From Lepidodermella squamata (taxonomy: Eukaryota > Animalia > Gastrotricha): a stretch of DNA of 64,000 nucleotides. The position numbers were made by a program, and so were the translations under genes. The notes under the pieces are model-generated. The model made no database searches. It saw nothing but the letters and a program-made list of their open reading frames with translations, and had not been told where the DNA came from. The DNA is taken from assembly GCA_047495785.1 (NCBI GenBank), contig JBLDXI010000024.1, positions 4,588,001 through 4,652,000 of the forward strand, read 5' to 3'. This document shows, piece by piece, positions 1 through 64,000 of this stretch (within the stretch, counting starts at the first letter, position 1; each line of letters starts with the position of its first letter).

Positions 1-1307
1 ATCTTGTACAACTCACAAATCAATTTGTTTTTGACTGTGAAAGTCGTATTTGAGGCCCTGTCAGCCGGTGGGATGAACTACCACACGAGAGTTTACCCGC
101 TACAACTGTACCAATACTCTGGGGCTAGTAGCATTTTGATCTTCATAATTCAAGGCATTTGGATAATACTGCTGATATCTGTGACTATCAAAGCTGTTTA
201 TTCAATGAAAAAACATGGGCCTAAACAGCATTTGAAGGATGGTTGGAATGTATTGGAACTTGTCTCGATCGCCATAGCTTACGGCATTGTCGGTCTCTTC
301 GTTGCGAGGATTTCTAGCATTATCAAAATGATCAATAGAATGCAGACTGATCGATCATCCCACACTAATCTCGACCTACTGGTCAATTGGGACGAAATAA
401 TGGCTAACCTCTACGGCTTGACCTTCTTCATGACCATGATGCTGTTCTTCCGAAATCTGAAATTCAACAAATATTGGTGCATGTTTTTGGCTACTTTATC
501 GAGGGGTAGGAATGACCTGCTTTCATTTATCATTGTGTTCACCATCATCACAATGATGTTCTCTGGCTTGGGCTATTTGACTCTTGGGGCAACTCAAACC
601 GAGTTCAGATCGGTAACAGCTTCAATAATGACCCTACTGCAAAATGTGATCGGTGTAACTGGGACTTTGATCTCCCTCGGCACAAAGTCTCGGTTGATCA
701 TGATCTACTGCATCGCCTACTCTTCGATCGTAATGTTTTTAGCTGTCCAGATTTTCATGACCATCATAACTGTGACGTATGATCATGTTACTGACGACGT
801 TGAGCATAACACTAACTGGGACAAAGAGGTGTCGGAATACATGGTCAAGGAATTTAAGAAGTTGATAACCAGAAAGCAGTCTAAGGAAGATATAGGAATC
901 GACCTGTTAGTTAATGACAGCTCCTTTCCCGAACGTAAGTATAACATTGATGTCTCAAAATTTTTTAACTAACCCTTACATTTGCAGTTGATGAAGCATT
1001 GAATCGGCTTTTGCAACGTGTCGACGCCGTTGCGAAGAATGCTCCACTCATCGAGGAGGATAAACGAGTTGCGTGTAACATCCGCTGGGCCGAGCAGTAT
1101 CTCAGCCTATCGCGCGCAAAATCTGCGAAGCCCGATGTCCGACAACCCTCGGCAACATTCACTATAACGTCAGACGAAGTTGGAGCCCGGCGTCCTAAAA
1201 AGATTCCAAAACGAAGACCTTCAGTTGAACCCATCTTCACGGCAAGACTACCCGGTGGCTTCGCCTATTATGAGTTTCTCAGCCGGTTCAGTGAGCACAA
1301 CGTTTAA
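1..1307 (+). CDS. Polycystin-1-like (PKD1-like) channel subunit, copy A, 3' end only (end of TOP domain, last TM helices, C-tail)
   Basis: LYNSQINLF motif of the polycystin channel domain plus hydrophobic helices. Intron 935-987 (GTAAGT...TTTGCAG) joins the last exon 988-1307. Paralogous to the 3' ends of copies B-D. Confidence 0.9.
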
Positions 1308-1891
1308 CGTTCGGAAGTGGCCGACTCTTTAACTATACTAACTTTTCTGCCCCATTTAAAAGTCTGCTAATCAGACGAAAGACAAATTTGATTTGGTTAA
1401 AGTGTGAAAGCCTATTCATAGGATGGCATTGGTTGCAAGTACTTTAAAGCGTCAGTCAGAAAACTCTGGTAGTCTTTTGCTGACCTAATATGTCGCAGTA
1501 AACAATTATGTTATCGACATTCGAAATAACTATGAATAAACGCATTCAAAATTTTAGATCATGAATATCAAGAGTTTGGGGCTGCCCTAGCCTTTAATCT
1601 GTTCTCCTGTTATATGTCTTTATTCGAAGTTCTTAGCGGCCATTTGCTAAGCAAAATCGGGTTTTGGAATTTGAGGATGAAGTTTTATAGCTTTTTTAAC
1701 GTTTCACGTTAGATAGTAGGTTCAAATATCTATCTTTGTCATTAAATGCTTCCTAGCCATAATAACGCCGCATGTTCGGCCGATCTCCATCGTTTTGCAG
1801 TTATAATTAACCCCAGTTTCGGAATGCTGATATTCGGTATTTGAACCTACTGAACGCGATTAAAGGAACGAGCTACGCCACTGGAAAAAAG

Positions 1892-1892
<1 letters not shown>

Positions 1893-1930
<38 letters not shown>
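1893..1930. repeat. (CA)19 microsatellite
   Basis: Perfect CA dinucleotide run read directly. Confidence 0.97.
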
Positions 1931-1932
<2 letters not shown>

Positions 1933-2125
1933 GTAAAGTAAGAAAATGTTTATTGATTGAAGTACGCATTCATTTGATAATGAGTTTCAATTAATTCGGT
2001 TATCATTGTATTCTCTATCCTTTATGTCATCGGTCATCGAAATAAAAAATGCATTATTTTAATTTATTGAATGTCAAATCATGTGCCTAAAATAATTTAC
2101 TTTGGTCATTTAGATAACTAGGACA

Positions 2126-3767
2126 TTAGCGCCTTTCCGCTCTAAGCATAATCGGGGTTGCGTTCATTCGCAAGCCATTCGGTCGCCATTTAATCGGCAG
2201 TTCCATCGTCTCAGCAACAGAGAATCGCAATTTTCTAACCAGAGTAGCCAGAGCCAACTTCAGTTCCAGCTGCGCAAGTCGCATGCCGATGCAATTACGG
2301 TTGCCAAGCCCGAACGGCATGAAGCTGAACGGCGCAATGCTTTCAGGGTCACGGAACCTCTCTGGATCAAATCGGTGAGGTTCGTTCCACAGATGCGGAT
2401 CCTGATGTAGAGTATTCACCGGTATTGCTACAACCGTGTCCTTGGCAATGTGGTAGCCTCCAAGCTGCGTGTCCTGGGTACAGGATCTTTCGATCCTCGA
2501 AATTGGACAGTAAAGGCGAAGCGTTTCATTTATGCACATGTCAAGATACTTCAACTCGTAAACCATGTCCATAGTCACGTCTTTCACATCGCCAGGGCAG
2601 GATTCGTTGACCTCTCGGAACAGCTTCTCCTGGCATTCATCATTTGAAGCAAGAGCGAAGAGAACCAGCGAAAGCATATTGGCTGTACTCTCGTATCCAG
2701 CGACGAAAAACAGCACAGCTTGTGCGACGATTTCATCATGGGTCAGGCCATTTCGCAGCCATGGCAGGTTGTACTCATCGTATTCAACGAAGTCTTTGTT
2801 TGCAGGGTCCTTCGGGTCCATCTCAAATGTCATAACCATCTGTAGAAAGTCAGGCCGCTCCACTTTGTTGTTGCTTTGCCGTCTCCGTTTCATCTCGTCC
2901 TCAACAACGTTTTGAAAGAAGATGTAAGGCTTCATCATCTCAGAGCTGTTAGGAGTCAGCTTTGAGATGATGGGCAATAGGAACGGGAAGAGAAAAACCG
3001 AAGTTACTATTTTCCGCATAGATCCTTTGTTGATATCCCGAGCAAAAGCTTGACGGGCGTATTTTACAAATGGATTTTCCGGGTTGTTTAACGAATCAAG
3101 TTCCATTCCAAAGGCAACTGAAGCAATGACATCCATTGTGAAGCATCCACAAAACGTTTTGATGTCAAACGCCTCTCTACTGTCGCATTTCCTAACGATA
3201 TTCAGATAGAGCTGTTCCGTAGATTGGTTGATCAGGGGCGTCATGCGACGCAAGGCGTTTGGCGTGAAAGCCGGGGTGATCATTTGGCGGACGTGCTTCC
3301 ACCTTTTACCAGTTAGAGAAGTTAGGACCAAGTCGAGCGTGCGGCTTCGCATTTTCGCAATGATTCGACGATCGACGTACGATTCGGCATCTTTGAGCAG
3401 GACTTGCCGAATCAGATCAGGCTCTGAAACCTGGAAAAGGGAAAACTATCAAAAAGGAAATCTTTTATCAGGAAGACTTGATTACCATGACTATCGGCTG
3501 GCGACCTTCGAAGATGCCGAACATAGTACCGTAATTGTCGACCAGCTTCTGTTCGACCTCGAAGAAATCCTCCGCGTCCAGATACAGATCCCAAGATCCA
3601 ATCCAACCTGTTGGTTTGACGTAGGGCATTCCGGCGTCTCGAAACATGTTTCTATACTTGTGCACATATCGATAAGCTGCCCAGTACAGACCAAGTGAAA
3701 GTGCTCCGATCGCGGCAATAGGCACAACAAAGTAGTGCAGCAAGGTTTCGCTTGTTAAAATATCCAT
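2126..3767 (-). CDS. Cytochrome P450, clan 3 (CYP3-like), 2 exons (3767-3486, 3430-2126), 528 aa
   Basis: N-terminal membrane anchor, I-helix AQAVLFFVAGYEST, ETLR, FDPERF and heme motif FGLGNRNCIG. A 55-bp GT-AG intron (3431-3485) joins the two ORFs in frame. Confidence 0.93.
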
Positions 3768-4766
3768 CGTAAATTTTCACTTTTGAAAAAATGTACGTAT
3801 TAGCAAGAATGAATGTGACGATAAAAAAGCGGTTTATAAATAGGCTCCTTATCTCGCGCACCAGTTTTCGATAAACCTCCGCTTCCTAATTTGGCATTAC
3901 TGCGGTTTGGCTCGCTATATACGGTATTAATGAATCACAAGCAAATATATTAGATGGACTTGTACGTACTTGGAAATTAGCCAGATGACGTATGGCGGTT
4001 TTTTGCCCTTTTTGTCGCGTTTTCAGAGAGATTACTCAACGTGACGTCTAACAAAGAAGTGACCGTATAGCAGGCATCTTATCAACAGCATATGGGGGTC
4101 ACACTGATTTCGCCCCCTCCCTCCCCCTCCTCCTACCTTATTACTCACCCCCATTGCTCTAGATAGGGTACATCTCTGTGCAACTACATTATTTTCCTGT
4201 CAAACTACACATGCCAATTATCCGTTGCATATTCGTGAATTGAACCATTTTTATTTTTTCCATGGTCTTAAACAGTGCACGAAATACATGAGGGTAACCG
4301 AACCAATTCGAGAGGTCCAGATAAAAAATCTCGAATAAACCACAGAGGGAAGGGTTCGGGAAAATTCCACAATTTTCAGATGAATTTGATTTTTCCCGTG
4401 AAAGTTTCCTCTCCTTATTTTCTGTAGTTTCTCGTCGAATTTCCGAATTCCGATTAGGAAAATCAAAACAAATCGCGAAATGGCTGATAATATTTTTCAA
4501 TCTTTATTTAATGATGAAACAAATAATTCACAATTTTTTTAGTAGACACGTACGAAGTTGGTGACTGTGCGAAATCATATAAGTGGTACGGGGATTCGAA
4601 AAACTGTTCAGGGAATAGTAACCATCACGGACTTTTATAAAGAACCGTCACACACATTTGTAGATATATTCATCTATCTATTATTTATCTGATAGCAACT
4701 TGACATAGTAAGGCAACATTTGACAAAGGATGAAGGATGAGAATAAGTTGATGAAGATCTTATGAA

Positions 4767-7623
4767 TTACAACACAATCATCGACGCATAGACATTGACA
4801 GTTATAAAGATGTCAAAGCTGATGCAGAAGGCGGCGACATCCAACGCTCGAGCATAAGTCATCTTGGAATATCGAAACTCGAGTGTAGCCTCTTCGCTCA
4901 AAAACTCGGGGTAGCGCGTAGTAACGGCAAACATCACAGCTGCGTACAACGTGATCAAGCACGTGATACCGCATAGAATCAAAATATATTCAGCCATAAG
5001 AACTGACTCCGCTGTATCTGGAATTTCTCTTAGTACATCAGACTGCATGAACATCATACTCAGCAGCAGTGTTCCAGTAAATGCTGGTCGATCGGGGCAA
5101 TCGGGCTGAAAGATCAACGATCCAAAGACTAAAAGCATGAGGATACCACATGGTGCCATATTGTTTAAAATGTATGGCGTCGAACTCCGATCGAATACTA
5201 CAGTAAAGCGTGCATAGCTTGAAGTTCCATTTCTTCTCAGAGATGATTTAGTCAAGCCATGGACTGATATTGCATTGCCAAGTTTCCACAACTCGCTGTC
5301 GAATGAAGGGTCGAATGCAATCCGAGCACTGGCGAAGTGCAAGTAACGGTTAGATTCGTCCAACACGAACGTGAAATCACAAGACTGCGAGTCGAAGGGA
5401 TATTTCCGCAACTTGAGCTCGCACTCCGCGTTCATTATGCCCAATCTCATCCAGTGAAAGAACAGGGTTCGATTCGGTGTTGTCGGGTAATAAACTATAT
5501 GCACCTGTTCTTTCCAAGACATGCTGTTCTCCATGTATGGATCTAGCGTTGTGTTATCAAATCGCATGCTTGGAACCCACACTTTGTTCCGATTCACAGA
5601 GTAGATTCGATCTGCTTCGTTAACATCTGGGGCAGTTGTCCGCCAATCGCAGGACCGCACAACCCACTGAACCAAAAGCTGAGCCCCAACAATAATTGCT
5701 CGACTATCTGCATTGATGTCAATGAGGCGCTTGAATTCGATTGTGATGTAGATTTTTGTGCCAAAATCTGGCGCCCTGAAAATGCAGGAAAATGATGAAT
5801 ATCAGAGGTTGATTCAAAGCTTGTCTTACCGATTATCCGGGTCTATGTTCTCACAAGTCGTCAGATCTTTCAGCCGCAACAGCGGAAAAATGTTGCCTTC
5901 AATCAAATTTGGAAGGTCTAATTGCGAGGAATTAGTCGAAAAGTCATATTCTCGAGGGCCTGGTGTAGTGGTTCGTGTGAAGCCTTGAAATTCGGTTGAT
6001 AGGATCGTAGTAGATGTTACGGATGAACCTTCGGAACTTTGCGTTGATATACCTGCAGTAGATTTACTGATACCCTGAGTTGAAGAAGAAATTGCGTTCG
6101 TTGAAGTCTCCGTTAAGGTGGTAGTTTGTGGCGAATCAGAAGTTGTGCTGGGTGTATTGAATGTTTTGCTAGTACTAGTGGTCGATAAAGTACTCGAAAT
6201 AGTCGATGAGCTTCCTGGGTTACTGGTTGTTGGGCTGGGGGAACTTGATGCCGTTGATGACGTTGCCAGGGTTGTAGATGTCGTTGAGCTGGTGGCTGCA
6301 GTAGTAGAAGTAGGCGTTGTGGTTGTAATAGTAGTGGTAGGTGTTGTGGATGTTGTTGGGGCTGTAGAACTAGTGATCGTTGTGGAGCTAGAAATGAAAC
6401 TCGTGGAGATGGGTGTGGACGTTGATTCTGTGGTTGCAGTGGAGGTCAAAGTTGTGGTAGGCGCCGAGGCAGTTGTAGTGGTTGTACTCGATACCGTGGA
6501 GCTGGGTGACATTGTTTGAGTTGTAGATTGAGCTGTAGAAGTCGAAGAAGTTGAACTAGACGACGCTGTGGTCGTCGTTGATGTTGTAGTTGAGGGCGAA
6601 GTGGTCGTTGTCGTAGTCGTCGTGGACGAAGTTGACGTGCTAGTCGCTAGCTTCCAAAAGTAGAAATTTCTCACGTAAATCTCCGCTCGGTTGTCAGTTG
6701 CGAGGCCTGCCATTCTCAGTTTCACATTTCCAGTTGACCAGATTGCGTTCATACCGGTTAAATTAGCATAGTCAACGCAAACCTTGCCTTGAAGATTGTT
6801 CAACGGGGCCATGGCGACTGTGAGAGCTTGCCCGAAGACTTGAATAATCAGGCGGAAATTCGCGACCCCTGAAGCGTTGAAAAGCCCAGTGCCACAGGCA
6901 GCTGTCGATGTAGCGACAACGGGCGAGCACGGAAGGGTGCAGTACGGTGTTTGAATGGGAGTTTTCATCCAAATGCGCATAACACCATTGAGCATCAACT
7001 GCTGCAGTACTGCGAAACCATGAAATAGCCTAACATCAGAAACTCTGCTCTGAAGAGAATCTATAGCAGAGTTAATTAGGAAAACATCAACGCGCGATTT
7101 AAAAAAACTCACTAAAATATGAACAGGACTCGTTCGAGAACAGAATTCCGAGCATAGCCGGTACACTGCTGCTGTATGTCGGGTCGTAGAGAACCCTGAT
7201 GTCCATCTCCGCTCGCCAATTCAGCGAGGCTGCGTCGAAATACTGCAAAAATAACAATATAACAACTCAACTTTCTGAACATCCTGAATTCAGAATTCAG
7301 ACCTGGTCTGCTGAAAATCGGCCGACATCTGTGGCGCCTGACATGATGCCCAATTGATAACTGTTGCTCAAGGACCAAGCATCTTGGCTCCATGTAGCGG
7401 TCATGGATCCAGAAATACTCGAATTTGCTTTGTCGAAAGAAGTAGCAGCGGTGTACACTGGAACTCCAGAGTAAAGGTAAGGCAGAGGAAATGTCGCAGT
7501 ATCAGGAACTGGAGTGATTTGGCATCCTGAAAAGCGTAAATACGAATTTTCCTCGATCTAAGGCTGTAACTGGGTCATACCGATGCTTCCGAGAAGCGCG
7601 AGTATCAGTAGCAATCTCAGCAT
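4767..7623 (-). CDS. Cys-loop (pentameric) ligand-gated ion channel subunit with extra N-terminal domain and Ser/Thr mucin-like stalk; 5 exons (7623-7581, 7526-7303, 7242-7113, 7060-5830, 5775-4767), 878 aa
   Basis: Signal peptide MLRLLLILALLGSIGC. Four phase-compatible GT-AG introns of 52-60 bp give one open frame. Cys-loop CELKLRKYPFDSQSC (C-x13-C with YPFD) and four C-terminal TM helices. Confidence 0.82.
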
Positions 7624-9494
7624 GTTTTTGAATATTGTCGAATCGCAAAATAAATTTTACGGGATAGCAAGCTCGTAAAGCCATTTACTGTTCTCTCCAG
7701 GTTCGAGAGGCATCACTCAAAAGCTTTTTTGGGGTGCTTTAGACCCAACTTCGATCTTGAAGCGACACATTAGTGCTAATTTGCCATTCCTTCACGCTAA
7801 ATGCATGGTCAAAGTATGCAAGCATCGCCGCTCTACCATTGCTATTATTACAACTCTGGCATGGACCCATTGAACGTCAATCACTCGATCAAGCTCAACA
7901 GATGACGTCAATAACGTCACGCAGTAGGTCTGGAAACCTCGCAAAACATAAGCATTAGTAAAACCGATGTTTAAAGATGAAAATCATGCGGGTGTCAATG
8001 CGCTTTCAACCTTTTGTGTATCGTTGATTTATTTTGAATGTGGCTGACCGAAAAACGCAGAAGTCATGCGTGCGGTTCGTGCCGTCAGCACTACCATTCA
8101 CGTGAAGAATAAGTAGGCAACTATGCACGCTAGACACTTCTCATTTAGAGTCCATGTTGATGTTTGATGTTACAGCCACTGTACTACTATTTTGCAGGTC
8201 AAATGTCACACGTGCCCACGTGATCAAAGCGCGGAAATGATTCGAATTAACAAATTGTGAATAAATCTGGGATCTGAGAGGAAAATCACACTTACTCCTA
8301 ACTCAACTCAAGGATAGAGTTGTCATTGAGGGTACCGTACTCCCAGTCTCCCCGCTACTTCTCGCACTGCTAGATGAATACCCCGGCTTTCGAAGCAAGC
8401 GATCGGTTGTTACAAAAGATTTCTTGGTAGTTACTAGTTTTCCAGTAGTTACTTAGCTCGAACAGGAAAGGATTTTTGCTGTATTGCTGTCCATTTCGTG
8501 TAATTTGAACAAATAATACGAGCGAAGCGAGGAAATTATTTGGATTTTCCACTAAAATGAGCTCCAAAACCCCCTGAAAATGATGATATAAAGGACACTT
8601 GCTCATTGCGCATTGCCTCAAGCAAGCGCAAACATTAATCTCGAATCGATAAAGACGCGCTGGGCTCGAAACTGGCCGGGTTATCTTTTTGCAGCAAACT
8701 TAAATGGATTAAAGGCGCGCAATGAATGCGATAGCCAAGACAATGTCGCAGGGTGGGCGACAGAACGAGAAATAAATGGCGTAAAACTATTTTTGCATTT
8801 CCGCAAGTCAGTCGCTTGCCGGAACAACTGAGCGCTACTGTTTTCTGTGCATCAAATGCATTACGCCATCTGTTTCTAGTTTAGTCAAGTCGTTCTGTCG
8901 CCCACCCGGCGATATGTTCAGTATTTCAAAATTCCGACCAATCGATTCGTTAAATATCTAATATGTCTTGGATAAGTTTGAAGCCAAATCGCTGAACTTT
9001 CCTTCCGTACTTGAGGCATCGTACTTGGGGAACCTTGGGGGACCTTGACAAGTTCTGAGTTTTTAATAAGTTGATCAATTGCGAAAGTTTAGAAGCGATC
9101 TGTCTAAACAGTGTGGCGAGGTTTTAGCCGAATTTTCCAGATGGATTGATGTTGTATCTTACATATTTATGAGCCAGCCACAGTTACCCAGCCATTGTTT
9201 CGAGAGCGACGTCTTGCCAAGCGACACTTCACTCGCTTTGCGAATATTGATTCGAAAAATATATCATGAACTAACCGTTCCACTCATGAATCATTCAGCA
9301 GGTAAAAAACCGTTGCGAAATAGTTACTGAATGGTGAAATCCATTGTTTCCGCTCGCCTTTGTTTTCACTTGCATGTTGGCAATAAATTTGCACTATAAA
9401 GCAGCTAAGCTGGAAATTAGACAAAACTGCCCTATCATGGCGGCGTTATCGTGTTTTTGTCTGACTGATTCAAAATTATTCAAATAAAAATACC

Positions 9495-12400
9495 ATGCGA
9501 CTTCTTCTGCTGGGTTTTTCTGTAATCTTTCTGATCAATTTGAGAGCTGCCAAAGGCCGTTAGTGCGTTGAAAGCAGAAAATATGACCTCATTTTTTCTT
9601 TACAGAGACATGTTACCCAGCCTGCCAGAATGGCAATTGCACAGCGACAAACACGTGCTCGTGCAACATTGGGTGGGGCGGAGCTCAATGTGAACAAGCG
9701 GCACCAACAAGTTAGTATCATCTGCTTAAGGCTACATATTATTGATTATTAATCATTCCAAACTTAGTTTGTACGAGCAGTGCTCAATGCGCTAATGGTG
9801 GGACATGCTCAGAAAAGAACTGTTATTGCCCTGGTTCATGGACAGGCCCAGCATGCGCAGACACAGGTTTGCTTCTACCTTATATTGGGATTTGCCCATC
9901 ATTTTGGACCTGATATAGGAACTGTTATGTGTCATCCAACTGGCTACGACTATCCATACTGCTACAACGGCGGCACCTGCACTTGGAGTGGATCAACAAG
10001 CGCTTGCTACTGCAGAAATGGATACACCGGGAAATATTGTGAAACAGGTTTGTTTCTATCGACTCCCTTCCATTAGATATTCTGTCTCTGCCTTCCTCTA
10101 GTTCTGTGTAGCCAACCGTGTCAAAATGGAGGTTCCTGTACTGCTACCGAAACTTGCAACTGTGTTGGTGGTTATACTGGGACTTACTGCAATACATTTT
10201 CTTGTGCAAGCCCGTGTCAAAATGGTGGCAGTTGTGTGGCTCCTAATACTTGCAGCTGCGTGGATGATTGGACTGGGCCAACATGCAATACATGTGAGGA
10301 GATATTTGTCGTTTTCGATCCGTTTTATCCCGATAGTATCAATTACAGCTACTGCCTGCCAGAACATTGAACTACTGTCAAAGCTCGCCTCCTGGGGAGG
10401 TTCCATAGCAGGATCAAGCGGGGTTCCCGCAAATGGTGACGGAAATTTACTGGCTGGCAACTTCTGGCAGCCAACCGGCACAGAATGGAACATTTACATT
10501 GAATTCAACTTTGGTCGCGAGGTTTCGGTAAAAACCATCGGCATAGCGGCTGGCTCTGCTGGTATCGGTTACATCGCGACTTACTCGCTATCCTTCCTAG
10601 CTAAAGCTGGACTTGGCGAGTTGATGGTTCCTGTGCTCACAAATATGTCGGATCCTAACAGCCCACCCGTGATCTACACCACTTTCCCGAACGCGTCAAA
10701 TAACATTTATTTCTATCTAACCACTCTATGTCCTGTTGTTCGAACGCAAAAGCTGAGAATTCACGTTAAGACCGGCTCGGGAGCGCTGACTAATGTTCGC
10801 TCTCGGTTTTTGATCTACGGCTGCCCAACTTATGCTGGATGCACAGTTTGCTCAGCAGGCAGTCAATGCCTTTGCCCCATAGGTTACACTAGCAATGACA
10901 CAACTCTTAATCCATGGCCTCATTGCGGTATTTTATTGTTTCGCAATATCACTGTTCCTATCGCATTTATTTTTCAGACCAACTGACTTTGCCTGTTTTG
11001 GACTGCGAGGATATCGCGATGCGCCAGCCTAGTGCTCAAAGTGGCGTCTATACAATTTATCCGATCGGATCTCCGCCCATCCAGGTTTTCTGCGATATGA
11101 CTTCGCTTGGTGGAGGCTGGACAGTTTTCCAACGCCGCGCTTCACCAGCAGTGGATTTCAACCGAAACTGGGTCGACTATCAGTCATTTTTCGGATCATT
11201 CAGTGACAGCTTTTGGCTGGGCCTAGACAGCATCTCGACAATTACCTACACCCCCTATAACTCATATAAAATGGCCATCAAAGCTTCAGATTTGGACTTC
11301 AATTACAACGGTCTTTACACTTGGAAGGGCTTCAGAATCAGCCCTGCTGCGAGCAACTACACTCTCGCTTATACATCGGTTGGGATCGGCAATATGGGAA
11401 ACAATTTAGCGAACGCTCAGAACAGACCATTCAGCACCAAAGATCGTGACAACGATAACGTAGCTGGTTCGAATTGTGCTGCTGACAACATGGGAGGCTG
11501 GTGGTACGGCACTACATGCGGCGTCTCAAGCTTAAATGGGTAGGAAATTCGAGAAATGGGTTGAGTACCGTAATTATATAGGTTGCATTCTCAGAGTTTA
11601 CAACTCAACCGTGGCTTATCAAGGCGTTATGTGGATCCCATGGGTTACATCGGTTTTCTCTTTGCGAAAGGCGCAGATGATGGTGAGAAGACAACAAATT
11701 GACTACTTTGGAACCCCAGGTAAGATTCATGAGAAAGTTTTTATAGCTTTAATGTTTCTTTTCAAGCTATTGCATTGACCTATACTAACCCTGCTGATTG
11801 TTCGGACATTGCGATTAACATGCCAAATGCACCTAGTGGAGTCTACACGATCTATCCACCCGGCGGCAATCCAGTCCAAACGTATTGTGAAATGGTGGCT
11901 CTCGGCGGGAATTGGACTGTGATTCAAAGGAATATCTACGGTTCTCCTCAGAGCTTTAATCAAAATTACGCAAGTTACGAAACAGGCTTCGGAAATCTGA
12001 ATGACGCTTTCTACCTTGGGAATACTGCAATCAACCAGCTAACTTCAGCTGGACCTCTTTACCAACTGGCCATTGTGCTTGAATTTACAAATGGCAATTT
12101 CAGGACTGCGAGATACAAGACTTTTTCGATAGAGAAGGCAGTGACGAATTACAAATTGAATGTTACTGGTTACAACTGGCTTGACGATGTTGAAACCGCA
12201 GGCGATTCGTTACTCTCCCACTCTGGGCAAGGATTCCAGGTTTATTCCAATCGATCGGGTGGCTGGTGGTTCAAAGACTGGGTCGCTGGGTCGTGCCTCG
12301 ACTCAAATTTGAATGGAGTAGCCATGAATAACACATTCGAGCAGGGAATCGTTTGGTCTTCCTGGAAAAGCCGAGTTAATTCGATCAAAAACAGTGTCAT

Positions 12401-15400
12401 GATGATTCGGCCGTTGAACCCGAAACCTTACGATTGCTTGGATATATTCACGAACGACAACAGTAGCCAGGATGGTTTGTACTGGATATACCCCATTGGA
12501 ATGAAGGCCCTTCGAGTCTACTGCTATTTCGGGGCACTTCCTTACATATCGAACACAACAGATTATCGTGGCATAACGGTATGCATTCACTTTTCGCAAC
12601 TTCGTTTGATTAATAGGAATTATTTATAGCTCTTTCAAAAGCGAACGACTGGAAATGTGAATTTTTCAAGGGGTTGGCAAGATTATAAATGGGGATTCGC
12701 AGCACAGCCGTTCACTGCTTCCAGCGATTATTGGCTTGGTACTTATTAATACGATCATCAATTATTAATGTAATATTGATTGATAGGTAACGAGTACCTC
12801 TACCAACTAACTCGGAGGCAGTGTACCGAACTTTTCATCATCGCAACTGATCCTGGAACCGGCGGTACTAATGTAGCCCACTGGAACTATTTCTCTATAG
12901 GATCCGAGAATGATGGCTATAGATTGTACGTCGATCCAGGAAATTTTGATACTGCTTCAAATACAGGTAAATTTGGCTTTGTTTCTTGAACTAAGTATAG
13001 TTGTTACGGAATCTTGAAATTCTACAGCCAATTCATTGGACATCCACTGCTATCAGTCATTTTCTACGTTCGACAATGGTACTGCATCCAACTGTTTTGG
13101 CCCAGGTTCAACAAAAATTGAAGGTGGCTGGTGGGTTCAGGCTTCGTGCACTTATAAAGCAAATCTCAACAACGTATGGGGATCGAATTCATCGCCGAAA
13201 GCTGTAGGCTTTCTGGGATGGCAGCCTCTCAACTTGTCCATGTCAACGACCATGATGGGTGTACGGCGTAGATGTAAGATTTGACTGACTTCATGCCAAC
13301 GTAGTTGAATGTCGTTATCCCAGTGAACTCTCCGTGTAAGCTTCCGTCAGGATTTGGTTTGATTGGGGTGCAGAACCCAATTCCTCCTGCTGACGTTGTG
13401 GCTTACACTCGAGATATAGGCAATCGCTGGATATCTGGTGATCATATGAGAATTCGGTTGGCCAACTATGGCAACTGGTATTCAAACGAAGATCCGGTAT
13501 TCAAACGTGAGCATAAAAAAGCAACTGAGAATTTTAATTCGGCTAAAAATTTGAAACAGCATGGGATCCACCATTAGATTGCTCCTATTATCAAAGCCAG
13601 CAACCGGCATATCTCAAATTCGTATCTGGAATATATACCAACTTTTCTGCGGGTGATTTCTCCGGGACGGTTTTTTGCGACCAAGAAACATGGGGTATGA
13701 AGCTGAATTGCCACTTGTTTGCTCCAAAATGATTATCTCATTTTGTTACAGGTGGAGGTTGGGTTGTAATCCAACGCCGCATTGATAATACTGTTTCGTT
13801 CAATCGAACAATGGACGAGTACATCAATGGTTTCGGCTCCTTAACGGGGAACTACTGGATGGGCCTTGAAGCCATGCGGAAGATAACGGCTTCAACCTAT
13901 CATGAAGTTCTCTTCGAAATGAATGGTCCTGAGGGTTACGCATATGTTTCAGCTTCCCTGTTTTATCAGTGGGTATCAGGATATGGCTACAGCATGGCTG
14001 GATATCAGGCGTGCTCAACCGGGGGAAACTTAGTCATTTCTGCAAATGGCAGACCATTTCAAGTTGACCCGTGTGGTACCGGGGGTTGGTGGTTCCAACA
14101 GGCGTGCAATGCCTCTGCTGTCTACTCGAACCTTAATGCCCCATATAACGGGGTAGGAACTGGAGGAATCTACGCGTCGACGTACAGCGCGTCTCTGTTA
14201 AATCTGCAGTGGACCGAGATCAAAATTCGAAGATCAGCGCCAGTCCGCGGGCGCTATGTTCGTGCGAAATCCTTCAGGTGTGCCTTTGGTTCGAGTACAG
14301 TCACGACCGTCGCGTCCGCAAATGATTGCCTCAATTTGTGTACGGCTTCGACGACTTGCGTCAGTGCTGTTTTGAACGGTCAAAGTTGCGATCAACGCAC
14401 CGTCTATTGCAACCCGGGCATGGGCTCGGCAGACCCCATGTACGACACTTACTTCAGAATGGAGAAATGCACCCAATTCAGTTCATGCGGCCCGCCACCG
14501 GCAATGGGTTGGACGAATCTTGAAATTGTTGGAATGCCAACTGTCATGTCAGTCAATTACACCTGCTTACCGGGCTACACGAATGCTCTGGCTACTGGAG
14601 ATTGGACTATTTTGACATGTAATACCACAACGAAGAAGTGGATCGGCGATTGGTTGCAATGTCGCACGTTATGCGGGATTTACCCGGATTACAGTGATAC
14701 AAACGCAACTAGGCTTCCGACTGTTGATTTAAATGCAGGGGTTTACAAAATTTACTACCAATGCCCGCCGGGATTTTCGGTTATTTCCGGGAGTTTGACC
14801 CAGACATGCGCGCCGCCCTATGGGGCTTGGCAGGGAGGTGTTCCAGTTTGCCAAAATGCAAGTTGCTCACAGCCACAAACATTTGCTGGCACGACCAACA
14901 ACTTCACGACCCCTGTCTCAATTCCGCCGAATGAACGAATCATTGGAGATGCTGTCTGGCGTTACGATTGCGCGGCTGGTTATGTATTCAACGTCACAAA
15001 TTTGCCCAGCGCAACAATTAGGTGCAACATAACGACCAGGAACTGGTCTGGCACAGTTGGAACCTGCGTCGCAGATTGTTCAAGCCTTGGGGGTTGCCTT
15101 AATGGTGGCAGCTGTTCTCTCCCGAATCAATGCACCTGCGCTTTGGGCTGGATGGGAGCGAACTGCAGTGATCGTAAGCAAAAATAGTTAATGTCGTTTT
15201 CAGGAATAATTATAGATTCTGGAAAAAGTGATTAACTCCGCCCCTCTAAATATTTCTTTAATTATTCACTCGTGTTTCTAGCTGACTGTCGATCTCTTTC
15301 GAACTGTACTGGGCACGGTACTTGTATATCGTATAACAACTGTTCATGCACGATCGGTTGGCACGATGCCAATTGTTCTAGACGTAAGTTTTATTTAAAG

Positions 15401-18400
15401 TCCATTTAGGCTAAGGCCTAGTTCTTTTACAATACTAGCAAATTGTGCTCCGATTGGCCAATGTCTTAACGGAGGGACATGCGTAGCCCCGAATCAATGC
15501 ACTTGCGCAGCTGGTTGGTCTGGAACAAATTGTTCGATAGGTCGGTTTAGAAAGCTAATTTTTTGTCTTCTATTAACTGTGCGACTTCGAATTTTTAGCT
15601 GATTGCTCATCGGTTGCCAACTGCTCTGGGCACGGGTCGTGTGTAAATGTCAGCACATGCTCATGTACCTCAGGCTGGACTGGTCCTGGTTGCTCCATTC
15701 GTGAGTCTTCATCGTGAGCTAACGTTGCGATTGATACAATTTTTGTTCTCAAGCTGATTGCACCTCGCTCGGAGGGTGTCAAAATGGCGGGACGTGCGTT
15801 TCAGCAAACCAATGTTCATGTGCTGGATCCTGGTCGGGAGTCAACTGCGCGAATGGTAAGATACTGTGCTATGAATGGATTCTGTATGATCTTTCGCATT
15901 GATAGCAACTTGCTTTGCCGTTGCAAACTGTTCTGGTCACGGTTCCTGCATTGCATCGAATGTTTGTAGCTGCAATGCTGGCTGGTCTGGTCCGAGTTGT
16001 TCTAGCCCAGATTGCTCTGCTATCGGCGGGTGCCTCAATGGAGCAACTTGCTCCGCTCCGAATACCTGCACTTGTATGGCAGCCTGGACTGGAAACAATT
16101 GTGGAGCTGGTATGCCATATGAAAATTCCCTTTTTACTTCATCAGGATTCTATAGCTTTCGAGGATCCTGGTTGAACTTCTTAGAAACTTAGGTGCTCTA
16201 CGTTTGTATTCAATTTTTAGCAATTACGACAACAACCCCTCCTTCTACAGCAGTTACAACGACCGTTGCAACAGCTGCTTCGTCAACGACTGCCCAAACG
16301 ACTTCGACTGCTTTTACAACGTCAACCCAATCAGCGACTTCAGCAGCATCAACCACTGTCCAATCGACGTCCACAGGAAAATCGTCTTCTTCTTCGATTG
16401 TTCCAACTACTGTCCAATCTACAACTAAGCCGTCAACTACAACCCAGCAGGTTACAACAGTGAAGCCAAGTGAATCCATTGCTGAGCTAGCAGTGGTTTC
16501 TAAACTCCCCGATCAAGCTCTCGTTAGCAATGTATCAGCTTTAAATTCCCAGGTGTTACAAGGTGCGAGTGCGATAACGGAGAATTCCAGCCCGATAAAC
16601 GTTGTGGCTGATTCTGTAAGTCACTGTAAGTTTAACGATCCCCAAGATCAAACCCTTTTTTGGTTCCAGCAAGCATTTCTATCGCTGTCATCTGAGCTGA
16701 TAACCAGATATCAAAAAATGGCTGCGAACCTATCAGTTGAAACTATTCTTACTGTCTCTCAGGGTAATTGGCCATTTCTTTTGATATTCACTTGTAAAAT
16801 TTTCTATATTAGCTTATACTGAATCTGTGAGCTCCGTTCTAACGACGGTCGTTGAAAATAACCTATTACCTGACCCCGAATCTCCAGCAATAATCCTACC
16901 AACAACAGCTGTGAAATGCAAGGCTGATTCTTTCGACACAGAACAACATGTGACTACGCCTCCTAAAGTTGAAATGTCCTCGTCACAAACTGAGAAACTG
17001 CTGAGTGACTTCAGAAATATGTTAGAAGGCATGGCATCTATGGTGAAAGGAGCCTTATCTGCTGGGAAAGACTACAGCTTCAATGGGACCTTCTTCTCAG
17101 TCGTTATCAGCAACGCGTTGGCTGGAAATCTGCCTGGAATGAAGTTGTACACGAATCTCGCAACTGCCCGAATTCCCTTCGTCAGTAGTTTGTCGATTCT
17201 CTTGGACAATCCACCTAAAGGTCTGACAGAGACGAGCAAAATCTCCGTGGTTCTGACGGCCTATGTTTCCAACATCTTCGATCTGACCAAACCATTCAAC
17301 ATGCCAACCATTTCAATGAAAGTCTATTTCGGCTCAACAAGCCTTGTTTTGAACAAAAACTACCCAGTCCAGCTCACTGGTTATCCACTGGTCAGCAAAG
17401 CTAGACAATTATCAACTGATAAAGTCGAGTCGCAATGTGACGTGAGTAAAGTGAAATGCGACGTATCAAGTAACGCGGACAAGCTAGGCTCGTTGGCTAC
17501 ATTTCCTGTGTCAGCAGATGCAGGGGACTTCATTCTGATATTTCCGGCTATCAAATTCGACTACTCTGTTTACATTTCTCTCAATGCGACTCCGTCAGCT
17601 GGATCTTTTACTTGGTCTATCAATGTGACTGACAGTAATGTGGCTGCAAGCGTACACTCAACTCATGGCGCTTTGAGAATGAACTTCGATGTAAAAACAG
17701 AACTCAGAGTCGTAATTCCAAGTGCTGCGCTGTATTCATACATCAAGTTGAAGGCTTCGGCTGGTGCTATCATTCAAAATAACTCATTCACGCTTAGCGC
17801 CTTTGCGAAGAAGAACTTGACCCGATTTTCGCCCTTGGACGATCTACCAGCGTCCGTGTGTGAAATGCAAAAGTGTTACGGTTACCACTTGCGTATTGGA
17901 TTCGCCTCGGAAGATCAAGTCATCGGATCCAGAAGACGGCGTGATGTGAGCTCCAATTCATCTTCAGACGATTTCGAACTGGATTCAGACTCCACCGAAT
18001 CAAGAGTTTCCTTCAAATCTTCTTACTTTGGCGATTTCGGAGCTGATTTGTTGATTTCGCCAAATACGATTCAGTTCTCGGAAATCTTCTCCAACTTCTC
18101 GTCTCTTCTAGCCGATAATGCTTTTGTCTTCGCTTTTATGATCGTTTGCGTTGTTGGCTTCCTAGCCGCTGTTGGGCTAACTGTTATGTCGGATCGGGCA
18201 GATCTAAAAGATTGGGCCTTCATGCCACTATTGAGTAACAAACCGCATCACCAATACACATACTTGATTTCAGTCGACTACTACAAGGTGAAGAGGTACG
18301 AGCTGCAGCCTCAAGTCTTCATTCGACTTATCGGAGAAGGCTGTGAGACGTCTTTTCGGCAGCTACACGATGGCATGCGCAAAAACTTTGCCGGCAAGGT

Positions 18401-21400
18401 TCCAGGCAATTTTGCACTCACAACTGCCTTCCCAATTGAGTACATTGACGCCGTTGAACTCGAAATCGTGAGCAATCCCTGGCCAGCCGGTAGCCGCCCT
18501 TTCCAAATTTACATGGACAAAGTTGTTATCGTGGATGCTGCGACTGGTAAAAAGTACATATTCCCTGTTCGTTCGACTATGGAATCTGGTGATCGTCGAA
18601 AGACTGATCTCGCGACTGAGGATGATATAAAAGGGTTCAGGTACTTGGTTAGCGGTCACTCAAGGACGGGAATAACTGACAACCATCCGTGGTTATCGAT
18701 CATCAAGCGGCCTCTGCCTAGTAACTGGACTCGAGCTGAGAGGCTCTCCTGCGTTGTCTCAGCTTTATTCATGGCTATGCTGGTGAATTGCCTGTTTTAC
18801 GGCCAAGAGGGCTCTTCTCCTAGGATTGGGATTAACATCGGTGGCTTCTTTCGGATTTCATGGTTCACCTTCTACACAAGTCTAGCTAGTTGTATCATCA
18901 TTATTCCTCCAACGACGATTATCGCTTTGATCTTCAAACAAGTAAAACGTCGCTCAGCTGAGAAAAGTAACTGGATAACCATTTTCAATGCCGCAGTGAA
19001 AGATTGCGATGAAGATGCGGATTCAGACGGTAACACGGAGAATTCGAACAAGAAAAAGAAAAAACCATTCCAATTGCCATTCTGGGCTGTGGGAATTGCT
19101 TGGTTTCGTGAGTTACTTATGAGAATTAATACGAGCTTATTTATGTTTTCTTTCTATTTTAGTGGTGGCCGCTTCAGTTGGAACCTCTGCATTCCTCGTT
19201 ATTATGTACAGCCTCCAGTGGGGCCGTGAGAAGTCCTTGCAATGGCTTTCAAGCATGGGAATGCACATAATTCAAGACGTTATTGTCGTTCAATCAATCA
19301 AAGTTGTACTGGTGTCAGTCTTCACGTCATCTCTTCTGAAACTGCCCGACGATGGAATGGCAATGGGCAAGCTCGTCTATTCCCGATGTAAAAACATTTC
19401 CAGTTGTTATCATCAATGCCTGAGTTTCTAATTTTAGATAACAAATCTGAGAAAACGATAGTTTTCAAGCGGATGAGAAATACGATAGCAGGAATAGCCC
19501 ACCACATTGCTTACGTCATAGTTTTCGCATTGGTGATCGCGACTACTCAGAACACGTACCGATTCCAAATTGTGAAGGACATTCGCCCGTTGATTTCATT
19601 CGATGGCGTGGATCAAGTCCTCGAACCGATAACGGACCACGGAAAGATTTTGGACTGGCTTGGGAATAAAGTTCTACCAAACTTCCTGAACGGGAATCAG
19701 CTGAATTACGGCGGAGTCTTCAATCTGAAAAACATTTACGTCGTGCCAAATCATGACGTAGTAATTGTCGGACCGATAAGGATCAGGCAGCAACGAGTTG
19801 CAGCCAGCCCTTGTGCGATTTCAAAAGCGGTGGTCCCATCGTACGTAGCCCGGTATCTGAAACATTTGGCTCCAGCAGACTCTGCTTGTCAGGGTCCGTA
19901 TTCAAACGAAGCAGGGTTAGGATCTTCATCAGAAAATCGAGACTTCCATTACGGCTGGGGCACTCTCAATAACACATTTTTAGACAAATCAAATGTTTCA
20001 TCTGACGACGCTCCTTGGTTGTATCGGGAAGATTCAAACGGGTTTCCTTATTCCGGCTGGTCAGCTATTTACAAAACAGGGGGTTACTACGTGGACTTGC
20101 CATCAAAAATGTGGAAAGCTCAGCTATTAGTTGCAAATCTGAAAGCTGGGAGATGGCTTGATAACTCGACTTCCGTCCTCTTCGTCGATTTCGTCTTGTA
20201 CAACTCACAAATCAATTTGTTTTTGGCTGTGAAAGTCGTATTCGAGGCCCTATCAGCCGGTGGAATGAGCTACCACACAAGGGTTTACCCGTTACAACTT
20301 TATCAATACTCTGGGGCTAGCAGCATCCTGATCTTCATAATTCAAGGCATTTGGATAATACTGCTGATATCCGAAACCATCAAAGCTGCGTATTCGATGA
20401 AGAAAGCTGGGCCGAAGCAGCATTTGAAGGATGGCTGGAACCTATTGGAACTTGTCTCGATTGTCATAGCTTACGGCATTGTCGGTCTATTCGCTGCAAG
20501 GATCTACAACATTATTAAAGTGATCGCAAGAATGCAAACGAATAGATCGTCCTATACTAATCTCGACATGCTGGTTAATTGGGACGAAATAATGGCTAAT
20601 CTCTACGGGTTGACCTTCTTCATGACCATGATGCTGTTCTTCCGAAATCTGAAGTTCAACAAATACTGGTGCATGTTTTTGGCTACTTTATCGAAGGGGA
20701 GAAACGACCTGGTTACTTTCATCGTTGTGTTCACGATCATCACAATGATGTTCTCTGGCCTGGGATATTTGACTCTTGGAGCAACTCAAAGCGAGGTTAG
20801 ATCGATAACAGCTTCAATAATGACTTTGCTTCAAAATGTGATTGGGGTAACTGGAAGCTTAATCTCCCTCGGCGCTCAGTCTCGATTCATCATGATCTAC
20901 TGCATCGCTTACTCATCGATTGTCATGTTTTTGGCTGTTCAGATTTTCATGACCATCATAACAGTGACATATGATCGCATCTCCGATGACGTTGAGAATA
21001 ACACTGATTGGGACAAAGAGGTGTCAGAATACATGTCCGAAGAATGGAGAAAGATGATAACCAGGAAGCAGGCTAAGAAGGTTGAGGAAATTAATCAGCC
21101 GGTCAATGATAGCTCCTTCCCTGAACGTAAGTATGACATCCATTTCTCGAATCCATTTTAATCATCTCGATATTTGCAGTTGAGCAATCCCTGAAACGGT
21201 TGTCGCAGCACGTTGAAGCCGCTTCGAATAACGTTCCTCTCATCGAGGAGGATAAACGAGTTGTATGCAACATTCGTTGGGCTGAGCAGTATCTTAGTCT
21301 AACGCGTGCTAAAACTGCAAATTGCGACGACAGACGAGCTTCGGCAATATCAACTTTGGCTTCAGCTGATGGGGGCGCCAGGCGTCCGAAAAAGCTACCT

Positions 21401-21499
21401 ACAATTTTCCCGCAAAAACAACCGGGAGGCGGCGCCTATTACGATTTTCTTAGACGATTTAGCGCGCATGACGTTTCAAAAACAGTCAGCTACAACTAA
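9495..21499 (+). CDS. Polycystin-1-like receptor/channel, copy B (multi-exon, roughly 3,400 aa): SP-5xEGF-F5/8C-4xFReD-PAN-3xSushi-7xEGF-S/T stalk-GAIN-like-TM1-PLAT-TMs-polycystin channel
   Basis: ATG 9495 with signal peptide MRLLLLGFSVIFLINLRAAKG. The short GT-AG introns I traced link the ORFs in compatible phases. FReD motifs (GGGWTVFQRR, FWLGLD, FSTKDRDND, GGWWY). PKD1 hallmarks HPWLSIIKRP..SNWTRAERLSC, GPIRIRQQRV, YKTGGYYVDL, WLDNST..FVDFVLYN. Confidence 0.88.
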
Positions 21500-21910
21500 A
21501 TTTAGCTCCATCGAATGTTGCGTCATAGACGAAATTTGAACACATGCAATGTTATCAATGAATGATTGAAACGGCTATAAAATAAACTAATGGATGCATT
21601 GAAAGAAATGGGGAAATGTTGGGTTTGCATCAGGGAAATATTTGGGGTAGCGATTTCCAATTATTTTTGCCTTTCAGGAAACTTATGGCAGGATTGTGCT
21701 CGGCAAATCCTCAGCCTTCTGCGGTTCGCAACTTTTCTGGCCAGAAAAGATATCTGTTTGAACTATTGCGTCTCAATAAGGATGGCGCGGTAGTTCGGTT
21801 TTGATGCTGGAAAAACTCGAACTCCAAGCGAAAACTCCAAGCTAATGAAATAATCATGAGGCATTTCTCGACGCCACACGCGTTTGTCGCGTTTGATTGT
21901 TCAGCGGAAT

Positions 21911-22314
21911 CTGCAACAAACACATGCTCTTGTAACATTGGGTGGGGCGGAGCTCAATGTGAGCAAGAAGCACCAACAAGTCTGTATCATCGGTTAAAGG
22001 CTTAATCCTACTAATCTTTCCATCCTCAGTTTGTACTAGCAGTGTTCGGTGCGCTAATGGCGGGACTTGCTCGGAAAAGAACTGTTATTATCCTGGTTCA
22101 TGGACAGGCCCAGCATGCGCAGACACTGGTTTGCTTCGAATCTTATTGGGTTTTACCTTTGAACCCATCTTCACGGCAAGACTACCCGGTGGCTTCGCCT
22201 GTTATGAGTTTCTCAGCCGGTTCAGTGAGCATAACTATACTAACTTTTCTGCCCCATTTAAAAGTCTGCTAATCAGACGAAAGACAAATTTGATTTGGTT
22301 AAAGTGTGGAAGCC
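21911..22314 (+). pseudogene. Chimeric relic: EGF exons 2-3 of a PKD1-like paralog fused at ~22158 to a copy of the last exon/3' UTR of copy A
   Basis: 21911-22157 matches exons 2-3 and adjacent introns of copies B-D, with C>Y damage (TGTTATTAT). 22159-22314 matches 1225-1412 with a small internal deletion. Confidence 0.88.
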
Positions 22315-23665
22315 ATCATCTCTGAACTAATGAAACAACTAGAACTGTTAGCAAATTCGAACCTATTACTAGCAGATCAAAAACTGACTATTTTGACTCA
22401 ATTCATCTGGCCAAAGCTTATTTATCCGTTTCAAACGGCGCCAATTAAAGCAGGAAAACATTTTTGGAATTCGTTGACGTCATTATGCGTAGCGTCGTTA
22501 AAGAATGCGTCGGTTTGCCTACAAGCACACCCACTAGCTTCTTCTATGCTGCTCGTAAACATCGTGGTGTTGGCCTTCCGAAAGCTACTTGGGAAGCTTA
22601 TCTTCAAATATATAATATTTGTAGAAAATTGTTGGTTAACGGCGAACCCCTGGTACTGGCCTGCAGAAACCTTGAGAAGGAAATGGAAGAATGTCTAGCG
22701 AAACTTGATGTTGACCTTAACAATGATGAGCTTGATCAGATTCTGGATGATGATTTGGAAAACAATGATCGATTCGACCCGGAGAAAAATCTTCCTCCGA
22801 ATGCTCAGATTATACGTAGCACTCTTCGACTGCGAGAATTTGAAACATGGTGCAGCTTGGATCAAAAGAGTTGCCCAGTTCAAATGCGTGCCCAAAACAA
22901 ACAATTGGGTTTTTCGGAGAAATGGGTTAAGCGTTGCTGAATGGACCTTGGCGATCAAAATGATTACAAACACGGCTCCGGTTAGAGGGGTACCAGGTGT
23001 CAGTCAGGACGGAAACCAGTGTCGTCGATGCGACGCTGAGATTGAATCTCTTGCTCACGTTCTTGGCGCCTGCTCCTACAACTCGTTGCTAATCACTTCG
23101 AGACATAACAAAATTCGCCAGAAAATAGCGAACGAATTGCGCGGCCAGGGATATAATGTCACTGAGGAAGGACATTGTGTAGCCAGCAACAGCTCTTCTC
23201 GACGCTTTGATATCCTAGCCCTCCGAAAAGGAAGCCGAACAGGAATAATTATTGATCCAACTATCAGATGCGAGTCTTCGCAAAAACAATTCGAATTGGT
23301 CGATGCGGAAAAACGCGCAATATACGAGCCATGTAGCAAGTTTATTTGCGAAGCATACAACCTAGATTCAATAGAAGTACACGGACTATGCATCGGTGCC
23401 CGCGGATCCCTGACAACGGAAGCCGTAAAACTTCTATGCGCGACTATGGAATCAACGCCGGCACAGCCATCGAAATCGCTTAAAGATAGTATTCGAAGTC
23501 TTCACCACCATCTAAATTCCAACCAACGATAAATAACCAATACTTATTATTAAGAAATATCACCGATAATGAAGTTAATTAATTCATATCTCTGTGTCTT
23601 AAAGGCAAGCAATGTTACTAGGAATTATGTAACGCAGACCACCAATAAATCGGTATCTCTCTCTC
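22315..23665 (+). mobile_element. 5'-truncated, frameshifted non-LTR retrotransposon with restriction-like endonuclease (R2 group, NeSL-like)
   Basis: RT C-terminal/thumb-like segment, CCHC knuckle CRRC..ESLAHVLGAC, RHN motif and RLE motifs (RRFDI, IIDPT, KRAIY) spread over three frames. AATAAA at 23644 then a (TC)5 tail. Absent from the paralogous empty site at ~1412-1419. Confidence 0.88.
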
Positions 23666-24378
23666 TAGGATGGCATTGATTGCAAGTAATTGACATATAA
23701 CAGGAGAACAGATTAACGGCTTGGGCAGCCCCGAACTCTTGATATTCATGATCTAAAATTGTGAATGCGTTTATTCATAGTTATTTCGAATGTCGATAAC
23801 ATGATAGTTTACTGCGACATATTAGGCCAGCAAAAGACTACCAGAGTTTTCTGACTGACGCATTAAAGAAGGCTTGCAATTATTCGAAGTTCTTAGCGGC
23901 CATTTGGTAAGCGAAATAATCGGGTTTTGGAATTTGAGGATGAAGTTTTATAGCTTTTTTAACGTTTCACGTTAGATAGTAGGTTCAAATATCTATCTTT
24001 GTCATTACATTGTGCTTGAGCTAAATAGTAGAATTTCTGGGCGCGCGCTGATTGGTCAATCGATCGTTGCTATGACTCCCGGATGAAACATGTTGGTTGT
24101 GCGATCCATGAAATTTTTTGCAACAAGTGTTTTTTGCCACAGTAAATTGCTACGATTATTATGGGGTTTACGCTCGTGGTCCATGGAAACCGTGCAGAGG
24201 GTGTGGCAAGGTCATTTTTGCATAAATAGAAAATAATTTATTAGTGGATTGCACGACTAAATTGTTTCATCCCGGAGTCATAGCAACAATAAATTGACCA
24301 ATCAGCGCGCGGGTCAAAGTGCTACTTACTACTTGAAACACAATGTTAAATTCTTCCTAACCATAATAACGCCGCATG
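23666..24378 (+). repeat. Duplicated copy of the copy-A 3' flank (1419-1774) with an internal inversion and a MITE insertion
   Basis: Near-identical blocks to 1419-1440 and 1620-1774. 23692-23868 is the reverse complement of 1442-1618. Confidence 0.92.
24008..24345. mobile_element. MITE (338 bp), imperfect ~100-bp TIRs, TTA target-site duplication (PIF/Harbinger-like TSD)
   Basis: Ends CATTGTG...CACAATG with internal arms GCGCGCTGATTGGTCAAT..GTTGCTATGACTCC / GGAGTCATAGCAAC..ATTGACCAATCAGCGCGC. TTA flanks at 24005-24007 and 24346-24348. Empty site GTCATTAAATG at 1738-1748. Confidence 0.85.
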
Positions 24379-25094
24379 GGCTCCGACTCACATGTGTTAA
24401 ACCAGGACCGGTGAACTATCATCTAAGCTAAGAAACATAGACACTTGCGCATTGTGCATTGCCTCAAGCAAAAACAAACATTAATCTCAGATCGATTAAG
24501 GCGTGTTGAATTCGTTGCGCTCGACATTGTCCGGGCTATCATCGTTCAGCAAACAGGGTATAATACCGACCGGTTGTTTTGTTGAAAAAACCACCCACCG
24601 GTGAAAAAAAACCGGTTTTTTTGTATATGCTAAAATCACTGAAATGTATTATTTGACAAAGCGAGAGCTCGCTAGCAGTTAGTCCTATAGAGATTTAGAA
24701 GCGATTTTGCCGGTTTCATTTGAAAATTTCAACTTGAAAGGTCTAAAACCGCCTAATTATACTCTACCGGAAGTAAAACTGATTTCCCGATAGTTTCCTT
24801 ACTATGATCGATATCGTCATGAACATTCGGAATATAAGGTAGAATTTCCCGCTGAACATGATGGTGACATCCAATCACCCGCATCAGCTATCGAATATCG
24901 ATTATCGATTGGTAACTTAGTGGAACCAGTGAATCCACAATAATCTGATTGGTCAGGTGGTTTCAAGTTTCAAGTCTGTGATTGGTTGGTTCAAAGAGCA
25001 CGCGACACGCATGGTTCGAGGGGTTGGTTTAACTTTTTTTCTGCGATCACAAAATATGAAATGGGGCGGAAGGTGACCACCCTTCTGCCATCTA

Positions 25095-25167
25095 GCCGAG
25101 ATAGCTCAGTTGGGAGAGCGTTAGACTGAAGATCTAAAGGTCCCTGGTTCGATCCCGGGTCTCGGCG
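25095..25167 (+). tRNA. tRNA-Phe-GAA: tRNA-Phe (GAA)
   Basis: GCCGAGATAGCTCAGTTGGGAGAGCGTTAGACTGAAGATCTAAAGGTCCCTGGTTCGATCCCGGGTCTCGGCG. Intact cloverleaf with a T5 terminator downstream. Confidence 0.95.
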
Positions 25168-25236
25168 TACCTTTTTGCGCTGCCTTTGGCCTATCCTAAG
25201 TGCCATGTTAGAAGCTCGTGGGGGTTTTCTATCGCA

Positions 25237-25308
25237 GGCCCGTTGGTCTAGGAGTATGATTCTCGCTTTGGGTGCGAGAGGTCTCGGGTTCAATTCCCGA
25301 ACGGGCCC
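25237..25308 (+). tRNA. tRNA-Pro-TGG: tRNA-Pro (TGG)
   Basis: Canonical eukaryotic Pro body with paired stems and a T6 terminator. The D-loop reads AGGAGT instead of AGGGGT (possible G18 variant). Confidence 0.88.
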
Positions 25309-25391
25309 ACTCGTTTTTTCTTCATTTGAATTTAAACTTTCAACAAGGTATTGAAAATTTATCTCATAATCCAGGCATTAAATTTCATATC

Positions 25392-25463
25392 TCCCTGATG
25401 GTCTAGTGGTTAGGATTCCGCGCTTTCACCGCGGCGGCCCGGGTTCGATTCCCGGTCAGGGAA
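25392..25463 (+). tRNA. tRNA-Glu-TTC: tRNA-Glu (TTC)
   Basis: TCCCTGATGGTCTAGTGGTTAGGATTCCGCGCTTTCACCGCGGCGGCCCGGGTTCGATTCCCGGTCAGGGAA, intact stems. Confidence 0.95.
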
Positions 25464-25519
25464 AGTTTTGCTTTGAAATGAGTTTTTTGAAAAAATCATA
25501 CTGCTCATCGCAAAAAATC

Positions 25520-25597
25520 GAGCAAGGCTCAGGGGGATTGAACCGCTTCCAATCTTATGCTAACTGGGCAGACATTCTATCACTAAGCTACTTTGCC
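25520..25597 (-). pseudogene. Degenerate tRNA-like sequence, isotype unassignable
   Basis: Minus strand GGCAAAG-TAGCTTAGTGATAGA (A-box-like) ... GGTTCAATCC (B-box) ... CCTTGCT, then a T6 run. Anticodon arm not canonical. Confidence 0.5.
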
Positions 25598-25671
25598 TTT
25601 TGGCTTAAATGGCCATTCAGTCCCAAATTTAAGCTGCCGAAGTAAACGATTCGTGGCAAAAAATGTTTTGT

Positions 25672-25741
25672 TGGATACGGGTGCCGATCCCGTTGCCTCT
25701 CGCATGTTAAGCAACCGCTCTACCATTTGAGCTAATGCCCC
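25672..25741 (-). pseudogene. tRNA-Ala(AGC)-derived pseudogene with anticodon reading AAC
   Basis: GGGGCATTAGCTCAAATGGTAGAGCGGTTGCTTAACATGCGAGAGGCAACGGGATCGGCACCCGTATCCA has an Ala-type body, a mismatched anticodon stem and a shortened 3' acceptor strand. Confidence 0.75.
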
Positions 25742-25817
25742 ATGTATCTGAGTCAATATTTAACAAAGGCATTCTAAACAATAACGTAAAACTATTAGCA
25801 GTAATTTTTTGAAAAGC

Positions 25818-25899
25818 TGGCGCCCTTCGGGAGACTCGAACCCCGGAAACTGCGATTAACTGCTCACGGGAGACCATGGTTCGATTCCGTGCCAAGGAT
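25818..25899. pseudogene. Two back-to-back tRNA 3'-half relics (divergent B-boxes)
   Basis: Minus-strand CCGGGGTTCGAGTCTCCCGAAGGGCGCCA (25818-25846) and plus-strand CACGGGAGACCATGGTTCGATTCCGTGCCAAGG followed by T6. No 5' halves. Confidence 0.5.
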
Positions 25900-25956
25900 C
25901 TAGCTTTTTTCTCGATTTTAAAGCTGAACCATACGAATTGGCCAAAAATGTACAAC

Positions 25957-26029
25957 CGCCCGATGTGGGGCTCGAACCCACGACCCTGGGATTAAGAGTC
26001 CCATGCTCTACCGACTGAGCTAACCGGGC
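25957..26029 (-). tRNA. tRNA-Lys-CTT: tRNA-Lys (CTT)
   Basis: GCCCGGTTAGCTCAGTCGGTAGAGCATGGGACTCTTAATCCCAGGGTCGTGGGTTCGAGCCCCACATCGGGCG, intact. Confidence 0.95.
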
Positions 26030-26875
26030 TGAGACTGAGTAGTGTACTGCTAAATCTTATATTTCCTTACTGGTATTACTTCTGAATTAAAAGCAATCGC
26101 AGAAAAAATTAAATGGTGCGTATCGCGTGCTCTTTGAACCAACCAATCACAGACTTGATACCACCCGGCCAATCAGATAATTGTGGATTCACTGGTTCCA
26201 CTAAGAACTGATCGAGTGATCGATTTTTCATAATTTAGCCGAATCGATTTTATGTGATACAGTGTCTTTCTAAAGTATTTCTAAAGTATTTCAGCTGTGA
26301 GGTATTGATCCTGGGGACATAATGACCCTTAGACCCTTCTGACTGGCTGTTAACTATGAAAATTTGAGGTTTTTTGCGCGAAAACATCCCAAAAACCGCT
26401 ATTTGAAAAAACCGCGGTTTATACTGGTTGGAGTTTAAACCGAATACCTTGTCAGCAAGGAAACCAAATGAATACTCGTGGTCTGTTCACGAGTAATCAC
26501 GTTTGACCAATCGATTCGCCTTGTAAATAATGTTGGTATTGATCAGTTCCAAGGCAAGTTGCTCCACTTCCCGGTCTATCTGTAATATCGAGGTAAAACC
26601 AGGGAAAATGGGCGCAAGCAAATTCCGGCAACAGATGACATTTGCTTCACTACAAAAACTGAAAAACTAGCCATAGGTTATGTCTGCTTGGTTAGGTGAA
26701 CTTTCAAATTCGAATTCTTAGAACAAATTTGTCAAGCCCTGCACCTGATGATTAGCATCGATTAGCAAGTTATCAGTGAATAATAAGTTGTTGATCGTTT
26801 CCAAAAGTTTAGAGGCTAACTGTCTAAGCAGTGCGGCACGTTTTTAGCCGAATTTTCCTGATGGATTTATGTATT

Positions 26876-27320
26876 TATAAGGCCCTAGGGAAGGCTAGTT
26901 TCGAGCTTCGCCTCGCCTTATTATGCGAGTTTTTCCTTGAGTTTCGAGATTTCCTAGAGTTCGATGCGAAGAATAGCCGTACCGTGGGCCTTATTAGACA
27001 AGGCGAAGCGTTCACCGTTCCCCGTTCCCGATAAAACTGCAATTTTAATGGAAAAATGTGACATAATGGGTGATTTTCCGGGTGAAATGTGACTTTAAAA
27101 AATCAACCTTAAAATTTATTTCGAAAACGGCATTTTTGAAAGAATTTCATGCTGAAACAAGAAAAGTGATCTCGCTTCGCTCGAAGAGTTTTGAGTGCTT
27201 TTTCTCGCTTCGCTGGGACCTTCGGTGCTCACTGTAAAAATAAAAAAATCCCCATTAAATAAGCGGTTTCTTATTATGTTTATCATGTACGCTTCGCCTA
27301 GAGTAATATGTTTTATTTTG
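26876..27320. mobile_element. Unclassified ~440-bp insertion upstream of copy C
   Basis: Absent from the paralogous position upstream of copy B (~9150-9162). Begins with an imperfect palindrome ATAAGGCCC...GGGCCTTAT and has repeated GCTTCGC motifs. Boundaries approximate. Confidence 0.5.
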
Positions 27321-27650
27321 CATATATTTATGAGCTAGCCACTGTTACCCAGCCATTGTTTCGAGAGCGACGTCTTACCAAGTGACACTTCACTCGCTTC
27401 GCGAATATTGATTCGAAAAATATATCATTAACTAAGCGTTCCACGCATGAATCATTCAGCATGGGGTAAAACACGTGGAAAAAATATCTGAATTACGCAA
27501 TCCATTGTTTTCGTTCGCCATTGTTTTCCCGGTGTTGTTGGCAATGCATTCGCAAGGATAAAGGGACAGACCGTACCCTATCATGGCAACATTAGGGAGT
27601 ACAAGTTCCTGCCTGACTGATTCAACATTTGCAAAATAACTTTAAAGACC

Positions 27651-30600
27651 ATGCGACTTCTGTGTTTTTCCTTACTCTTTTTGATCAATTTGAGAGCTGC
27701 GGAAGGCCGTTAGTAGCTTGTAAATGGATAATATTTCTTTAATTTTTCCTTAATACAGAGACATGTAACCCAGCCTGCCAGAATGGCAATTGCATTGCAA
27801 CAAACACATGCTCTTGCAACATTGGGTGGGGCGGAGCTCAATGCGAACAAGCAGCACCAACAAGTTTGCATCACCTGTTTAAGGCTCCATATTACTGATA
27901 ATTTAATCATTAGTTTGTACGAACAGTGCTCAATGCGCTAATGGCGGGACTTGCTCGGAAAAGAACTGCTATTGCCCTGGATCATGGACAGGTCCAGCTT
28001 GCGCGGACACAGGTTTGCTTTGAGCCTTATCGGGTTTTACCCATCATTTTCGACTTGATATTATATAGGAACAGTTATGTGTCACCCTACTGGTTATGAC
28101 TATCCGTACTGCTACAACGGCGGCACCTGCACTTGGAGTGGACAAACAAGCGCCTGCTACTGCAGAAATGGATACACCGGGAAATATTGTGAAATAGGTA
28201 GGCTTTCGTCTATCGATTTCCATCCATCACATATTCTGTGTCTGCCTGGGTCCAGTTCTGTGTAGCCAACCTTGCCAAAACGGTGGCTCCTGTACTGCTA
28301 CCGAAACGTGTAATTGCGTTGGAGGCTACACGGGGACTTACTGCAATACATTTTCCTGTGCGAGCCCGTGTCAAAATGGCGGAAGTTGTGTGGCTCCCAA
28401 CACCTGTAGCTGCGTGGATGATTGGACTGGGCCAACTTGCTCTACATGTAAGGAGCGATTTCTCTTTTTCGAACAGATTATTTTCAAAAGAGGTATATCG
28501 ATTACAGCTACGGCCTGCCAGAGCATTGAACTACTGTCAAAGTTCGCCTCTTGGGGTGGTTCCATGTCAGGTTCATCCGGGAATGCCTATTATGGCAACG
28601 GGAATCACCCGGCTGGCAACTTCTGGAACCCAAGCGGCACAGAATGGAACATATACGTTGAATTCAACTTTGGCCGCGAGGTTTCGGTCCGAACAATTGG
28701 CATCGCGGCTGGCTCATCCGGCAGTGGCTACATCACATCTTACTCGTTATCCTTTCTCGCAAAAGCTGGGCTTGGCGAGTTGATGGTTCCAGTGCTCACA
28801 AATATGTCAGATCCTAACAGCGCCCCTGTGATATACACCACTTCCCCGAACGCGTCGAATAACATGTATTTCTATCCAACTACTCTATGCCCTGTTGTTC
28901 GAACGCAAAAGCTGAGAATTCACGTTAAGACCGGCTCGGGAGCGCTGACCAACATTCGTGCCCGGTTTTTGATCTACGGCTGCCCGACCTATGCTGGATG
29001 CACAGTTTGCTCAGCAGTTAGTCAATGCCTGTGCCCCATAGGTTACACTAGCAACGACACGACTCTGAATCCATGGCCTCATTGCGGTAATTTATTGACT
29101 GACTTGGCCACTGTTTCTACCTCGATAGATTTTAGATCAACTGACTGTGCCTGTTTTGGACTGTGAGGATATCGCGCTACGCCAGCCTAGTGCTCAAAGT
29201 GGTGTCTATACAATTTATCCGATCGGATCTCCGCCAATTCAGGTGTACTGCGATATGACATCGCTCGGTGGGGGCTGGACAGTTTTCCAACGCCGCGCTT
29301 CACCAACAGTGGATTTCAATCGAAACTGGGTCGATTATCAGTCATTTTTCGGATCATTCAGTGACAGCTTTTGGCTTGGCCTAGACAGCATCTCCACTAT
29401 TACTTACTCGGCTTATAACACCTACAAACTGACGGTCAAGGCATCAGATTTGGACTTCAATTACAACGGTCTTTACGCTATGAGGGGATTCAAAATTAGT
29501 CCTGCTGCTAGCAACTACACTTTCAGTTATGTAACAGCTAACATCGTCCAGATGGGAAACAATTTAGCGAGCGCTAATAACATACCATTCAGCACGAAAG
29601 ATCGGGACAACGACAACGTACCTGGCTCGAATTGTGCTGCTGATAACATGGGAGGCTGGTGGTATGGCACTAATTGCAGTGTTTCGAGCTTAAATGGGTA
29701 TGAAATTCGAGAAACGTGTTCAGTAACATAGTTATAAGTTGCATTTCCAGAGTTTACAACTCAACCGTGGCTTATCAAGGCGTTATGTGGATCCCATGGG
29801 TTACATCGGTTTTCTCTCTGAGGAAGGCACAGATGATGGTGAGAAGACAACAAAATGACTACTTCGGAACCCCAGGTGAGACTCTTGGAATACCCTTTAC
29901 CATCTTCAGTTTTTCTTTTCAAGCTGTTGCGTTAACATATACCAACCCTGCTGATTGCTCCGACATTGCGGTTAATATGCCCAATGCACCGAGTGGAGTC
30001 TACACAATCTACCCACCCGGTGGCAATCCAGTCCAAACGTATTGTGAAATGGTGGCTTTCGGCGGGAATTGGACTGTTATCCAACGAAATATCTACGGTT
30101 CTCCTCAGAGCTTCAATCATAATTACACAACTTACGAAACAGGCTTTGGAACTGCTAACGGAGCTTTTTACCTCGGAAATACTGCAATAAACCAAATCAC
30201 GTCAGCTGGGCCTCTTTACCAACTGGCTGTCGTGCTTGAATTTTCGAATGGCAATTTCAGGACTGCGAGATACAAGACTTTTTCGATAGACGGAGCTGCC
30301 TCCAATTACAAATTGAATGTTACTGGTTACAACTGGCTTGATGATGTTGAAACAGCAGGCGATTCGCTACTCTCCCACTCTGGGCAAAGTTTCCAGGTTT
30401 ATTCTAATAGATCGGGTGGCTGGTGGTTCAAAGACTGGGATTCTGGGTCGTGCCTCGACTCAAATTTGAATGGAGTAGCCCTGAATGATACATTCGAGCA
30501 AGGAATAGTTTGGTCTTCCTGGAAAGGCAGGGTTAATTCGATCAAAAACAGTGTCATGATGATTAGGCCACTGGCTCTGAAACCTTACGATTGCCTGGAT

Positions 30601-33600
30601 ATTTTCAAGAATGACAACAGTAGCCAGGATGGTTTGTACTGGATATACCCCATCGGTATGAAGGCCCTTCGAGTTTACTGCTATTTCGGGGCACTTCCTT
30701 ACATATCGAACACAACGGATTATCGTGGCATAACAGTATGAATTCAGCTTTGACAATTTTGTTAGAATAATTGGAATACATTTCTCTATAGCTATTTCAA
30801 AAGAGAACGACTGGGAACGTGAATTTTTCGAGGGGATGGCAGGATTATAAATGGGGATTCGCTGCACAGCCGTTCACAGCTTCCAGTGATTATTGGCTTG
30901 GTACTTGATGATTCTCTCATCAATTATTAATGTAATATTGATCGATAGGTAATGAGTACCTCTACCATTTAACTCGGAGGCATTGTAGCGAACTTTTCAT
31001 CATTACAACTGATCCTCGAACTGGCGATACTAATGTAGCGCATTGGAGAGATTTTGACATAGGATCCGAGGATAGCGGCTATAGATTGTACGCAGATCCA
31101 GGAAATTTTGATGGGGCTTCGAATACAGGTAAATTTTGAATTTATTCTTGAATTATAGTTGTTACAAAATCTTGATAATTCTTCAGCCAATTCATTGGAC
31201 ATTCACAGCTATCAGTCATTTTCTACGTTCGACAATGGCTCCTCTTCTAGCTGCTTTGGCCCTGGGTCAACACAACTGGAAGGTGGCTGGTGGGTTCAGA
31301 CTTATACCTGCAGTTATAAAGCTAATCTCAACAACGTATGGGGATCGAATTTAACGCCGAAAGCTGTAGGCTTTCTTGGATGGGCGCCTCTCAACTTGTC
31401 CATGTCAACGACCATGATGGGAATACGCCGTAAATGTAAGAGTTGGCTATGATTATACCATCTCAACTGAATGAGATCATTCCAGTGAGTGCTGCGTGTA
31501 AACTTCCGTCAGGATTCGGGTTGATAGGAGTGCAGGCAATAATCCCTCCCGTTGACGTTGTGGCTTACACTCGAGATGTTGGTAATCGCTGGATATCTGG
31601 TGACCATATGAGAATTCGGTTGGCCAACTATGGCAACTGGTATTCAAACGAAGATCCAGTGTTCACGCGTAAACATGAATAACAACTGAGAAAATTTGAA
31701 TACAACTGAAATTTTGAAACAGCATGGGATCCACCATCAGATTGCGCCTATTATCAAAGCCAGCAACCGGCATATCTCAAATTCGTATCTGGAATATATG
31801 CCAACTTTTCTGCTGGAGATTTCTCCGGGACGGTTTTTTGCGACCAAGAAACATGGGGTATGAAGCTAGATCAGTGCTCCGCAAACTCGGTTTTTCCGGT
31901 GGAGCAGTTCATTGCGGCCGGAAAGCTGTTCTCGAATAATGGCTGGACGGCGGCCGGCTACCCTTTTTCTTCGATCATGACGCGAAAATAAGCCTATTTT
32001 AGACTATTTTCAGCCAAAATGTCTGTAAAATACCGTTAGCTAAAGCTCGCTTCGCTCGCATACATTATTCCTCTAGTTTGCTGGGTCCAATGTGGCAATC
32101 TTGAGCATTTTCCCTAATCTTTGTTCGATTATTAAACAGGAAGGGCTAAACAATTTTCGTGAATTGGGACCCCCGGGGTCCCTGTGGGGGTTGCCCGCGA
32201 TGTAAAACTGTCGCCCGTAATGGAAAAAGGTTATACCACATAGACATAGATCACTTCGTTTCAAAGAGCCTTTTCTCTCTCTCTCGTTCTGTCTGCGCGT
32301 AGGATCGCTTAGGACTTTGGAAGTACCGCTGAAGGAATCGCTTCTTTTGGCTCAAGTTGTGGAGAAGCAATCGTCTATAGGTAGTAGAAAAAGTCAGCGG
32401 AATTAACCTCCTTATGAAGGGCACTTTTAATTAACCGCCTCTGCTCAATATCAATAGGATCATCATAAACCATAAATCAATAGGACTCCCGCGGAAAAAG
32501 ATGTGCTTGAAGCTAAAAATATCTGCGGCCGATGAAAGAGCATTCTCCATGTTCGTGCGGCCGGTGAAGGGTCTGATTGTATATGCGGCCGAACCCAAGG
32601 TTTTCCGGCCGCCAAAAATGACGGCTGTGGAAAAAGTTTGCGGAGCACTGAGCTAGATTACTTCTTGGTAGTTCCAAAATGATTAATGATTATCTTGTTT
32701 TTTTGCAGGCGGAGGTTGGGTCGTAATCCAACGCCGTGTTGATAATACTGTTTCGTTTAATCGAACAATGGACGAATACATCAATGGTTTCGGCTCCTTG
32801 ACGGGTAATTATTGGATGGGGCTTGAAGCAATGCGGAAGATAACGGCTTCAACCTTCCATGAAGTTCTCTTTGAAATGAATGGTCCTGAGGGCTACGCAT
32901 TTGTTACAGCTAGCATGTTTTATCATTGGCAACCAGGATATGGCTACATCATGAGTGGATATCAGTCGTGCTCAACCGGGGGCAACTTAGTCACTTCTAC
33001 AAATGGCAGACCTTTTCAAATTGACCCGTGTGGTACCGGGGGTTGGTGGTTCCAACAGACGTGCAATCCCTCTGCTGTCTACTCGAACCTTAATGCCCCG
33101 TATAACGGCGTAGGAACTGGTGGAATCTACTCATCGACGTACAGCGCGTCTCTGTTAAATCTGCAGTGGACTGAGATCAAAATTCGAAGGGCATCGCCTG
33201 TCCATGGCCGATATGTTCGTGCGAAGTCCTTCAGATGTGCCTTTGGTTCTAGTACAATTGCGAGTGTAACGTCCGTAAATGATTGCCTCAACCTATGCAC
33301 GGCATCGACGACTTGCGTCAGTGCTGTTTTGAGCGGTCAAAGCTGCGATCAACGCACCGTTTTTTGTACCCCGGGTATGGGCTCGGCAAACTCCACGTTT
33401 GACACTTATTTCAAGATTGAGAAATGCAACCAGTTCAGCTCATGCGGCCCACCTCCAGCTATGGGTGGGACTGATCTTGAAATTGTTGGAATGCCGACCG
33501 TCATGTCAGTCAATTACACCTGCTTACCAGGCTATACAAATGCTCTAGCCACTGGAAATTGGACCATACTGACCTGCAATGCCACAACAAAAAGATGGAT

Positions 33601-36600
33601 CGGAAATTGGCTGCAGTGTAGCACATTGTGCGGGATTTACCCGGATTACAGCGATACAAATGCAACTAGGCTTCCGACTGTTGATTTAAATGCAGGGGTT
33701 TACAAAATTTACTACCAATGCCCGCCGGGATTTTCGGTTATTTCCGGGAGTTTGACCCAGACATGCGCGCCGCCCTATGGAGCTTGGCAGGGAGGTGTTC
33801 CAGTTTGCCAAAATGCAAGTTGCTCACAGCCACAAACATTTGCTGGCACGACCAACAACTTCACGACCCCTGTCTCAATTCCGTTGAATGAACGAATCAT
33901 TGGAGATGCTGTCTGGCGTTACGATTGCGCGGCTGGTTATGTATTCAACGACACAAATTTGCCCAGCGCAACAATTAGGTGCAACATTACGACTAGGGAC
34001 TGGTCTGGCACGGTTGGAACTTGCGTCCCAGATTGTTCAAGCCTTGGGGGTTGCCTGAATGGCGGCAGCTGTTCTCTACCAAATCAATGCACTTGCGCGT
34101 TAGGCTGGATTGGAGCGAACTGTAGTGCTCGTAAGCATGAATAGTTAATCTCGTTTCTTAGAACGAAATATATGTGCAACAGATTCAGGATAGGCAAGAT
34201 GTCTAAGCTCCGCTCATTTTAATATTTATTTAATTATTTACTCGTGTTTCCAGCTGACTGTCGATCTCTTTCGAACTGTACTGGTCACGGTACTTGCATA
34301 TCGTACAACAACTGTTCATGTACGATTGCCTGGCACGATGTCGATTGTTCCAGACGTAAGTTTTAATTGAAATGTATTTTAGCTTGGGCTGAATTCTCCT
34401 GTAATTCAAGCGAACTGTGCTCCAATCGGCCAATGTCTTAACGGTGGGACTTGTGTAGCCCCGAATCAATGCACTTGCGCAGCTGGTTGGTCCGGAACCA
34501 ATTGTTCGATAGGTCGGTTGAGAAATTCATATGCACTTATTTCATGGCTTGTCTTTTCAGCTGATTGCTCATCGGTTGCCAACTGCTCCGGGCACGGTTC
34601 GTGTGTAAATGTCAGCACATGCTCGTGTATATCAGGCTGGACTGGCCCTAGCTGCTCCATTCGTAAGTTCTCATATAACGACAGTCGCAATTTGATAACT
34701 TGTTTGTTCTCAAGCTGATTGTACCTCGCTCGGCGGCTGTCAAAATGGTGGGACTTGCATATCGGCAAACCAATGCTCTTGTGCTGGATCTTGGTCTGGA
34801 GTCAACTGCGCGAATGGTAAGATACTGGGCTATGAGTGAATAACTTTGTACTCTTTCGCATTGACAGCAACTTGCTTCGCCGTTGCAAACTGTTCTGGTC
34901 ACGGTTCCTGCATTGCATCGAATGTTTGTAGCTGCAATGCTGGCTGGTCTGGTCCGAGTTGTTCTAGCCCAGATTGCTCTGCAATTGGTGGATGTCTCAA
35001 TGGAGCAACTTGCTCCTCCCCGAATACCTGTATTTGTATGGCAAGCTGGACTGGAAATAACTGTGGAACGGGTAAGTAAATAACACGGAAGTCATTCTAC
35101 TTTATAAGGGCTGTACAGGGTCCCGGTTGAATTTGTTGGGAAAGTAATGTGTTTTTCTATTTTTAGCAATTACAACAACAACCCCTCCTCCTACTGCAAT
35201 TACAACGACAGCGGCAGCGACAGCTTTGTCAACGGCAGTTCAACCGACTTCTACTACTTCTACTTCTGTTACAACGTCAACCCTAGCAGCTATTTCATCT
35301 TCATCAACAACCACAGGACAATCGTCTTCTTCGGTTATTACTGCTACTGCCATACCCACAACTAAGCCGTCAACTACTACCCAGCTGGTTACAACGGTGA
35401 AGCCTAGTGAATCTATTGCTGAGCTGGCAGTAGTTTCTAAACTACCCGACCAAGCTCTCGTTAGCAACGTATCTGCTATAAATTCTCAGGTGGTTCAAGG
35501 TGCGAGTGCAATAACCGAGAGTTCAAGCCCGATTAACGTTGCAGCTGATTCTGTAAGTGACTGAATATACACGATCGCCTAATTCAAACCTTTTATCGGG
35601 TTCTAGCAAGCCTTTCTTTCCCTTTCATCTGAGCTGATAACCAGATATCAAAGAATGGCTTCGACCTTATCAGTAGAGACTATTCTTACGGTCTCTCAGG
35701 GTGAGTCTTCAGCTTAGTTAAGATTCTTTGCTAAAAGATTCTATTTCAGCTTATACCGAATCTGTAAGCTCGGTTCTAACGACGGTCGTGGAAAATAACC
35801 TACTACCTGAGCCTGAGTCTCCAGCAATCATCCTACCAACAACTGCTGTAAAATGCAAAGCCGACTCTTTCGATACAGAGGAGCATGTTACTACGCCTCC
35901 TAAAGTTGAAATGTCTACGCCACAAACTGAGAAACTGCTGAGTGACTTTAGAAATATGCTAGAAGGCATGGCATCTATGGTGAAAGGAGCCTTATCTGCT
36001 GGGAAAGATTACAGCTTCAACGGGACCTTCTTCTCAGTCGTTATCAGCAATACGTTGGCTGGGAATCTGCCTGGAATGAAGTTGTACACGAATCTTGCAT
36101 CTGCCCAGATTCCTTTCGTCAGCAGTTTGTCGATTCTGCTGGACAGTCCTCCGAAAGGTCTAACGGAGACGAGCAAAATCTCGGTGGTTCTGACTGCTTA
36201 TGTTTCTAACATCTTCGATCTGACCAAACCATTCAACATGCCTACGATTTCAATGAAAGTCTACTTCGGCTCAACAAGCCTTGTATTGAACAAAAAGTAC
36301 CAAGTCAAGCTCGTTGGTTACCCACTGGTCAGCAAAGCTCGACAGCTATCGACTGACAAGGTCGAGTCGCAATGCGATGTCAGCAAGGTGAAATGCGACG
36401 TCTCAAGTAACGCGGATAAATTGGGCTCGTTGGCTATATTTCCTGTGTCAGCCGACGCGGGGGATTTTATTCTGATATTTCCGGCTATTCAATTCGACTA
36501 CTCTGTTTACATTTCTCTTAATGCGACTCCATCAGCTGGATCTTTTACTTGGTCGATCAATGTGACCGGAAATAATGTTGCTGCAAGTGTTCATTCGACT

Positions 36601-39600
36601 CATGGCGCCTTGAGAATGAATTTTGATTCAAAAACTGAGCTCAGAGTTGTAATTCCAAGTGCTGCGCTGAATTCATACATCAAGTTGAAGTCCTCTTCTG
36701 ATGCCATCATTCAGAAGAACTCCTTCACCCTGAGTGCTTTTGCAAAGAAGAACTTGACCAGATATTCGCCTTTGGACGATCTACCAGCATCTGTTTGTGA
36801 AATGCAAAGGTGTTATGGGTACCACATGCGAATTGGTTTCGCCTCGGAAGATCAAATCATCGGATCCAGAAGACGGCGTGATGTGAGCTCGAATTCATCT
36901 TCAGACGATTTCGAACTGGATTCAGACTCCACTGAATCAAGAGTTTCCTTCAAGTCATCTTACTTCGGAGATTTCGGAGCCGATTTGTTGATCTCGCCCA
37001 ACACGATTCAGTTCTCGGAAATCTTCTCCAACTTCTCGTCTCTTCTAGCCGATAATGCTTTTGTCTTCGCTTTTATGATCGTTTGCGTTGTTGGATTCCT
37101 AGCCGCTGTCGGGTTGACCGCTATGTCGGATCGAGCTGATCTCAAGGATTGGGCCTTCATGCCGCTGTTGAGCAACAAACCGCATCAAGAATACACATAC
37201 TTGATTTCAATCGACTACTACAAGGTGAAGAGGTACGAGTTACAACCCCTAGTCTTCATTCGACTAATTGGAGAAGGCTGTGAGACATCATTCCGGCAGC
37301 TACACGATGGCATGCGCAGAAACTTTGCTGGCAAGGTTCCAGGCAATTTTGCAGTCACAACAGCCTTCCCAGTCGAGTATATCGACGCCGTTGAACTCGA
37401 GATAGTTAGCAATCCCTGGCCAGCCGGTAGCCGCCCATTCCAAATTTACATGGACAAAGTTGTCATCGTGGATGCTGCGACTGGGAAAAAGTACATATTC
37501 CCTGTTCGTTCGACTATGGAATCTGGTGATCGTCGAAAGACTGATCTTGCGACTGAGGATGATATAAAAGGGTTCAGGTACTTGGTTAGCGGTCACTCAA
37601 GGACGGGAATAACTGACAACCATCCGTGGTTATCGATCATCAAGCGGCCTCTGCCCAGTAACTGGACTCGAGCTGAGAGGCTCTCCTGCGTTGTCTCAGC
37701 TTTATTCATGGCTATGCTGGTGAATTGCATGTTTTACGGCCAAGAGGGCTCTTCTCCTAGGATTGGGATTAACATCGGTGGCTTCTTTCGGATTTCATGG
37801 TTCACCTTCTACACAAGTCTAGCTAGTTGTATCATTATCATCCCACCAACCACTGTCATCGCTTTGATCTTCAAACGAGTCAAACGTCGCTCAGCCGAGA
37901 AAAGTAACTGGGTAACTATCTTCAATGCTGCAGTGAAAGATGGCGATGATGATGAAGATTTGAACAGTAACTCAGATAATTCGAAAAAGAAGAAGAAAAA
38001 GCCATTCCAACTGCCATTCTGGGCTGTGGGAATTGCGTGGTTTCGTGAGTTCTTCTAAAATGAATCTGTCTATTTTTAGTTCTTCTAACTATTACAGTCG
38101 TAGCCGCGTCAGTTGGTACTTCTGCATTCCTGGTTATCATGTACAGCCTCCAGTGGGGCCGTGAGAAGTCCTTGCAATGGCTTTCAAGCATGGGAATGCA
38201 TATTATTCAAGATGTTATCGTGGTTCAATCAATCAAAGTTTTGCTGGTTTCAGTCTTCACATCGTCTCTTCTGAAACTTCCCGACGATGGCATGGCGATG
38301 GGCAAGCTGGTCTACTCTCGATGTAAAATCATTCCCAATTTTTACCCATAACTTCAGCTTAAATTTTGGTTTTAGATAACAAATCTGAGAAAACGATAGT
38401 TTTTAAACGGATGAGGAATACGATAGCAGGAATAGCCCATCATATTGCTTACGTCATAGTTTTCGCATTGGTGATCGCGACCACTCAAAACACGTACCGA
38501 TTCCAAATTGTGAAAGACATTCGCCCATTGATATCATTCAACGGCGTGAATCAAGTGCTAGCACCTATAACAGACCATGGTAAAATTTTCGACTGGCTTG
38601 GCAACAAAGTTATGCCAAACTTCCTGAACGGAAATCAACTGAATTACGGCGGCGTCTTCAATCTGAAGAACATTTATGTCGTGCCTAACCATGATGTTGT
38701 AATAGTCGGCCCGATAAGGATCAGACAGCAACGAGTTGTGGCTAGCCCTTGTGCAATTTCAAAAGCGACTGTACCGTCCTACGTAGCTCGGTATCTCAAA
38801 CATTTGGCTGCTGCAGACTCTGCTTGTCAGGGTCCGTATTCAAATGAAGCAGGGCTAGGATCTTCATCCGAGAATCGAGACTTCTCTTACGGCTGGGGCG
38901 CTCTCAATGGTACATTTGCTGACAAATCGAATGTGTCATCTGATGTCGCGCCGTGGATGTATCGGGAAGATTCAAACGGGTTTCCTTATTCCGGCTGGTC
39001 AGCTATTTACAAAACAGGGGGTTACTACGTGGACTTGCCATCAAAAATGTGGAAAGCCCAGCTTTTAGTTGCAAATCTGAAAGCTGGGAGATGGCTTGAT
39101 AACTCGACTTCCGTCCTCTTCGTCGATTTCGTCTTGTACAACTCACAAATCAATTTGTTTCTGGCTGTGAAAGTCGTATTCGAGGCTCTATCGGCCGGTG
39201 GGATGAACTACCACACAAGGGTTTACCCGTTACAACTTTATCAATACTCTGGGGCTAGCAGCATCCTGATCTTCATAATTCAAGGCATTTGGATAGTACT
39301 GCTGATATCCGAAACCATCAAAGCTGCGTATTCGATGAAGAAAGCTGGGCCGAAGCAGCATTTGAAGGATGGCTGGAATCTTTTAGAGCTAGTGTCGATA
39401 CTCATCGCCTACTGCATTGTCGGTCTATTCGCTGCAAGAATCTACAACATTATTAAAGTGATCGCCAGAATGCAGACTGATCGATCATCCCACACTAATC
39501 TCGACCTACTGGTCAATTGGGACGAGCTGATGGCTAACCTCTATGGATTGACCTTCTTCATGACCATGTTGTTATTCTTCCGAAATCTGAAGTTCAACAA

Positions 39601-40497
39601 GTACTGGTGCATGTTTTTGGCTACTTTATCGAAGGGGAGAAACGACCTGGTTACTTTCATTATCGTTTTCACGATCATCACAATGATGTTCTCTGGCCTG
39701 GGCTATTTAACTCTTGGAGCAACTCAGAGTCAGTTCAGATCGATAACAGCTTCGATAATGACGTTGCTTCAAAATGTTATTGGAGTAACTGGGAGTTTGA
39801 TCTCCCTCGGCGCTCAGTCTCGATTCATCATGATCTACTGCATCGCTTACTCATCGATTGTCATGTTTTTGGCTGTCCAGATTTTCATGACCATCATAAC
39901 AGTGACGTATGATCGCATCTCTGATGACGTTGAGAATAACACTGATTGGGACAAAGAGGTGTCAGAATACATGTCCGAAGAATGGAAAAAGTTAATAACC
40001 AGGAAGCAGGCAAAGAAAGCTGAAGAAATCGTCAATAACAGCTCATTCCCTGAACGTAAGTATGAAATTCATACCTTGAGGCTATTTTAATCACACGAAT
40101 ATTTTGTATAGTTGAAGTATCCCTGAATCGATTGTCGCACCACGTAGAAGCCGCTTCGAAAAATGCTCCGCTCATCGAGGAGGATAAACGAGTTGTATGC
40201 AACATTCGTTGGGCTGAGCAGTATCTCAGCCTAACGCGTGCGAAAACTGCAAATTGTGATGACAGACGAGCTGCAGCAATATCGACATTGGCGTCGGCTG
40301 AAGGCGGCGCAAGGCGTCCTAAAAAGCTACCATCAATGGAACCACTTTTCCGGATAAACAGCCGGGTGGCGGCGCCTACTACGATTTTCTCACGCGGTTC
40401 AGTGCGCATGACGTTTCGAAAACGGCCAAGTACAACTAATTTAATCTCCATTTATTGTTGCGTCTCAAACGCAATGGCACAAATGCTTGAATTCTAA
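27651..40497 (+). CDS. Polycystin-1-like receptor/channel, copy C (same architecture as B; 1-bp frameshift near 40350, ancestral stop at 40437-40439)
   Basis: ATG 27651 with signal peptide MRLLCFSLLFLINLRAAEG. Colinear exon for exon with copy B and highly similar. Confidence 0.87.
31872..32650. mobile_element. hAT-family MITE (779 bp) in an intron of copy C
   Basis: Perfect 16-bp TIRs CAGTGCTCCGCAAACT and perfect 8-bp TSD AGCTAGAT (31864-31871, 32651-32658). GCGGCCG subterminal repeats. The equivalent intron of copy B is only ~57 bp. Confidence 0.93.
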
Positions 40498-41053
40498 TAG
40501 AGACAGATTATCGTAGAATTGTTATACAATTGACTAATAAAAGATGAAGTAATGCTTTCGAAAGAAGTGGACAAAATCGTTCAATATTGGATGCTGCTAA
40601 TAAATGGTTTGTGGTAAATAACCTTGGTTAGCCATTTCTGTTCATTTTTGCCATCCAAGAAATGAATGAATTTCGGAGAGCCGGATCCTAAAATTTTTAG
40701 CCTGCGGCCATTCAGAATTTGTCAGCTGAACGTTTCTGATACGGTTTAGCTGGCGCGGTAATACGTTTTTGATGGAAAACCTCGAAACAAAAGACAACTG
40801 CCTCAATACATTCGAAATAGTAATGACCGTCGACCGTCCTACGGCCTTGAAATCGATAGCAAGTGTAATAAGCGAAGACTTTAGCTAATCAAATAATCAT
40901 GAGGCTTTTCGGCTCGATACACGTTTGTCGCGCTTGGTTGTTCGGTATCCATTGTTTCGTTGCGAAAGACAAAACAGATAAAGGCGACATTTGCTATTAA
41001 CTTCCTTCTTGTTTTACATGTCTTTTATCGAGAATGTTCAATATCTACAAGCA

Positions 41054-44000
41054 ATGTGGAATCGCGTCCTCTTAACGTCAATCATCCTACATTTGTCGCC
41101 TTGGGTAGTTGCCCGTAAGATTTGTTCATTGCGACATAAATCTGTTATTGAAGGGTTCATTTTTTACAGAGACATGTTACCCACCCTGCCAGAATGGCAA
41201 TTGCACAGCGACAAACACGTGCTCGTGCAACATTGGGTGGGGCGGAGCTCAATGCGAACAAGCAGCACCAACAAGTTTGCATCACCTGCTTAAGGCTACA
41301 TATTTTTAATTATTAATCATTCCAAACTTAGTTTGTACGAGCAGTGCTCAATGCGCTAATGGCGGGACTTGCTCGGAAAAGAACTGTTATTGCCCTGGTT
41401 CGTGGACAGGCCCAGCTTGCGCAGACACAGGTTTGTTTTTGCATTTTATAGGGTTTCGCCAATCATTCTGAACCCGATATAGGAACTGTCATGTGTCACC
41501 CAACTGGCTACGACTATCCATACTGCTACAACGGCGGCACCTGCACTTGGAGTGGATCAACAAGCGCTTGCTACTGCAGAAATGGATACACTGGGAAATA
41601 TTGTGAAACAGGTTTTTTCTCATATATCGATTCCCTTACATTATATTTTCTGTGTCTATCTTCATCCAGTTCTGTGTAGCCAACCTTGCCAAAACGGTGG
41701 CTCCTGTACTGCTACCGAAACGTGTAATTGCGTTGGAGGTTACACTGGGACTTACTGTAATACATTTTCTTGTGTGAGTCCGTGTCAAAATGGCGGAAGT
41801 TGTGTGGCTCCTAATACCTGTAGCTGCGTGGATGATTGGACTGGGCCAACTTGCAATATCTGTAAGTTACCAGCCAGCTAATTATATCTCATGAATCTTT
41901 CTTCTTTCAAGCTACTGCATGCCAGAACATCGATTTGCTGTCAAAGATCACAGAATGGGGTGGTTCAATCTTTGCTTCATCTGGAACTGGTGCCAACGCC
42001 GATGGGAATCTACCGCCTGGAACTTACTGGCAACCCTCTGGTTGGGAATACAATTTCTACATCGAGTTCGATTTCGGCCGTGAAATATCTGTCGGTATTA
42101 TCAAAACTGCTGCTGGATCAGTAACTGGATCTGGCTTCGGCTATTTGACCGGTTTTCACCTCACCTTCACCGTAAAATCATGGTTGGGCGAATTTTTCAT
42201 GCCAGTTTTGACAAATCAGTCGGATCCTGGGAGTTCAACGCGCGTTTTTACTACAACGCTCAATGGCAGTTCAGTAACGTACTTCCACACGACAACACTT
42301 TGCCCGGTGATTCGTACTAGAAGGCTGAGAGTCCACCCGCGAAATAGTAGTACATCCATTCAGAATTTGCGAATGCGATTCTTGCTGTATGGATGCACGT
42401 CGCAGGCTGGATGCACTGTGTGTTCTGCTGCGGGTTGTCAATGTCCAATTGGTTACATTAGCAACGATACGGCACTCAACCCATGGCCGCACTGTGGTAG
42501 GTTTTTCTCGTGAAAATCGACGAAAAAAGTGACTCCGTATCGATTTCAGACCAACTAACAATACCTCCCATCGATTGTGAGGACCTCGCGATGAGAGAAC
42601 CGTTCAGCCCAACTGGTGTTTACACATTATACCCATTTGGAGGAACGCCATTCAAGTTTTATTGCGATATGACGTCACTCGGTGGGGGCTGGACAGTATT
42701 TCAACGCCGTGTTTCCAATAGGGATTTCAATCGCAATTGGACTAGCTATCAGAATTTTTTCGGCGTCATAGACGACAGTTTCTGGCTCGGCTTGAATAGG
42801 CTGTCATTGCTAACCTATACGACTGATAACTACTATCGCCAGGTCATCATGACTTCTGACCTTGATTTCAACCTCAACGGCTTTCAAACATGGACCGGGC
42901 TGAACATAGCTCCAGGATGGCAGAATTACACTTATAACGCCATGGGCATGGGTCCAGGCAATTTAGGCAACAGCTTGTGGTTCGCTCAAGGGCGGCAATT
43001 CAGCACATTTGATGCCGACAACGATGTCGTAGCCGGGGCTAATTGTGCAGCGCAAAACAAAGGAGGTTGGTGGTATGGCAACACATGCTCAGCTCCAAGC
43101 TTGAACGGGTTCGAGCTTAAGCTGAAAATAGTTAAATTTTTGCGTTGAAATTCTTGACAGAGTTTACGGCTCAACGACAGCGTATCAAGGTGTAAACTGG
43201 GACCCCTTCAGGCCGGCTATCGAGTCTCTTAGGAACGTGCAAATGATGTTAAAACGGCACACTGGCTATTACACTGGTGTTCCAGGTATTGCTGAATAAG
43301 AAATCATCAACAGAAATACTGAATCTCCTCTTTCCAGGTGTCGCCCTCACCTACACCCATCCAGCAGATTGTGCGGATATAGCGATTAACATGCCTCATG
43401 CGCGAAGTGGTGTCTATACCATCTATCCCCCTGATGGCAACTCGGTTCAGACTTACTGTGAGATGGCATCTCTTGGTGGCGGATGGACAGTGATTCAGCG
43501 AAATTACGCTGGCTCAGGCGTTAGCTTCAACCAAACAAACCAGGCTTACAAATCAGGCTTCGGCGACCTTAATACTGCGTTCTACCTTGGCAATGATGCT
43601 ATCCAACTGTTAACTACAGCCGGGCCGCAGTTTCAGCTGGCCGTCATATTGGAGTATACTAATGGAAACTTCCGGACAGCGAGGTATAAAAAGTTCGCAC
43701 TTCTTAACAAGGAGTTCAAGTTGGATGTGGCTGATTACAACTGGCTAAATGATATGGAAACGCCGGGAGATTCACTACTGTCTCATGACAGTAAAAAGTT
43801 TGACGTCATTCCTAACCGACCTGGTGGGTGGTGGTTCAAAACATGTACCAATGGATCATGTCTCGATTCCAACTTGAACGGCGACGCTCTGAACAACAAT
43901 TTCGAACAAGGCATAGTTTGGTCGTCGTGGAAGGGCAGAACCGACTCGATAAAGAGCAGTGTTATGATGATTAAGCCATTGAAGTTGAAGCCGTACGACT

Positions 44001-47000
44001 GCCTGGACATTTTCAACTACGACAATACATCCGTTGACGGACTTTACTGGATTTACCCGATCGGAATGAAAGCCTTTCAAGTCTATTGTACCTTCCAAAC
44101 TCCGGCCTATATTACCATGCCGCCATATGATTATCGCGGAATCACAGTAAGTAATTATCAGGGAAAATTGCAAAACTTCTCAAATTTCTCCTATATTAGA
44201 TAATCCAAAAGAGATTGACAGGAAACGTCAATTTTTCGAGAGGCTGGCAGGATTATAAATGGGGCTTTCCTACCCAACTCACCGCGAACGGCGATTATTG
44301 GCTTGGTATGTTGAGACACCACTTGAATCTCTGCTAATTTTCCCAATTTTACCAAGGGTTGGAGTACATATATCAATTAACTCGGCGAACATGCACTGAT
44401 TTGTTCATTTTTACGACTGATCCTGTCACTGCAACTCCAGGGGTAGCGCATTGGCGAGATTTCAAAGTTTTCGGCGAAGACACTGGCTACAAGCTGTATC
44501 TAGACCCCGGCTATTTTGATGCCTCCTCTAACACAGGTAAAATTGTCTTTTTCTTCTGTTGAAGCAGTTTCTGAAGTCTTCCCACAGTCGATTCGATGGA
44601 CGTCCATCATAACATGCCATTTTCGACATTTGACAATGGCTCGGCATCCGCCTGCTTCGGCCCTGGAGCTGCGAAAAGCGAGGGTGGTTGGTGGATGCCG
44701 ACGACTTGTGGCTACAAAGCGAATCTTAACAACGTATGGGGTGCAACAGTAACTCCAAAAGCGATGGCCTACCAAGGATATCGGGCCTTGAATTGGTCTA
44801 TGGCGTCTTCAATGATCGGAATTCGCAGGCGGAGTAAGTTTGACTATTGAAAATTGTTTCCACGTTGATGAGTTTTTCGTGTTCAGTATCTGGCAACGCT
44901 TGCAAACTTCCTTACATGGGCTCAACAAATATTGAAACCGATGTATTCGCCCATACTCGAGAAGTTCCAGGTCGTTGGGTTTCTGGCGACCATTGGCGAA
45001 TGCGACTCTCAAATTATGGTTATTTGTTTGCGAACGAAGACCCGGTAGCAGTAGGCAAGTTTTAGCGGCCGCATTTTAGTATAATTTTAATTCTGAAATT
45101 TTTAAAGCTTGGAATACCCAGCAAGACTGCTCTTACTACCAACAACAACAACCAGCCTACCTGAAATTCGTTTCCGGGGTGTTCAGCAATTTTTCAGCCG
45201 GAGGCTTTACTGGCCCGGTATTTTGTGATCAAGAAACAATGGGTAATTATTCATATCTGATATTCAACTCGGGGTATTACATTTTTAATCATAGGCGGTG
45301 GCTGGGTGCTGATCCAGCGTCGAGTTGATAACAGCGTGTCATTCCTGCAAGATTACAACACTTACGTTGACGGGTTTGGATCCCCAACCGGGAATTACTG
45401 GCTCGGTCTTGAGGCCATGAGAAGAATAACGGCAACCGCGACTCATGAAGTGCTTTTCGAAGTTCGAGGTCCAGATGGTTACGCCTTCTCAAGTGCAACC
45501 ACATTCTACAACTGGATGCCAGCATACGGCTTTGCAATTACTGGATATCAAGCCTGTTCAACCGGTGGCAATTTCATCACTCCAATGGATAAGAAATCGT
45601 TTCGAATCGATCCTTGCAATACCGGGGGTTGGTGGTTCCAGCAAACTTGCAACAGCTCTGCGGTCCATTCGAACCTCAACGCGCCTTATGACGGAGTTGG
45701 AACAGGCGGAATTTACACGTCAACTTACAGTGGAAGTCTATTGAACCTTCAATGGACCGAGATCAAAATGAGACGCGCAGCACCACGGGGCCGTTACGTT
45801 GTAGCGAAGGGATTCCGTTGCACCTTGGGAACAAATACGACAAAGGTCGTCAGTTCAGTGATTGATTGCCTGAACCTATGCACAAATTCAGCAACGTGTC
45901 AAAGCGCCTCTATTACTGGAAATGTTTGCGACCTTCGAACTTCAGCCTGCGCGGCTGGGGCAGCTCAAGGCACAGTGAATGCCCTTTACGATACTTACTA
46001 CCGAATGGATGGATGCACCTACTTCCCGACATGTGGACCCCCGCCAGCTATGGGCTGGACGAGCCTTGAAATCGTCGGAATGCCTACGATCATGTCCGTT
46101 AATTACACTTGCCTGCCTGGTTATACGAACTCGCTCAGCGCGGATACCTGGAAAGTTCTCACCTGCAACGCGACCACGAAACGCTGGACCGGTGACTGGC
46201 TGAAATGCCAGACGTTGTGTGGAGTTTACCCAGATTTTTCGGACAGTAACGTCACTCGCTTGTCTACAGTTGATACGAATAACGGTGTGATAACCCTGTC
46301 GTACCAGTGCATACCAGGTTTCGCTCTGGTTCAGGGCGATTTGACCCAAGTCTGCGGTCCGATTTACGGTAGCTGGCAGGGAAATGCTCCTATTTGCCAA
46401 AATATCACTTGTTCCCAACCGCCTGTGTTTCCGAATACGACTAACAACTTCACTGTTCCTGTTGTAATCCCAGCAAACCAGCGTAACATTGGAAATACAG
46501 TCTGGGAGTATAAATGTGCGGCTGGTTACGTGTTCAATAACACGCTGAAAGCTACAGCAACTTTGACGTGCGATATCGTCACGACTAACTGGCTGGGTGT
46601 TGTTGGGACATGCATAGCAGATTGTTCTAGTTTGGGAGGCTGTAAAAATGGCGGGTCTTGCCTTTTGCCTGGTCAATGCACTTGCGCAGCTGGTTGGAAA
46701 GGAGTTGATTGCACATTGCGTAAGTCACTTTTCCCTGCAGATCGGAACTTCACATTATGAGGATCTAGCGACTATCTAATAAATTTATTCGAACATATTG
46801 CATTATGCGAAGCTATTTATGTCTTCATATTTTGAACATTTCCAGCGGACTGTTCGGCGATTGGTGGCTGTTCTAACGGTGGAAGTTGCGTTTCCCCCAA
46901 TTTCTGCACGTGTGCTAACGGATGGCTGGGCGCCTCCTGCACCACACGTAAGTCAACACTGAACATTGGTTTGATTTGCGACAATCAACGAATATATTCA

Positions 47001-50000
47001 GCTGATTGCTCATCCTTTGCTAACTGCTCGAGTCATGGTACTTGCACGAATCCCAACACCTGCTCGTGTACTGCAGGCTGGATCACCCCTAACTGCGGTA
47101 CTCGTAAGTAAACATAGTTTGCAGTTAACAGGATTGTCTGACCTCGACGTTTATATTGTAAATGGCACCATATTTTTGACGTTGCTAAAAGCTGTTTACC
47201 CAGTTTCCAGCATCTTTTTACAGTTCTTGATTCTTGAATGCCCCATTTTTTCTCAGCCGACTGCTCATCGATTGGTGGCTGTTTGAATGGTGGCAGCTGC
47301 GTTTCGCCCAATGTTTGCTCCTGTGCGAGTGGATGGCTGGGCGCCTCCTGCACCATACGTTAGTCTATGGAAATTATTGCTTTCAGTTGATTGCGTATTC
47401 TGAACTGTATAGCTGATTGCTCATCCGTTGCTAACTGTTCAAGCCATGGCACATGCACTAATCCTAACATCTGCTCATGTACTTCTGGCTGGATCACCCC
47501 TAACTGCGGAACTCGTAAGTATCCTCATTTTTAATGAAAAGTCGATATCGCTCATCCATCAATACTCCATAATAGTGGTAGTGTTTAGGATGGTTGACAG
47601 TTTCTGCTATCACTAAAACCATTAATTACTCCTTTTTCAACAGCTGATTGTTCTTCGCTTGGCGGTTGTAAAAACGGTGGATCTTGCACTCAGCCAAACG
47701 TATGCACATGTACTGCGGGATGGATTAGTGCCGACTGCACAACAGGTTTTTGCCCTTTTAATGCCGTTTTCATTTTTTTCGATATCAAAACTTTGTTTTC
47801 AGCAACCTGCTATACATTGGCAAATTGTTCAAGCCACGGCACGTGTATCTCTGCTAATGCTTGCTCTTGCACCGCCGGCTGGACTGGAAGTAACTGCGCT
47901 AATCCAGACTGTTCTTCGCTCGGCGGTTGTAAAAACGGAGGATCTTGTACCCAGCCTAACCAATGCACATGTACTGCGGGATGGAATGGTGTCGATTGCT
48001 CAACAGGTATTTTCCTTATAAACACCTTACCCCAATCGTTACGTGTTTCTTGCTGGTAAAATGCAAAAATCATAAATTTTCCGCAAGCATGTTTCATAAT
48101 CTTATTATAATATACAACTGGATGTTTACCTGCGTGAAACAAATGTGGCAGCAAAGAAATTTCGTTTTCGTTATCAAAATATACAACTCTATTTTAAGCG
48201 AATTGCTCGGGATTGGCAAATTGTTCGAGTCATGGTACCTGTATTTCTCCGAACACTTGCTCCTGCTCGGCCGGATGGAATGGAATTAATTGCGCAAATC
48301 CAGTCTGCACTTCGATCGGTGGTTGTAAAAATGGCGGTTCCTGCACTCAGCCTAGCGTATGCACATGCAATGCAGGATGGGGTGGTGTTGATTGCTCGAC
48401 AGGTTTCTTCCGTATAATCAACAAAATTACTTAGTGTTTCGTCTTCATCTTTAATTTTAGCAACCTGCTATACCCTGGCGAATTGTTCAAGCCATGGCAC
48501 TTGTATTTCTGCGAATACTTGTTCTTGCACCGCCGGCTGGAATGGAATTAATTGCGCTAATCCGGACTGTTCTTCGATCGGTGGTTGTCTCAATGGTGGC
48601 TCATGTACCGCGCCAAATTCCTGTAGTTGTGCATCTAATTGGACTGGCGCAAACTGCGGAACAGGTTAGTTATGAAACAATTTATTTTAGCTTTTTTACT
48701 TTTTACCGATGCTACAGTAAACAAATTGAGGTGAGTGAAAGATAGAAGTATAGATGATAGAAGTTTCGATTAACGTCATTGCTGATCATTTCTTGCACAG
48801 AATTTATGATTTATAAGACAAAGAATCCCTCCCATTTGATTTCAATGTTATTCGTACATAGCTGCTACGGCTACAGCGTTGGTATCAAGCACTACGCCCC
48901 AAACAACCGTAGCAACAACCACAGTACCACTACCAACAAACCTAACAATCGCGAATTTGACGGTCGCTGTGAAGTTGCCCGATCAAGTCCTCATCAGCAA
49001 CGTTAATGCGCTGAATAAACTTGCAGAAGAAGCAACAACAGCGATAACAAACTCCACATCTGAAGCCAGTCTAGCGGATAGTGCGGTTCGTAATATGCTT
49101 CTTGAGCGTCACAACTAATGATGTTGTTGCTATAGCAAACATTTCTAGCTTTATCCGCTGAGATGGTTAGTCGCTATCAAAAGCTGGCGGCTTCTCTGTC
49201 AACTGAAACGATTATTGCTGTTACGCAAAGTAAATTCATCTACCTTTTTCAATTTCTCACATATAATAAAATTTACAGCTTATTCGGAGTCAACGAGCTC
49301 GGTCCTCTCAGAGGTTGTAGATCGTGATTTGATCCCCTCCCCAGAAAACCCAGCAATCATCCTCCCGGCAACATCAATAAAATGCAAGGCAGATACGTTT
49401 GAATCAGAGGCCTTGGTTGTCAAGCCTCCAAAAGTTGAACTTTCCACACCTCAAACCGAGAAGCTGTACTCTGACTTCAGAAGTATGCTAGAAGCCATGG
49501 CATCCATGGTCAAAAATGCACTAGCTGTGGGCAAAGACTACAGCTTCAATGGAACGTTTTTCTCCGTGGTCATCGCCAATATTCAAGCCTCGAAGCTCTC
49601 AGGATTGAAGCTGAACACAAATTTAGCAGCTGCTGAGTTCCCGACAGCTGGGACTTTGTCTGCTTTTCTGGACAACCCGCCATCGACTCTAGCAGATACT
49701 AGCAAGATCTCAGTTGTTCTAACCGGCTACATTTCCAACATATTCGATATGACGAAACCTTTCAACATGCCAACGATTTCGGTAAATGTCTTTTTCGGAG
49801 GATCAAAGCTTGCCCTAAACAAGAAATATCGAGTTCGGTTGTCAGGGTATCCTCTCGTCAACAAAGCAAGACAGCTGTCGACGGATAAAGTTGAGTCTCA
49901 GTGCGATGTTAGCAAGGTGAAATGCGACATCACGAGTAATGCCGACAAACTTGGATCTTTGGCTCGTTTCCCGGTCTCTGTAGACGCTGGCGATTTCGTG

Positions 50001-53000
50001 CTCATCTTTCCAGCGATTAATTACGATTATTCGGTCTTCATAGCTTTGAATTCAACCCCATCTATTGGGTCCTTCACCTGGTCGATCAATGTGACTGGGA
50101 GTAGCGTCTCTGCGAGTGTTCATTCGTTGCACGGAGCTTTAAGAATGACCTTCGATCCGAAAACTGAGCTACGAGTGATAGTGCCCAGTGCTGCGCTGGC
50201 CTCTTTCGTCTACCAGAGGTCTTCCAGCAACGTAGTCAGCACGACATTCATCCTAAACGCTGTTACTAAAAAGAACTTTACCAGATTCTCGCCTTTGGAC
50301 GATCTACCAGCATCAGCTTGTGAAATGCAAAAGTGTTACGGCTACCATTTGCGCATTGGTTTCGCCTCGGAGGATCAAGTCATTGGATCCAGAAGCCGGC
50401 GTGATGTGAGCTCGAATTCTTCCTCAGATGATTTCGAACTGGATGCAGACTCCACTGAATCAAGAGTGTCTTTCAAGTCGTCTTACTTTGGGGATTTCGG
50501 AGCTGATTTGTTGATCTCCCCTAATACGATTCAGTTTTCGGAAATTTTCTCCAACTTTTCGTCTCTCTTGGCTGATAACGCCTTTGTCTTCGCTTTTATG
50601 ATCGTTTGCGTTGTTGGATTCCTAGCAGCTGTTGGGCTTACTGTTATGTCAGATCGGGCTGATCTCAAAGATTGGGCCTTCATGCCGCTATTGAGTAACA
50701 AAACACACCACCAATACACATACTTGATTTCAGTCGACTACTACAAGGTGAAGAGATACGAGCTGCAGCCCCAGGTCTTCATTCGACTTATTGGAGAAGG
50801 CTGTGAGACATCTTTCCGGCAACTACACGATGGGTTAAGGATGAACTTCGCGGGGAAAGTACCAGGAAATTTCGCCCTAATAACGGTCTATCCTATTGAA
50901 TATATTGATGCTATTGAACTGGACATCATTAGCCGCCCTTGGCTAGAGGGCACCAGGCCGTTTCAAATCTACATAGACAAAGTCGTTATTGTTGATGTTG
51001 AAACCGGTAAGAAATACATCTTCCCTGTTCGTTTAAATATGGAATCTGGCGACCGAGTTAAAACCGAATTGGCAACTGAAGACGACATTAAAAGCTTCAG
51101 GTACCTGGTTGGTGGCCACTCGAGAACAGGAATAACTGACAACCATCCTTGGCTTTCGATCATCAAGCGGCCTTTACCAAGTAACTGGACTCGAGCTGAG
51201 AGGCTCTCCTGTGTGGTCTCAGCTCTATTTATGGCTATGTTGGTGAACTGCATGTTCTACGGCCAAGAAGGCTCATCTCCTCGGATCGGGATCAATATCG
51301 GCGGCTTCTTTCGGATTTCTTGGTTTACCTTCTACACAAGTCTGGCCAGTTGTATCATCATTATTCCTCCAACAACGATTATTGCCCTAATATTCAAACG
51401 CGTGAAGAGAAAATCGGCTGAGAAAAGCAATTGGATAACCGTTTTCAACGCAGCGGTTAAAGAGAACGACGATGATGATGGTGAAGAAACAACGCAACAA
51501 AAGAAGGATAAAAAGAAGCCTTTCCAGTTGCCCTTCTGGACAGTGGGAATAGCTTGGTTCTGTAAGTCAAAGAAGCTACTCCTTTCAGTTTAGCTGATTA
51601 TTCCGTTATTAGTGGTCGCTGCTTCAGTCGGAGCCTCAGCTTTCTTAGTGATTATGTACAGTCTTCAATGGGGACGAGAAAAATCCTTGCAATGGCTTTC
51701 CAGTATGGGGATGCACATTATTCAAGATGTTATCGTCGTTCAATCCGTGAAGGTCCTTCTGGTCTCAGTTTTCACCTCGTCCCTTCTAAAGCTACCTGAT
51801 GATGGAGTTTCCTTGGGGAAATTGGTTTACTCTCGATGTAAGTAGATATTCCTTATTCTGATAAAAGTATAATAAGCCTGCTTTTTCAGACAACAAATCC
51901 GAGAAAACAATCGTCTTCAAACGAATGAGAAATACAATCGCTGGCATAGCGCATCACATCGCTTATGTCATCGTTTTCGCTCTGGTAATTGCCACAACAC
52001 AGAATACGTATCGCTACCAGCTTGTCAGGGATATTCGGCCGCTAGTTGCCGTCGACAATGTGTTACAGGTTTTAGACCCGATTCTAGACCACGGCGACAT
52101 TTTCGACTGGCTCGGGAAAAAAATTATACCCAACTTCCTAAATGGAAATCAGTTGAACTACGGCGGAATTTTCAACTTGAAAAACATTTACGTGGTTCCG
52201 AATCATGATGTTGTGATAGTCGGTCCAATCAGGATCAGGCAACAAAGAGTCGCATCGACGCGTTGTCCTGTAGCAAAGTCAATTGTGCCTTCCTTCGTGA
52301 ATCGTTACATTCAAAATCTGGGCGCTTTGAACGTTTCTTGTCAGGATTCGTATTCTAACGAAGCAGGCTGGGGGGCTTCATCAGAAACTCGCGACTACGG
52401 CTTCGCTTGGACCAATCTTTCCACATCCTTTGCCAGTGAATTCAACGTGTCATCTGATGTCGCGCCTTGGCTGTATCGAGAAGATTCAAACGGGTTTCCT
52501 TATTCTGGCTGGGCAGCTATCTACAAAACAGGGGGTTACTACGTGGACTTGCCATCAAAAATGTGGAAAGCTCAGCTATTAGTTGCTAATCTGAAAGCTG
52601 GGAAATGGCTTGATAACTCGACATCGGTGTTTTTCGTCGACTTCAACTTGTATAACTCACAAATCAACCTGTTTCTCACGGTCAAAATCGTTTTTGAGGC
52701 TCTATCAGCCGGTGGGATGAACTATCACGCTAGAATTTATCCGATGCAGCTCTACCAATACTCAGGCGCAAGTAGCATCTTGATCTTCATCATTCAGGGT
52801 CTATGGATAATTCTCCTAATAACTGAGACTGTTAAAGCAGCCTACTTGATGAAAAAAGCTGGAGTGAAACAGCATTTGAAGGATGGCTGGAATCTATTGG
52901 AACTTGTGTCGATTCTTTGTGCCTATGGCATTGTCGGTTTATTCGCTGCAAGAATCTACAACATCATCAAAGTTATCACGAAAATGCAGACGGATCGTTC

Positions 53001-53945
53001 ATCATTTATAAATCTGGACCTACTAGTTAACTGGGATGAGCTGATGGCTAATCTCTACGGATTAACCTTTTTCATGACCATGTTGTTGTTCTTTCGAAAT
53101 CTAAAGTTCAACAAATACTGGTGCATGTTCCTGGCTACGTTATCGAAGGGCAGAAACGACTTGCTCTCTTTTATCATCGTGTTCACGATCATCACCATGA
53201 TGTTCTCTGGTCTGGGATATTTGACTATGGGGCAAACTCAAAGCGAGTTTAGATCGATAACAGCTTCGATAATGACACTGCTTCAAAATGTGATAGGAGT
53301 AACTGGGAGTTTGATCTCCCTCGGCGCTCAGTCTCGATTCATCATGATCTATTGCATCGCTTACTCATCAATCGTCATGTTCTTAGCCGTCCAGATTTTC
53401 ATGACCATCATAACTGTGACGTACGACCGGATTTCCGATGACGTCGAGAATAATACTGATTGGGACAAGGAGGTGTCTGAATACATGGACGAAGAATGGC
53501 AGAAATTGGTATCTCGAAAGTCTACCAAGGTCAGCAATGTTACCCAGAGCTCTGGAGTCTACTCCGATCGTAAGTTTTCAAATTTCCATATCCTTCTGAT
53601 TAATTGATTTCTGATTTAGTTGAAAAGTCACTCGTTCGCTTAACAAAGCTAACCGATTGTATGATTGATAACAAGCCGATTCTCAATGAAGACAAACGAG
53701 TTGCATGCAACCTTCGCTGGGCTCAACATCATCTCAACCTCACTCGTTGCGACTCAGCGAGTGAGCATGCAGGACGCTCTGATGAATCATCACCATCAGC
53801 CGTATATGGTCAAAGACGCCCTAAGAAACTTCCTTCTGTTGAGCCTATGTTTCCAGTTAAACTGTCAGGAGGAGGAGCGTACTACAACTTTATGAAAAGA
53901 TTCAGCGCTCATGACGTTTCAAAATCATTTGAACCAAGTTCTTAG
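41054..53945 (+). CDS. Polycystin-1-like receptor/channel, copy D (more divergent; 12 membrane-proximal EGFs, short S/T stalk)
   Basis: ATG 41054 with signal peptide MWNRVLLTSIILHLSPWVVA. Same domain order and shared intron positions. Stop at 53943-53945. Confidence 0.88.
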
Positions 53946-54549
53946 CCTTTAATACAAAGTGTTGTCTCTTTCGTTCAATGACGATATTCGAGTTATAATT
54001 TGACTATTGATAACCCGATTAAAATGCAAGACAATAAACTGACCTAAAAGCTTTATCTTTAGCAGTATCTCTTGAGAGTCTTCTCAATATGTCATCTCGC
54101 GGCTAAATATATACCGATGCATATTTGGCTTGAATTTCATGTGCTTTTCTGGTTTTCATTGTTTTAAGTGGTGCTCAAAATGAGCGAAAGCGGCGAAAAT
54201 CGTGTCAGCGAGTTTTTATCTTTACGGCAGTCAGATGAGTTGGACTAGGCTGTAGCCGTAATGCGCGAAAGCGATCACGCAATGCCACAGGTGATACCTG
54301 CATGTTCTTTTTTATCTGCTTCGCGCAGCGATGAATAAATTTAGCCGCTAATGCAATGTCTTGCATCCGGCACACAGGCAAATTTTTCGCACATTAATCG
54401 GCCATAATATAACAATAATTTAGTTTAACGCAGCAGTCTAGTCATCAGTGACTAAACTATATTGCTGCTCGATGAATTTGGCCCTCAGCTGCCGACCAGG
54501 TACATCGGGCAAACAACTGAGGAAATTATAAAAAAATACCATCGGAAAA

Positions 54550-55690
54550 ATGGTCGGCCATCTGAAAGGTGAGATCAATCTATTCATTTTTCTTGATCAA
54601 ATTTGTTTCTGTTTTAAGGTTTCCTAACGTTACTTGCGGTCACTTGCTTAGCTCAAGCTCAGAATAATGTGACAAGCTCAAGCAATTCCTCGTCTGTGAC
54701 TGATGTTCCAGTTACAACTTTACCCCTTACAACTTCAGGGGTGACAGTACCGATTCTGGACGCAACTTCGACGACTCCATCTGCAAATTACTCGATAGTT
54801 AACAATTATACTATAGCGGATGTAAATGCGACCACTGTTTCGCCCGTGTTGGGGAATGATACTTCGAACATCACCACTCTGATCCTTCAGGACTCGGCTA
54901 CTACCAGGCCAGTAAATCTTACATCGCCACGTTCCAATGTAACATTGGCACCACCAATAACTACCAGCGTATGTTTGACTCCAATTTCTGTTAGGTTATG
55001 TGTAACTTTTCGTGTTTTTAGCCAAGTGGGAAGCAGGTGGACGCAGATGATGGCTACGTCCTTACTGATTACGTCATGCGGCAGTACTTTATCGCAATTC
55101 TAATCATAGTCATCTTCTGCTTCGTTTTCATTTGCCTCGTGCTGGTCTTAGTTCTAGTTCGAGGCGGCGGCTCCGACAGCGATGACCACTCACATCGCGG
55201 CGAGACTTCCGGCGAGTCGTCTGGCCAGTCTCCTAGGGTGAATTTTGCTTAGCTTTCCCCTTTTACCGCTCTGCTAAATTTGCGACGATTAAAGGTTACT
55301 TATGCTTCACAGCCAGCGTTGGACAAGCCCAATGTACCAGTTATCCAACACAACGTCCCAAGTGTGACGCCGCAAGTACCAATCCGGCCTACGTCACTGC
55401 CTCCGGCTGCTCCCCTGCAAGAATACCCGCGTAGTCCGCCCCTACAACCGCCGCCAACTGCTGTGAGACAGGAATTTCCTATGGTTTCGATGGGTGAAGA
55501 TTTGTCGCAGCACAACAGCAACGGCGAGGAGGAGACGAATATGCGACGGCGCGAGCCATCGTCCTCGTCCTCTACAGATACGGTTGAGTCGTTCCCGACA
55601 AATAACGAGCCTTATCGAGAATCGCCGGATATTGGCCATCGGGGCAGCAAAACTAACAACTATCGGCCACCTTCTTCGTTTGATGCGTAG
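54550..55690 (+). CDS. Type I single-pass sialomucin-like membrane protein (4 exons) with Pro-rich cytoplasmic tail
   Basis: Spliced signal peptide MVGHLKG|FLTLLAVTCLAQA, S/T-rich ectodomain with many N-x-S/T sites, TM YFIAILIIVIFCFVFICLVLVLVLV, and three short GT-AG introns in compatible phases. Confidence 0.8.
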
Positions 55691-57013
55691 ACGTTTTGCG
55701 TGTGTTTTCTGGTCTTAATTGCCCTAATTTAAAGATATTCGAGGTGAGCTTGGCGGGAAAAGATCGTTAGAATCAGCTCAATTTTGAAAATGAATAAATC
55801 GCTCTCTGCAGTGGCTACATGTTTCGTTTGTCATATGAGTCGACAGCCCTAGCCATGTTCTCTTCATTCTTTTCTCGTCAAGCTCTTTCTTATATTAGTT
55901 TTTCTTTTGTTTGTTCGCACCATTTGAAATCCCCGCACACCTGTTAACTCACCCTAGTAAGAATGTAGGATAGTCTTGTCGTTTGTATCAGCGTTCAGCG
56001 TTTCTACATCATCAAAACTCGGAAATATAATAGCATTATAAAATAAAAAGGAAAAGGATTTGCAGTTTGTAAAGATGCATAGTTTTACTTGATTGCTAAT
56101 TTTGCTAACTAATATCCGGCGGCTGTTTTTAGAAAAAATTAATCACGCGAATAGTAGGTATAGCTTGAATGAAATACCAAGTCATAGCCATATTACTATC
56201 TATTCATAACCTCATCTTAACATTCTTAACCTGCAATTTTAATTCCATGACATTATAGGAGTTTTCTTGTAGTAGAGTAGCAACAGGAAAGTTTCATACA
56301 AAATTTACGTAAATTACTGTCATATTTGATCAACGATTATTTAAAAGGTGAATTAAATCGATTAAATAATATAAACGTACGCAATAAAATATAAAATCAG
56401 TAAATACGAGTGCAGTAATAAAAAATTAAATTATGTCTACGCATTTTGCATTTTGCATGAAAACTGTGATATACATAGCATCCTAGAAATAGCAGGCATA
56501 TTAGTTAGTGAACACACTCTTCTAGGTTCTCTATAGCTCATATGCCTGCTATCTCTATGCTATAGCTTCATTGCTGGTCTAAGGCTTGAGAAGCCTAATT
56601 CAAACAATATATTTACATTATTCATAAACTATATTTATTATTAACTCTTTCACAGCCGATTTTTTTTCAGCCAAGCCAACAAAATATTCAATTGAGTTTT
56701 TTTGAATTTAGTTTCATACACCCGGATGAATTCCCAGGATTTGTCAGCCAGTCTACTGCTATTTCAGTTTTCGTAAAACGTCATAAAAACGAAATAGATA
56801 GTCAATGAGAGGTTCGAAATTTTGAAATCGTCCGTATGATCATGAAAGGTTCTACGGATTTGTTGACTACATGGTGCTAGCAAACATCATCACAAGAAAT
56901 TCAGTACGTTAATCAAAAGCGCTATAAGGTAGAAAGCGAAAGAAGGTATGAAACCGAATTTAGATATTCGCTTTTTGAGTGCATTTTTGAGTGCTACACT
57001 CGTAGCTTCAGTA

Positions 57014-57108
57014 TTAGAAAACTATGAATTTGGTTAATCGAAATTTTCCAAGCTGACATAACGGCCATTCAATGGCGGGGTGCAAAAGAAATTGATCGCC
57101 TGTCCTGG
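57014..57108 (-). pseudogene. Detached duplicate of the 3' end of the lectin-domain gene
   Basis: Matches 58563-58672 (PGQAINFFCTPPLNGRYVSLEN) with substitutions and a ~15-bp deletion. Confidence 0.85.
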
Positions 57109-58562
57109 AAACTTGTTCGAAACCAAGGCTTGGTTGGAATCCTGGTGGTGCGTCACTACTATTTTTTCACGCGAGCATTTTATATCAACACTCCGCCACA
57201 ACAACCGCGCGACCAAAAAGACCAGAAAAAATTGGAGAATTAGCCTGAAGTCACGTGCAAAGTCGCCATACAATGCGTGGAAAGGAAATTCGTCAATTTC
57301 GTCAGTAATGTGAAGCCGATTTATCTGCCACGACCCACGACTTTGCTTCGGGTTGCGGCTGATAACCCCTTTCATGGACATTAGGATGATTTCTGAATTA
57401 TGACTCTGACAGTTTACTGTAATTTTACTTCAAGTATATTGTCATCGAACTTCTGAAAAATTTTACGTTTCGATGTTGCCAGAATTCAAAACAATCAATC
57501 CGCTTTCTAACTTCGTTTTGAAGCTATGGTCGAACATTCAAAAGTCGAAACAGGTGTGACCAACAACTCCTGCTTAATCTCGCAGCGATTAATCCTATGC
57601 ATAGAGAATAGAGTTACCAGAGATCATAGAAAAGTCATAGTTTTTTCTCTATGCCAGAGACGAAACTCCAATTGGAAACTTGAAGTTTTAATTCTTTTGC
57701 CGATTTTGCAAAATTTCATTATGGCGGATCTTTTTGAAACTAGCGCATACATGTTTACATGTAAAAAAGGGTGTTTTCCCACGTGCTCATCCCCCATCAT
57801 GAAATTTCGACTTTTTTATTTTAATCCAAGGGGGATCGGTTTCAACTCTAACCTGTTCAAAGGAATCGGCTGCGAAATGAAAGGTCCCGAATGTCACTTT
57901 TGGGGGTTCAAAAATGAGTGTTTTCGGCTTGACCCCACGGCCACATCCTTGATCGGACTATCGCTGTGTTTGGTGAAACGTGACTCTGATAGAACTGAGT
58001 TCATGTTATCACCATGCGAAATGATTTGTTTACCAAAATCAAAAACTATTCATGGCTTTCGGCGGATGCATGGCCATGCCTTCGGTTTTTCAACAGATTT
58101 CCTCCTCTATTTCCAAAGGCCATAGGACTGCTCGTAGGAAATGTGCAACTTTCAGAAGAATCACAGTAGAAATTCTGTGTAGAAATCACAGGTAGACGCA
58201 GAGTAGTTGCTTGAATTAGCTACCTAATACTCGCACTACCATGTTAAAATTCTTCCTCAATTTCCACAAATTCCAGTGCCACCCGCATGACAATTTGCGT
58301 CACAGCGGTACCGATAAGAATCGATTAAGACGATACCTATGTGTGTTTTACTTTATTTATTAATGTTATAAATTGCCCGCAGCTATTTAAGCTCAAGCCT
58401 GTATTCATAAAACATTCATATCAACGCATTTCGACTGTTATTCATTTTGAACGTCAGCGATGAACAAGAAATCAATCAGTCAAGATTAGCTAAAAGAAAA
58501 CTGTTTCCAAACATGACTTCGAAGTGTATTACATGCGAGAAGGTAACTCCGTAATTTATGGT

Positions 58563-61500
58563 TTAGAAAACCATGAATCTGGTTAATCGAATAGCCGCAG
58601 AGCCCCAATTTTCCAAGCTGACATAACGGCCATTCAACGGCGGGGTACAGAAGAAATTGATGGCCTGCCCAGGTACTACATGCGGCATTTTCAAGCCATC
58701 AAGCCAGATGTTGCAGATTGGGTTTCGCCTATCAGCTGAATCGCCGACCCGGGTAGCTAGTTTAACAGCCCCTGGATTGTTGTCGTTGGTCCACCCACCA
58801 TTTGCAGTTGTGCTGATTGAAATTTTTGAGACGAGAGTCGGTGAGCCGAGATCGATCTGCACCCATGTTTGCGGATTCAAAGTCGCCGAGCTGCCAACAG
58901 CACCTGGAGTTGTGAGAGTTACAAGCTGGCCCGCCGTGATACCAGAACTGTTTGTCGACCCAGCTCTATTCAGAGCAAAGTCCGTGAAGTTTTCGCTGTA
59001 AACCCCAACCTGGCACAACTCCAATGCTGAGCCAGCCGCCCAGCCAGATACCGTGAGATACCGGCCAGAAATCGGTGTCAAGCAGTTTATACTGAGTCGG
59101 CTGTTGTACGAAAGTTTCGGCAGCGGATTTCCAGTTCCTATGCATGTTTGATGGCCAGACGAAGATTCAGCGCTAGTTGGCAGGGTATCTCCAAGTTTAA
59201 CGACGAGGTTCGTATTCGGATTTTCACCATTGACATCCGTGTAGCTGCATCCTTTGAAGCTAAACCGCCCAATGGGCTTATTATTGAAATCATCCACATA
59301 TAGCCGAATCGCTAGCGTTGCCAAGGGAGGTGTTAAATAATTGATGATTGGCGCTGGGTTCGTAGCGGCAGAAGGGCCGTCGAAAATACGAATTCGAGAC
59401 CCGTTGTTCGGGAAAGTATAGGCGACCCAATTACTGACTGCATCCAGGCTGCTCATCAGGTGATATTTCGTGATCCAAGACGTGCAATTTCTGCTGCACT
59501 GAACCAAAGACGCAGTAACAAACTTGGTTGCCGCAAATTTGATTTGAAACCACGGCTGCGGGTCGGTTGCAAGTGGCTCCCATTCCGTTGCCGGATAGTT
59601 TACCGCAGCTAATAAGCCGTTTATCGATGGGTCGATAGCAGATGAGTAGGTGGCGGTTGAACTTGCCTCAAAGAGATCAGTGAAGCAGGTCATATCTGAG
59701 AAAATAATTTTCGTAAAAAGCTTCATTTCATCAAGATAGTGTCAAATTTACGTGGGCAGCCTCGAACTATGGCTCTCATTCCAATGCCACCCTGCCAAGT
59801 AACAGGATAGAGTCTAACAGATCGGGCAACAATGTAAGGTCGTAGAAAGTTCCAAGCAACGCCATCTGCATCATCATTTCCATCGAATACAACCTTTATC
59901 GAAAATGTGTTTCAAGTAATTGTGAACAAAAAGGCATCAGTGGATTACTGTAAAATGCCATCTCCAGCTTATTATGCGAGATTTTAGTAAATTGCTGGCA
60001 CTTTTTATTTATGTGTAAAAAAGGAGATCTTACGTTTTTGTACCAGATCGTCCCCCACCCAACGTTGTAAGACAGCTTGTAAGATTTGACGTAGTAGCCT
60101 GTTGAGTAGTCACCCTGAGTACCTATTGACGTTGCTATACTCTCCTCCTTGAGGTCAAATTGAACAAATTGATTAGTGTCGAATGTTGCGGGTTGCCAGC
60201 AGCACGCGATCGACCCAGAAGTCGAAGCATTACCCTCCCATTGATTGTGCAAGCGGTACTTGTCAAATACCACGCCAGCGGGCGATGTGTAAACTGAAGA
60301 ATATGACAGCGGGGTTGATTTGGAAGTCAGGTCGCTTTCACAAACGTGGCCTTGAACTGTGTAGAGCATTTCCAGTGTAAGAATTGACTACCTCAAATGC
60401 ATTAACTTACGTCTTGATGGGGTCGGGCACTGGGTAGCTACTTCCATGGCCAGGTATTGATTGAGATACCCCTGAAACGTAGCCAAACAGGCGTAGTCCC
60501 CATTTCCCTGGTAATTGGTAACCAACGCGCGGCTAAGGGCGAAATTATTAACATTTGTCGGCGTAGCGTCAGGGAATTGCTTTGAAATTATCAACGCCCC
60601 ATTTATTAAAGTCTCGAATTTCATCGCGCCGGCCGTGAAATCGAACGTCAACAAGACATGATTCCAAGTGTTGTTGAAAAACGCAGTGGTCGTTACAGTT
60701 TCGTTGTAAGCCGTCTGAGTTCCGCCAATCAGTACGGAAGGGCTAACGGAGATTTTATTCGGCAACTCAATATTTATTGAAGCAACTGTGAAGGTGGTAG
60801 CCTGGCGATAGAAATTTAAAACCGGCACGTTTGGTACGGTTTGCTTCGAAAAATAGAACACGCCAATAGCGTAGGACTGGACAGTGCTATTGCCTCGACC
60901 TAATAGTGCTGATGTAGCGTTTACCGTGTAATAATTATTATAGGTCGAGTTGGCCGTTACACCAAATACATCAGGCGCGGAAGTCAATGGAAAGCCTGTG
61001 CCTTGTATCATTCCGCTGGTCCCTGTGATTTGCAAGTTACCATCGTCGATATTCGTGGTGCCGTAAGAGAAATCCATTGGCGAATTGAGCGCAGCCGTCA
61101 TTTCTGCGCTAGAAGTTATCGGACATCGCTTCAGGTAGTTGATTTGCTTTCCAGTCAAAGCAGCTTTGTAAAATTGGAGACACGCTACATTGAGGGTTGT
61201 CGCACGGCCGATTCTGAAGAAATTAGTTCCTGTATCCAGACCAGTTGTACATGAATAAGCTCCTGGAACCGTCAGAACAAGATCGCCATCCTGATATATG
61301 AAAAGTGAGCCTTTGACGTAGTCGTGTACCAATGCCAGATAGGCCCAGTGGTTTTGTATGAGCAGGCGCCTGGCTGATTGCGTAATAAACTGCGGCGAAT
61401 TAGCTGCCCCTCGGCACTGATAGCCAACAGCAAGTTTGCCACTGCTCCGCGATAGGTAAATCGAGGAATTTGTGTTGTCGTAGTACCAGCCCAACAGTTG

Positions 61501-64000
61501 GCCGCTCGTCGATGCGTAAGGTTGAACGTGGACTAGCATGGTGAACGAGTACTGGAGGTCAAGTTGATTTCCTGGAGCGGATGTCATGGCGATTTCCAGG
61601 TAGTCTGATGTCGTCGGGAGGTTCCAAGCTCTAATAATAAAATGATACCACTCACTCATAAATCTCTGAGAGGTAAGAAAATTGTAGAAAAATAAATACT
61701 TTCTCCAAGGAAATCTGTCATAAAGTTGAAACAAGGAGAAACTTACGTTGATGTAAATCCATACATGTTGCCACATTGTGGACTTCCGACCGGCGTGAAG
61801 CTCGATCCGTTTCCAACGGAATCGCCCAAGCTGCAGGCCAAGGGGTACACCGATAAAGGTTGTGGTGCTATAATAGAAAAAAAACGGATATAGAATAATA
61901 GAGCGGGTACACCGATAACGGAGGCGGTGCTATATTGGAATCAAAATTGGAAACAAAATGGAATATTCCATTTTCCAATTTTCCAATTCCATTTTCCATT
62001 TTCCGCCTCCGTTATCGGTTATATCTATATCTATTATAGATTATAGATTCTCACTTTGCCACGGACAGAGCCGTGCTTGTTCGATCTCCGAATGATCTAG
62101 GCCTCTTTTGTAGAACTGCATGCATGCAATCTGGCCAGACCAAGCGCCTCGGACCTCAAAATAAGTCGATAGCCTTAAAGGGTCGACTGAACCGCAGTTC
62201 ATTTGGGTGATCGCACGGTCGTAGTTGTCGATAAATATTCTTCCGATCCCGCTGCGACAGTCGACAGTCAACGCGAAAAAGAACCACCGATCATTAGGTA
62301 CAGCAACTTCATAGCTAAAAACGCCAGGCCAAATCCACGACGTTGGTCTGGAATGGCCATAATCGGTTTTAACAAATCTGGTCCCCGGAACTATTTTGAT
62401 GTAGTATGCGGCACTCGATGATTTGATGACATTTTTCATCAAGAACACATCTGCAGATGTCGAGTTCGGGTAATAAATCCACATAGCGTAGGTCCACCCG
62501 TTATTTGTGTCTAAGGTTTGTATGTTGTTTGTTCGGATGAAAACAGACCGATCAGCGCCAGACCATTGAAGCGATCCTAAAGCTCGTCCATCGTAACCCG
62601 GTCCATAGCTGAGTGATGAAGGAATGATCGCGTTGTTTCCATTCATAGTGAGATCGTCTCCTCCATGCAAGAAATCGAACAACCACAGACCATCAGGATT
62701 CAACGATACGATTGGAGGAGCAATCGGGGTTGAGAGTTCAATCGATGTTACAGTCTGAGCTGATCCGAGGTCAATGACAGCATAAGGCCGAGAAGGGGTC
62801 GGTGGCTTTCCTGAGATTCGCGTGCAATTCAGGAATGTTTGTTTCCGAATGGCGCGTGGTGCCGTCAGGGTAGATGCGGGCGCCAATGAGCTATCCAGCA
62901 CTGACTGGCCTATAGACACACTGGCCTTGCTAGCTATGTTAGGCGCATATTGAGGGATGGCTGCTCGCAAAAAAGGAATGAGTAAAGCGTTAGAGGAGAA
63001 TGAGATGGCTTACTTCTGCAACCAAGAAGTTCTACCCGATAGCAAAGTAACCCCGAAGATGTTTTGGGGATGATTTTGAAAACGGTTCCGATCACCAGTT
63101 TCGGGAACAGTTTGATTACTGGAGAGTTAGGGTTTGAACTTCCCGAAAAATCCCTAGAACCAGATGCATCTGCCACATCTTTCCAATCATCGACAGATCT
63201 TGCTTTAAATTGAACATTGAACGTTGTCACCCAGCTATTAGTTTTCGGACAGCCTTGAACTTGAAAGCCGGTTACTATCGTTTGTCTGAGGAGATCAATT
63301 GTTAGCTCAGCCGGGTTTCTATCGGCAGCGAGGCCCCAGTTAAGTCTTGCATAGGTAGAGCGAGTCGACAGCTGGCTATCGTCAATTTCGCCACTCTCCA
63401 TGCCAAGAGGATCCATGCAATTAGCAGTGCAACCCTCAAATTGAAATTTCGATGTGGCATAATCCGTTGACGCAACGAGTGATGTCATTTTGACGTAACG
63501 AACTAGCAGCGGTGAGGGAAAAGGAACTTGCAGCATTCCTGAAGCGCGGCTGAAATTCTGAAGAATACAGCGCTTTTAAATTAATTGGCTTCGAGTGAAT
63601 AATCAACTTTATTAGGTTGGTGTATAGACCTATGCTCTAGTTGTGTATTGTCTCTGAGCAGTGGTCCGACTTGGCACAGCGGGTTAAATCGGAAACATTT
63701 TGAGTCTAAAATTTGTCAATCATCCTTGCGTTTTTTCACAAAATTCGGATTGTGTGTGAAAACGGGGTCATTTTTCCCCGCACTCGAAACACTGCCTCAA
63801 GAGTCAAGAGTCGCAAGACACCAACTTTGAGAATGGTTCTTATATCAAGGTTATTAATTTTGGCTTAGGACTAAAACTTACCCTTCGAACTCCTCGACCT
63901 GTATCTACACTTTGGTAATTGACATCATCCAGGCTGTAGTCGATACGAAAATCCTTGTAGCCGAAATGTTGTCCATTGGCACCTAACTGTTTAAAGGTGG
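58563..64000 (-). CDS. Large extracellular multidomain lectin-like protein, 3' part (5' end beyond window): F5/8C x2, split F-type-lectin-like domain enclosing LamG x3 and F5/8C x2, terminal F-type-lectin-like domain
   Basis: F5/8C motifs (CMDPLGMESGEI, CWQP..FVQFDL..IGTQG..YVKSYKLSY, VRLYPVTW). LamG/pentraxin-like motifs (WFFFALTVD, WAYLALVHD, WNHVLLTFD). F-type-like WVQIDLG...C.PPLNGRYVSL. The exons join through GT-AG introns. No C-terminal TM. Confidence 0.82.
61911..62019. repeat. Intronic inverted repeat (perfect 17-bp arms, TTCCA/TGGAA-rich spacer)
   Basis: ACCGATAACGGAGGCGG (61911-61927) and CCGCCTCCGTTATCGGT (62003-62019). Confidence 0.9.

What the first reader, a model, noticed from the sequence alone, without database searches (positions are those of the whole stretch)
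9495..53945. Tandem family of polycystin-1-like channels tipped with four fibrinogen-related domains
Seen: spliced models join EGF, discoidin, 4 FReDs, PAN-like, 3 Sushi, an EGF array and a mucin stalk to an 11-TM PKD1-type core in three complete copies, with a fourth partial copy. No PKD/Ig repeats or REJ module were recognisable. Ectodomains, especially in copy D, differ visibly more than the TM core. Known: invertebrate FReDs are mostly pattern-recognition or adhesion modules, and PKD1-type subunits assemble with PKD2-type subunits into cation channels. Inference: a diversified family coupling glycan, microbe or gamete recognition directly to Ca2+ entry. I do not know of a described polycystin with this architecture.
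Basis: partly seen in the sequence, partly recalled or inferred. Interest (0 to 1): 0.85.

Follow-up and report, generated by a model that had tools for sequence, protein, structure and literature searches.

The report
Fibrinogen-headed polycystin-1-like receptor gene array
Three intact neighbouring genes of an unidentified small-genome invertebrate each encode a giant polycystin-1-type membrane channel subunit. Its outer end is a stack of lectin-like domains, including four fibrinogen-related ones, and the genes belong to a family of about 30 such genes, an unusual head on a known kind of receptor whose function is untested.

Summary
The window carries three complete tandem genes on the + strand:
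- A: 9495-21499, 26 exons, 3517 aa.
- B: 27651-40497, 3532 aa.
- C: 41054-53945, 29 exons, 3602 aa.

All models use GT-AG introns of about 50 nt and have no internal stop. Each encodes a signal peptide, 5 EGF, a discoidin-like domain, 4 FReDs, a PAN-like domain, 3 Sushi, 7-12 EGF, a mucin stalk, a juxtamembrane module, TM1, PLAT and a 10-TM polycystin core.

The "fourth partial copy" is only a 230-bp relic. A further copy ends at window 1-1304.

No RNA data were reachable, so the single-transcript claim rests on DNA evidence:
- a conserved phase-1 intron joins the EGF array to the stalk;
- in two divergent paralogues the last EGF and the juxtamembrane module share one exon;
- 29 of 37 paralogues in the genome keep FReDs upstream on the same strand.

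REJ, PKD repeats and the GPS HL/T triad are absent. A conserved furin-type site lies close upstream of the place where relatives have the GPS.

Ectodomains evolve about twice as fast as the core but under purifying selection.

The closest precedents are lectin-headed sea-urchin REJ proteins and the Ciona s-Themis/v-Themis pair. I rate it a new variant of a known kind. The scan has already reported this family elsewhere in this genome.

The parts
1..1304 (+). 3' end (channel exon and C-terminal tail exon) of a further upstream paralogue whose GAIN-PLAT exon lies just before the window (G000:C24:4584637-4586937)
   Evidence: PKD_channel E 5e-26. tblastn of protein A residues 3101-3510 gives 85% and 58% identity. 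Own-genome hit at 89% identity.
9495..21499 (+). Gene A: 26 exons, 3517 aa, full FReD-headed polycystin-1-like protein
   Evidence: Spliced model without internal stop, all GT-AG. Pfam. 11 TM plus signal peptide.
9495..10293 (+). Gene A exons 1-5: signal peptide (MRLLLLGFSVIFLINLRAAKG) and five EGF domains. This region is homogenised among copies by gene conversion.
   Evidence: A-C 98% amino-acid identity and 91% nucleotide identity including introns.
10349..10927 (+). Gene A exon 6: discoidin (F5/8 type C)-like domain plus a Cys-rich tail
   Evidence: Pfam F5_F8_type_C only E 0.12. AF2 model pLDDT 59. All 50 best Foldseek hits are discoidin/neuropilin b1/FVIII C2/CBM32, TM 0.5-0.6.
10978..14239 (+). 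Gene A exons 7-15 (first part): four fibrinogen-related domains (residues about 393-612, 622-836, 838-1068, 1129-1330) with a 60-residue insert exon (13324-13506) before FReD4
   Evidence: Fibrinogen_C hits. FReD1 versus ficolin-1 E 1e-34 with the FSTKDRDND calcium loop kept. FReD2 and FReD4 lack that loop, and FReD3 has a changed one (alignment).
14240..15070 (+). PAN-like domain and three Sushi/CCP domains (inside exon 15)
   Evidence: PAN_3 E 0.017. C4b-binding protein CCP1-2 E 1.2e-6.
15071..16109 (+). EGF array of gene A: 7 EGFs in the end of exon 15 and exons 16-20. Copy C has 12.
16110..16220 (+). The contested junction: a 111-nt phase-1 GT-AG intron between the last EGF exon and the mucin-stalk exon. 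The equivalents are 95 nt at 35072-35166 in B and 212 nt at 48665-48876 in C.
   Evidence: Sequence read directly. Same phase in all copies. No start codon with a signal peptide downstream.
16221..16763 (+). Exons 21-22: Ser/Thr-rich mucin stalk and the first helices of the juxtamembrane module
   Evidence: Translation. Homologous segments in paralogues.
16813..19107 (+). Exon 23: juxtamembrane beta-rich module (GAIN-like at best), furin-type site SRRRRD, degenerate GPS (YFG in place of HLT), TM1, PLAT, TM2, TM3 and the start of TM4
   Evidence: No Pfam hit. AF2 model. PLAT Z 14.7, polycystin-1 8z6b Z 10.5, adhesion-GPCR GAIN Z 5.3-6.3. hhalign to Ptychodera PKD1L2. Furin site conserved.
19163..21126 (+). 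Exons 24-25: TM4-TM5, S1, polycystin/TOP domain, S2-S6 channel region
   Evidence: Polycystin_dom 1e-28 and PKD_channel 2e-21. Hydropathy.
21180..21499 (+). Exon 26: cytoplasmic C-terminal tail ending in the conserved motif GGGAYYDFLRRFSAHDVSK
21910..22136 (+). Relic of a partial copy: EGF exons 2-3 only
   Evidence: tblastn to protein A residues 34-92, 81-91% identity. blastn.
22306..23532 (+). ORF fragments that I take for a non-LTR retroelement 3' end, directly after the relic
   Evidence: ORFs. No Pfam hit. The assignment rests only on a Cys/His motif in the translation and is inference.
27651..40497 (+). Gene B: 26 exons, 3532 aa, collinear with A (85-88% nucleotide identity including introns)
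31858..32708 (+). Enlarged intron 14 of gene B, holding an element of about 0.8 kb with roughly 25-bp terminal inverted repeats (MITE-like)
40338..40345 (+). One-base frame difference in the last exon of B relative to A and C, which replaces the conserved C-terminal motif
   Evidence: DNA alignment. Differing protein ends.
41054..53945 (+). It has its own signal-peptide exon (41054-41114), five extra EGFs and the most divergent ectodomain.

Best explanation
Each of the three genes encodes one polypeptide of about 3,500 residues. A secreted-type, lectin-like head sits on a mucin stalk and is covalently continuous with a polycystin-1-type 11-TM core. The head is 5 EGF, a discoidin-like domain, four fibrinogen-related domains (the first ficolin-like with an intact calcium loop), a PAN-like domain, 3 Sushi and an EGF rod. 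The core is TM1, PLAT, TM2-5, TOP domain and a 6-TM PKD channel region.

The genes are young tandem members of an old, lineage-specific family of about 30 such genes.

Shown: the architecture, intact reading frames, purifying selection on every domain, and linkage of heads and cores across the family.

Inferred: the head binds a carbohydrate, acetylated or protein ligand. The core, whose pore loop has IGV where PKD2 has LGD (a comparison made from memory), does not conduct alone. It instead assembles with one of the genome's PKD2-type subunits, so that ligand binding at the head changes cation/Ca2+ entry or PLAT/C-tail signalling. This is what is proposed for sea-urchin REJ, PKDREJ, Ciona s-Themis and the lectin domain of polycystin-1.

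Because the GPS triad is lost and a conserved R-X-K/R-R site lies about 35 residues upstream, cleavage into head and core fragments, if it happens, would be by a furin-type protease.

The biological setting is unresolved. The size, age and conservation of the family make a sensory or surveillance repertoire somewhat more likely than a fast-evolving gamete-recognition locus.
For: One gene:
- Complete ORFs across 25-28 conserved GT-AG junctions in three copies.
- The EGF-to-stalk intron is 95-212 nt, phase 1, in all copies.
- Paralogues L013 and L014 carry the last EGF and the first juxtamembrane helix in one open exon.
- 29 of 37 paralogues have same-strand FReDs within 12.5 kb upstream.
- A-B dS is the same in head (0.38) and core (0.40).
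- In a metagenomic relative the ectodomain ORF is joined to the core ORF by a textbook 59-nt phase-1 intron.

Domains.

PKD1-type core:
- PLAT Z 14.7 and polycystin-1 Z 10.5.
- Polycystin_dom and PKD_channel.
- 11 TM.
- The nearest named relatives are PKD1L2-like proteins.

Partner candidates: two loci scoring 224-261 bits on PKD_channel, against 80-118 bits for PKD1-type loci.

Selection: omega is 0.14 in the head and 0.07 in the core.

Precedents: PMC1934368, PMC9265791, PMC7728438.
Against: - There is no transcript evidence. The only run that holds the stretch behaves as DNA: it covers the introns and shows no joints.
- No ligand, tissue or channel activity is known.
- FReD2 and FReD4 lack the calcium loop, and FReD1 has Gly where ficolin-1 has the pocket His. 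Canonical acetyl-group binding is therefore uncertain.
- The GAIN fold is only weakly matched (Z 5.3-6.3).
- Gene B has a frame change in its tail.
- FReD heads were not seen in the few kb available upstream of the metagenomic relatives. Conservation of this head outside this genome is therefore unshown.
Confidence: 0.7

Rival explanations
1. Two genes per unit: a secreted EGF-discoidin-FReD-Sushi-EGF lectin and, immediately downstream, a separate polycystin-1-like gene that starts at the stalk exon. They would be a linked ligand/receptor pair, like v-Themis and s-Themis of Ciona.
For: No RNA evidence links the parts. In Ciona a fibrinogen-like gene and a PKD1-like gene are tightly linked partners (PMC9265791). 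Database gene calls for the closest relatives start near the stalk (P0001 and P0003), although those calls come from a prokaryote-style caller that cannot join exons.
Against: - The gap is only 95-212 nt with canonical phase-1 splice sites, and no AATAAA was seen in the intron of copy A (read by eye).
- The downstream part has no start codon with a signal peptide, yet about 600 extracellular residues precede TM1.
- L013 and L014 encode EGF and juxtamembrane module in one exon.
- The relative L001 shows a textbook intron at the same place.
Confidence: 0.07
2. The same single protein, but its role is gamete recognition on sperm. It would be a REJ/PKDREJ/s-Themis analogue in which the fibrinogen-type partner domain has been fused in cis, triggering Ca2+ entry on contact with the egg coat.
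For: - PKD1-family proteins with lectin heads act in the sea-urchin acrosome reaction, and PKDREJ is testis-specific (PMC1934368).
- Ciona self-recognition pairs a PKD1-like sperm receptor with a fibrinogen-like egg-coat protein and ends in Ca2+ influx (PMC9265791, PMC7018956).
- The genes have few, large exons, as PKDREJ-type genes do.
- Heads diverge faster than cores.
Against: - About 30 paralogues that are old (down to 39-50% identity in the GAIN-PLAT exon).
- All domains are under purifying selection (omega 0.04-0.38). Only scattered 50-codon windows are raised, one above 1 on a very low dS.
- No expression data.
Confidence: 0.2
3. The proteins are mainly adhesion or mechanosensory tethers. 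The EGF rod, mucin stalk and lectin-like modules anchor the cell or cilium to matrix, as proposed for polycystin-1 itself, without specific ligand recognition.
For: - Long EGF arrays and a mucin stalk are typical spacer or tether elements.
- Two of four FReDs lack the calcium loop.
- Polycystin-1 is widely discussed as a mechanosensor (abstracts listed).
Against: A family of about 30 with differently diverged heads is hard to explain by a generic tether. FReD1 keeps the ficolin-like calcium loop.
Confidence: 0.1

Closest known systems
Sea-urchin receptor-for-egg-jelly proteins (SpREJ1-10) and mammalian PKDREJ/PKD1L2/PKD1L3 (PKD1 family)
   Same: - Large type-I ectodomain with carbohydrate-recognition modules on a PKD1-type core with PLAT and, in many members, a 6-TM PKD channel region.
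- A multigene family.
- Expected partnership with PKD2-type subunits (PMC1934368).
- The nearest named sequence relatives are PKD1L2-like proteins of Lingula, Ptychodera, amphioxus and Macrostomum.
   Different: - Those proteins carry C-type lectin, SUEL, WSC, PKD repeats, CUB, MAM or LDLa heads, plus REJ and GPS (PMC1934368).
- Here the head is discoidin-like plus four FReDs plus PAN, Sushi and EGF.
- REJ is not detectable, and the GPS C-x-C-x-HLT aligns to FKSSYFG.
- The family has about 30 members, against 10 in sea urchin and 5 in human.
Ciona s-Themis / v-Themis self-incompatibility pairs
   Same: The same two module types work together: a PKD1/PKDREJ-like sperm receptor (11 TM with a PKD channel domain in s-Themis-B/B2) and a fibrinogen-like protein. 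The two are genetically linked, and recognition ends in Ca2+ influx (PMC9265791, PMC7018956).
   Different: [quoted passage not shown] Here the FReDs are on the same strand and, by the models, in the same polypeptide as the core. s-Themis has REJ and GPS. Neither polymorphism nor expression was tested here.
Ficolins / FIBCD1 / invertebrate FREPs (fibrinogen-related lectins)
   Same: FReD1 matches ficolin-1 at E 1e-34 and keeps the FSTKD-x-DND calcium loop and the flanking Cys/GGWWY motif. The genome has a large FReD repertoire, at least 150 hits.
   Different: - Ficolins and FREPs are soluble or single-pass and oligomerise through collagen, coiled-coil or IgSF parts.
- Here four FReDs stand in tandem inside a giant 11-TM protein.
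- The ficolin pocket His is Gly in FReD1.
- FReD2 and FReD4 lack the calcium loop.
Adhesion GPCRs and polycystin-1 GAIN/GPS autoproteolysis
   Same: A beta-rich juxtamembrane module precedes TM1, and the strand motif FGAxLxxxPNTIxF is conserved. There are weak fold matches to GAIN domains of CELSR1, GPR126, CD97, GPR110 and latrophilin-3, Z 5.3-6.3. Atlas look-alike clusters carry GPS plus PLAT.
   Different: The HL/T triad and the GPS cysteines are missing. A conserved polybasic furin-type site lies about 35 residues upstream instead.

Membership tests
Polycystin-1 (PKD1 / PKD1L / REJ) family | 11 transmembrane segments: TM1, then a PLAT/LH2 domain in the first cytoplasmic loop, then TM2-5 and a 6-TM channel-like region | tested here: met
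   Hydropathy gives 11 TM in A, B and C. PLAT fold Z 14.7, rmsd 1.7 A over 107 residues. Polycystin-1 chain 8z6b_A Z 10.5 over model residues 424-780. Foldseek hits to PC1/PC2 complexes.
Polycystin-1 (PKD1 / PKD1L / REJ) family | Polycystin (TOP) domain between S1 and S2, and a PKD_channel region | tested here: met
   Polycystin_dom E 1.4e-28 and PKD_channel E 2.2e-21 in exon 25.
Polycystin-1 (PKD1 / PKD1L / REJ) family | GPS motif (C-x-C-x-H-L-T/S) at the end of a GAIN domain, just before TM1 | tested here: not met
   No Pfam GPS hit at E up to 5. hhalign places Ptychodera CSCNHLTSFGS opposite FKSSYFGDFGA. The same holds in paralogues.
Polycystin-1 (PKD1 / PKD1L / REJ) family | GAIN fold of the juxtamembrane module | tested here: inconclusive
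   Several adhesion-GPCR GAIN chains match model residues about 48-197, but only at Z 5.3-6.3, within the range the tool calls common. The model is of medium confidence (pLDDT 67). Atlas look-alikes carry GPS plus PLAT.
Polycystin-1 (PKD1 / PKD1L / REJ) family | REJ module | tested here: not met
   No Pfam REJ hit. The REJ part of Ptychodera PKD1L2 does not align to the family profile, while GPS-to-PLAT aligns at E 1e-73. hPKD1L3 also lacks REJ yet is counted in the family (PMC1934368).
Polycystin-1 (PKD1 / PKD1L / REJ) family | PKD/Ig-like repeats in the ectodomain | tested here: not met
   No PF00801 hit in any of the 15 ORFs of copy A scanned, which cover its long exons but not the short EGF and FReD3 exons.
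Polycystin-1 (PKD1 / PKD1L / REJ) family | Assembly with a PKD2-type subunit | not testable with these tools
   Two PKD2-type candidate loci exist (C7:32696-33370 at 261 bits, C1:4597891-4598565 at 224 bits).
Fibrinogen-related domain (FReD) lectins | Fibrinogen_C domain by sequence | tested here: met
   Four per protein. FReD1 matches ficolin-1/-2, tenascin-R and angiopoietin-like proteins at E 1e-34 to 1e-26.
Fibrinogen-related domain (FReD) lectins | Calcium-binding loop (D-x-D-x-D) and neighbouring disulfide next to the ligand pocket | tested here: inconclusive
   Kept in FReD1 (FSTKDRDNDNVAGSNCA). Changed in FReD3. Deleted in FReD2 and FReD4. The ficolin-1 pocket His aligns to Gly in FReD1.
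Ciona s-Themis / v-Themis system | The PKD1-like receptor and the fibrinogen-like ligand are separate genes, the ligand nested in intron 1 on the opposite strand | tested here: not met
   FReD exons lie on the same strand and are joined in frame to the core.
Ciona s-Themis / v-Themis system | Allelic hypervariability and gonad-specific expression | not tested
   No population or RNA data were reachable.

The most novel reading that the evidence does not exclude
The cis-fusion of fibrinogen-related domains to a polycystin-1-like core is a Rosetta-stone counterpart of the Ciona v-Themis/s-Themis pair. On this reading FReDs are general, ancient ligands or co-receptors of PKD1-type ectodomains. 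The roughly 30 paralogues would form a self/non-self or cell-cell recognition code in which the FReD head of one molecule engages the juxtamembrane module of another, in trans or in cis as a tethered ligand. Engagement would gate a polycystin channel, with furin cleavage replacing GPS autoproteolysis as the priming step.
Probability: 0.08. Interest if true: 0.85.

Novelty: new variant of a known kind. Interest (0 to 1): 0.55.

Why it matters
Polycystin-1-type proteins are thought to be receptors that control PKD2-type cation channels, yet physiological ligands are known for almost none of them.

This family has about 30 members. The core is constant, and the head is built from modules with well-understood binding chemistry: a ficolin-like FReD, a discoidin-like domain and Sushi domains. 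That offers a natural series for asking how binding at the head is passed to the channel.

It also connects two separate literatures: fibrinogen-related lectins in invertebrate recognition, and polycystins in fertilisation and sensory cilia. It gives a cis-fused counterpart to the Ciona self-incompatibility pair.

The loss of the GPS triad, together with a conserved furin-type site, suggests another route to the head/core cleavage that matters for polycystin-1 and adhesion GPCR signalling.

Tried and rejected
- RNA evidence. When laid on 13800-19400 it covered every bin, introns included, as short contigs with no joints. It is therefore DNA and says nothing about transcripts.
- Architecture search in databases. 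The search for homologous proteins with the channel exon gave one unnamed metagenomic hit, because the tool only sees proteins of similar length. The exhaustive search with the 800-aa exon gave 1088 relatives. A local FReD profile found no FReD in the best 150 (157 sequences held). This is a limited test, not a full architecture census.
I replaced it with a cross-tabulation of coordinates from two own-genome searches.
- FReDs upstream of the metagenomic relatives. None were found in the 1.4-3 kb available. Those contigs show EGF, mucin, Sushi and a possibly LamG-like stretch (my reading of the translation, not tested).
- Organism identity. A CYP3-type P450 from the window matches molluscs, nemerteans, amphioxus and fishes about equally, at 42% or less.
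- Positive selection. Domain-wide omega is below 0.4 everywhere. A sliding window shows only local rises, in the discoidin-like domain's N-terminal part, in mid-FReD1 and in FReD4. One window exceeds 1 on a dS of 0.09. With three sequences this is not a test.
- Pseudogene array. Rejected for A and C, which are intact. B has one frame change in the last 35 codons.
Full report
**What is there.**
The window is G000:C24:4588001-4652000 of a 121-Mb assembly. On the + strand, long open frames recur three times. Self-comparison shows two copies collinear at 85-88% nucleotide identity, introns included (A about 9149-21524, B about 27308-40464). A third copy aligns only in coding parts (C, 41160-53945): about 78% in the membrane core and about 70% in the ectodomain. 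The exception is the 5' EGF region, at 91%.

**Gene models.**
- I delimited coding blocks by protein comparison of A with C.
- I then searched every gap for GT..AG pairs that keep the frame, choosing the pair conserved in phase and peptide in all copies.
- The extra EGF exons and the first exon of C were found separately.
- The result is A 9495-21499 (26 exons, 3517 aa), B 27651-40497 (26 exons, 3532 aa) and C 41054-53945 (29 exons, 3602 aa).
- None has an internal stop. Introns are mostly 47-60 nt and nearly all phase 1.

**Domains.**
- Pfam finds Fibrinogen_C four times, EGF modules, Polycystin_dom and PKD_channel.
- FReD1 matches ficolin-1 at E 1e-34 and keeps the calcium loop. The pocket His of ficolin-1 aligns to Gly.
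- FReD2 and FReD4 lack the calcium loop, and FReD3 has a changed one.
- Sushi repeats are supported by C4b-binding protein CCP1-2 (E 1e-6).
- PAN is only weakly supported (E 0.017).
- The discoidin call rests on Pfam E 0.12 and on a low-confidence model (pLDDT 59). All 50 of its best Foldseek hits are discoidin/CBM32 domains.
- The 800-aa exon has no Pfam hit at all. Its model (pLDDT 67) contains a PLAT domain (Z 14.7, rmsd 1.7 A) and aligns to polycystin-1 (8z6b_A, Z 10.5).
- Hydropathy gives a signal peptide and 11 TM segments.
- The extracellular module before TM1 matches adhesion-GPCR GAIN domains only at Z 5.3-6.3.
- A profile comparison with Ptychodera PKD1L2 aligns GPS-to-PLAT at E 1e-73. 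It puts CSCNHLTSFGS opposite FKSSYFGDFGA, and the REJ part does not align.

**Is it one gene?**
No RNA could be used. The single run offered covers introns and shows no joints, so it is DNA. The case rests on six DNA observations.
1. The last EGF exon ends in a phase-1 donor, and the stalk exon begins after 111, 95 and 212 nt in A, B and C with a pyrimidine tract and AG.
2. The downstream part has no start codon with a signal peptide, although about 600 extracellular residues precede TM1.
3. In two paralogues that are 54-55% identical in the GAIN-PLAT exon (L013, L014), the last EGF runs without interruption into the first helix of the juxtamembrane module, in one open frame. tblastn E is 6e-13 and 7e-11.
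4. Of 37 paralogues of the GAIN-PLAT exon in the genome, 29 have Fibrinogen_C hits on the same strand within 12.5 kb upstream. This holds down to 39-50% identity.
5. Synonymous divergence between A and B is the same in head and core (0.38 and 0.40).
6. In the closest outside relative (a metagenomic contig, 41% identity), an ectodomain ORF ending in a Sushi domain is joined to the core ORF by a 59-nt GTAAGT...TATAG phase-1 intron. The 1632-aa protein in the database is only the large 3' exon.

I put the single-gene reading at about 0.9.

**Evolution.**
- Every domain is under purifying selection (omega 0.04-0.38).
- The head evolves about twice as fast as the core (A-B omega 0.14 against 0.07; A-C identity 67% against 81%).
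- The five N-terminal EGFs are homogenised among copies (98% identity). C nevertheless has a different signal-peptide exon.
- C has five more EGFs in the rod.
- Sliding windows show local rises in the discoidin-like domain, in FReD1 and in FReD4, but nothing that amounts to a test.

**Family and surroundings.**
- A further copy ends at window 1-1304.
- The partial copy inside the finding is a 230-bp relic of EGF exons 2-3 next to what I take for a retroelement fragment.
- The genome has at least 55 PKD_channel loci. Two score far higher than the rest and look PKD2-type, so they are possible partners.
- Earlier agents of this scan described the same family at two other places in this genome (s1-374167; s1-429981, 'at least 28 genes'). 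My independent count agrees.

**How it probably works.**
By analogy with named systems, the head binds a ligand and the core modulates a PKD2-type channel.
- The pore loop reads IGV where PKD2 has LGD. This comparison is from memory, so treat it as a lead.
- Precedents are sea-urchin REJ proteins with C-type and SUEL lectin heads (PMC1934368) and activation of the PC-1/PC-2 complex by the PC-1 N-terminus (PMC7728438, title and abstract only).
- A further precedent is the Ciona pair of a PKD1-like sperm receptor with a fibrinogen-like egg-coat protein, which ends in Ca2+ influx (PMC9265791, PMC7018956).
- A polybasic R-X-K/R-R site about 35 residues before the last juxtamembrane strand is conserved in A, B, C and the five paralogues checked (L005, L007, L012, L013; not found in L010). 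It is also present in the metagenomic relative P0001 and in a Lingula protein. It may replace GPS autoproteolysis; this is inference.

**Novelty.**
- Named relatives carry CUB, LDLa, MAM, FN3, WSC or PKD heads together with REJ and GPS.
- None of the 157 nearest sequences has a FReD.
- Four full-text searches found no paper describing FReD and a PKD channel in one protein.
- Variable lectin-type heads are, however, a known property of the family.
- I therefore class this as a new variant of a known kind, of moderate interest, and limited above all by the lack of expression and ligand data.

Noticed in passing
window 17900-17930 (gene A, SRRRRD); the same position in B and C, and in L005, L007, L012, L013, P0001 and P0009: A furin-type polybasic site (RRRR, RSRR, RKRR, RRKR, RVKR) is conserved about 35 residues upstream of the strand that carries HL/T in other polycystins. 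The HL/T triad itself is replaced by YFG. This may mean a switch from GPS autoproteolysis to convertase cleavage.
   Followed up: partly
window 9595-10290 versus 41160-41858 (also 27750-28450): The five N-terminal EGF exons and their introns are 91% identical between A and C, while the rest of the ectodomain is about 70%. This points to gene conversion confined to the 5' end. C nevertheless uses a non-homologous signal-peptide exon (41054-41114).
   Followed up: partly
window 31858-32708: Intron 14 of gene B is 851 nt, against 57 nt in A. It holds an insertion with roughly 25-bp terminal inverted repeats (CTAGATCAGTGCTCCGCAAAC...), which looks like a MITE. No other copy was found in the loci held.
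   Followed up: partly
window 40338-40345: Gene B has a one-base frame difference in its last exon. It removes the C-terminal motif GGGAYYxFxxRFSAHDVSK that A and C share. This is either a slightly damaged gene or an assembly error.
   Followed up: partly
window 25095-26029: Four tRNA genes (Phe-GAA, Pro-TGG, Glu-TTC on +, Lys-CTT on -) lie clustered in the spacer between genes A and B.
   Followed up: no
window 58563-63536 (- strand): Downstream neighbour ORFs encode discoidin (F5/8 type C, E 1e-14) and concanavalin-like/LamG domains. This is another lectin-type gene beside the array. Upstream neighbours are a CYP3-type P450 (2126-3352, -) and a Cys-loop receptor fragment (4767-5675, -).
   Followed up: no
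G000:C24:3053062-3056814, 3341826-3345368, 3363231-3366772, 3387930-3391471, 3426151-3429722, 3450955-3454526: Other FReD arrays. Open frames of about 790 aa each hold three or four Fibrinogen_C domains in one exon. No polycystin core of this family was scored within 12.5 kb downstream of any of them on the same strand. FReD clusters also occur on contigs C56, C11, C12, C21 and C29. The tandem-FReD head may exist on other anchors too.
   Followed up: no
L001:1-6344 and L035:1-6480 (metagenomic contigs of other organisms): These are the closest outside relatives of the core (41-45% identity). They have almost intron-free genes, and the membrane-proximal ectodomain is built of EGF, a mucin stretch and Sushi (plus what looks to me like a LamG-type stretch, not tested), with no FReD in the stretch available. 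In L001 the ectodomain ORF is joined to the core by a 59-nt phase-1 intron.
   Followed up: partly
G000:C7:32696-33370 and G000:C1:4597891-4598565: Two loci match the PKD_channel model far better (261 and 224 bits, full length) than any PKD1-type locus (118 bits or less). They are likely PKD2-type subunits and candidate partners.
   Followed up: no

What the first reader, a model, noticed from the sequence alone, without database searches (positions are those of the whole stretch)
17880..18080. GPS autoproteolysis site erased, with a furin-type site beside it in all three complete copies
Seen: just before TM1, SSSDDFELDSDSTESRVSFKSSYFGDFGADLLISPNTIQF aligns by eye to the PKD1-like GPS pattern W..xGC.......T.C.CxHL|TxFG....PNxI. 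The Trp, cysteines and HL|T are replaced (HLT becomes YFG). Immediately upstream is GSRRRR|DV (17931-17942; same in C), and divergent copy D has GSRSRR|DV, which still fits R-x-R-R. Known: GPS cleavage needs the His and a Ser/Thr nucleophile, and furin cuts after R-x-K/R-R. Inference: self-cleavage has been swapped for convertase-dependent cleavage at nearly the same position, which could make ectodomain release or tethered-agonist exposure regulated.
Basis: partly seen in the sequence, partly recalled or inferred. Interest (0 to 1): 0.8.

Follow-up and report, generated by a model that had tools for sequence, protein, structure and literature searches.

The report
Dead self-cleaving site, furin-type site instead
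Three tandem polycystin-1-like receptor genes keep the fold of the self-cutting (GAIN) domain next to the membrane but have lost every self-cutting residue. They carry instead a conserved furin-type RRRR/RSRR motif in a floppy loop of that domain, so an outside protease probably now does the cutting, although no cleavage has been shown.

Summary
In all three copies (A 17931-17942, C 36868-36879, D 50391-50402) an R-x-R-R motif lies 27 residues before Y-F-G. Y-F-G aligns with the H-L|T self-cleavage triplet of polycystin-1. The Trp residues, the cysteines, His and Thr of the GPS motif are all gone.

The loop-to-stalk segment is the most constrained part of the exon (dN/dS 0.018, with many silent changes). 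Four relatives only 24-43% identical over the pre-TM1 part keep R-x-K/R-R at this spot although the loop around it varies.

Among 131 PKD1-like representatives, none of 83 with H-L-T/S has such a motif in the 100 residues upstream. Of the 48 without it, 19 do, and 5 more carry RRLL (S1P-type). This association did not survive a phylogeny-aware test, because there are too few independent losses.

Cleavage itself is inferred, not shown. The nearest precedent is the SEA domain, which is cut by autoproteolysis in mucin-1 and by furin in Notch2 and GPR126. I found no paper describing this for GAIN. Earlier agents of this scan reached the same reading on other paralogs of this genome.

The parts
16974..18059 (+). 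GAIN-like domain of copy A (residues about 50-411 of the exon translated from 16827); one long helix, then a beta sandwich
17877..17903 (+). Strand Y-G-Y-H-L-R-I-G-F (residues 351-359), the strand that precedes the GPS in relatives; its 'HL' is a look-alike, not the cleavage dipeptide
   Evidence: DSSP strand 351-359. MAFFT aligns it with the 'N-Y-T-x-x-V' strand of H-L-T-bearing relatives.
17922..17963 (+). Flexible loop G-S-R-R-R-R-D-V-S-S-N-S-S-S (residues 366-379) that takes the place of the GPS Cys-Trp..Trp..Gly-Cys hairpin
   Evidence: pLDDT under 50 at 366-379, the only such internal segment; alignment.
17931..17942 (+). R-R-R-R, furin-type R-x-K/R-R motif of copy A; the predicted cut is after 17942, before Asp-Val
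   Evidence: It is the only such motif in ORFs of 60 aa or more across gene A.
36868..36879 (+). R-R-R-R of copy C
50391..50402 (+). R-S-R-R of copy D (one AGA to AGC change; it still fits R-x-R-R)
18006..18020 (+). Strand V-S-F-K-S (residues 394-398), equivalent to the Cys-x-Cys strand before H-L; both cysteines are lost
   Evidence: DSSP; alignment with C-x-C-x-H-L-T relatives.
18024..18032 (+). Y-F-G at the position of H-L|T: no general base and no Ser/Thr nucleophile
   Evidence: phmmer against polycystin-1 6a70_B; MAFFT of 142 relatives.
18033..18119 (+). Last GAIN strand D-F-G-A-D-L-L (403-409) and the stalk up to TM1, equivalent to the polycystin-1 Stachel/stalk; no amino-acid change among the three copies
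   Evidence: Residues 401-431 have dN 0 with dS 1.1-1.75 against copy D.
18120..18215 (+). TM1 helix (residues 432-463)
   Evidence: Helix 432-463 in the model; aligned with TM1 of polycystin-1.
18252..18596 (+). Divergent PLAT-like domain after TM1
   Evidence: Aligned with the PLAT region of polycystin-1 by phmmer. Below Pfam detection, whereas relatives P0005, P0012 and P0016 match PF01477.
19404..21158 (+). ORF holding the polycystin (TOP) domain and the PKD cation-channel domain of copy A
   Evidence: Pfam PF20519 at 1.4e-28 and PF08016 at 2.2e-21.

Best explanation
Each of the three genes encodes a large PKD1-like (polycystin-1 family) receptor-channel. Its parts, in order, are an EGF/fibrinogen/PAN ectodomain, a mucin stalk, a GAIN domain, TM1, a PLAT-like domain and a polycystin channel. 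The following is shown. The GAIN fold is kept, but the GPS is catalytically dead: H-L-T has become Y-F-G, and the Trp residues and cysteines are gone. The hairpin that carried the Trp residues is replaced by a flexible Ser/Asp-rich loop headed by R-x-R-R. This loop and the stalk behind it are the most strongly conserved part of the exon. The following is inferred. A furin-type proprotein convertase cuts after the last Arg as the protein passes through the late secretory pathway. That would make a two-chain receptor whose N-terminal fragment stays bound non-covalently through the last three GAIN strands (383-385, 394-398, 403-409). No cysteine lies after the cut, so no disulfide would bridge the fragments. 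In this reading the two-chain state that other family members reach by self-cleavage depends here on a protease. It could therefore be regulated, for example by convertase supply or by glycosylation or phosphorylation of the Ser-rich flank. Pulling off the ectodomain would then expose the conserved stalk. The same solution appears in many spiralian PKD1-like proteins that lack H-L-T, with furin-type or S1P-type (RRLL) motifs in GAIN loops.
Against: There is no protein-level evidence of cleavage in this organism or any relative. A motif in a loop is necessary but not sufficient. The N-S-S sequon four residues after the cut, and the Ser-rich flank, could be glycosylated and block a convertase. 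The association with GPS loss is not significant in a test of independent pairs on the tree (5-7 transitions, p = 1). Five singleton H-L-T losses and 24 of the 48 GPS-dead members carry neither a furin-type nor an RxLL motif within 100 residues (29 of 48 lack the furin-type motif). The motif lies in different loops in different clades, so it is not one conserved site across the family. Many adhesion GPCRs work with an uncleaved GAIN domain.
Confidence: 0.55

Rival explanations
1. The GAIN domain is simply uncleaved, as in BAI2, BAI3 or CELSR1. The conserved basic-then-acidic loop has another job. It could bind a ligand or glycosaminoglycan, bind calcium through the Asp/Glu/Ser run, or act as an electrostatic latch (a 'flap') over the stalk.
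For: Uncleaved GAIN domains are common and functional (bioRxiv 10.1101/2023.03.12.532270). The whole loop is under purifying selection, including the acidic Ser-rich part and not only the four Arg. That is more constraint than a bare cleavage site needs. 24 of 48 GPS-dead relatives have no convertase-type motif.
Against: In distant relatives the residues around the motif change freely while R-x-K/R-R itself is kept. In sister lineages the loop carries either a furin-type or an S1P-type (RRLL) motif. The shared feature of those two is a convertase recognition site, not charge. Such motifs are absent from all 83 self-cleaving members.
Confidence: 0.3
2. The site is cut, but not by constitutive furin in the Golgi. 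A trypsin-like or other basic-residue protease at the cell surface would cut it, so that cleavage is an activation event rather than a maturation step.
For: A run of four Arg in an exposed loop is a substrate for many serine proteases. The loop is predicted to be flexible.
Against: The P4 Arg is kept in every lineage, in a strict R-x-K/R-R pattern. This is the convertase signature, and trypsin-like enzymes need only P1. The RRLL variants fit S1P, another convertase.
Confidence: 0.1
3. The motif is a chance product of a low-complexity, fast-evolving linker and has no function.
For: It lies in a Ser/Asp/Arg-rich stretch of simple composition. Copy D already has one replacement inside it.
Against: omega is 0.018 with abundant synonymous change. 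The motif is kept in four lineages at 24-43% identity over this part. It is unique in the ectodomain. The one replacement in copy D keeps R-x-R-R.
Confidence: 0.03

Closest known systems
Polycystin-1 (PKD1) and PKD1-like / REJ proteins with a self-cleaving GAIN/GPS
   Same: The layout is the same: GAIN domain, stalk, TM1, PLAT, further TM helices, polycystin (TOP) domain and PKD channel. The stalk aligns residue by residue with that of human polycystin-1 (F-G-A-x-L-x-x-x-P). Pfam Polycystin_dom and PKD_channel match.
   Different: H-L|T is Y-F-G. The GPS Trp residues and cysteines are lost. The Trp hairpin is replaced by a polybasic, acidic loop. Pfam GPS and PLAT models do not match. The ectodomain is built of EGF, fibrinogen-C and PAN modules plus a mucin stalk.
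Cleavage-resistant GAIN domains of adhesion GPCRs (BAI2/ADGRB2, BAI3, CELSR1)
   Different: Those domains keep the GPS cysteines, the Trp residues and most of the motif. The furin site of BAI2 lies between CUB and the first TSP domain, far from the GAIN domain. Here the site is inside the GPS region itself.
SEA domain: autoproteolysis in mucin-1, GPR110 and GPR116 versus furin cleavage in Notch2 (S1) and human GPR126
   Same: One fold is cut in one loop either by itself or by furin, and the two fragments stay associated until force separates them (PMC6954182). This is the same logic as proposed here.
   Different: The fold is different (SEA, not GAIN). In the SEA cases furin cleavage has been demonstrated experimentally; here it has not.
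Spiralian 'x-F-G' PKD1-like subfamily (Lingula PKD1L2-like XP_013397161.1, Schmidtea PKD1L-2, scallop, abalone, mussel and annelid members)
   Same: They share F-K-S-N-F-F-G in place of C-x-C-N-H-L-T. Many carry R-x-K/R-R or RRLL in a GAIN loop. The window genes group with P0005 and P0009 of Lingula (support 90).
   Different: In most of them the Trp..Trp hairpin is kept and the basic motif lies one hairpin loop earlier (-50 to -72). In the window clade, and seemingly in Argonauta P0063, the hairpin itself is replaced and the motif lies at -26 to -31.

Membership tests
PKD1-like (polycystin-1 / REJ) 11-TM receptor-channels | Sequence homology from the stalk through TM1, PLAT and the following TM helices to polycystin-1 | tested here: met
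   phmmer against PDB: 6a70_B polycystin-1, E 3.2e-11, query 400-712. 1088 relatives at E of 0.001 or less, with the named ones annotated PKD1L2, PKD1L3, LOV-1-like or REJ-like.
PKD1-like (polycystin-1 / REJ) 11-TM receptor-channels | C-terminal polycystin (TOP) domain and PKD cation-channel domain | tested here: met
   PF20519 at 1.4e-28 and PF08016 at 2.2e-21 in the ORF 19404-21158.
PKD1-like (polycystin-1 / REJ) 11-TM receptor-channels | PLAT domain in the first intracellular loop | tested here: inconclusive
   Pfam PLAT does not match. The region does align with the PLAT region of polycystin-1, and relatives P0005, P0012 and P0016 match PF01477.
GAIN domain | GAIN fold (helical subdomain A plus beta-sandwich subdomain B, ending in the strand that leads into TM1) | tested here: met
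   [not shown]
GAIN domain | GPS motif (Pfam PF01825): two Trp, four Cys, C-x-C-x-H-L-T/S | tested here: not met
   There is no Pfam GPS match, while controls P0012 and P0016 match at 30.7 and 35.9 bits. The alignment shows all these residues replaced.
GAIN domain | Autoproteolysis chemistry: His at P2 and Ser/Thr/Cys at P1' | tested here: not met
   Y400-F401-G402 lies at the aligned position. No H-x-S/T exists in any register between residue 360 and TM1.
Furin-type proprotein convertase substrates | R-x-K/R-R motif facing the secretory lumen | tested here: met
   RRRR, RRRR and RSRR in copies A, C and D, N-terminal to TM1 and behind secreted-type modules.
Furin-type proprotein convertase substrates | Motif in an accessible, flexible segment | tested here: met
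   pLDDT under 50 at 366-379 between confident strands. This is a prediction; solvent exposure was not computed.
Furin-type proprotein convertase substrates | Actual convertase-dependent cleavage | not testable with these tools
   No protein data were available. The sequencing runs found hold contigs only.

The most novel reading that the evidence does not exclude
In a whole spiralian branch of the polycystin-1 family, GAIN-domain self-cleavage was given up and replaced, more than once and in different GAIN loops, by sites for secretory convertases (furin-type R-x-K/R-R or S1P-type RRLL). That would mean that the two-chain state of these receptors, not autoproteolysis as such, is what selection keeps. 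It would also mean that in these animals the state is set by a regulated protease. This would be the GAIN counterpart of the SEA-domain pair mucin-1 and Notch.
Probability: 0.4. Interest if true: 0.8.

Novelty: new variant of a known kind. Interest (0 to 1): 0.62.

Why it matters
It is still debated whether GAIN-domain receptors (adhesion GPCRs and polycystin-1, the main gene of dominant polycystic kidney disease) need cleavage itself or only the fold. A natural lineage that destroyed the self-cleaving chemistry but keeps a protease site in the same domain would be a natural experiment on that question. The two-chain state could be switched on and off with convertase inhibitors or a four-residue mutation, without touching the stalk. 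It would also extend the 'self-cut or furin-cut' principle from SEA to GAIN, the only other domain known to stay assembled after cleavage (PMC6954182). The family-wide pattern (0 of 83 against 19 of 48) gives many further proteins on which to test it.

Tried and rejected
1. The word-index protein search with the 800-aa exon found nothing, so the full HMMER search was needed.
2. Pfam on the exon gave no family at E of 0.1 or less.
3. I considered that C-Y-G-Y-H-L-R (17874-17894) might be the real GPS remnant, with the loop inserted after H-L. I rejected this because MAFFT and the model place that strand on the strand before the GPS in relatives. In addition, the residue after H-L is Arg, and the phmmer register on polycystin-1 puts H-L-T on Y-F-G.
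4. I considered that the basic loop is homologous to the RRLL loop of Lingula P0005, with a deletion after it. The alignment and strand order place the two in neighbouring, not identical, loops. This is not fully settled.
5. The phylogeny-aware association test (independent pairs) was underpowered and gave p = 1. The Fisher value must therefore not be read as independent evidence.
6. RNA evidence: no run on record as RNA holds the stretch. One run guessed to be RNA shows a spliced 55-nt GT..AG intron in a 90-99% similar sequence. This is weak support for expression only.
7. Literature searches gave nothing for GAIN + furin + polycystin or for PKD1L + GPS + furin. The furin site of BAI2 is outside the GAIN domain. 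A 2026 review of adhesion GPCRs never uses the word 'furin' in the part of its text that is held (the first 300,000 of 412,533 characters). Its only 'proprotein convertase' is the title of a cited BAI1 paper, and nothing there concerns cleavage inside a GAIN domain.
All searches and folds used single exons by reference, so GAIN subdomain A may be incomplete in the model.

Full report
WHAT IS THERE

The window holds three complete tandem copies, all on the + strand, of a large eukaryotic gene. It also holds the tail of a fourth copy: 4-969 is 84% identical to the channel exon of copy A.

The big exon of each copy is 16827-19226 in A, 35728-38055 in C and 49215-51590 in D. Copies C and D are 93% and 80% identical in protein to copy A.

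Upstream ORFs of copy A carry EGF, three to four fibrinogen-C domains, PAN/EGF-like modules and a Thr/Ser-rich mucin stalk. The next large ORF (19404-21158) matches Pfam Polycystin_dom (1.4e-28) and PKD_channel (2.2e-21).

phmmer against all solved structures finds only polycystin-1 (6a70_B, E 3.2e-11). That alignment runs from residue 400 of the exon through TM1, the PLAT region and the following helices. The genes are therefore PKD1-like (polycystin-1/REJ family) receptor-channels.

THE OBSERVATION

The quoted peptide is at the stated place. RRRR is 17931-17942 in A and 36868-36879 in C. RSRR is 50391-50402 in D.

The polycystin-1 alignment puts F-G-A-D-L-L-I-S-P on F-G-A-S-L-F-V-P-P. This places Y400-F401-G402 (18024-18032) on H-L-T. 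An alignment of 142 relatives gives the same register: C-x-C-N-H-L-T-S-F-G in most, against F-K-S-S-Y-F-G-D-F-G here.

No His followed by x-Ser/Thr exists in any register between residue 360 and TM1. By the established mechanism, which needs a His base and a Ser/Thr/Cys nucleophile at P1', self-cleavage is therefore excluded.

The 'H-L' in C-Y-G-Y-H-L-R (17874-17894) is a look-alike. That stretch is the strand preceding the GPS, and Arg follows it.

IS IT A GAIN DOMAIN?

I folded residues 1-470 of exon A, using an alignment of 130 homologous segments (A2). The model has pLDDT 84.2 and pTM 0.77.

Pfam's GPS model does not match the window protein. It does match the H-L-T controls P0012 and P0016.

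WHERE THE MOTIF LIES

The model's strands near the membrane are these:
- 351-359
- 383-385
- 394-398 (V-S-F-K-S, equivalent to the C-x-C strand)
- 403-409 (D-F-G-A-D-L-L, the last GAIN strand, or Stachel)
- TM1 helix, 432-463

Residues 366-379 (G-S-R-R-R-R-D-V-S-S-N-S-S-S) are the only internal stretch with pLDDT under 50.

Against H-L-T-bearing relatives, this loop takes the place of the Cys-x-x-Trp...Trp...Gly-Cys hairpin of the GPS. A cut after R372 would leave three GAIN strands on the membrane-bound fragment. All cysteines would be on the other side, so the fragments could be held only non-covalently, as after GPS cleavage.

IS THE MOTIF CONSTRAINED?

1. It is the only R-x-[KR]-R in any ORF of 60 aa or more over the whole span of gene A. 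In copies C and D the only other in-frame motifs lie in a cytoplasmic loop.
2. Codon comparison shows many silent differences and almost no replacements around it. For residues 361-440 between A and D there are 23 synonymous and 2 non-synonymous differences.
3. By Nei-Gojobori, residues 366-431 have omega 0.018 at dS about 0.7. The upstream GAIN part has 0.07-0.09 and the TM part 0.05-0.06. The sameness is therefore due to selection, not gene conversion. The single replacement in copy D (AGA to AGC) keeps R-x-R-R.
4. A full HMMER search of 1.84 billion representatives found four relatives that cover the pre-TM1 region: P0001, P0002, P0003 and P0008 (28-45% identity in that search; 24-43% over the aligned pre-TM1 part). 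They are unnamed contigs of ENA metagenomes.
5. All four lack H-L-T, and all have a furin-type motif at the same spot: S-R-R-K-R-R-A, N-R-K-R-R-Q, R-R-K-K-R-N and K-R-R-R-R-A. The rest of the loop differs in sequence and length.

THE FAMILY PATTERN

I classified 131 representatives that have at least 100 residues upstream of the H-L-T position.

| Class | Members | R-x-[KR]-R in the 100 residues upstream | RxLL in the same stretch |
|---|---|---|---|
| H-L-T/S | 83 | 0 | 1 (RQLL) |
| x-F-G (cysteines lost) | 31 | 12 | 5 (all RRLL, at -53/-54) |
| Other (cysteines kept, H-L-T replaced) | 17 | 7 | 0 |

- The background rate is 0.05-0.075 motifs per 100 residues. Fisher's test gives 3e-10.
- RRLL fits the S1P/SKI-1 convertase consensus (my own knowledge of that consensus).
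- Named members are all spiralians: the brachiopod Lingula, many molluscs, annelids and flatworms, including Schmidtea PKD1L-2.
- A model of the Lingula relative P0005 (pLDDT 89.6) puts its RRLL (314-317) in loop 303-323, which holds that model's least confident stretch (pLDDT block means 70 and 55).

CAUTION ON THAT PATTERN

I built a tree from the TM1-PLAT-TM columns, leaving the GPS columns out. On it the H-L-T state changes only 7 times.

The motif-bearing proteins fall into four GPS-dead clades, and five singleton losses have no motif. The independent-pairs test is underpowered (p = 1).

The pattern is real as a description: the motif occurs in at least two separately derived GPS-dead lineages and never in self-cleaving members. 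It is not statistically independent evidence.

The motifs also lie in different loops. They sit at -26 to -31 in the window clade and in Argonauta P0063, at -50 to -72 in most others, and further up in a few.

MECHANISM

The following is shown:
- a GAIN fold
- a dead GPS
- a flexible, highly constrained loop headed by a convertase-type motif
- an invariant stalk behind it

The following is inferred. A furin-type convertase cuts the site in the late secretory pathway. This yields a non-covalent two-chain receptor, and removal of its ectodomain, for instance by force on the lectin/mucin part, would expose the conserved stalk. In polycystin-1 the stalk acts as a tethered agonist (my own knowledge of the polycystin-1 literature).

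The Ser/Asp/Glu-rich flank, with an N-S-S sequon and S-x-E motifs, is conserved more strongly than a bare cleavage site needs. It may regulate cleavage or have a function of its own.

I put the cleavage reading at about 0.55. An uncleaved GAIN domain whose loop has another role stands at about 0.3.

COMPARISON WITH WHAT IS KNOWN

- Cleavage-resistant GAIN domains are known (BAI2, BAI3, CELSR1), but they keep the GPS scaffold.
- The furin site of BAI2 lies between the CUB and TSP1 domains. That of GPR126 lies in its SEA domain.
- The closest precedent in logic is the SEA domain. It is cut in one loop by autoproteolysis in mucin-1 and by furin in Notch2 and human GPR126. [quoted passage not shown]
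- My searches found no paper describing a convertase site inside a GAIN/GPS region or in PKD1-like proteins. The library covers open-access papers only.

EARLIER NOTES OF THIS SCAN

Earlier follow-up agents reached the same reading on other paralogs of this genome (s1-374079; s1-407626, which has RLKR). I did not re-test those loci.

This report adds the following:
- the codon-level selection test
- the family-wide survey and its phylogenetic caveat
- the RRLL variants
- the structural placement of the loop on the lost Trp hairpin

LIMITS

- There are no protein data.
- The model covers one exon only.
- Expression evidence is weak. One run of uncertain type shows a spliced 55-nt GT..AG intron (19108-19162) in 90-99% similar contigs, and no joint or indel other than assembly-type strand switches within 17880-18080.

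Noticed in passing
window 4-969 (+): Tail of a fourth tandem paralog: its channel-domain ORF is 84% identical to that of copy A. The array therefore continues upstream of the window.
   Followed up: partly
window 19108-19162 (+): A 55-nt GT..AG intron is skipped in a contig of run X1, which is guessed to be RNA and is 90-99% alike. This suggests very short introns and that a close relative of this gene is transcribed and spliced.
   Followed up: partly
P0005 residues 314-317; also P0013, P0017, P0031 (Lingula) and P0048 (Babylonia): RRLL, the S1P/SKI-1-type convertase motif, lies at -53/-54 from the dead GPS in five x-F-G relatives. In the P0005 model it sits in the least confident loop. Only 1 of 83 H-L-T members has any RxLL there.
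   Followed up: partly
window 17943-18005 (+): The 21 residues after the basic motif (rich in Ser, Asp and Glu, with an N-S-S sequon and S-x-E motifs) are almost invariant among copies despite silent changes. They may be glycosylated or phosphorylated and so gate cleavage, or they may bind calcium.
   Followed up: no
window 17859-17876 (+) and 17436-17459 (+): Two invariant cysteine pairs (C345/C350 and C204/C211) remain in the GAIN-like domain, all N-terminal to the basic motif. They may replace the lost GPS disulfides.
   Followed up: no
window 18252-18596 (+): The PLAT-like domain is too divergent for Pfam in the window protein and in P0001. More distant relatives still match PF01477.
   Followed up: partly
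[not shown]
   Followed up: no
P0063 (Argonauta hians), about 26 residues before I-F-G: A cephalopod member of another x-F-G clade also seems to have replaced the Trp hairpin by a loop with R-K-K-R. This may be an independent repeat of the window's arrangement.
   Followed up: no

What the first reader, a model, noticed from the sequence alone, without database searches (positions are those of the whole stretch)
24554..26451. tRNA cassette packaged between long inverted repeats and nested in a hAT-like element: a candidate mobile tRNA array
Seen: four well-formed tRNA genes (Phe-GAA, Pro-TGG, Glu-TTC on +, Lys-CTT on -) plus several relics fill the 1.1 kb between two ~90-bp inverted repeats that differ by only 5 substitutions and one 7-bp duplication. 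The full-length genes point inward from each arm. The unit lies in a 1.9-kb segment with hAT-like ends and a near-perfect 8-bp TSD, and the paralogous region upstream of copy B has no tRNAs. Known: Pack-type DNA transposons capture host sequence, and tRNA genes can act as chromatin barriers through TFIIIC. Inference: a non-autonomous DNA transposon carrying a multi-isotype tRNA cluster, able to move tRNA gene dosage or a portable insulator. It is not SINE-like, since it holds several whole isotypes and has no poly-A tail.
Basis: partly seen in the sequence, partly recalled or inferred. Interest (0 to 1): 0.9.

Follow-up and report, generated by a model that had tools for sequence, protein, structure and literature searches.

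The report
tRNA gene block inside a transposon
A 1.9-kb piece of jumping DNA with hAT-type ends has landed between two copies of a tandemly repeated gene, and its load is four intact transfer-RNA genes framed by long inverted repeats; this suggests that tRNA gene blocks can travel as transposon passengers in this small invertebrate, but I could not check whether other copies exist.

Summary
There are four intact tRNA genes (Phe, Pro, Glu on +; Lys on -) and at least four relics. They lie between inverted repeats of 96 and 89 nt that differ by 5 substitutions and a 7-nt duplication.

The surrounding 1,898 bp (24554-26451) is an insertion relative to the paralogous spacer upstream of the previous gene copy.
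- It has an 8-bp target duplication (7 of 8) and CAGGG/CAAGG ends (7 of 8).
- The hexamer AAACCG occurs 4+4 times in its two ends and nowhere in its middle (P about 4e-9).

These are hAT-type hallmarks.

The inner unit starts exactly at CTTAG and is flanked by AA|AA. Earlier notes of this scan describe an intact transposon in this genome with "CTTAG termini, 2-bp TSD" sitting in a tRNA array. So a nested second element is my leading reading, but homology to that element is untested.

Copy number, mobility and expression could not be tested.
- Only one public run holds this DNA.
- All pattern scans were blank.
- No close relative is in the protein collections.

The scan has noted three other inverted-repeat-bounded tRNA cassettes elsewhere in this genome; none has been followed up.

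Verdict: a credible single-locus case of a transposon-borne tRNA cluster. It is a new variant of cargo-carrying DNA transposons; the insulator idea is untested.

The parts
24546..24553 (.). left copy of the 8-bp target-site duplication (TCAGCAAA)
   Evidence: the paralogous spacer has one copy, GCAGCAAA, at 8692-8699
24554..24803 (+). left end of the outer hAT-type non-autonomous element: terminus CAGGGTAT and a subterminal zone with 4 AAACCG/CGGTTT hexamers, including the palindrome AAAAACCGGTTTTT at 24607-24620
24914..24915 (.). AA next to the left arm; possible 2-bp target duplication of the inner unit
   Evidence: chance about 1 in 16
24916..25011 (+). left inverted-repeat arm (core). It starts at CTTAG and holds two CCAAT/Y-box motifs (24946, 24979). 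After a 16-nt indel it continues to about 25048.
25095..25167 (+). tRNA-Phe (GAA), intact
25237..25308 (+). tRNA-Pro (TGG), intact
25392..25463 (+). tRNA-Glu (TTC), intact
25522..25599 (-). Thr-AGT-like tRNA relic that still has a T-run terminator
   Evidence: relaxed ARAGORN only
25669..25741 (-). Val-AAC-like tRNA relic with a broken acceptor stem
   Evidence: 25.9 bits against a gathering score of 29
25815..25859 (-). truncated 3' half of a Lys-like tRNA relic (72% like the Lys gene's 3' half)
   Evidence: (family D2)
25860..25911 (+). truncated 3' half of a tRNA relic (Asp-like by eye) with a T-run; it abuts the previous relic head to head
   Evidence: (family D1); the isotype is my own reading
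25957..26029 (-). tRNA-Lys (CTT), intact
26117..26205 (-). right inverted-repeat arm (core). It ends in CTAAG and holds two CCAAT/Y-box motifs. The inner extension begins at about 26092.
26206..26207 (.). AA next to the right arm; possible 2-bp target duplication of the inner unit
26202..26451 (-). right end of the outer element: 4 AAACCG/CGGTTT hexamers at 26393-26437 and the terminus ...ATACCTTG
26452..26459 (.). right copy of the 8-bp target-site duplication (TCAGCAAG)
8692..8699 (.). unoccupied paralogous target site in the spacer upstream of the previous gene copy

Best explanation
The tRNA block reached this spacer as passenger DNA of cut-and-paste DNA transposons.

Shown:
- 24554-26451 is extra DNA relative to the paralogous spacer.
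- It carries the marks of a non-autonomous hAT-type element: an 8-bp target duplication, CAGGG/CAAGG termini, AAACCG subterminal repeats at both ends only, and no transposase.
- Inside it, a 1,290-bp unit (24916-26205) is bounded by inverted repeats that are 94% identical. These begin exactly at CTTAG and are flanked by AA on each side.
- This unit holds four intact tRNA genes, each with its own terminator, plus relics.

Inferred:
- The inner unit is itself a non-autonomous element nested in the hAT element. It is probably a derivative of the family with CTTAG ends and a 2-bp duplication that earlier notes report as an intact 5.6-kb element lying in a tRNA array of this genome.
- Its interior would have been replaced by a stretch of an already decaying tRNA cluster, for example by template switching during gap repair after excision.
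- tRNA genes carry their promoters inside the gene, so the four intact ones should be transcribed by RNA polymerase III wherever the element lands.
For: Empty paralogous site:
- The left homology stops exactly at the target octamer.
- Once 24554-26451 and a spacer-1 hairpin (8743-8915) are removed, the two spacers are colinear at 73% over 127 nt.
- The right-flank anchor is reached by 1 of 1000 shuffles.

Outer ends:
- Target duplication 7 of 8 and termini 7 of 8.
- AAACCG occurs 4+4 times in the terminal 250-nt zones and 0 times in the 1.4-kb middle, against 0.69 per kb in the window (P about 4e-9).
- The AAAAACCG-type palindrome is found almost only at these ends.
- No ORF of 150 aa or more lies in the element.

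Inner arms:
- 26 perfect matches start at CTTAG after 6 unmatched bases, with AA|AA flanks.
- The arms differ by 5.6%, against 20-24% between the paralogous spacers, so the arms are younger than the gene duplication.

Context:
- The same spacer has taken two other lineage-specific insertions, a retroelement tail at 22315-23665 and a 335-bp MITE at 24011-24345 with a TTA duplication.
- Leads only, unchecked: notes s1-379575 and s1-404878 (CTTAG ends, 2-bp TSD, in a tRNA array); s1-402076, s1-365981 and s1-422008 (other inverted-repeat-bounded tRNA cassettes); s1-421467 (an intact hAT in this genome).
Against: - There is a single locus only. No second copy of the arms or of the outer ends occurs in the 64-kb window, and none could be looked for in the genome.
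- The empty site is paralogous, not allelic or orthologous.
- The right junction is resolved only to within about 20 nt.
- A 2-bp flank match is weak evidence (1 in 16).
- Weak inverted similarity continues about 45 nt outside CTTAG (62%; 3 of 500 shuffles). The nested reading must explain this by a palindromic, ATCGAT-rich target.
- Homology of the arms to the CTTAG-ended element was not tested.
- The other tRNA-cassette notes do not contain the word CTTAG.
- Expression is untested.
Confidence: 0.5

Rival explanations
1. There is one composite hAT Pack-type element, not two nested ones. On this reading the hAT-type element captured a tRNA cluster directly. The long inverted repeats are part of the captured or repair-synthesised DNA, for example an inverted duplication made by template switching, and not the ends of a second transposon.
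For: - The outer hAT-type marks are the strongest evidence at this locus.
- The inverted similarity does not stop cleanly at CTTAG. It continues weakly about 45 nt outward and 20 nt inward.
- The two arms sit at nearly the same distance (83 and 87 nt) upstream of different tRNA genes.
Against: - Identity jumps sharply from about 60% to 26 of 26 at CTTAG, and the flanks are AA|AA.
- Other notes describe inverted-repeat-bounded tRNA cassettes without hAT ends, one of them inside a MULE transposase (unchecked).
Confidence: 0.25
2. This is a resident tRNA cluster that never moved. The ancestral spacer already held the cluster, a local inverted duplication made the arms, and the paralogous spacer lost the segment by deletion between 8-bp direct repeats. 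The transposon-like ends would then be chance.
For: - Deletion between short direct repeats would also leave one copy of the octamer.
- The comparison is with a paralogue that has diverged by 24-27%.
- This genome is rich in tRNA clusters and arrays (earlier notes).
Against: - Inverted termini matching 7 of 8 right next to the repeats are expected about 4 times in 10,000.
- AAACCG is enriched at both ends only (P about 4e-9).
- The arms are far younger (5.6%) than the spacer duplication.
Confidence: 0.1
3. The arms are regulatory or boundary modules kept by selection. Each is a double CCAAT-box (NF-Y-type) unit upstream of an inward-facing tRNA gene. They would act as promoter or barrier sequences of tRNA clusters in this genome, not as transposon ends. 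This can coexist with the transposon readings.
For: - TGATTGGYYR occurs 6 times in 64 kb against 1.6 expected, and all 6 lie in inverted-repeat arms.
- Each arm has two boxes, 33 or 26 nt apart.
- The arms are better conserved than the sequence on either side of them.
Against: - Two of the six motifs lie in the arms of a plain 335-bp MITE that has no tRNA. This fits a transposon-borne motif better.
- There are no data on protein binding or transcription.
- The arms have no RNA structure and no Rfam match.
Confidence: 0.1

Closest known systems
Non-autonomous hAT elements (Ds-type, hAT MITEs)
   Same: An 8-bp target duplication, short terminal inverted repeats starting CAG/CAA (YARNG), short subterminal repeats at both ends (AAACCG here; Ac has AAACGG, from my own knowledge), and no transposase.
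   Different: The interior is not a deleted transposase gene. It is a set of intact RNA polymerase III genes between long internal inverted repeats. A matching autonomous partner was not identified.
Pack-TYPE transposons (Pack-MULE, Pack-CACTA, Pack-hAT; PMC8903248)
   Same: Non-autonomous TIR elements that carry captured host DNA. That paper also describes capture through neighbouring or nested insertions that are then re-mobilised.
   Different: Pack elements are described in plants and carry fragments of protein-coding genes. Here the load is whole, self-sufficient tRNA genes of four isotypes in an animal-like genome. The paper does not mention tRNA.
Dada DNA transposons (Kojima and Jurka 2013, PMC3706591)
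   Same: DNA transposons tied to multicopy tRNA and snRNA genes and tRNA arrays.
   Different: Dada inserts inside a tRNA gene with a 6-7-bp duplication and is flanked by the gene's halves. Here whole tRNA genes lie inside the element, the flanks are not tRNA, and the duplications are 8 and possibly 2 bp.
CTTAG-ended, 2-bp-TSD CMC/Transib-clade transposon noted in this genome (s1-379575, s1-404878)
   Same: CTTAG termini, a 2-bp flank repeat, and association with tRNA gene arrays.
   Different: I know that element only from earlier notes. The unit here has no protein gene.
tRNA-derived SINEs
   Same: Mobile DNA that contains tRNA-like sequence.
   Different: SINEs have one tRNA-related head, a LINE-related or A-rich tail, and move through RNA. 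Here there are several whole isotypes on both strands, inverted-repeat ends, and no tail.

Membership tests
hAT superfamily, non-autonomous member | 8-bp target-site duplication | tested here: met
   TCAGCAAA / TCAGCAAG (7 of 8), with a single copy at the paralogous site
hAT superfamily, non-autonomous member | Short terminal inverted repeats with YARNG-type termini (consensus from my own knowledge) | tested here: met
   CAGGGTAT and CAAGGTAT, 7 of 8 complementary
hAT superfamily, non-autonomous member | Short subterminal repeats at both ends | tested here: met
   AAACCG occurs 4+4 times in the terminal 250-nt zones and 0 times in the middle; P about 4e-9;
hAT superfamily, non-autonomous member | An autonomous partner with matching ends and a hAT transposase in the same genome | not testable with these tools
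I had no access to the rest of the genome.
hAT superfamily, non-autonomous member | Several copies with different flanks | not testable with these tools
Pack-TYPE transposon | TIRs and a TSD, no transposase, and an interior of captured host gene sequence | tested here: inconclusive
   TIR and TSD are met and there is no ORF of 150 aa or more. But the load is tRNA genes, not the protein-coding fragments used to define the class.
CTTAG-ended, 2-bp-TSD transposon family of this genome | CTTAG termini | tested here: met
   The arms begin at CTTAG (24916) and end at CTAAG (26205)
CTTAG-ended, 2-bp-TSD transposon family of this genome | 2-bp target duplication | tested here: inconclusive
   The flanks are AA|AA, but the chance is about 1 in 16 and no empty site exists for the inner unit
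CTTAG-ended, 2-bp-TSD transposon family of this genome | Terminal sequence homologous to the autonomous element | not testable with these tools
The findings look-up by sequence was blank.
Dada superfamily | Insertion inside a small-RNA gene with a 6-7-bp duplication | tested here: not met
   The flanks are spacer DNA and the duplication is 8 bp
tRNA-derived SINE | A single tRNA-related head with an A-rich or LINE-derived tail | tested here: not met
   There are four isotypes on both strands, inverted-repeat ends and no tail

The most novel reading that the evidence does not exclude
This genome may hold a family of DNA transposons whose non-autonomous members carry blocks of intact tRNA genes between long inverted repeats. 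Such a family would move blocks between the large tandem tRNA arrays and dispersed sites. It would be a DNA-level route for tRNA gene dispersal and cluster formation in an animal, with each landing bringing RNA polymerase III and TFIIIC sites next to host genes.
Probability: 0.3. Interest if true: 0.75.

Novelty: new variant of a known kind. Interest (0 to 1): 0.55.

Why it matters
How nuclear tRNA genes change place and come to lie in clusters is poorly understood. The known mobile tRNA-related elements move through RNA and are not working tRNA genes. A cut-and-paste element that carries several intact tRNA genes would be a concrete DNA-level mechanism.

This genome is packed with tandem tRNA cassettes and apparently active DNA transposons, so it could be tested here by a genome-wide copy survey and presence/absence typing. 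Each insertion would also place polymerase III genes beside host genes (here 1.35 kb upstream of a polycystin-like gene copy), which makes the barrier and position-effect ideas testable.

If it is only a single old insertion, it is a curiosity.

Tried and rejected
- **Reads.** No depth, joint or copy-number data could be obtained. Later searches used 24300-25090, 25464-25956 or short arm motifs only.
- **Public runs.** Only one run (X1, about half the sampled words) holds the non-tRNA parts. The 0.05-0.10 shares in 22 other runs match the fraction of the stretch that the tRNA genes themselves make up. So there are no population or related-species data.
- **Exact-pattern scans.** All were blank: arm motifs in metagenome, viral and prokaryote genome contigs, and the lineage-specific 3' part of tRNA-Pro in metagenome contigs.
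- **Synteny through the flanking polycystin-like gene.** The best proteins in both collections are only 40-44% identical and come from unnamed ENA metagenome contigs. No close relative was available.
- **Arms as a small RNA gene.** Rejected. There is no Rfam match at E up to 1 and the folding z-scores are 0.13 and 0.25.
- **Outer element as a hairpin-type MITE.** Rejected. Its two halves are not complementary overall (score 11 against a shuffle mean of 10.5).
- **Target duplication at the extended repeat boundary (24867/26255).** None is convincing.
- **Literature.** Six full-text searches returned no paper whose title or abstract describes a eukaryotic DNA transposon carrying intact tRNA gene clusters. 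This is not proof that none exists.
- **Findings look-up by sequence.** Blank for the arm.
Full report
**Setting.** The window is a tandem array of a large polycystin/REJ-like gene with EGF repeats. Gene copies end near 1213, 21405, 40337 and 53600, and the period is 13.5-20 kb. The finding lies in the spacer between the second and third copies (spacer 2, 21405-27796). The organism is an unidentified small invertebrate. Pond and wastewater metagenomes share its tRNA words, and the nearest Atlas cluster for its P450 is mostly from Rotifera. Earlier notes call it probably a rotifer with a 121-Mb genome full of tandem tRNA cassettes.

**Check of the observation.** Two independent tools find four intact tRNA genes, and only these, in 64 kb:

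| Gene | Coordinates | Strand |
|---|---|---|
| Phe-GAA | 25095-25167 | + |
| Pro-TGG | 25237-25308 | + |
| Glu-TTC | 25392-25463 | + |
| Lys-CTT | 25957-26029 | - |

- The Rfam tRNA scores are 53-70 bits. Each gene is followed within 15 nt by 4-6 T, the usual polymerase III terminator.
- Between Glu and Lys lie a Thr-AGT-like relic (25522-25599, -) and a Val-AAC-like relic (25669-25741, -; 25.9 bits, below the gathering score).
- Two truncated 3' halves also meet head to head at 25859/25860. This is a scar of an old rearrangement inside the cluster.
- The inverted repeats are real. 24916-25011 and 26117-26205 differ by five substitutions and a 7-nt duplication.
- Long inverted pairs are rare here: five of 25 nt or more within 6 kb in the whole window.

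**The outer 1.9 kb is an insertion with hAT-type ends.**
- BLAST of spacer 2 against the window shows that it is paralogous to spacer 1 in blocks of 76-82% identity.
- One block ends exactly at 24553 (spacer 1: 8699). Homology resumes after 26452.
- Two lineage-specific pieces interrupt the comparison: 24554-26451 in spacer 2 and a 173-nt hairpin, 8743-8915, in spacer 1. With both removed, the spacers are colinear across the junction at 73% over 127 nt.
- A right-flank anchor is reached by only 1 of 1000 shuffles.
- Spacer 1 has one GCAGCAAA. Spacer 2 has TCAGCAAA before and TCAGCAAG after the extra DNA.
- The extra DNA begins CAGGGTAT and ends with the complement of CAAGGTAT.
- New here: the hexamer AAACCG (or its complement) occurs four times in the first 250 nt and four times in the last 250 nt of the segment, and never in the 1.4 kb between. 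The window average is 0.69 per kb, giving a Poisson P of about 4e-9.
- The longer palindromic form AAAAACCG..TTT is found almost only at these two ends.
- An 8-bp duplication, YARNG-type termini and short subterminal repeats are the classical marks of hAT elements. That consensus is from my own knowledge.
- No ORF of 150 aa or more lies inside, so the element is non-autonomous.
- A deletion in spacer 1 between 8-bp repeats would explain the single octamer. It would not explain the inverted termini or the end-specific hexamers.

**The inner unit.**
- The near-perfect inverted repeat begins exactly at CTTAG (24916) and ends at CTAAG (26205). Six unmatched bases precede it, then come 26 of 26 matches, and AA lies on both outer sides.
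- Outside it, the inverted similarity continues weakly for about 45 nt (62%; 3 of 500 shuffles), in a stretch rich in the palindrome ATCGAT.
- Inside it, after a 16-nt indel, 20 nt match perfectly (0 of 500 shuffles).
- The arm cores lie 83 and 87 nt upstream of the first inward-facing gene on each side, Phe on the left and Lys on the right. So the arms are homologous but the genes next to them are not.
- The arms show no RNA-like structure (z = 0.13 and 0.25) and no Rfam match.
- Each arm holds two CCAAT/Y-box motifs. TGATTGGYYR occurs six times in 64 kb, against 1.6 expected. Four occurrences are in these arms and two are in the arms of the neighbouring 335-bp MITE at 24011-24345.
- That MITE has a clean TTA duplication and an empty site in spacer 1. 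It also shares the 9-mer GTTTCAAGT with the arms. This points to a transposon-borne motif, but the two elements do not align as simple homologues.

**Leads from earlier notes of this scan (unchecked unless stated).**
- The same genome is reported to hold an intact, transcribed 5.6-kb transposon of the CACTA-Mirage-Chapaev-Transib clade, with "CTTAG termini, 2-bp TSD", sitting in a tandem tRNA array (s1-379575, followed up; s1-404878).
- It is also reported to hold an apparently active hAT (s1-421467), a hAT carrying a whole gene (s1-391742), and a hAT-ended element with internal inverted repeats that lack a TSD (s1-422123).
- Three other tRNA cassettes bounded by inverted repeats are noted (s1-402076, inside a MULE transposase 2.1 Mb upstream; s1-365981; s1-422008).
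- I could verify only that my inner unit has CTTAG ends and AA|AA flanks. I could not compare sequences, and the three cassette notes do not contain the word CTTAG.

**Most likely mechanism.**
- The tRNA block came here by transposition as DNA.
- My leading reading (0.5) is a nested pair: a non-autonomous element with CTTAG ends whose interior is a stretch of an already decaying tRNA cluster, lying inside a non-autonomous hAT element.
- The arms differ by 5.6% and the paralogous spacers by 20-24%. So the structure is younger than the gene duplication.
- The relics are far more decayed than the arms, so they were probably already relics when the block was framed.
- Whether the inner unit entered the hAT element before or after it landed here cannot be told. 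The outer ends show 2 mismatches in 16 against 5 in 89 for the arms, which is not a significant difference.
- The main rival (0.25) is a single hAT Pack-type element whose long inverted repeats are part of the load or of repair synthesis.
- A resident cluster with chance transposon-like ends (0.1) fits the data poorly.
- A regulatory role of the CCAAT-bearing arms (0.1) is not exclusive of the others.
- Because tRNA promoters are internal, the four intact genes should be expressed at the new site. This is inference; no RNA evidence could be obtained.

**What could not be done.**
I worked beside those places from then on and sent none of their letters to any search tool.
- Only run X1 holds the non-tRNA parts.
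- Pattern scans of metagenome, viral and prokaryote contigs were blank.
- The closest proteins to the flanking gene are 40-44% identical, unnamed ENA metagenome products.

**Comparison with known systems.**
- It works like a Pack-type or cargo-carrying non-autonomous DNA transposon (PMC8903248). Its load, however, is whole polymerase III genes of four isotypes, not fragments of protein genes.
- It meets the testable hAT criteria.
- It is not a Dada element, which splits a tRNA gene and makes a 6-7-bp duplication (PMC3706591).
- It is not a SINE.
- None of the titles and abstracts returned by six full-text searches describes a eukaryotic DNA transposon with an intact multi-tRNA load. That is not proof of absence.

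**Verdict.** This is a new variant of a known kind, shown at one locus. Interest is 0.55. It would rise if the genome-wide survey shows a family, and fall if this is a lone old insertion.

Noticed in passing
window 24011-24345: A 335-bp MITE with 102-nt arms (77% complementary), ends CATTGTG...CACAATG and a TTA target duplication. Paralogous spacer 1 has the empty site (...GTCATTAAATGC, about 1741-1752). Its arms share CTGATTGGTCA and GTTTCAAGT with the tRNA-cassette arms, but in a different order.
   Followed up: partly
window 22315-23665: A 1.35-kb insertion specific to spacer 2, ending in a (TC)n run. Its 275-aa ORF (22705-23532) resembles the C-terminal tail of non-LTR retrotransposon proteins: a weak zf-RVT hint (E = 3.5) and Atlas neighbours with zf-RVT. 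It is probably a 5'-truncated retroelement.
   Followed up: partly
window 23692-23879 versus 1433-1618: A 186-nt segment that is 94% identical but inverted between the two paralogous spacers. In spacer 2 it is bounded by the short inverted words TTGCAAG and CTTGCAA. The flanks on both sides are colinear at 95%, much higher than the 76-82% of the rest of the spacers.
   Followed up: no
window 8743-8915: A 173-nt hairpin element (26-nt arms, 92% complementary) present only in spacer 1, about 45 nt from the unoccupied target site of the tRNA-bearing element.
   Followed up: no
window 25815-25911: Two truncated tRNA 3' halves (Lys-like on -, Asp-like on +) joined head to head near their anticodon loops. 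This is a scar of an inversion or illegitimate recombination between tRNA genes inside the load.
   Followed up: partly
window 21912-22157: A 246-nt partial copy of the 5' start of the polycystin-like gene (82-85% identical to the starts at 9644, 27796 and 41208). It sits alone in spacer 2, 500 nt after the end of the previous copy.
   Followed up: no
window 24887-24909 and 26215-26248: A cluster of ATCGAT/TATCGA palindromes on both sides of the inner unit. They resemble the insect DRE/BEAF-type CGATA motifs (from my own knowledge). They may simply be the palindromic target of the inner insertion.
   Followed up: no
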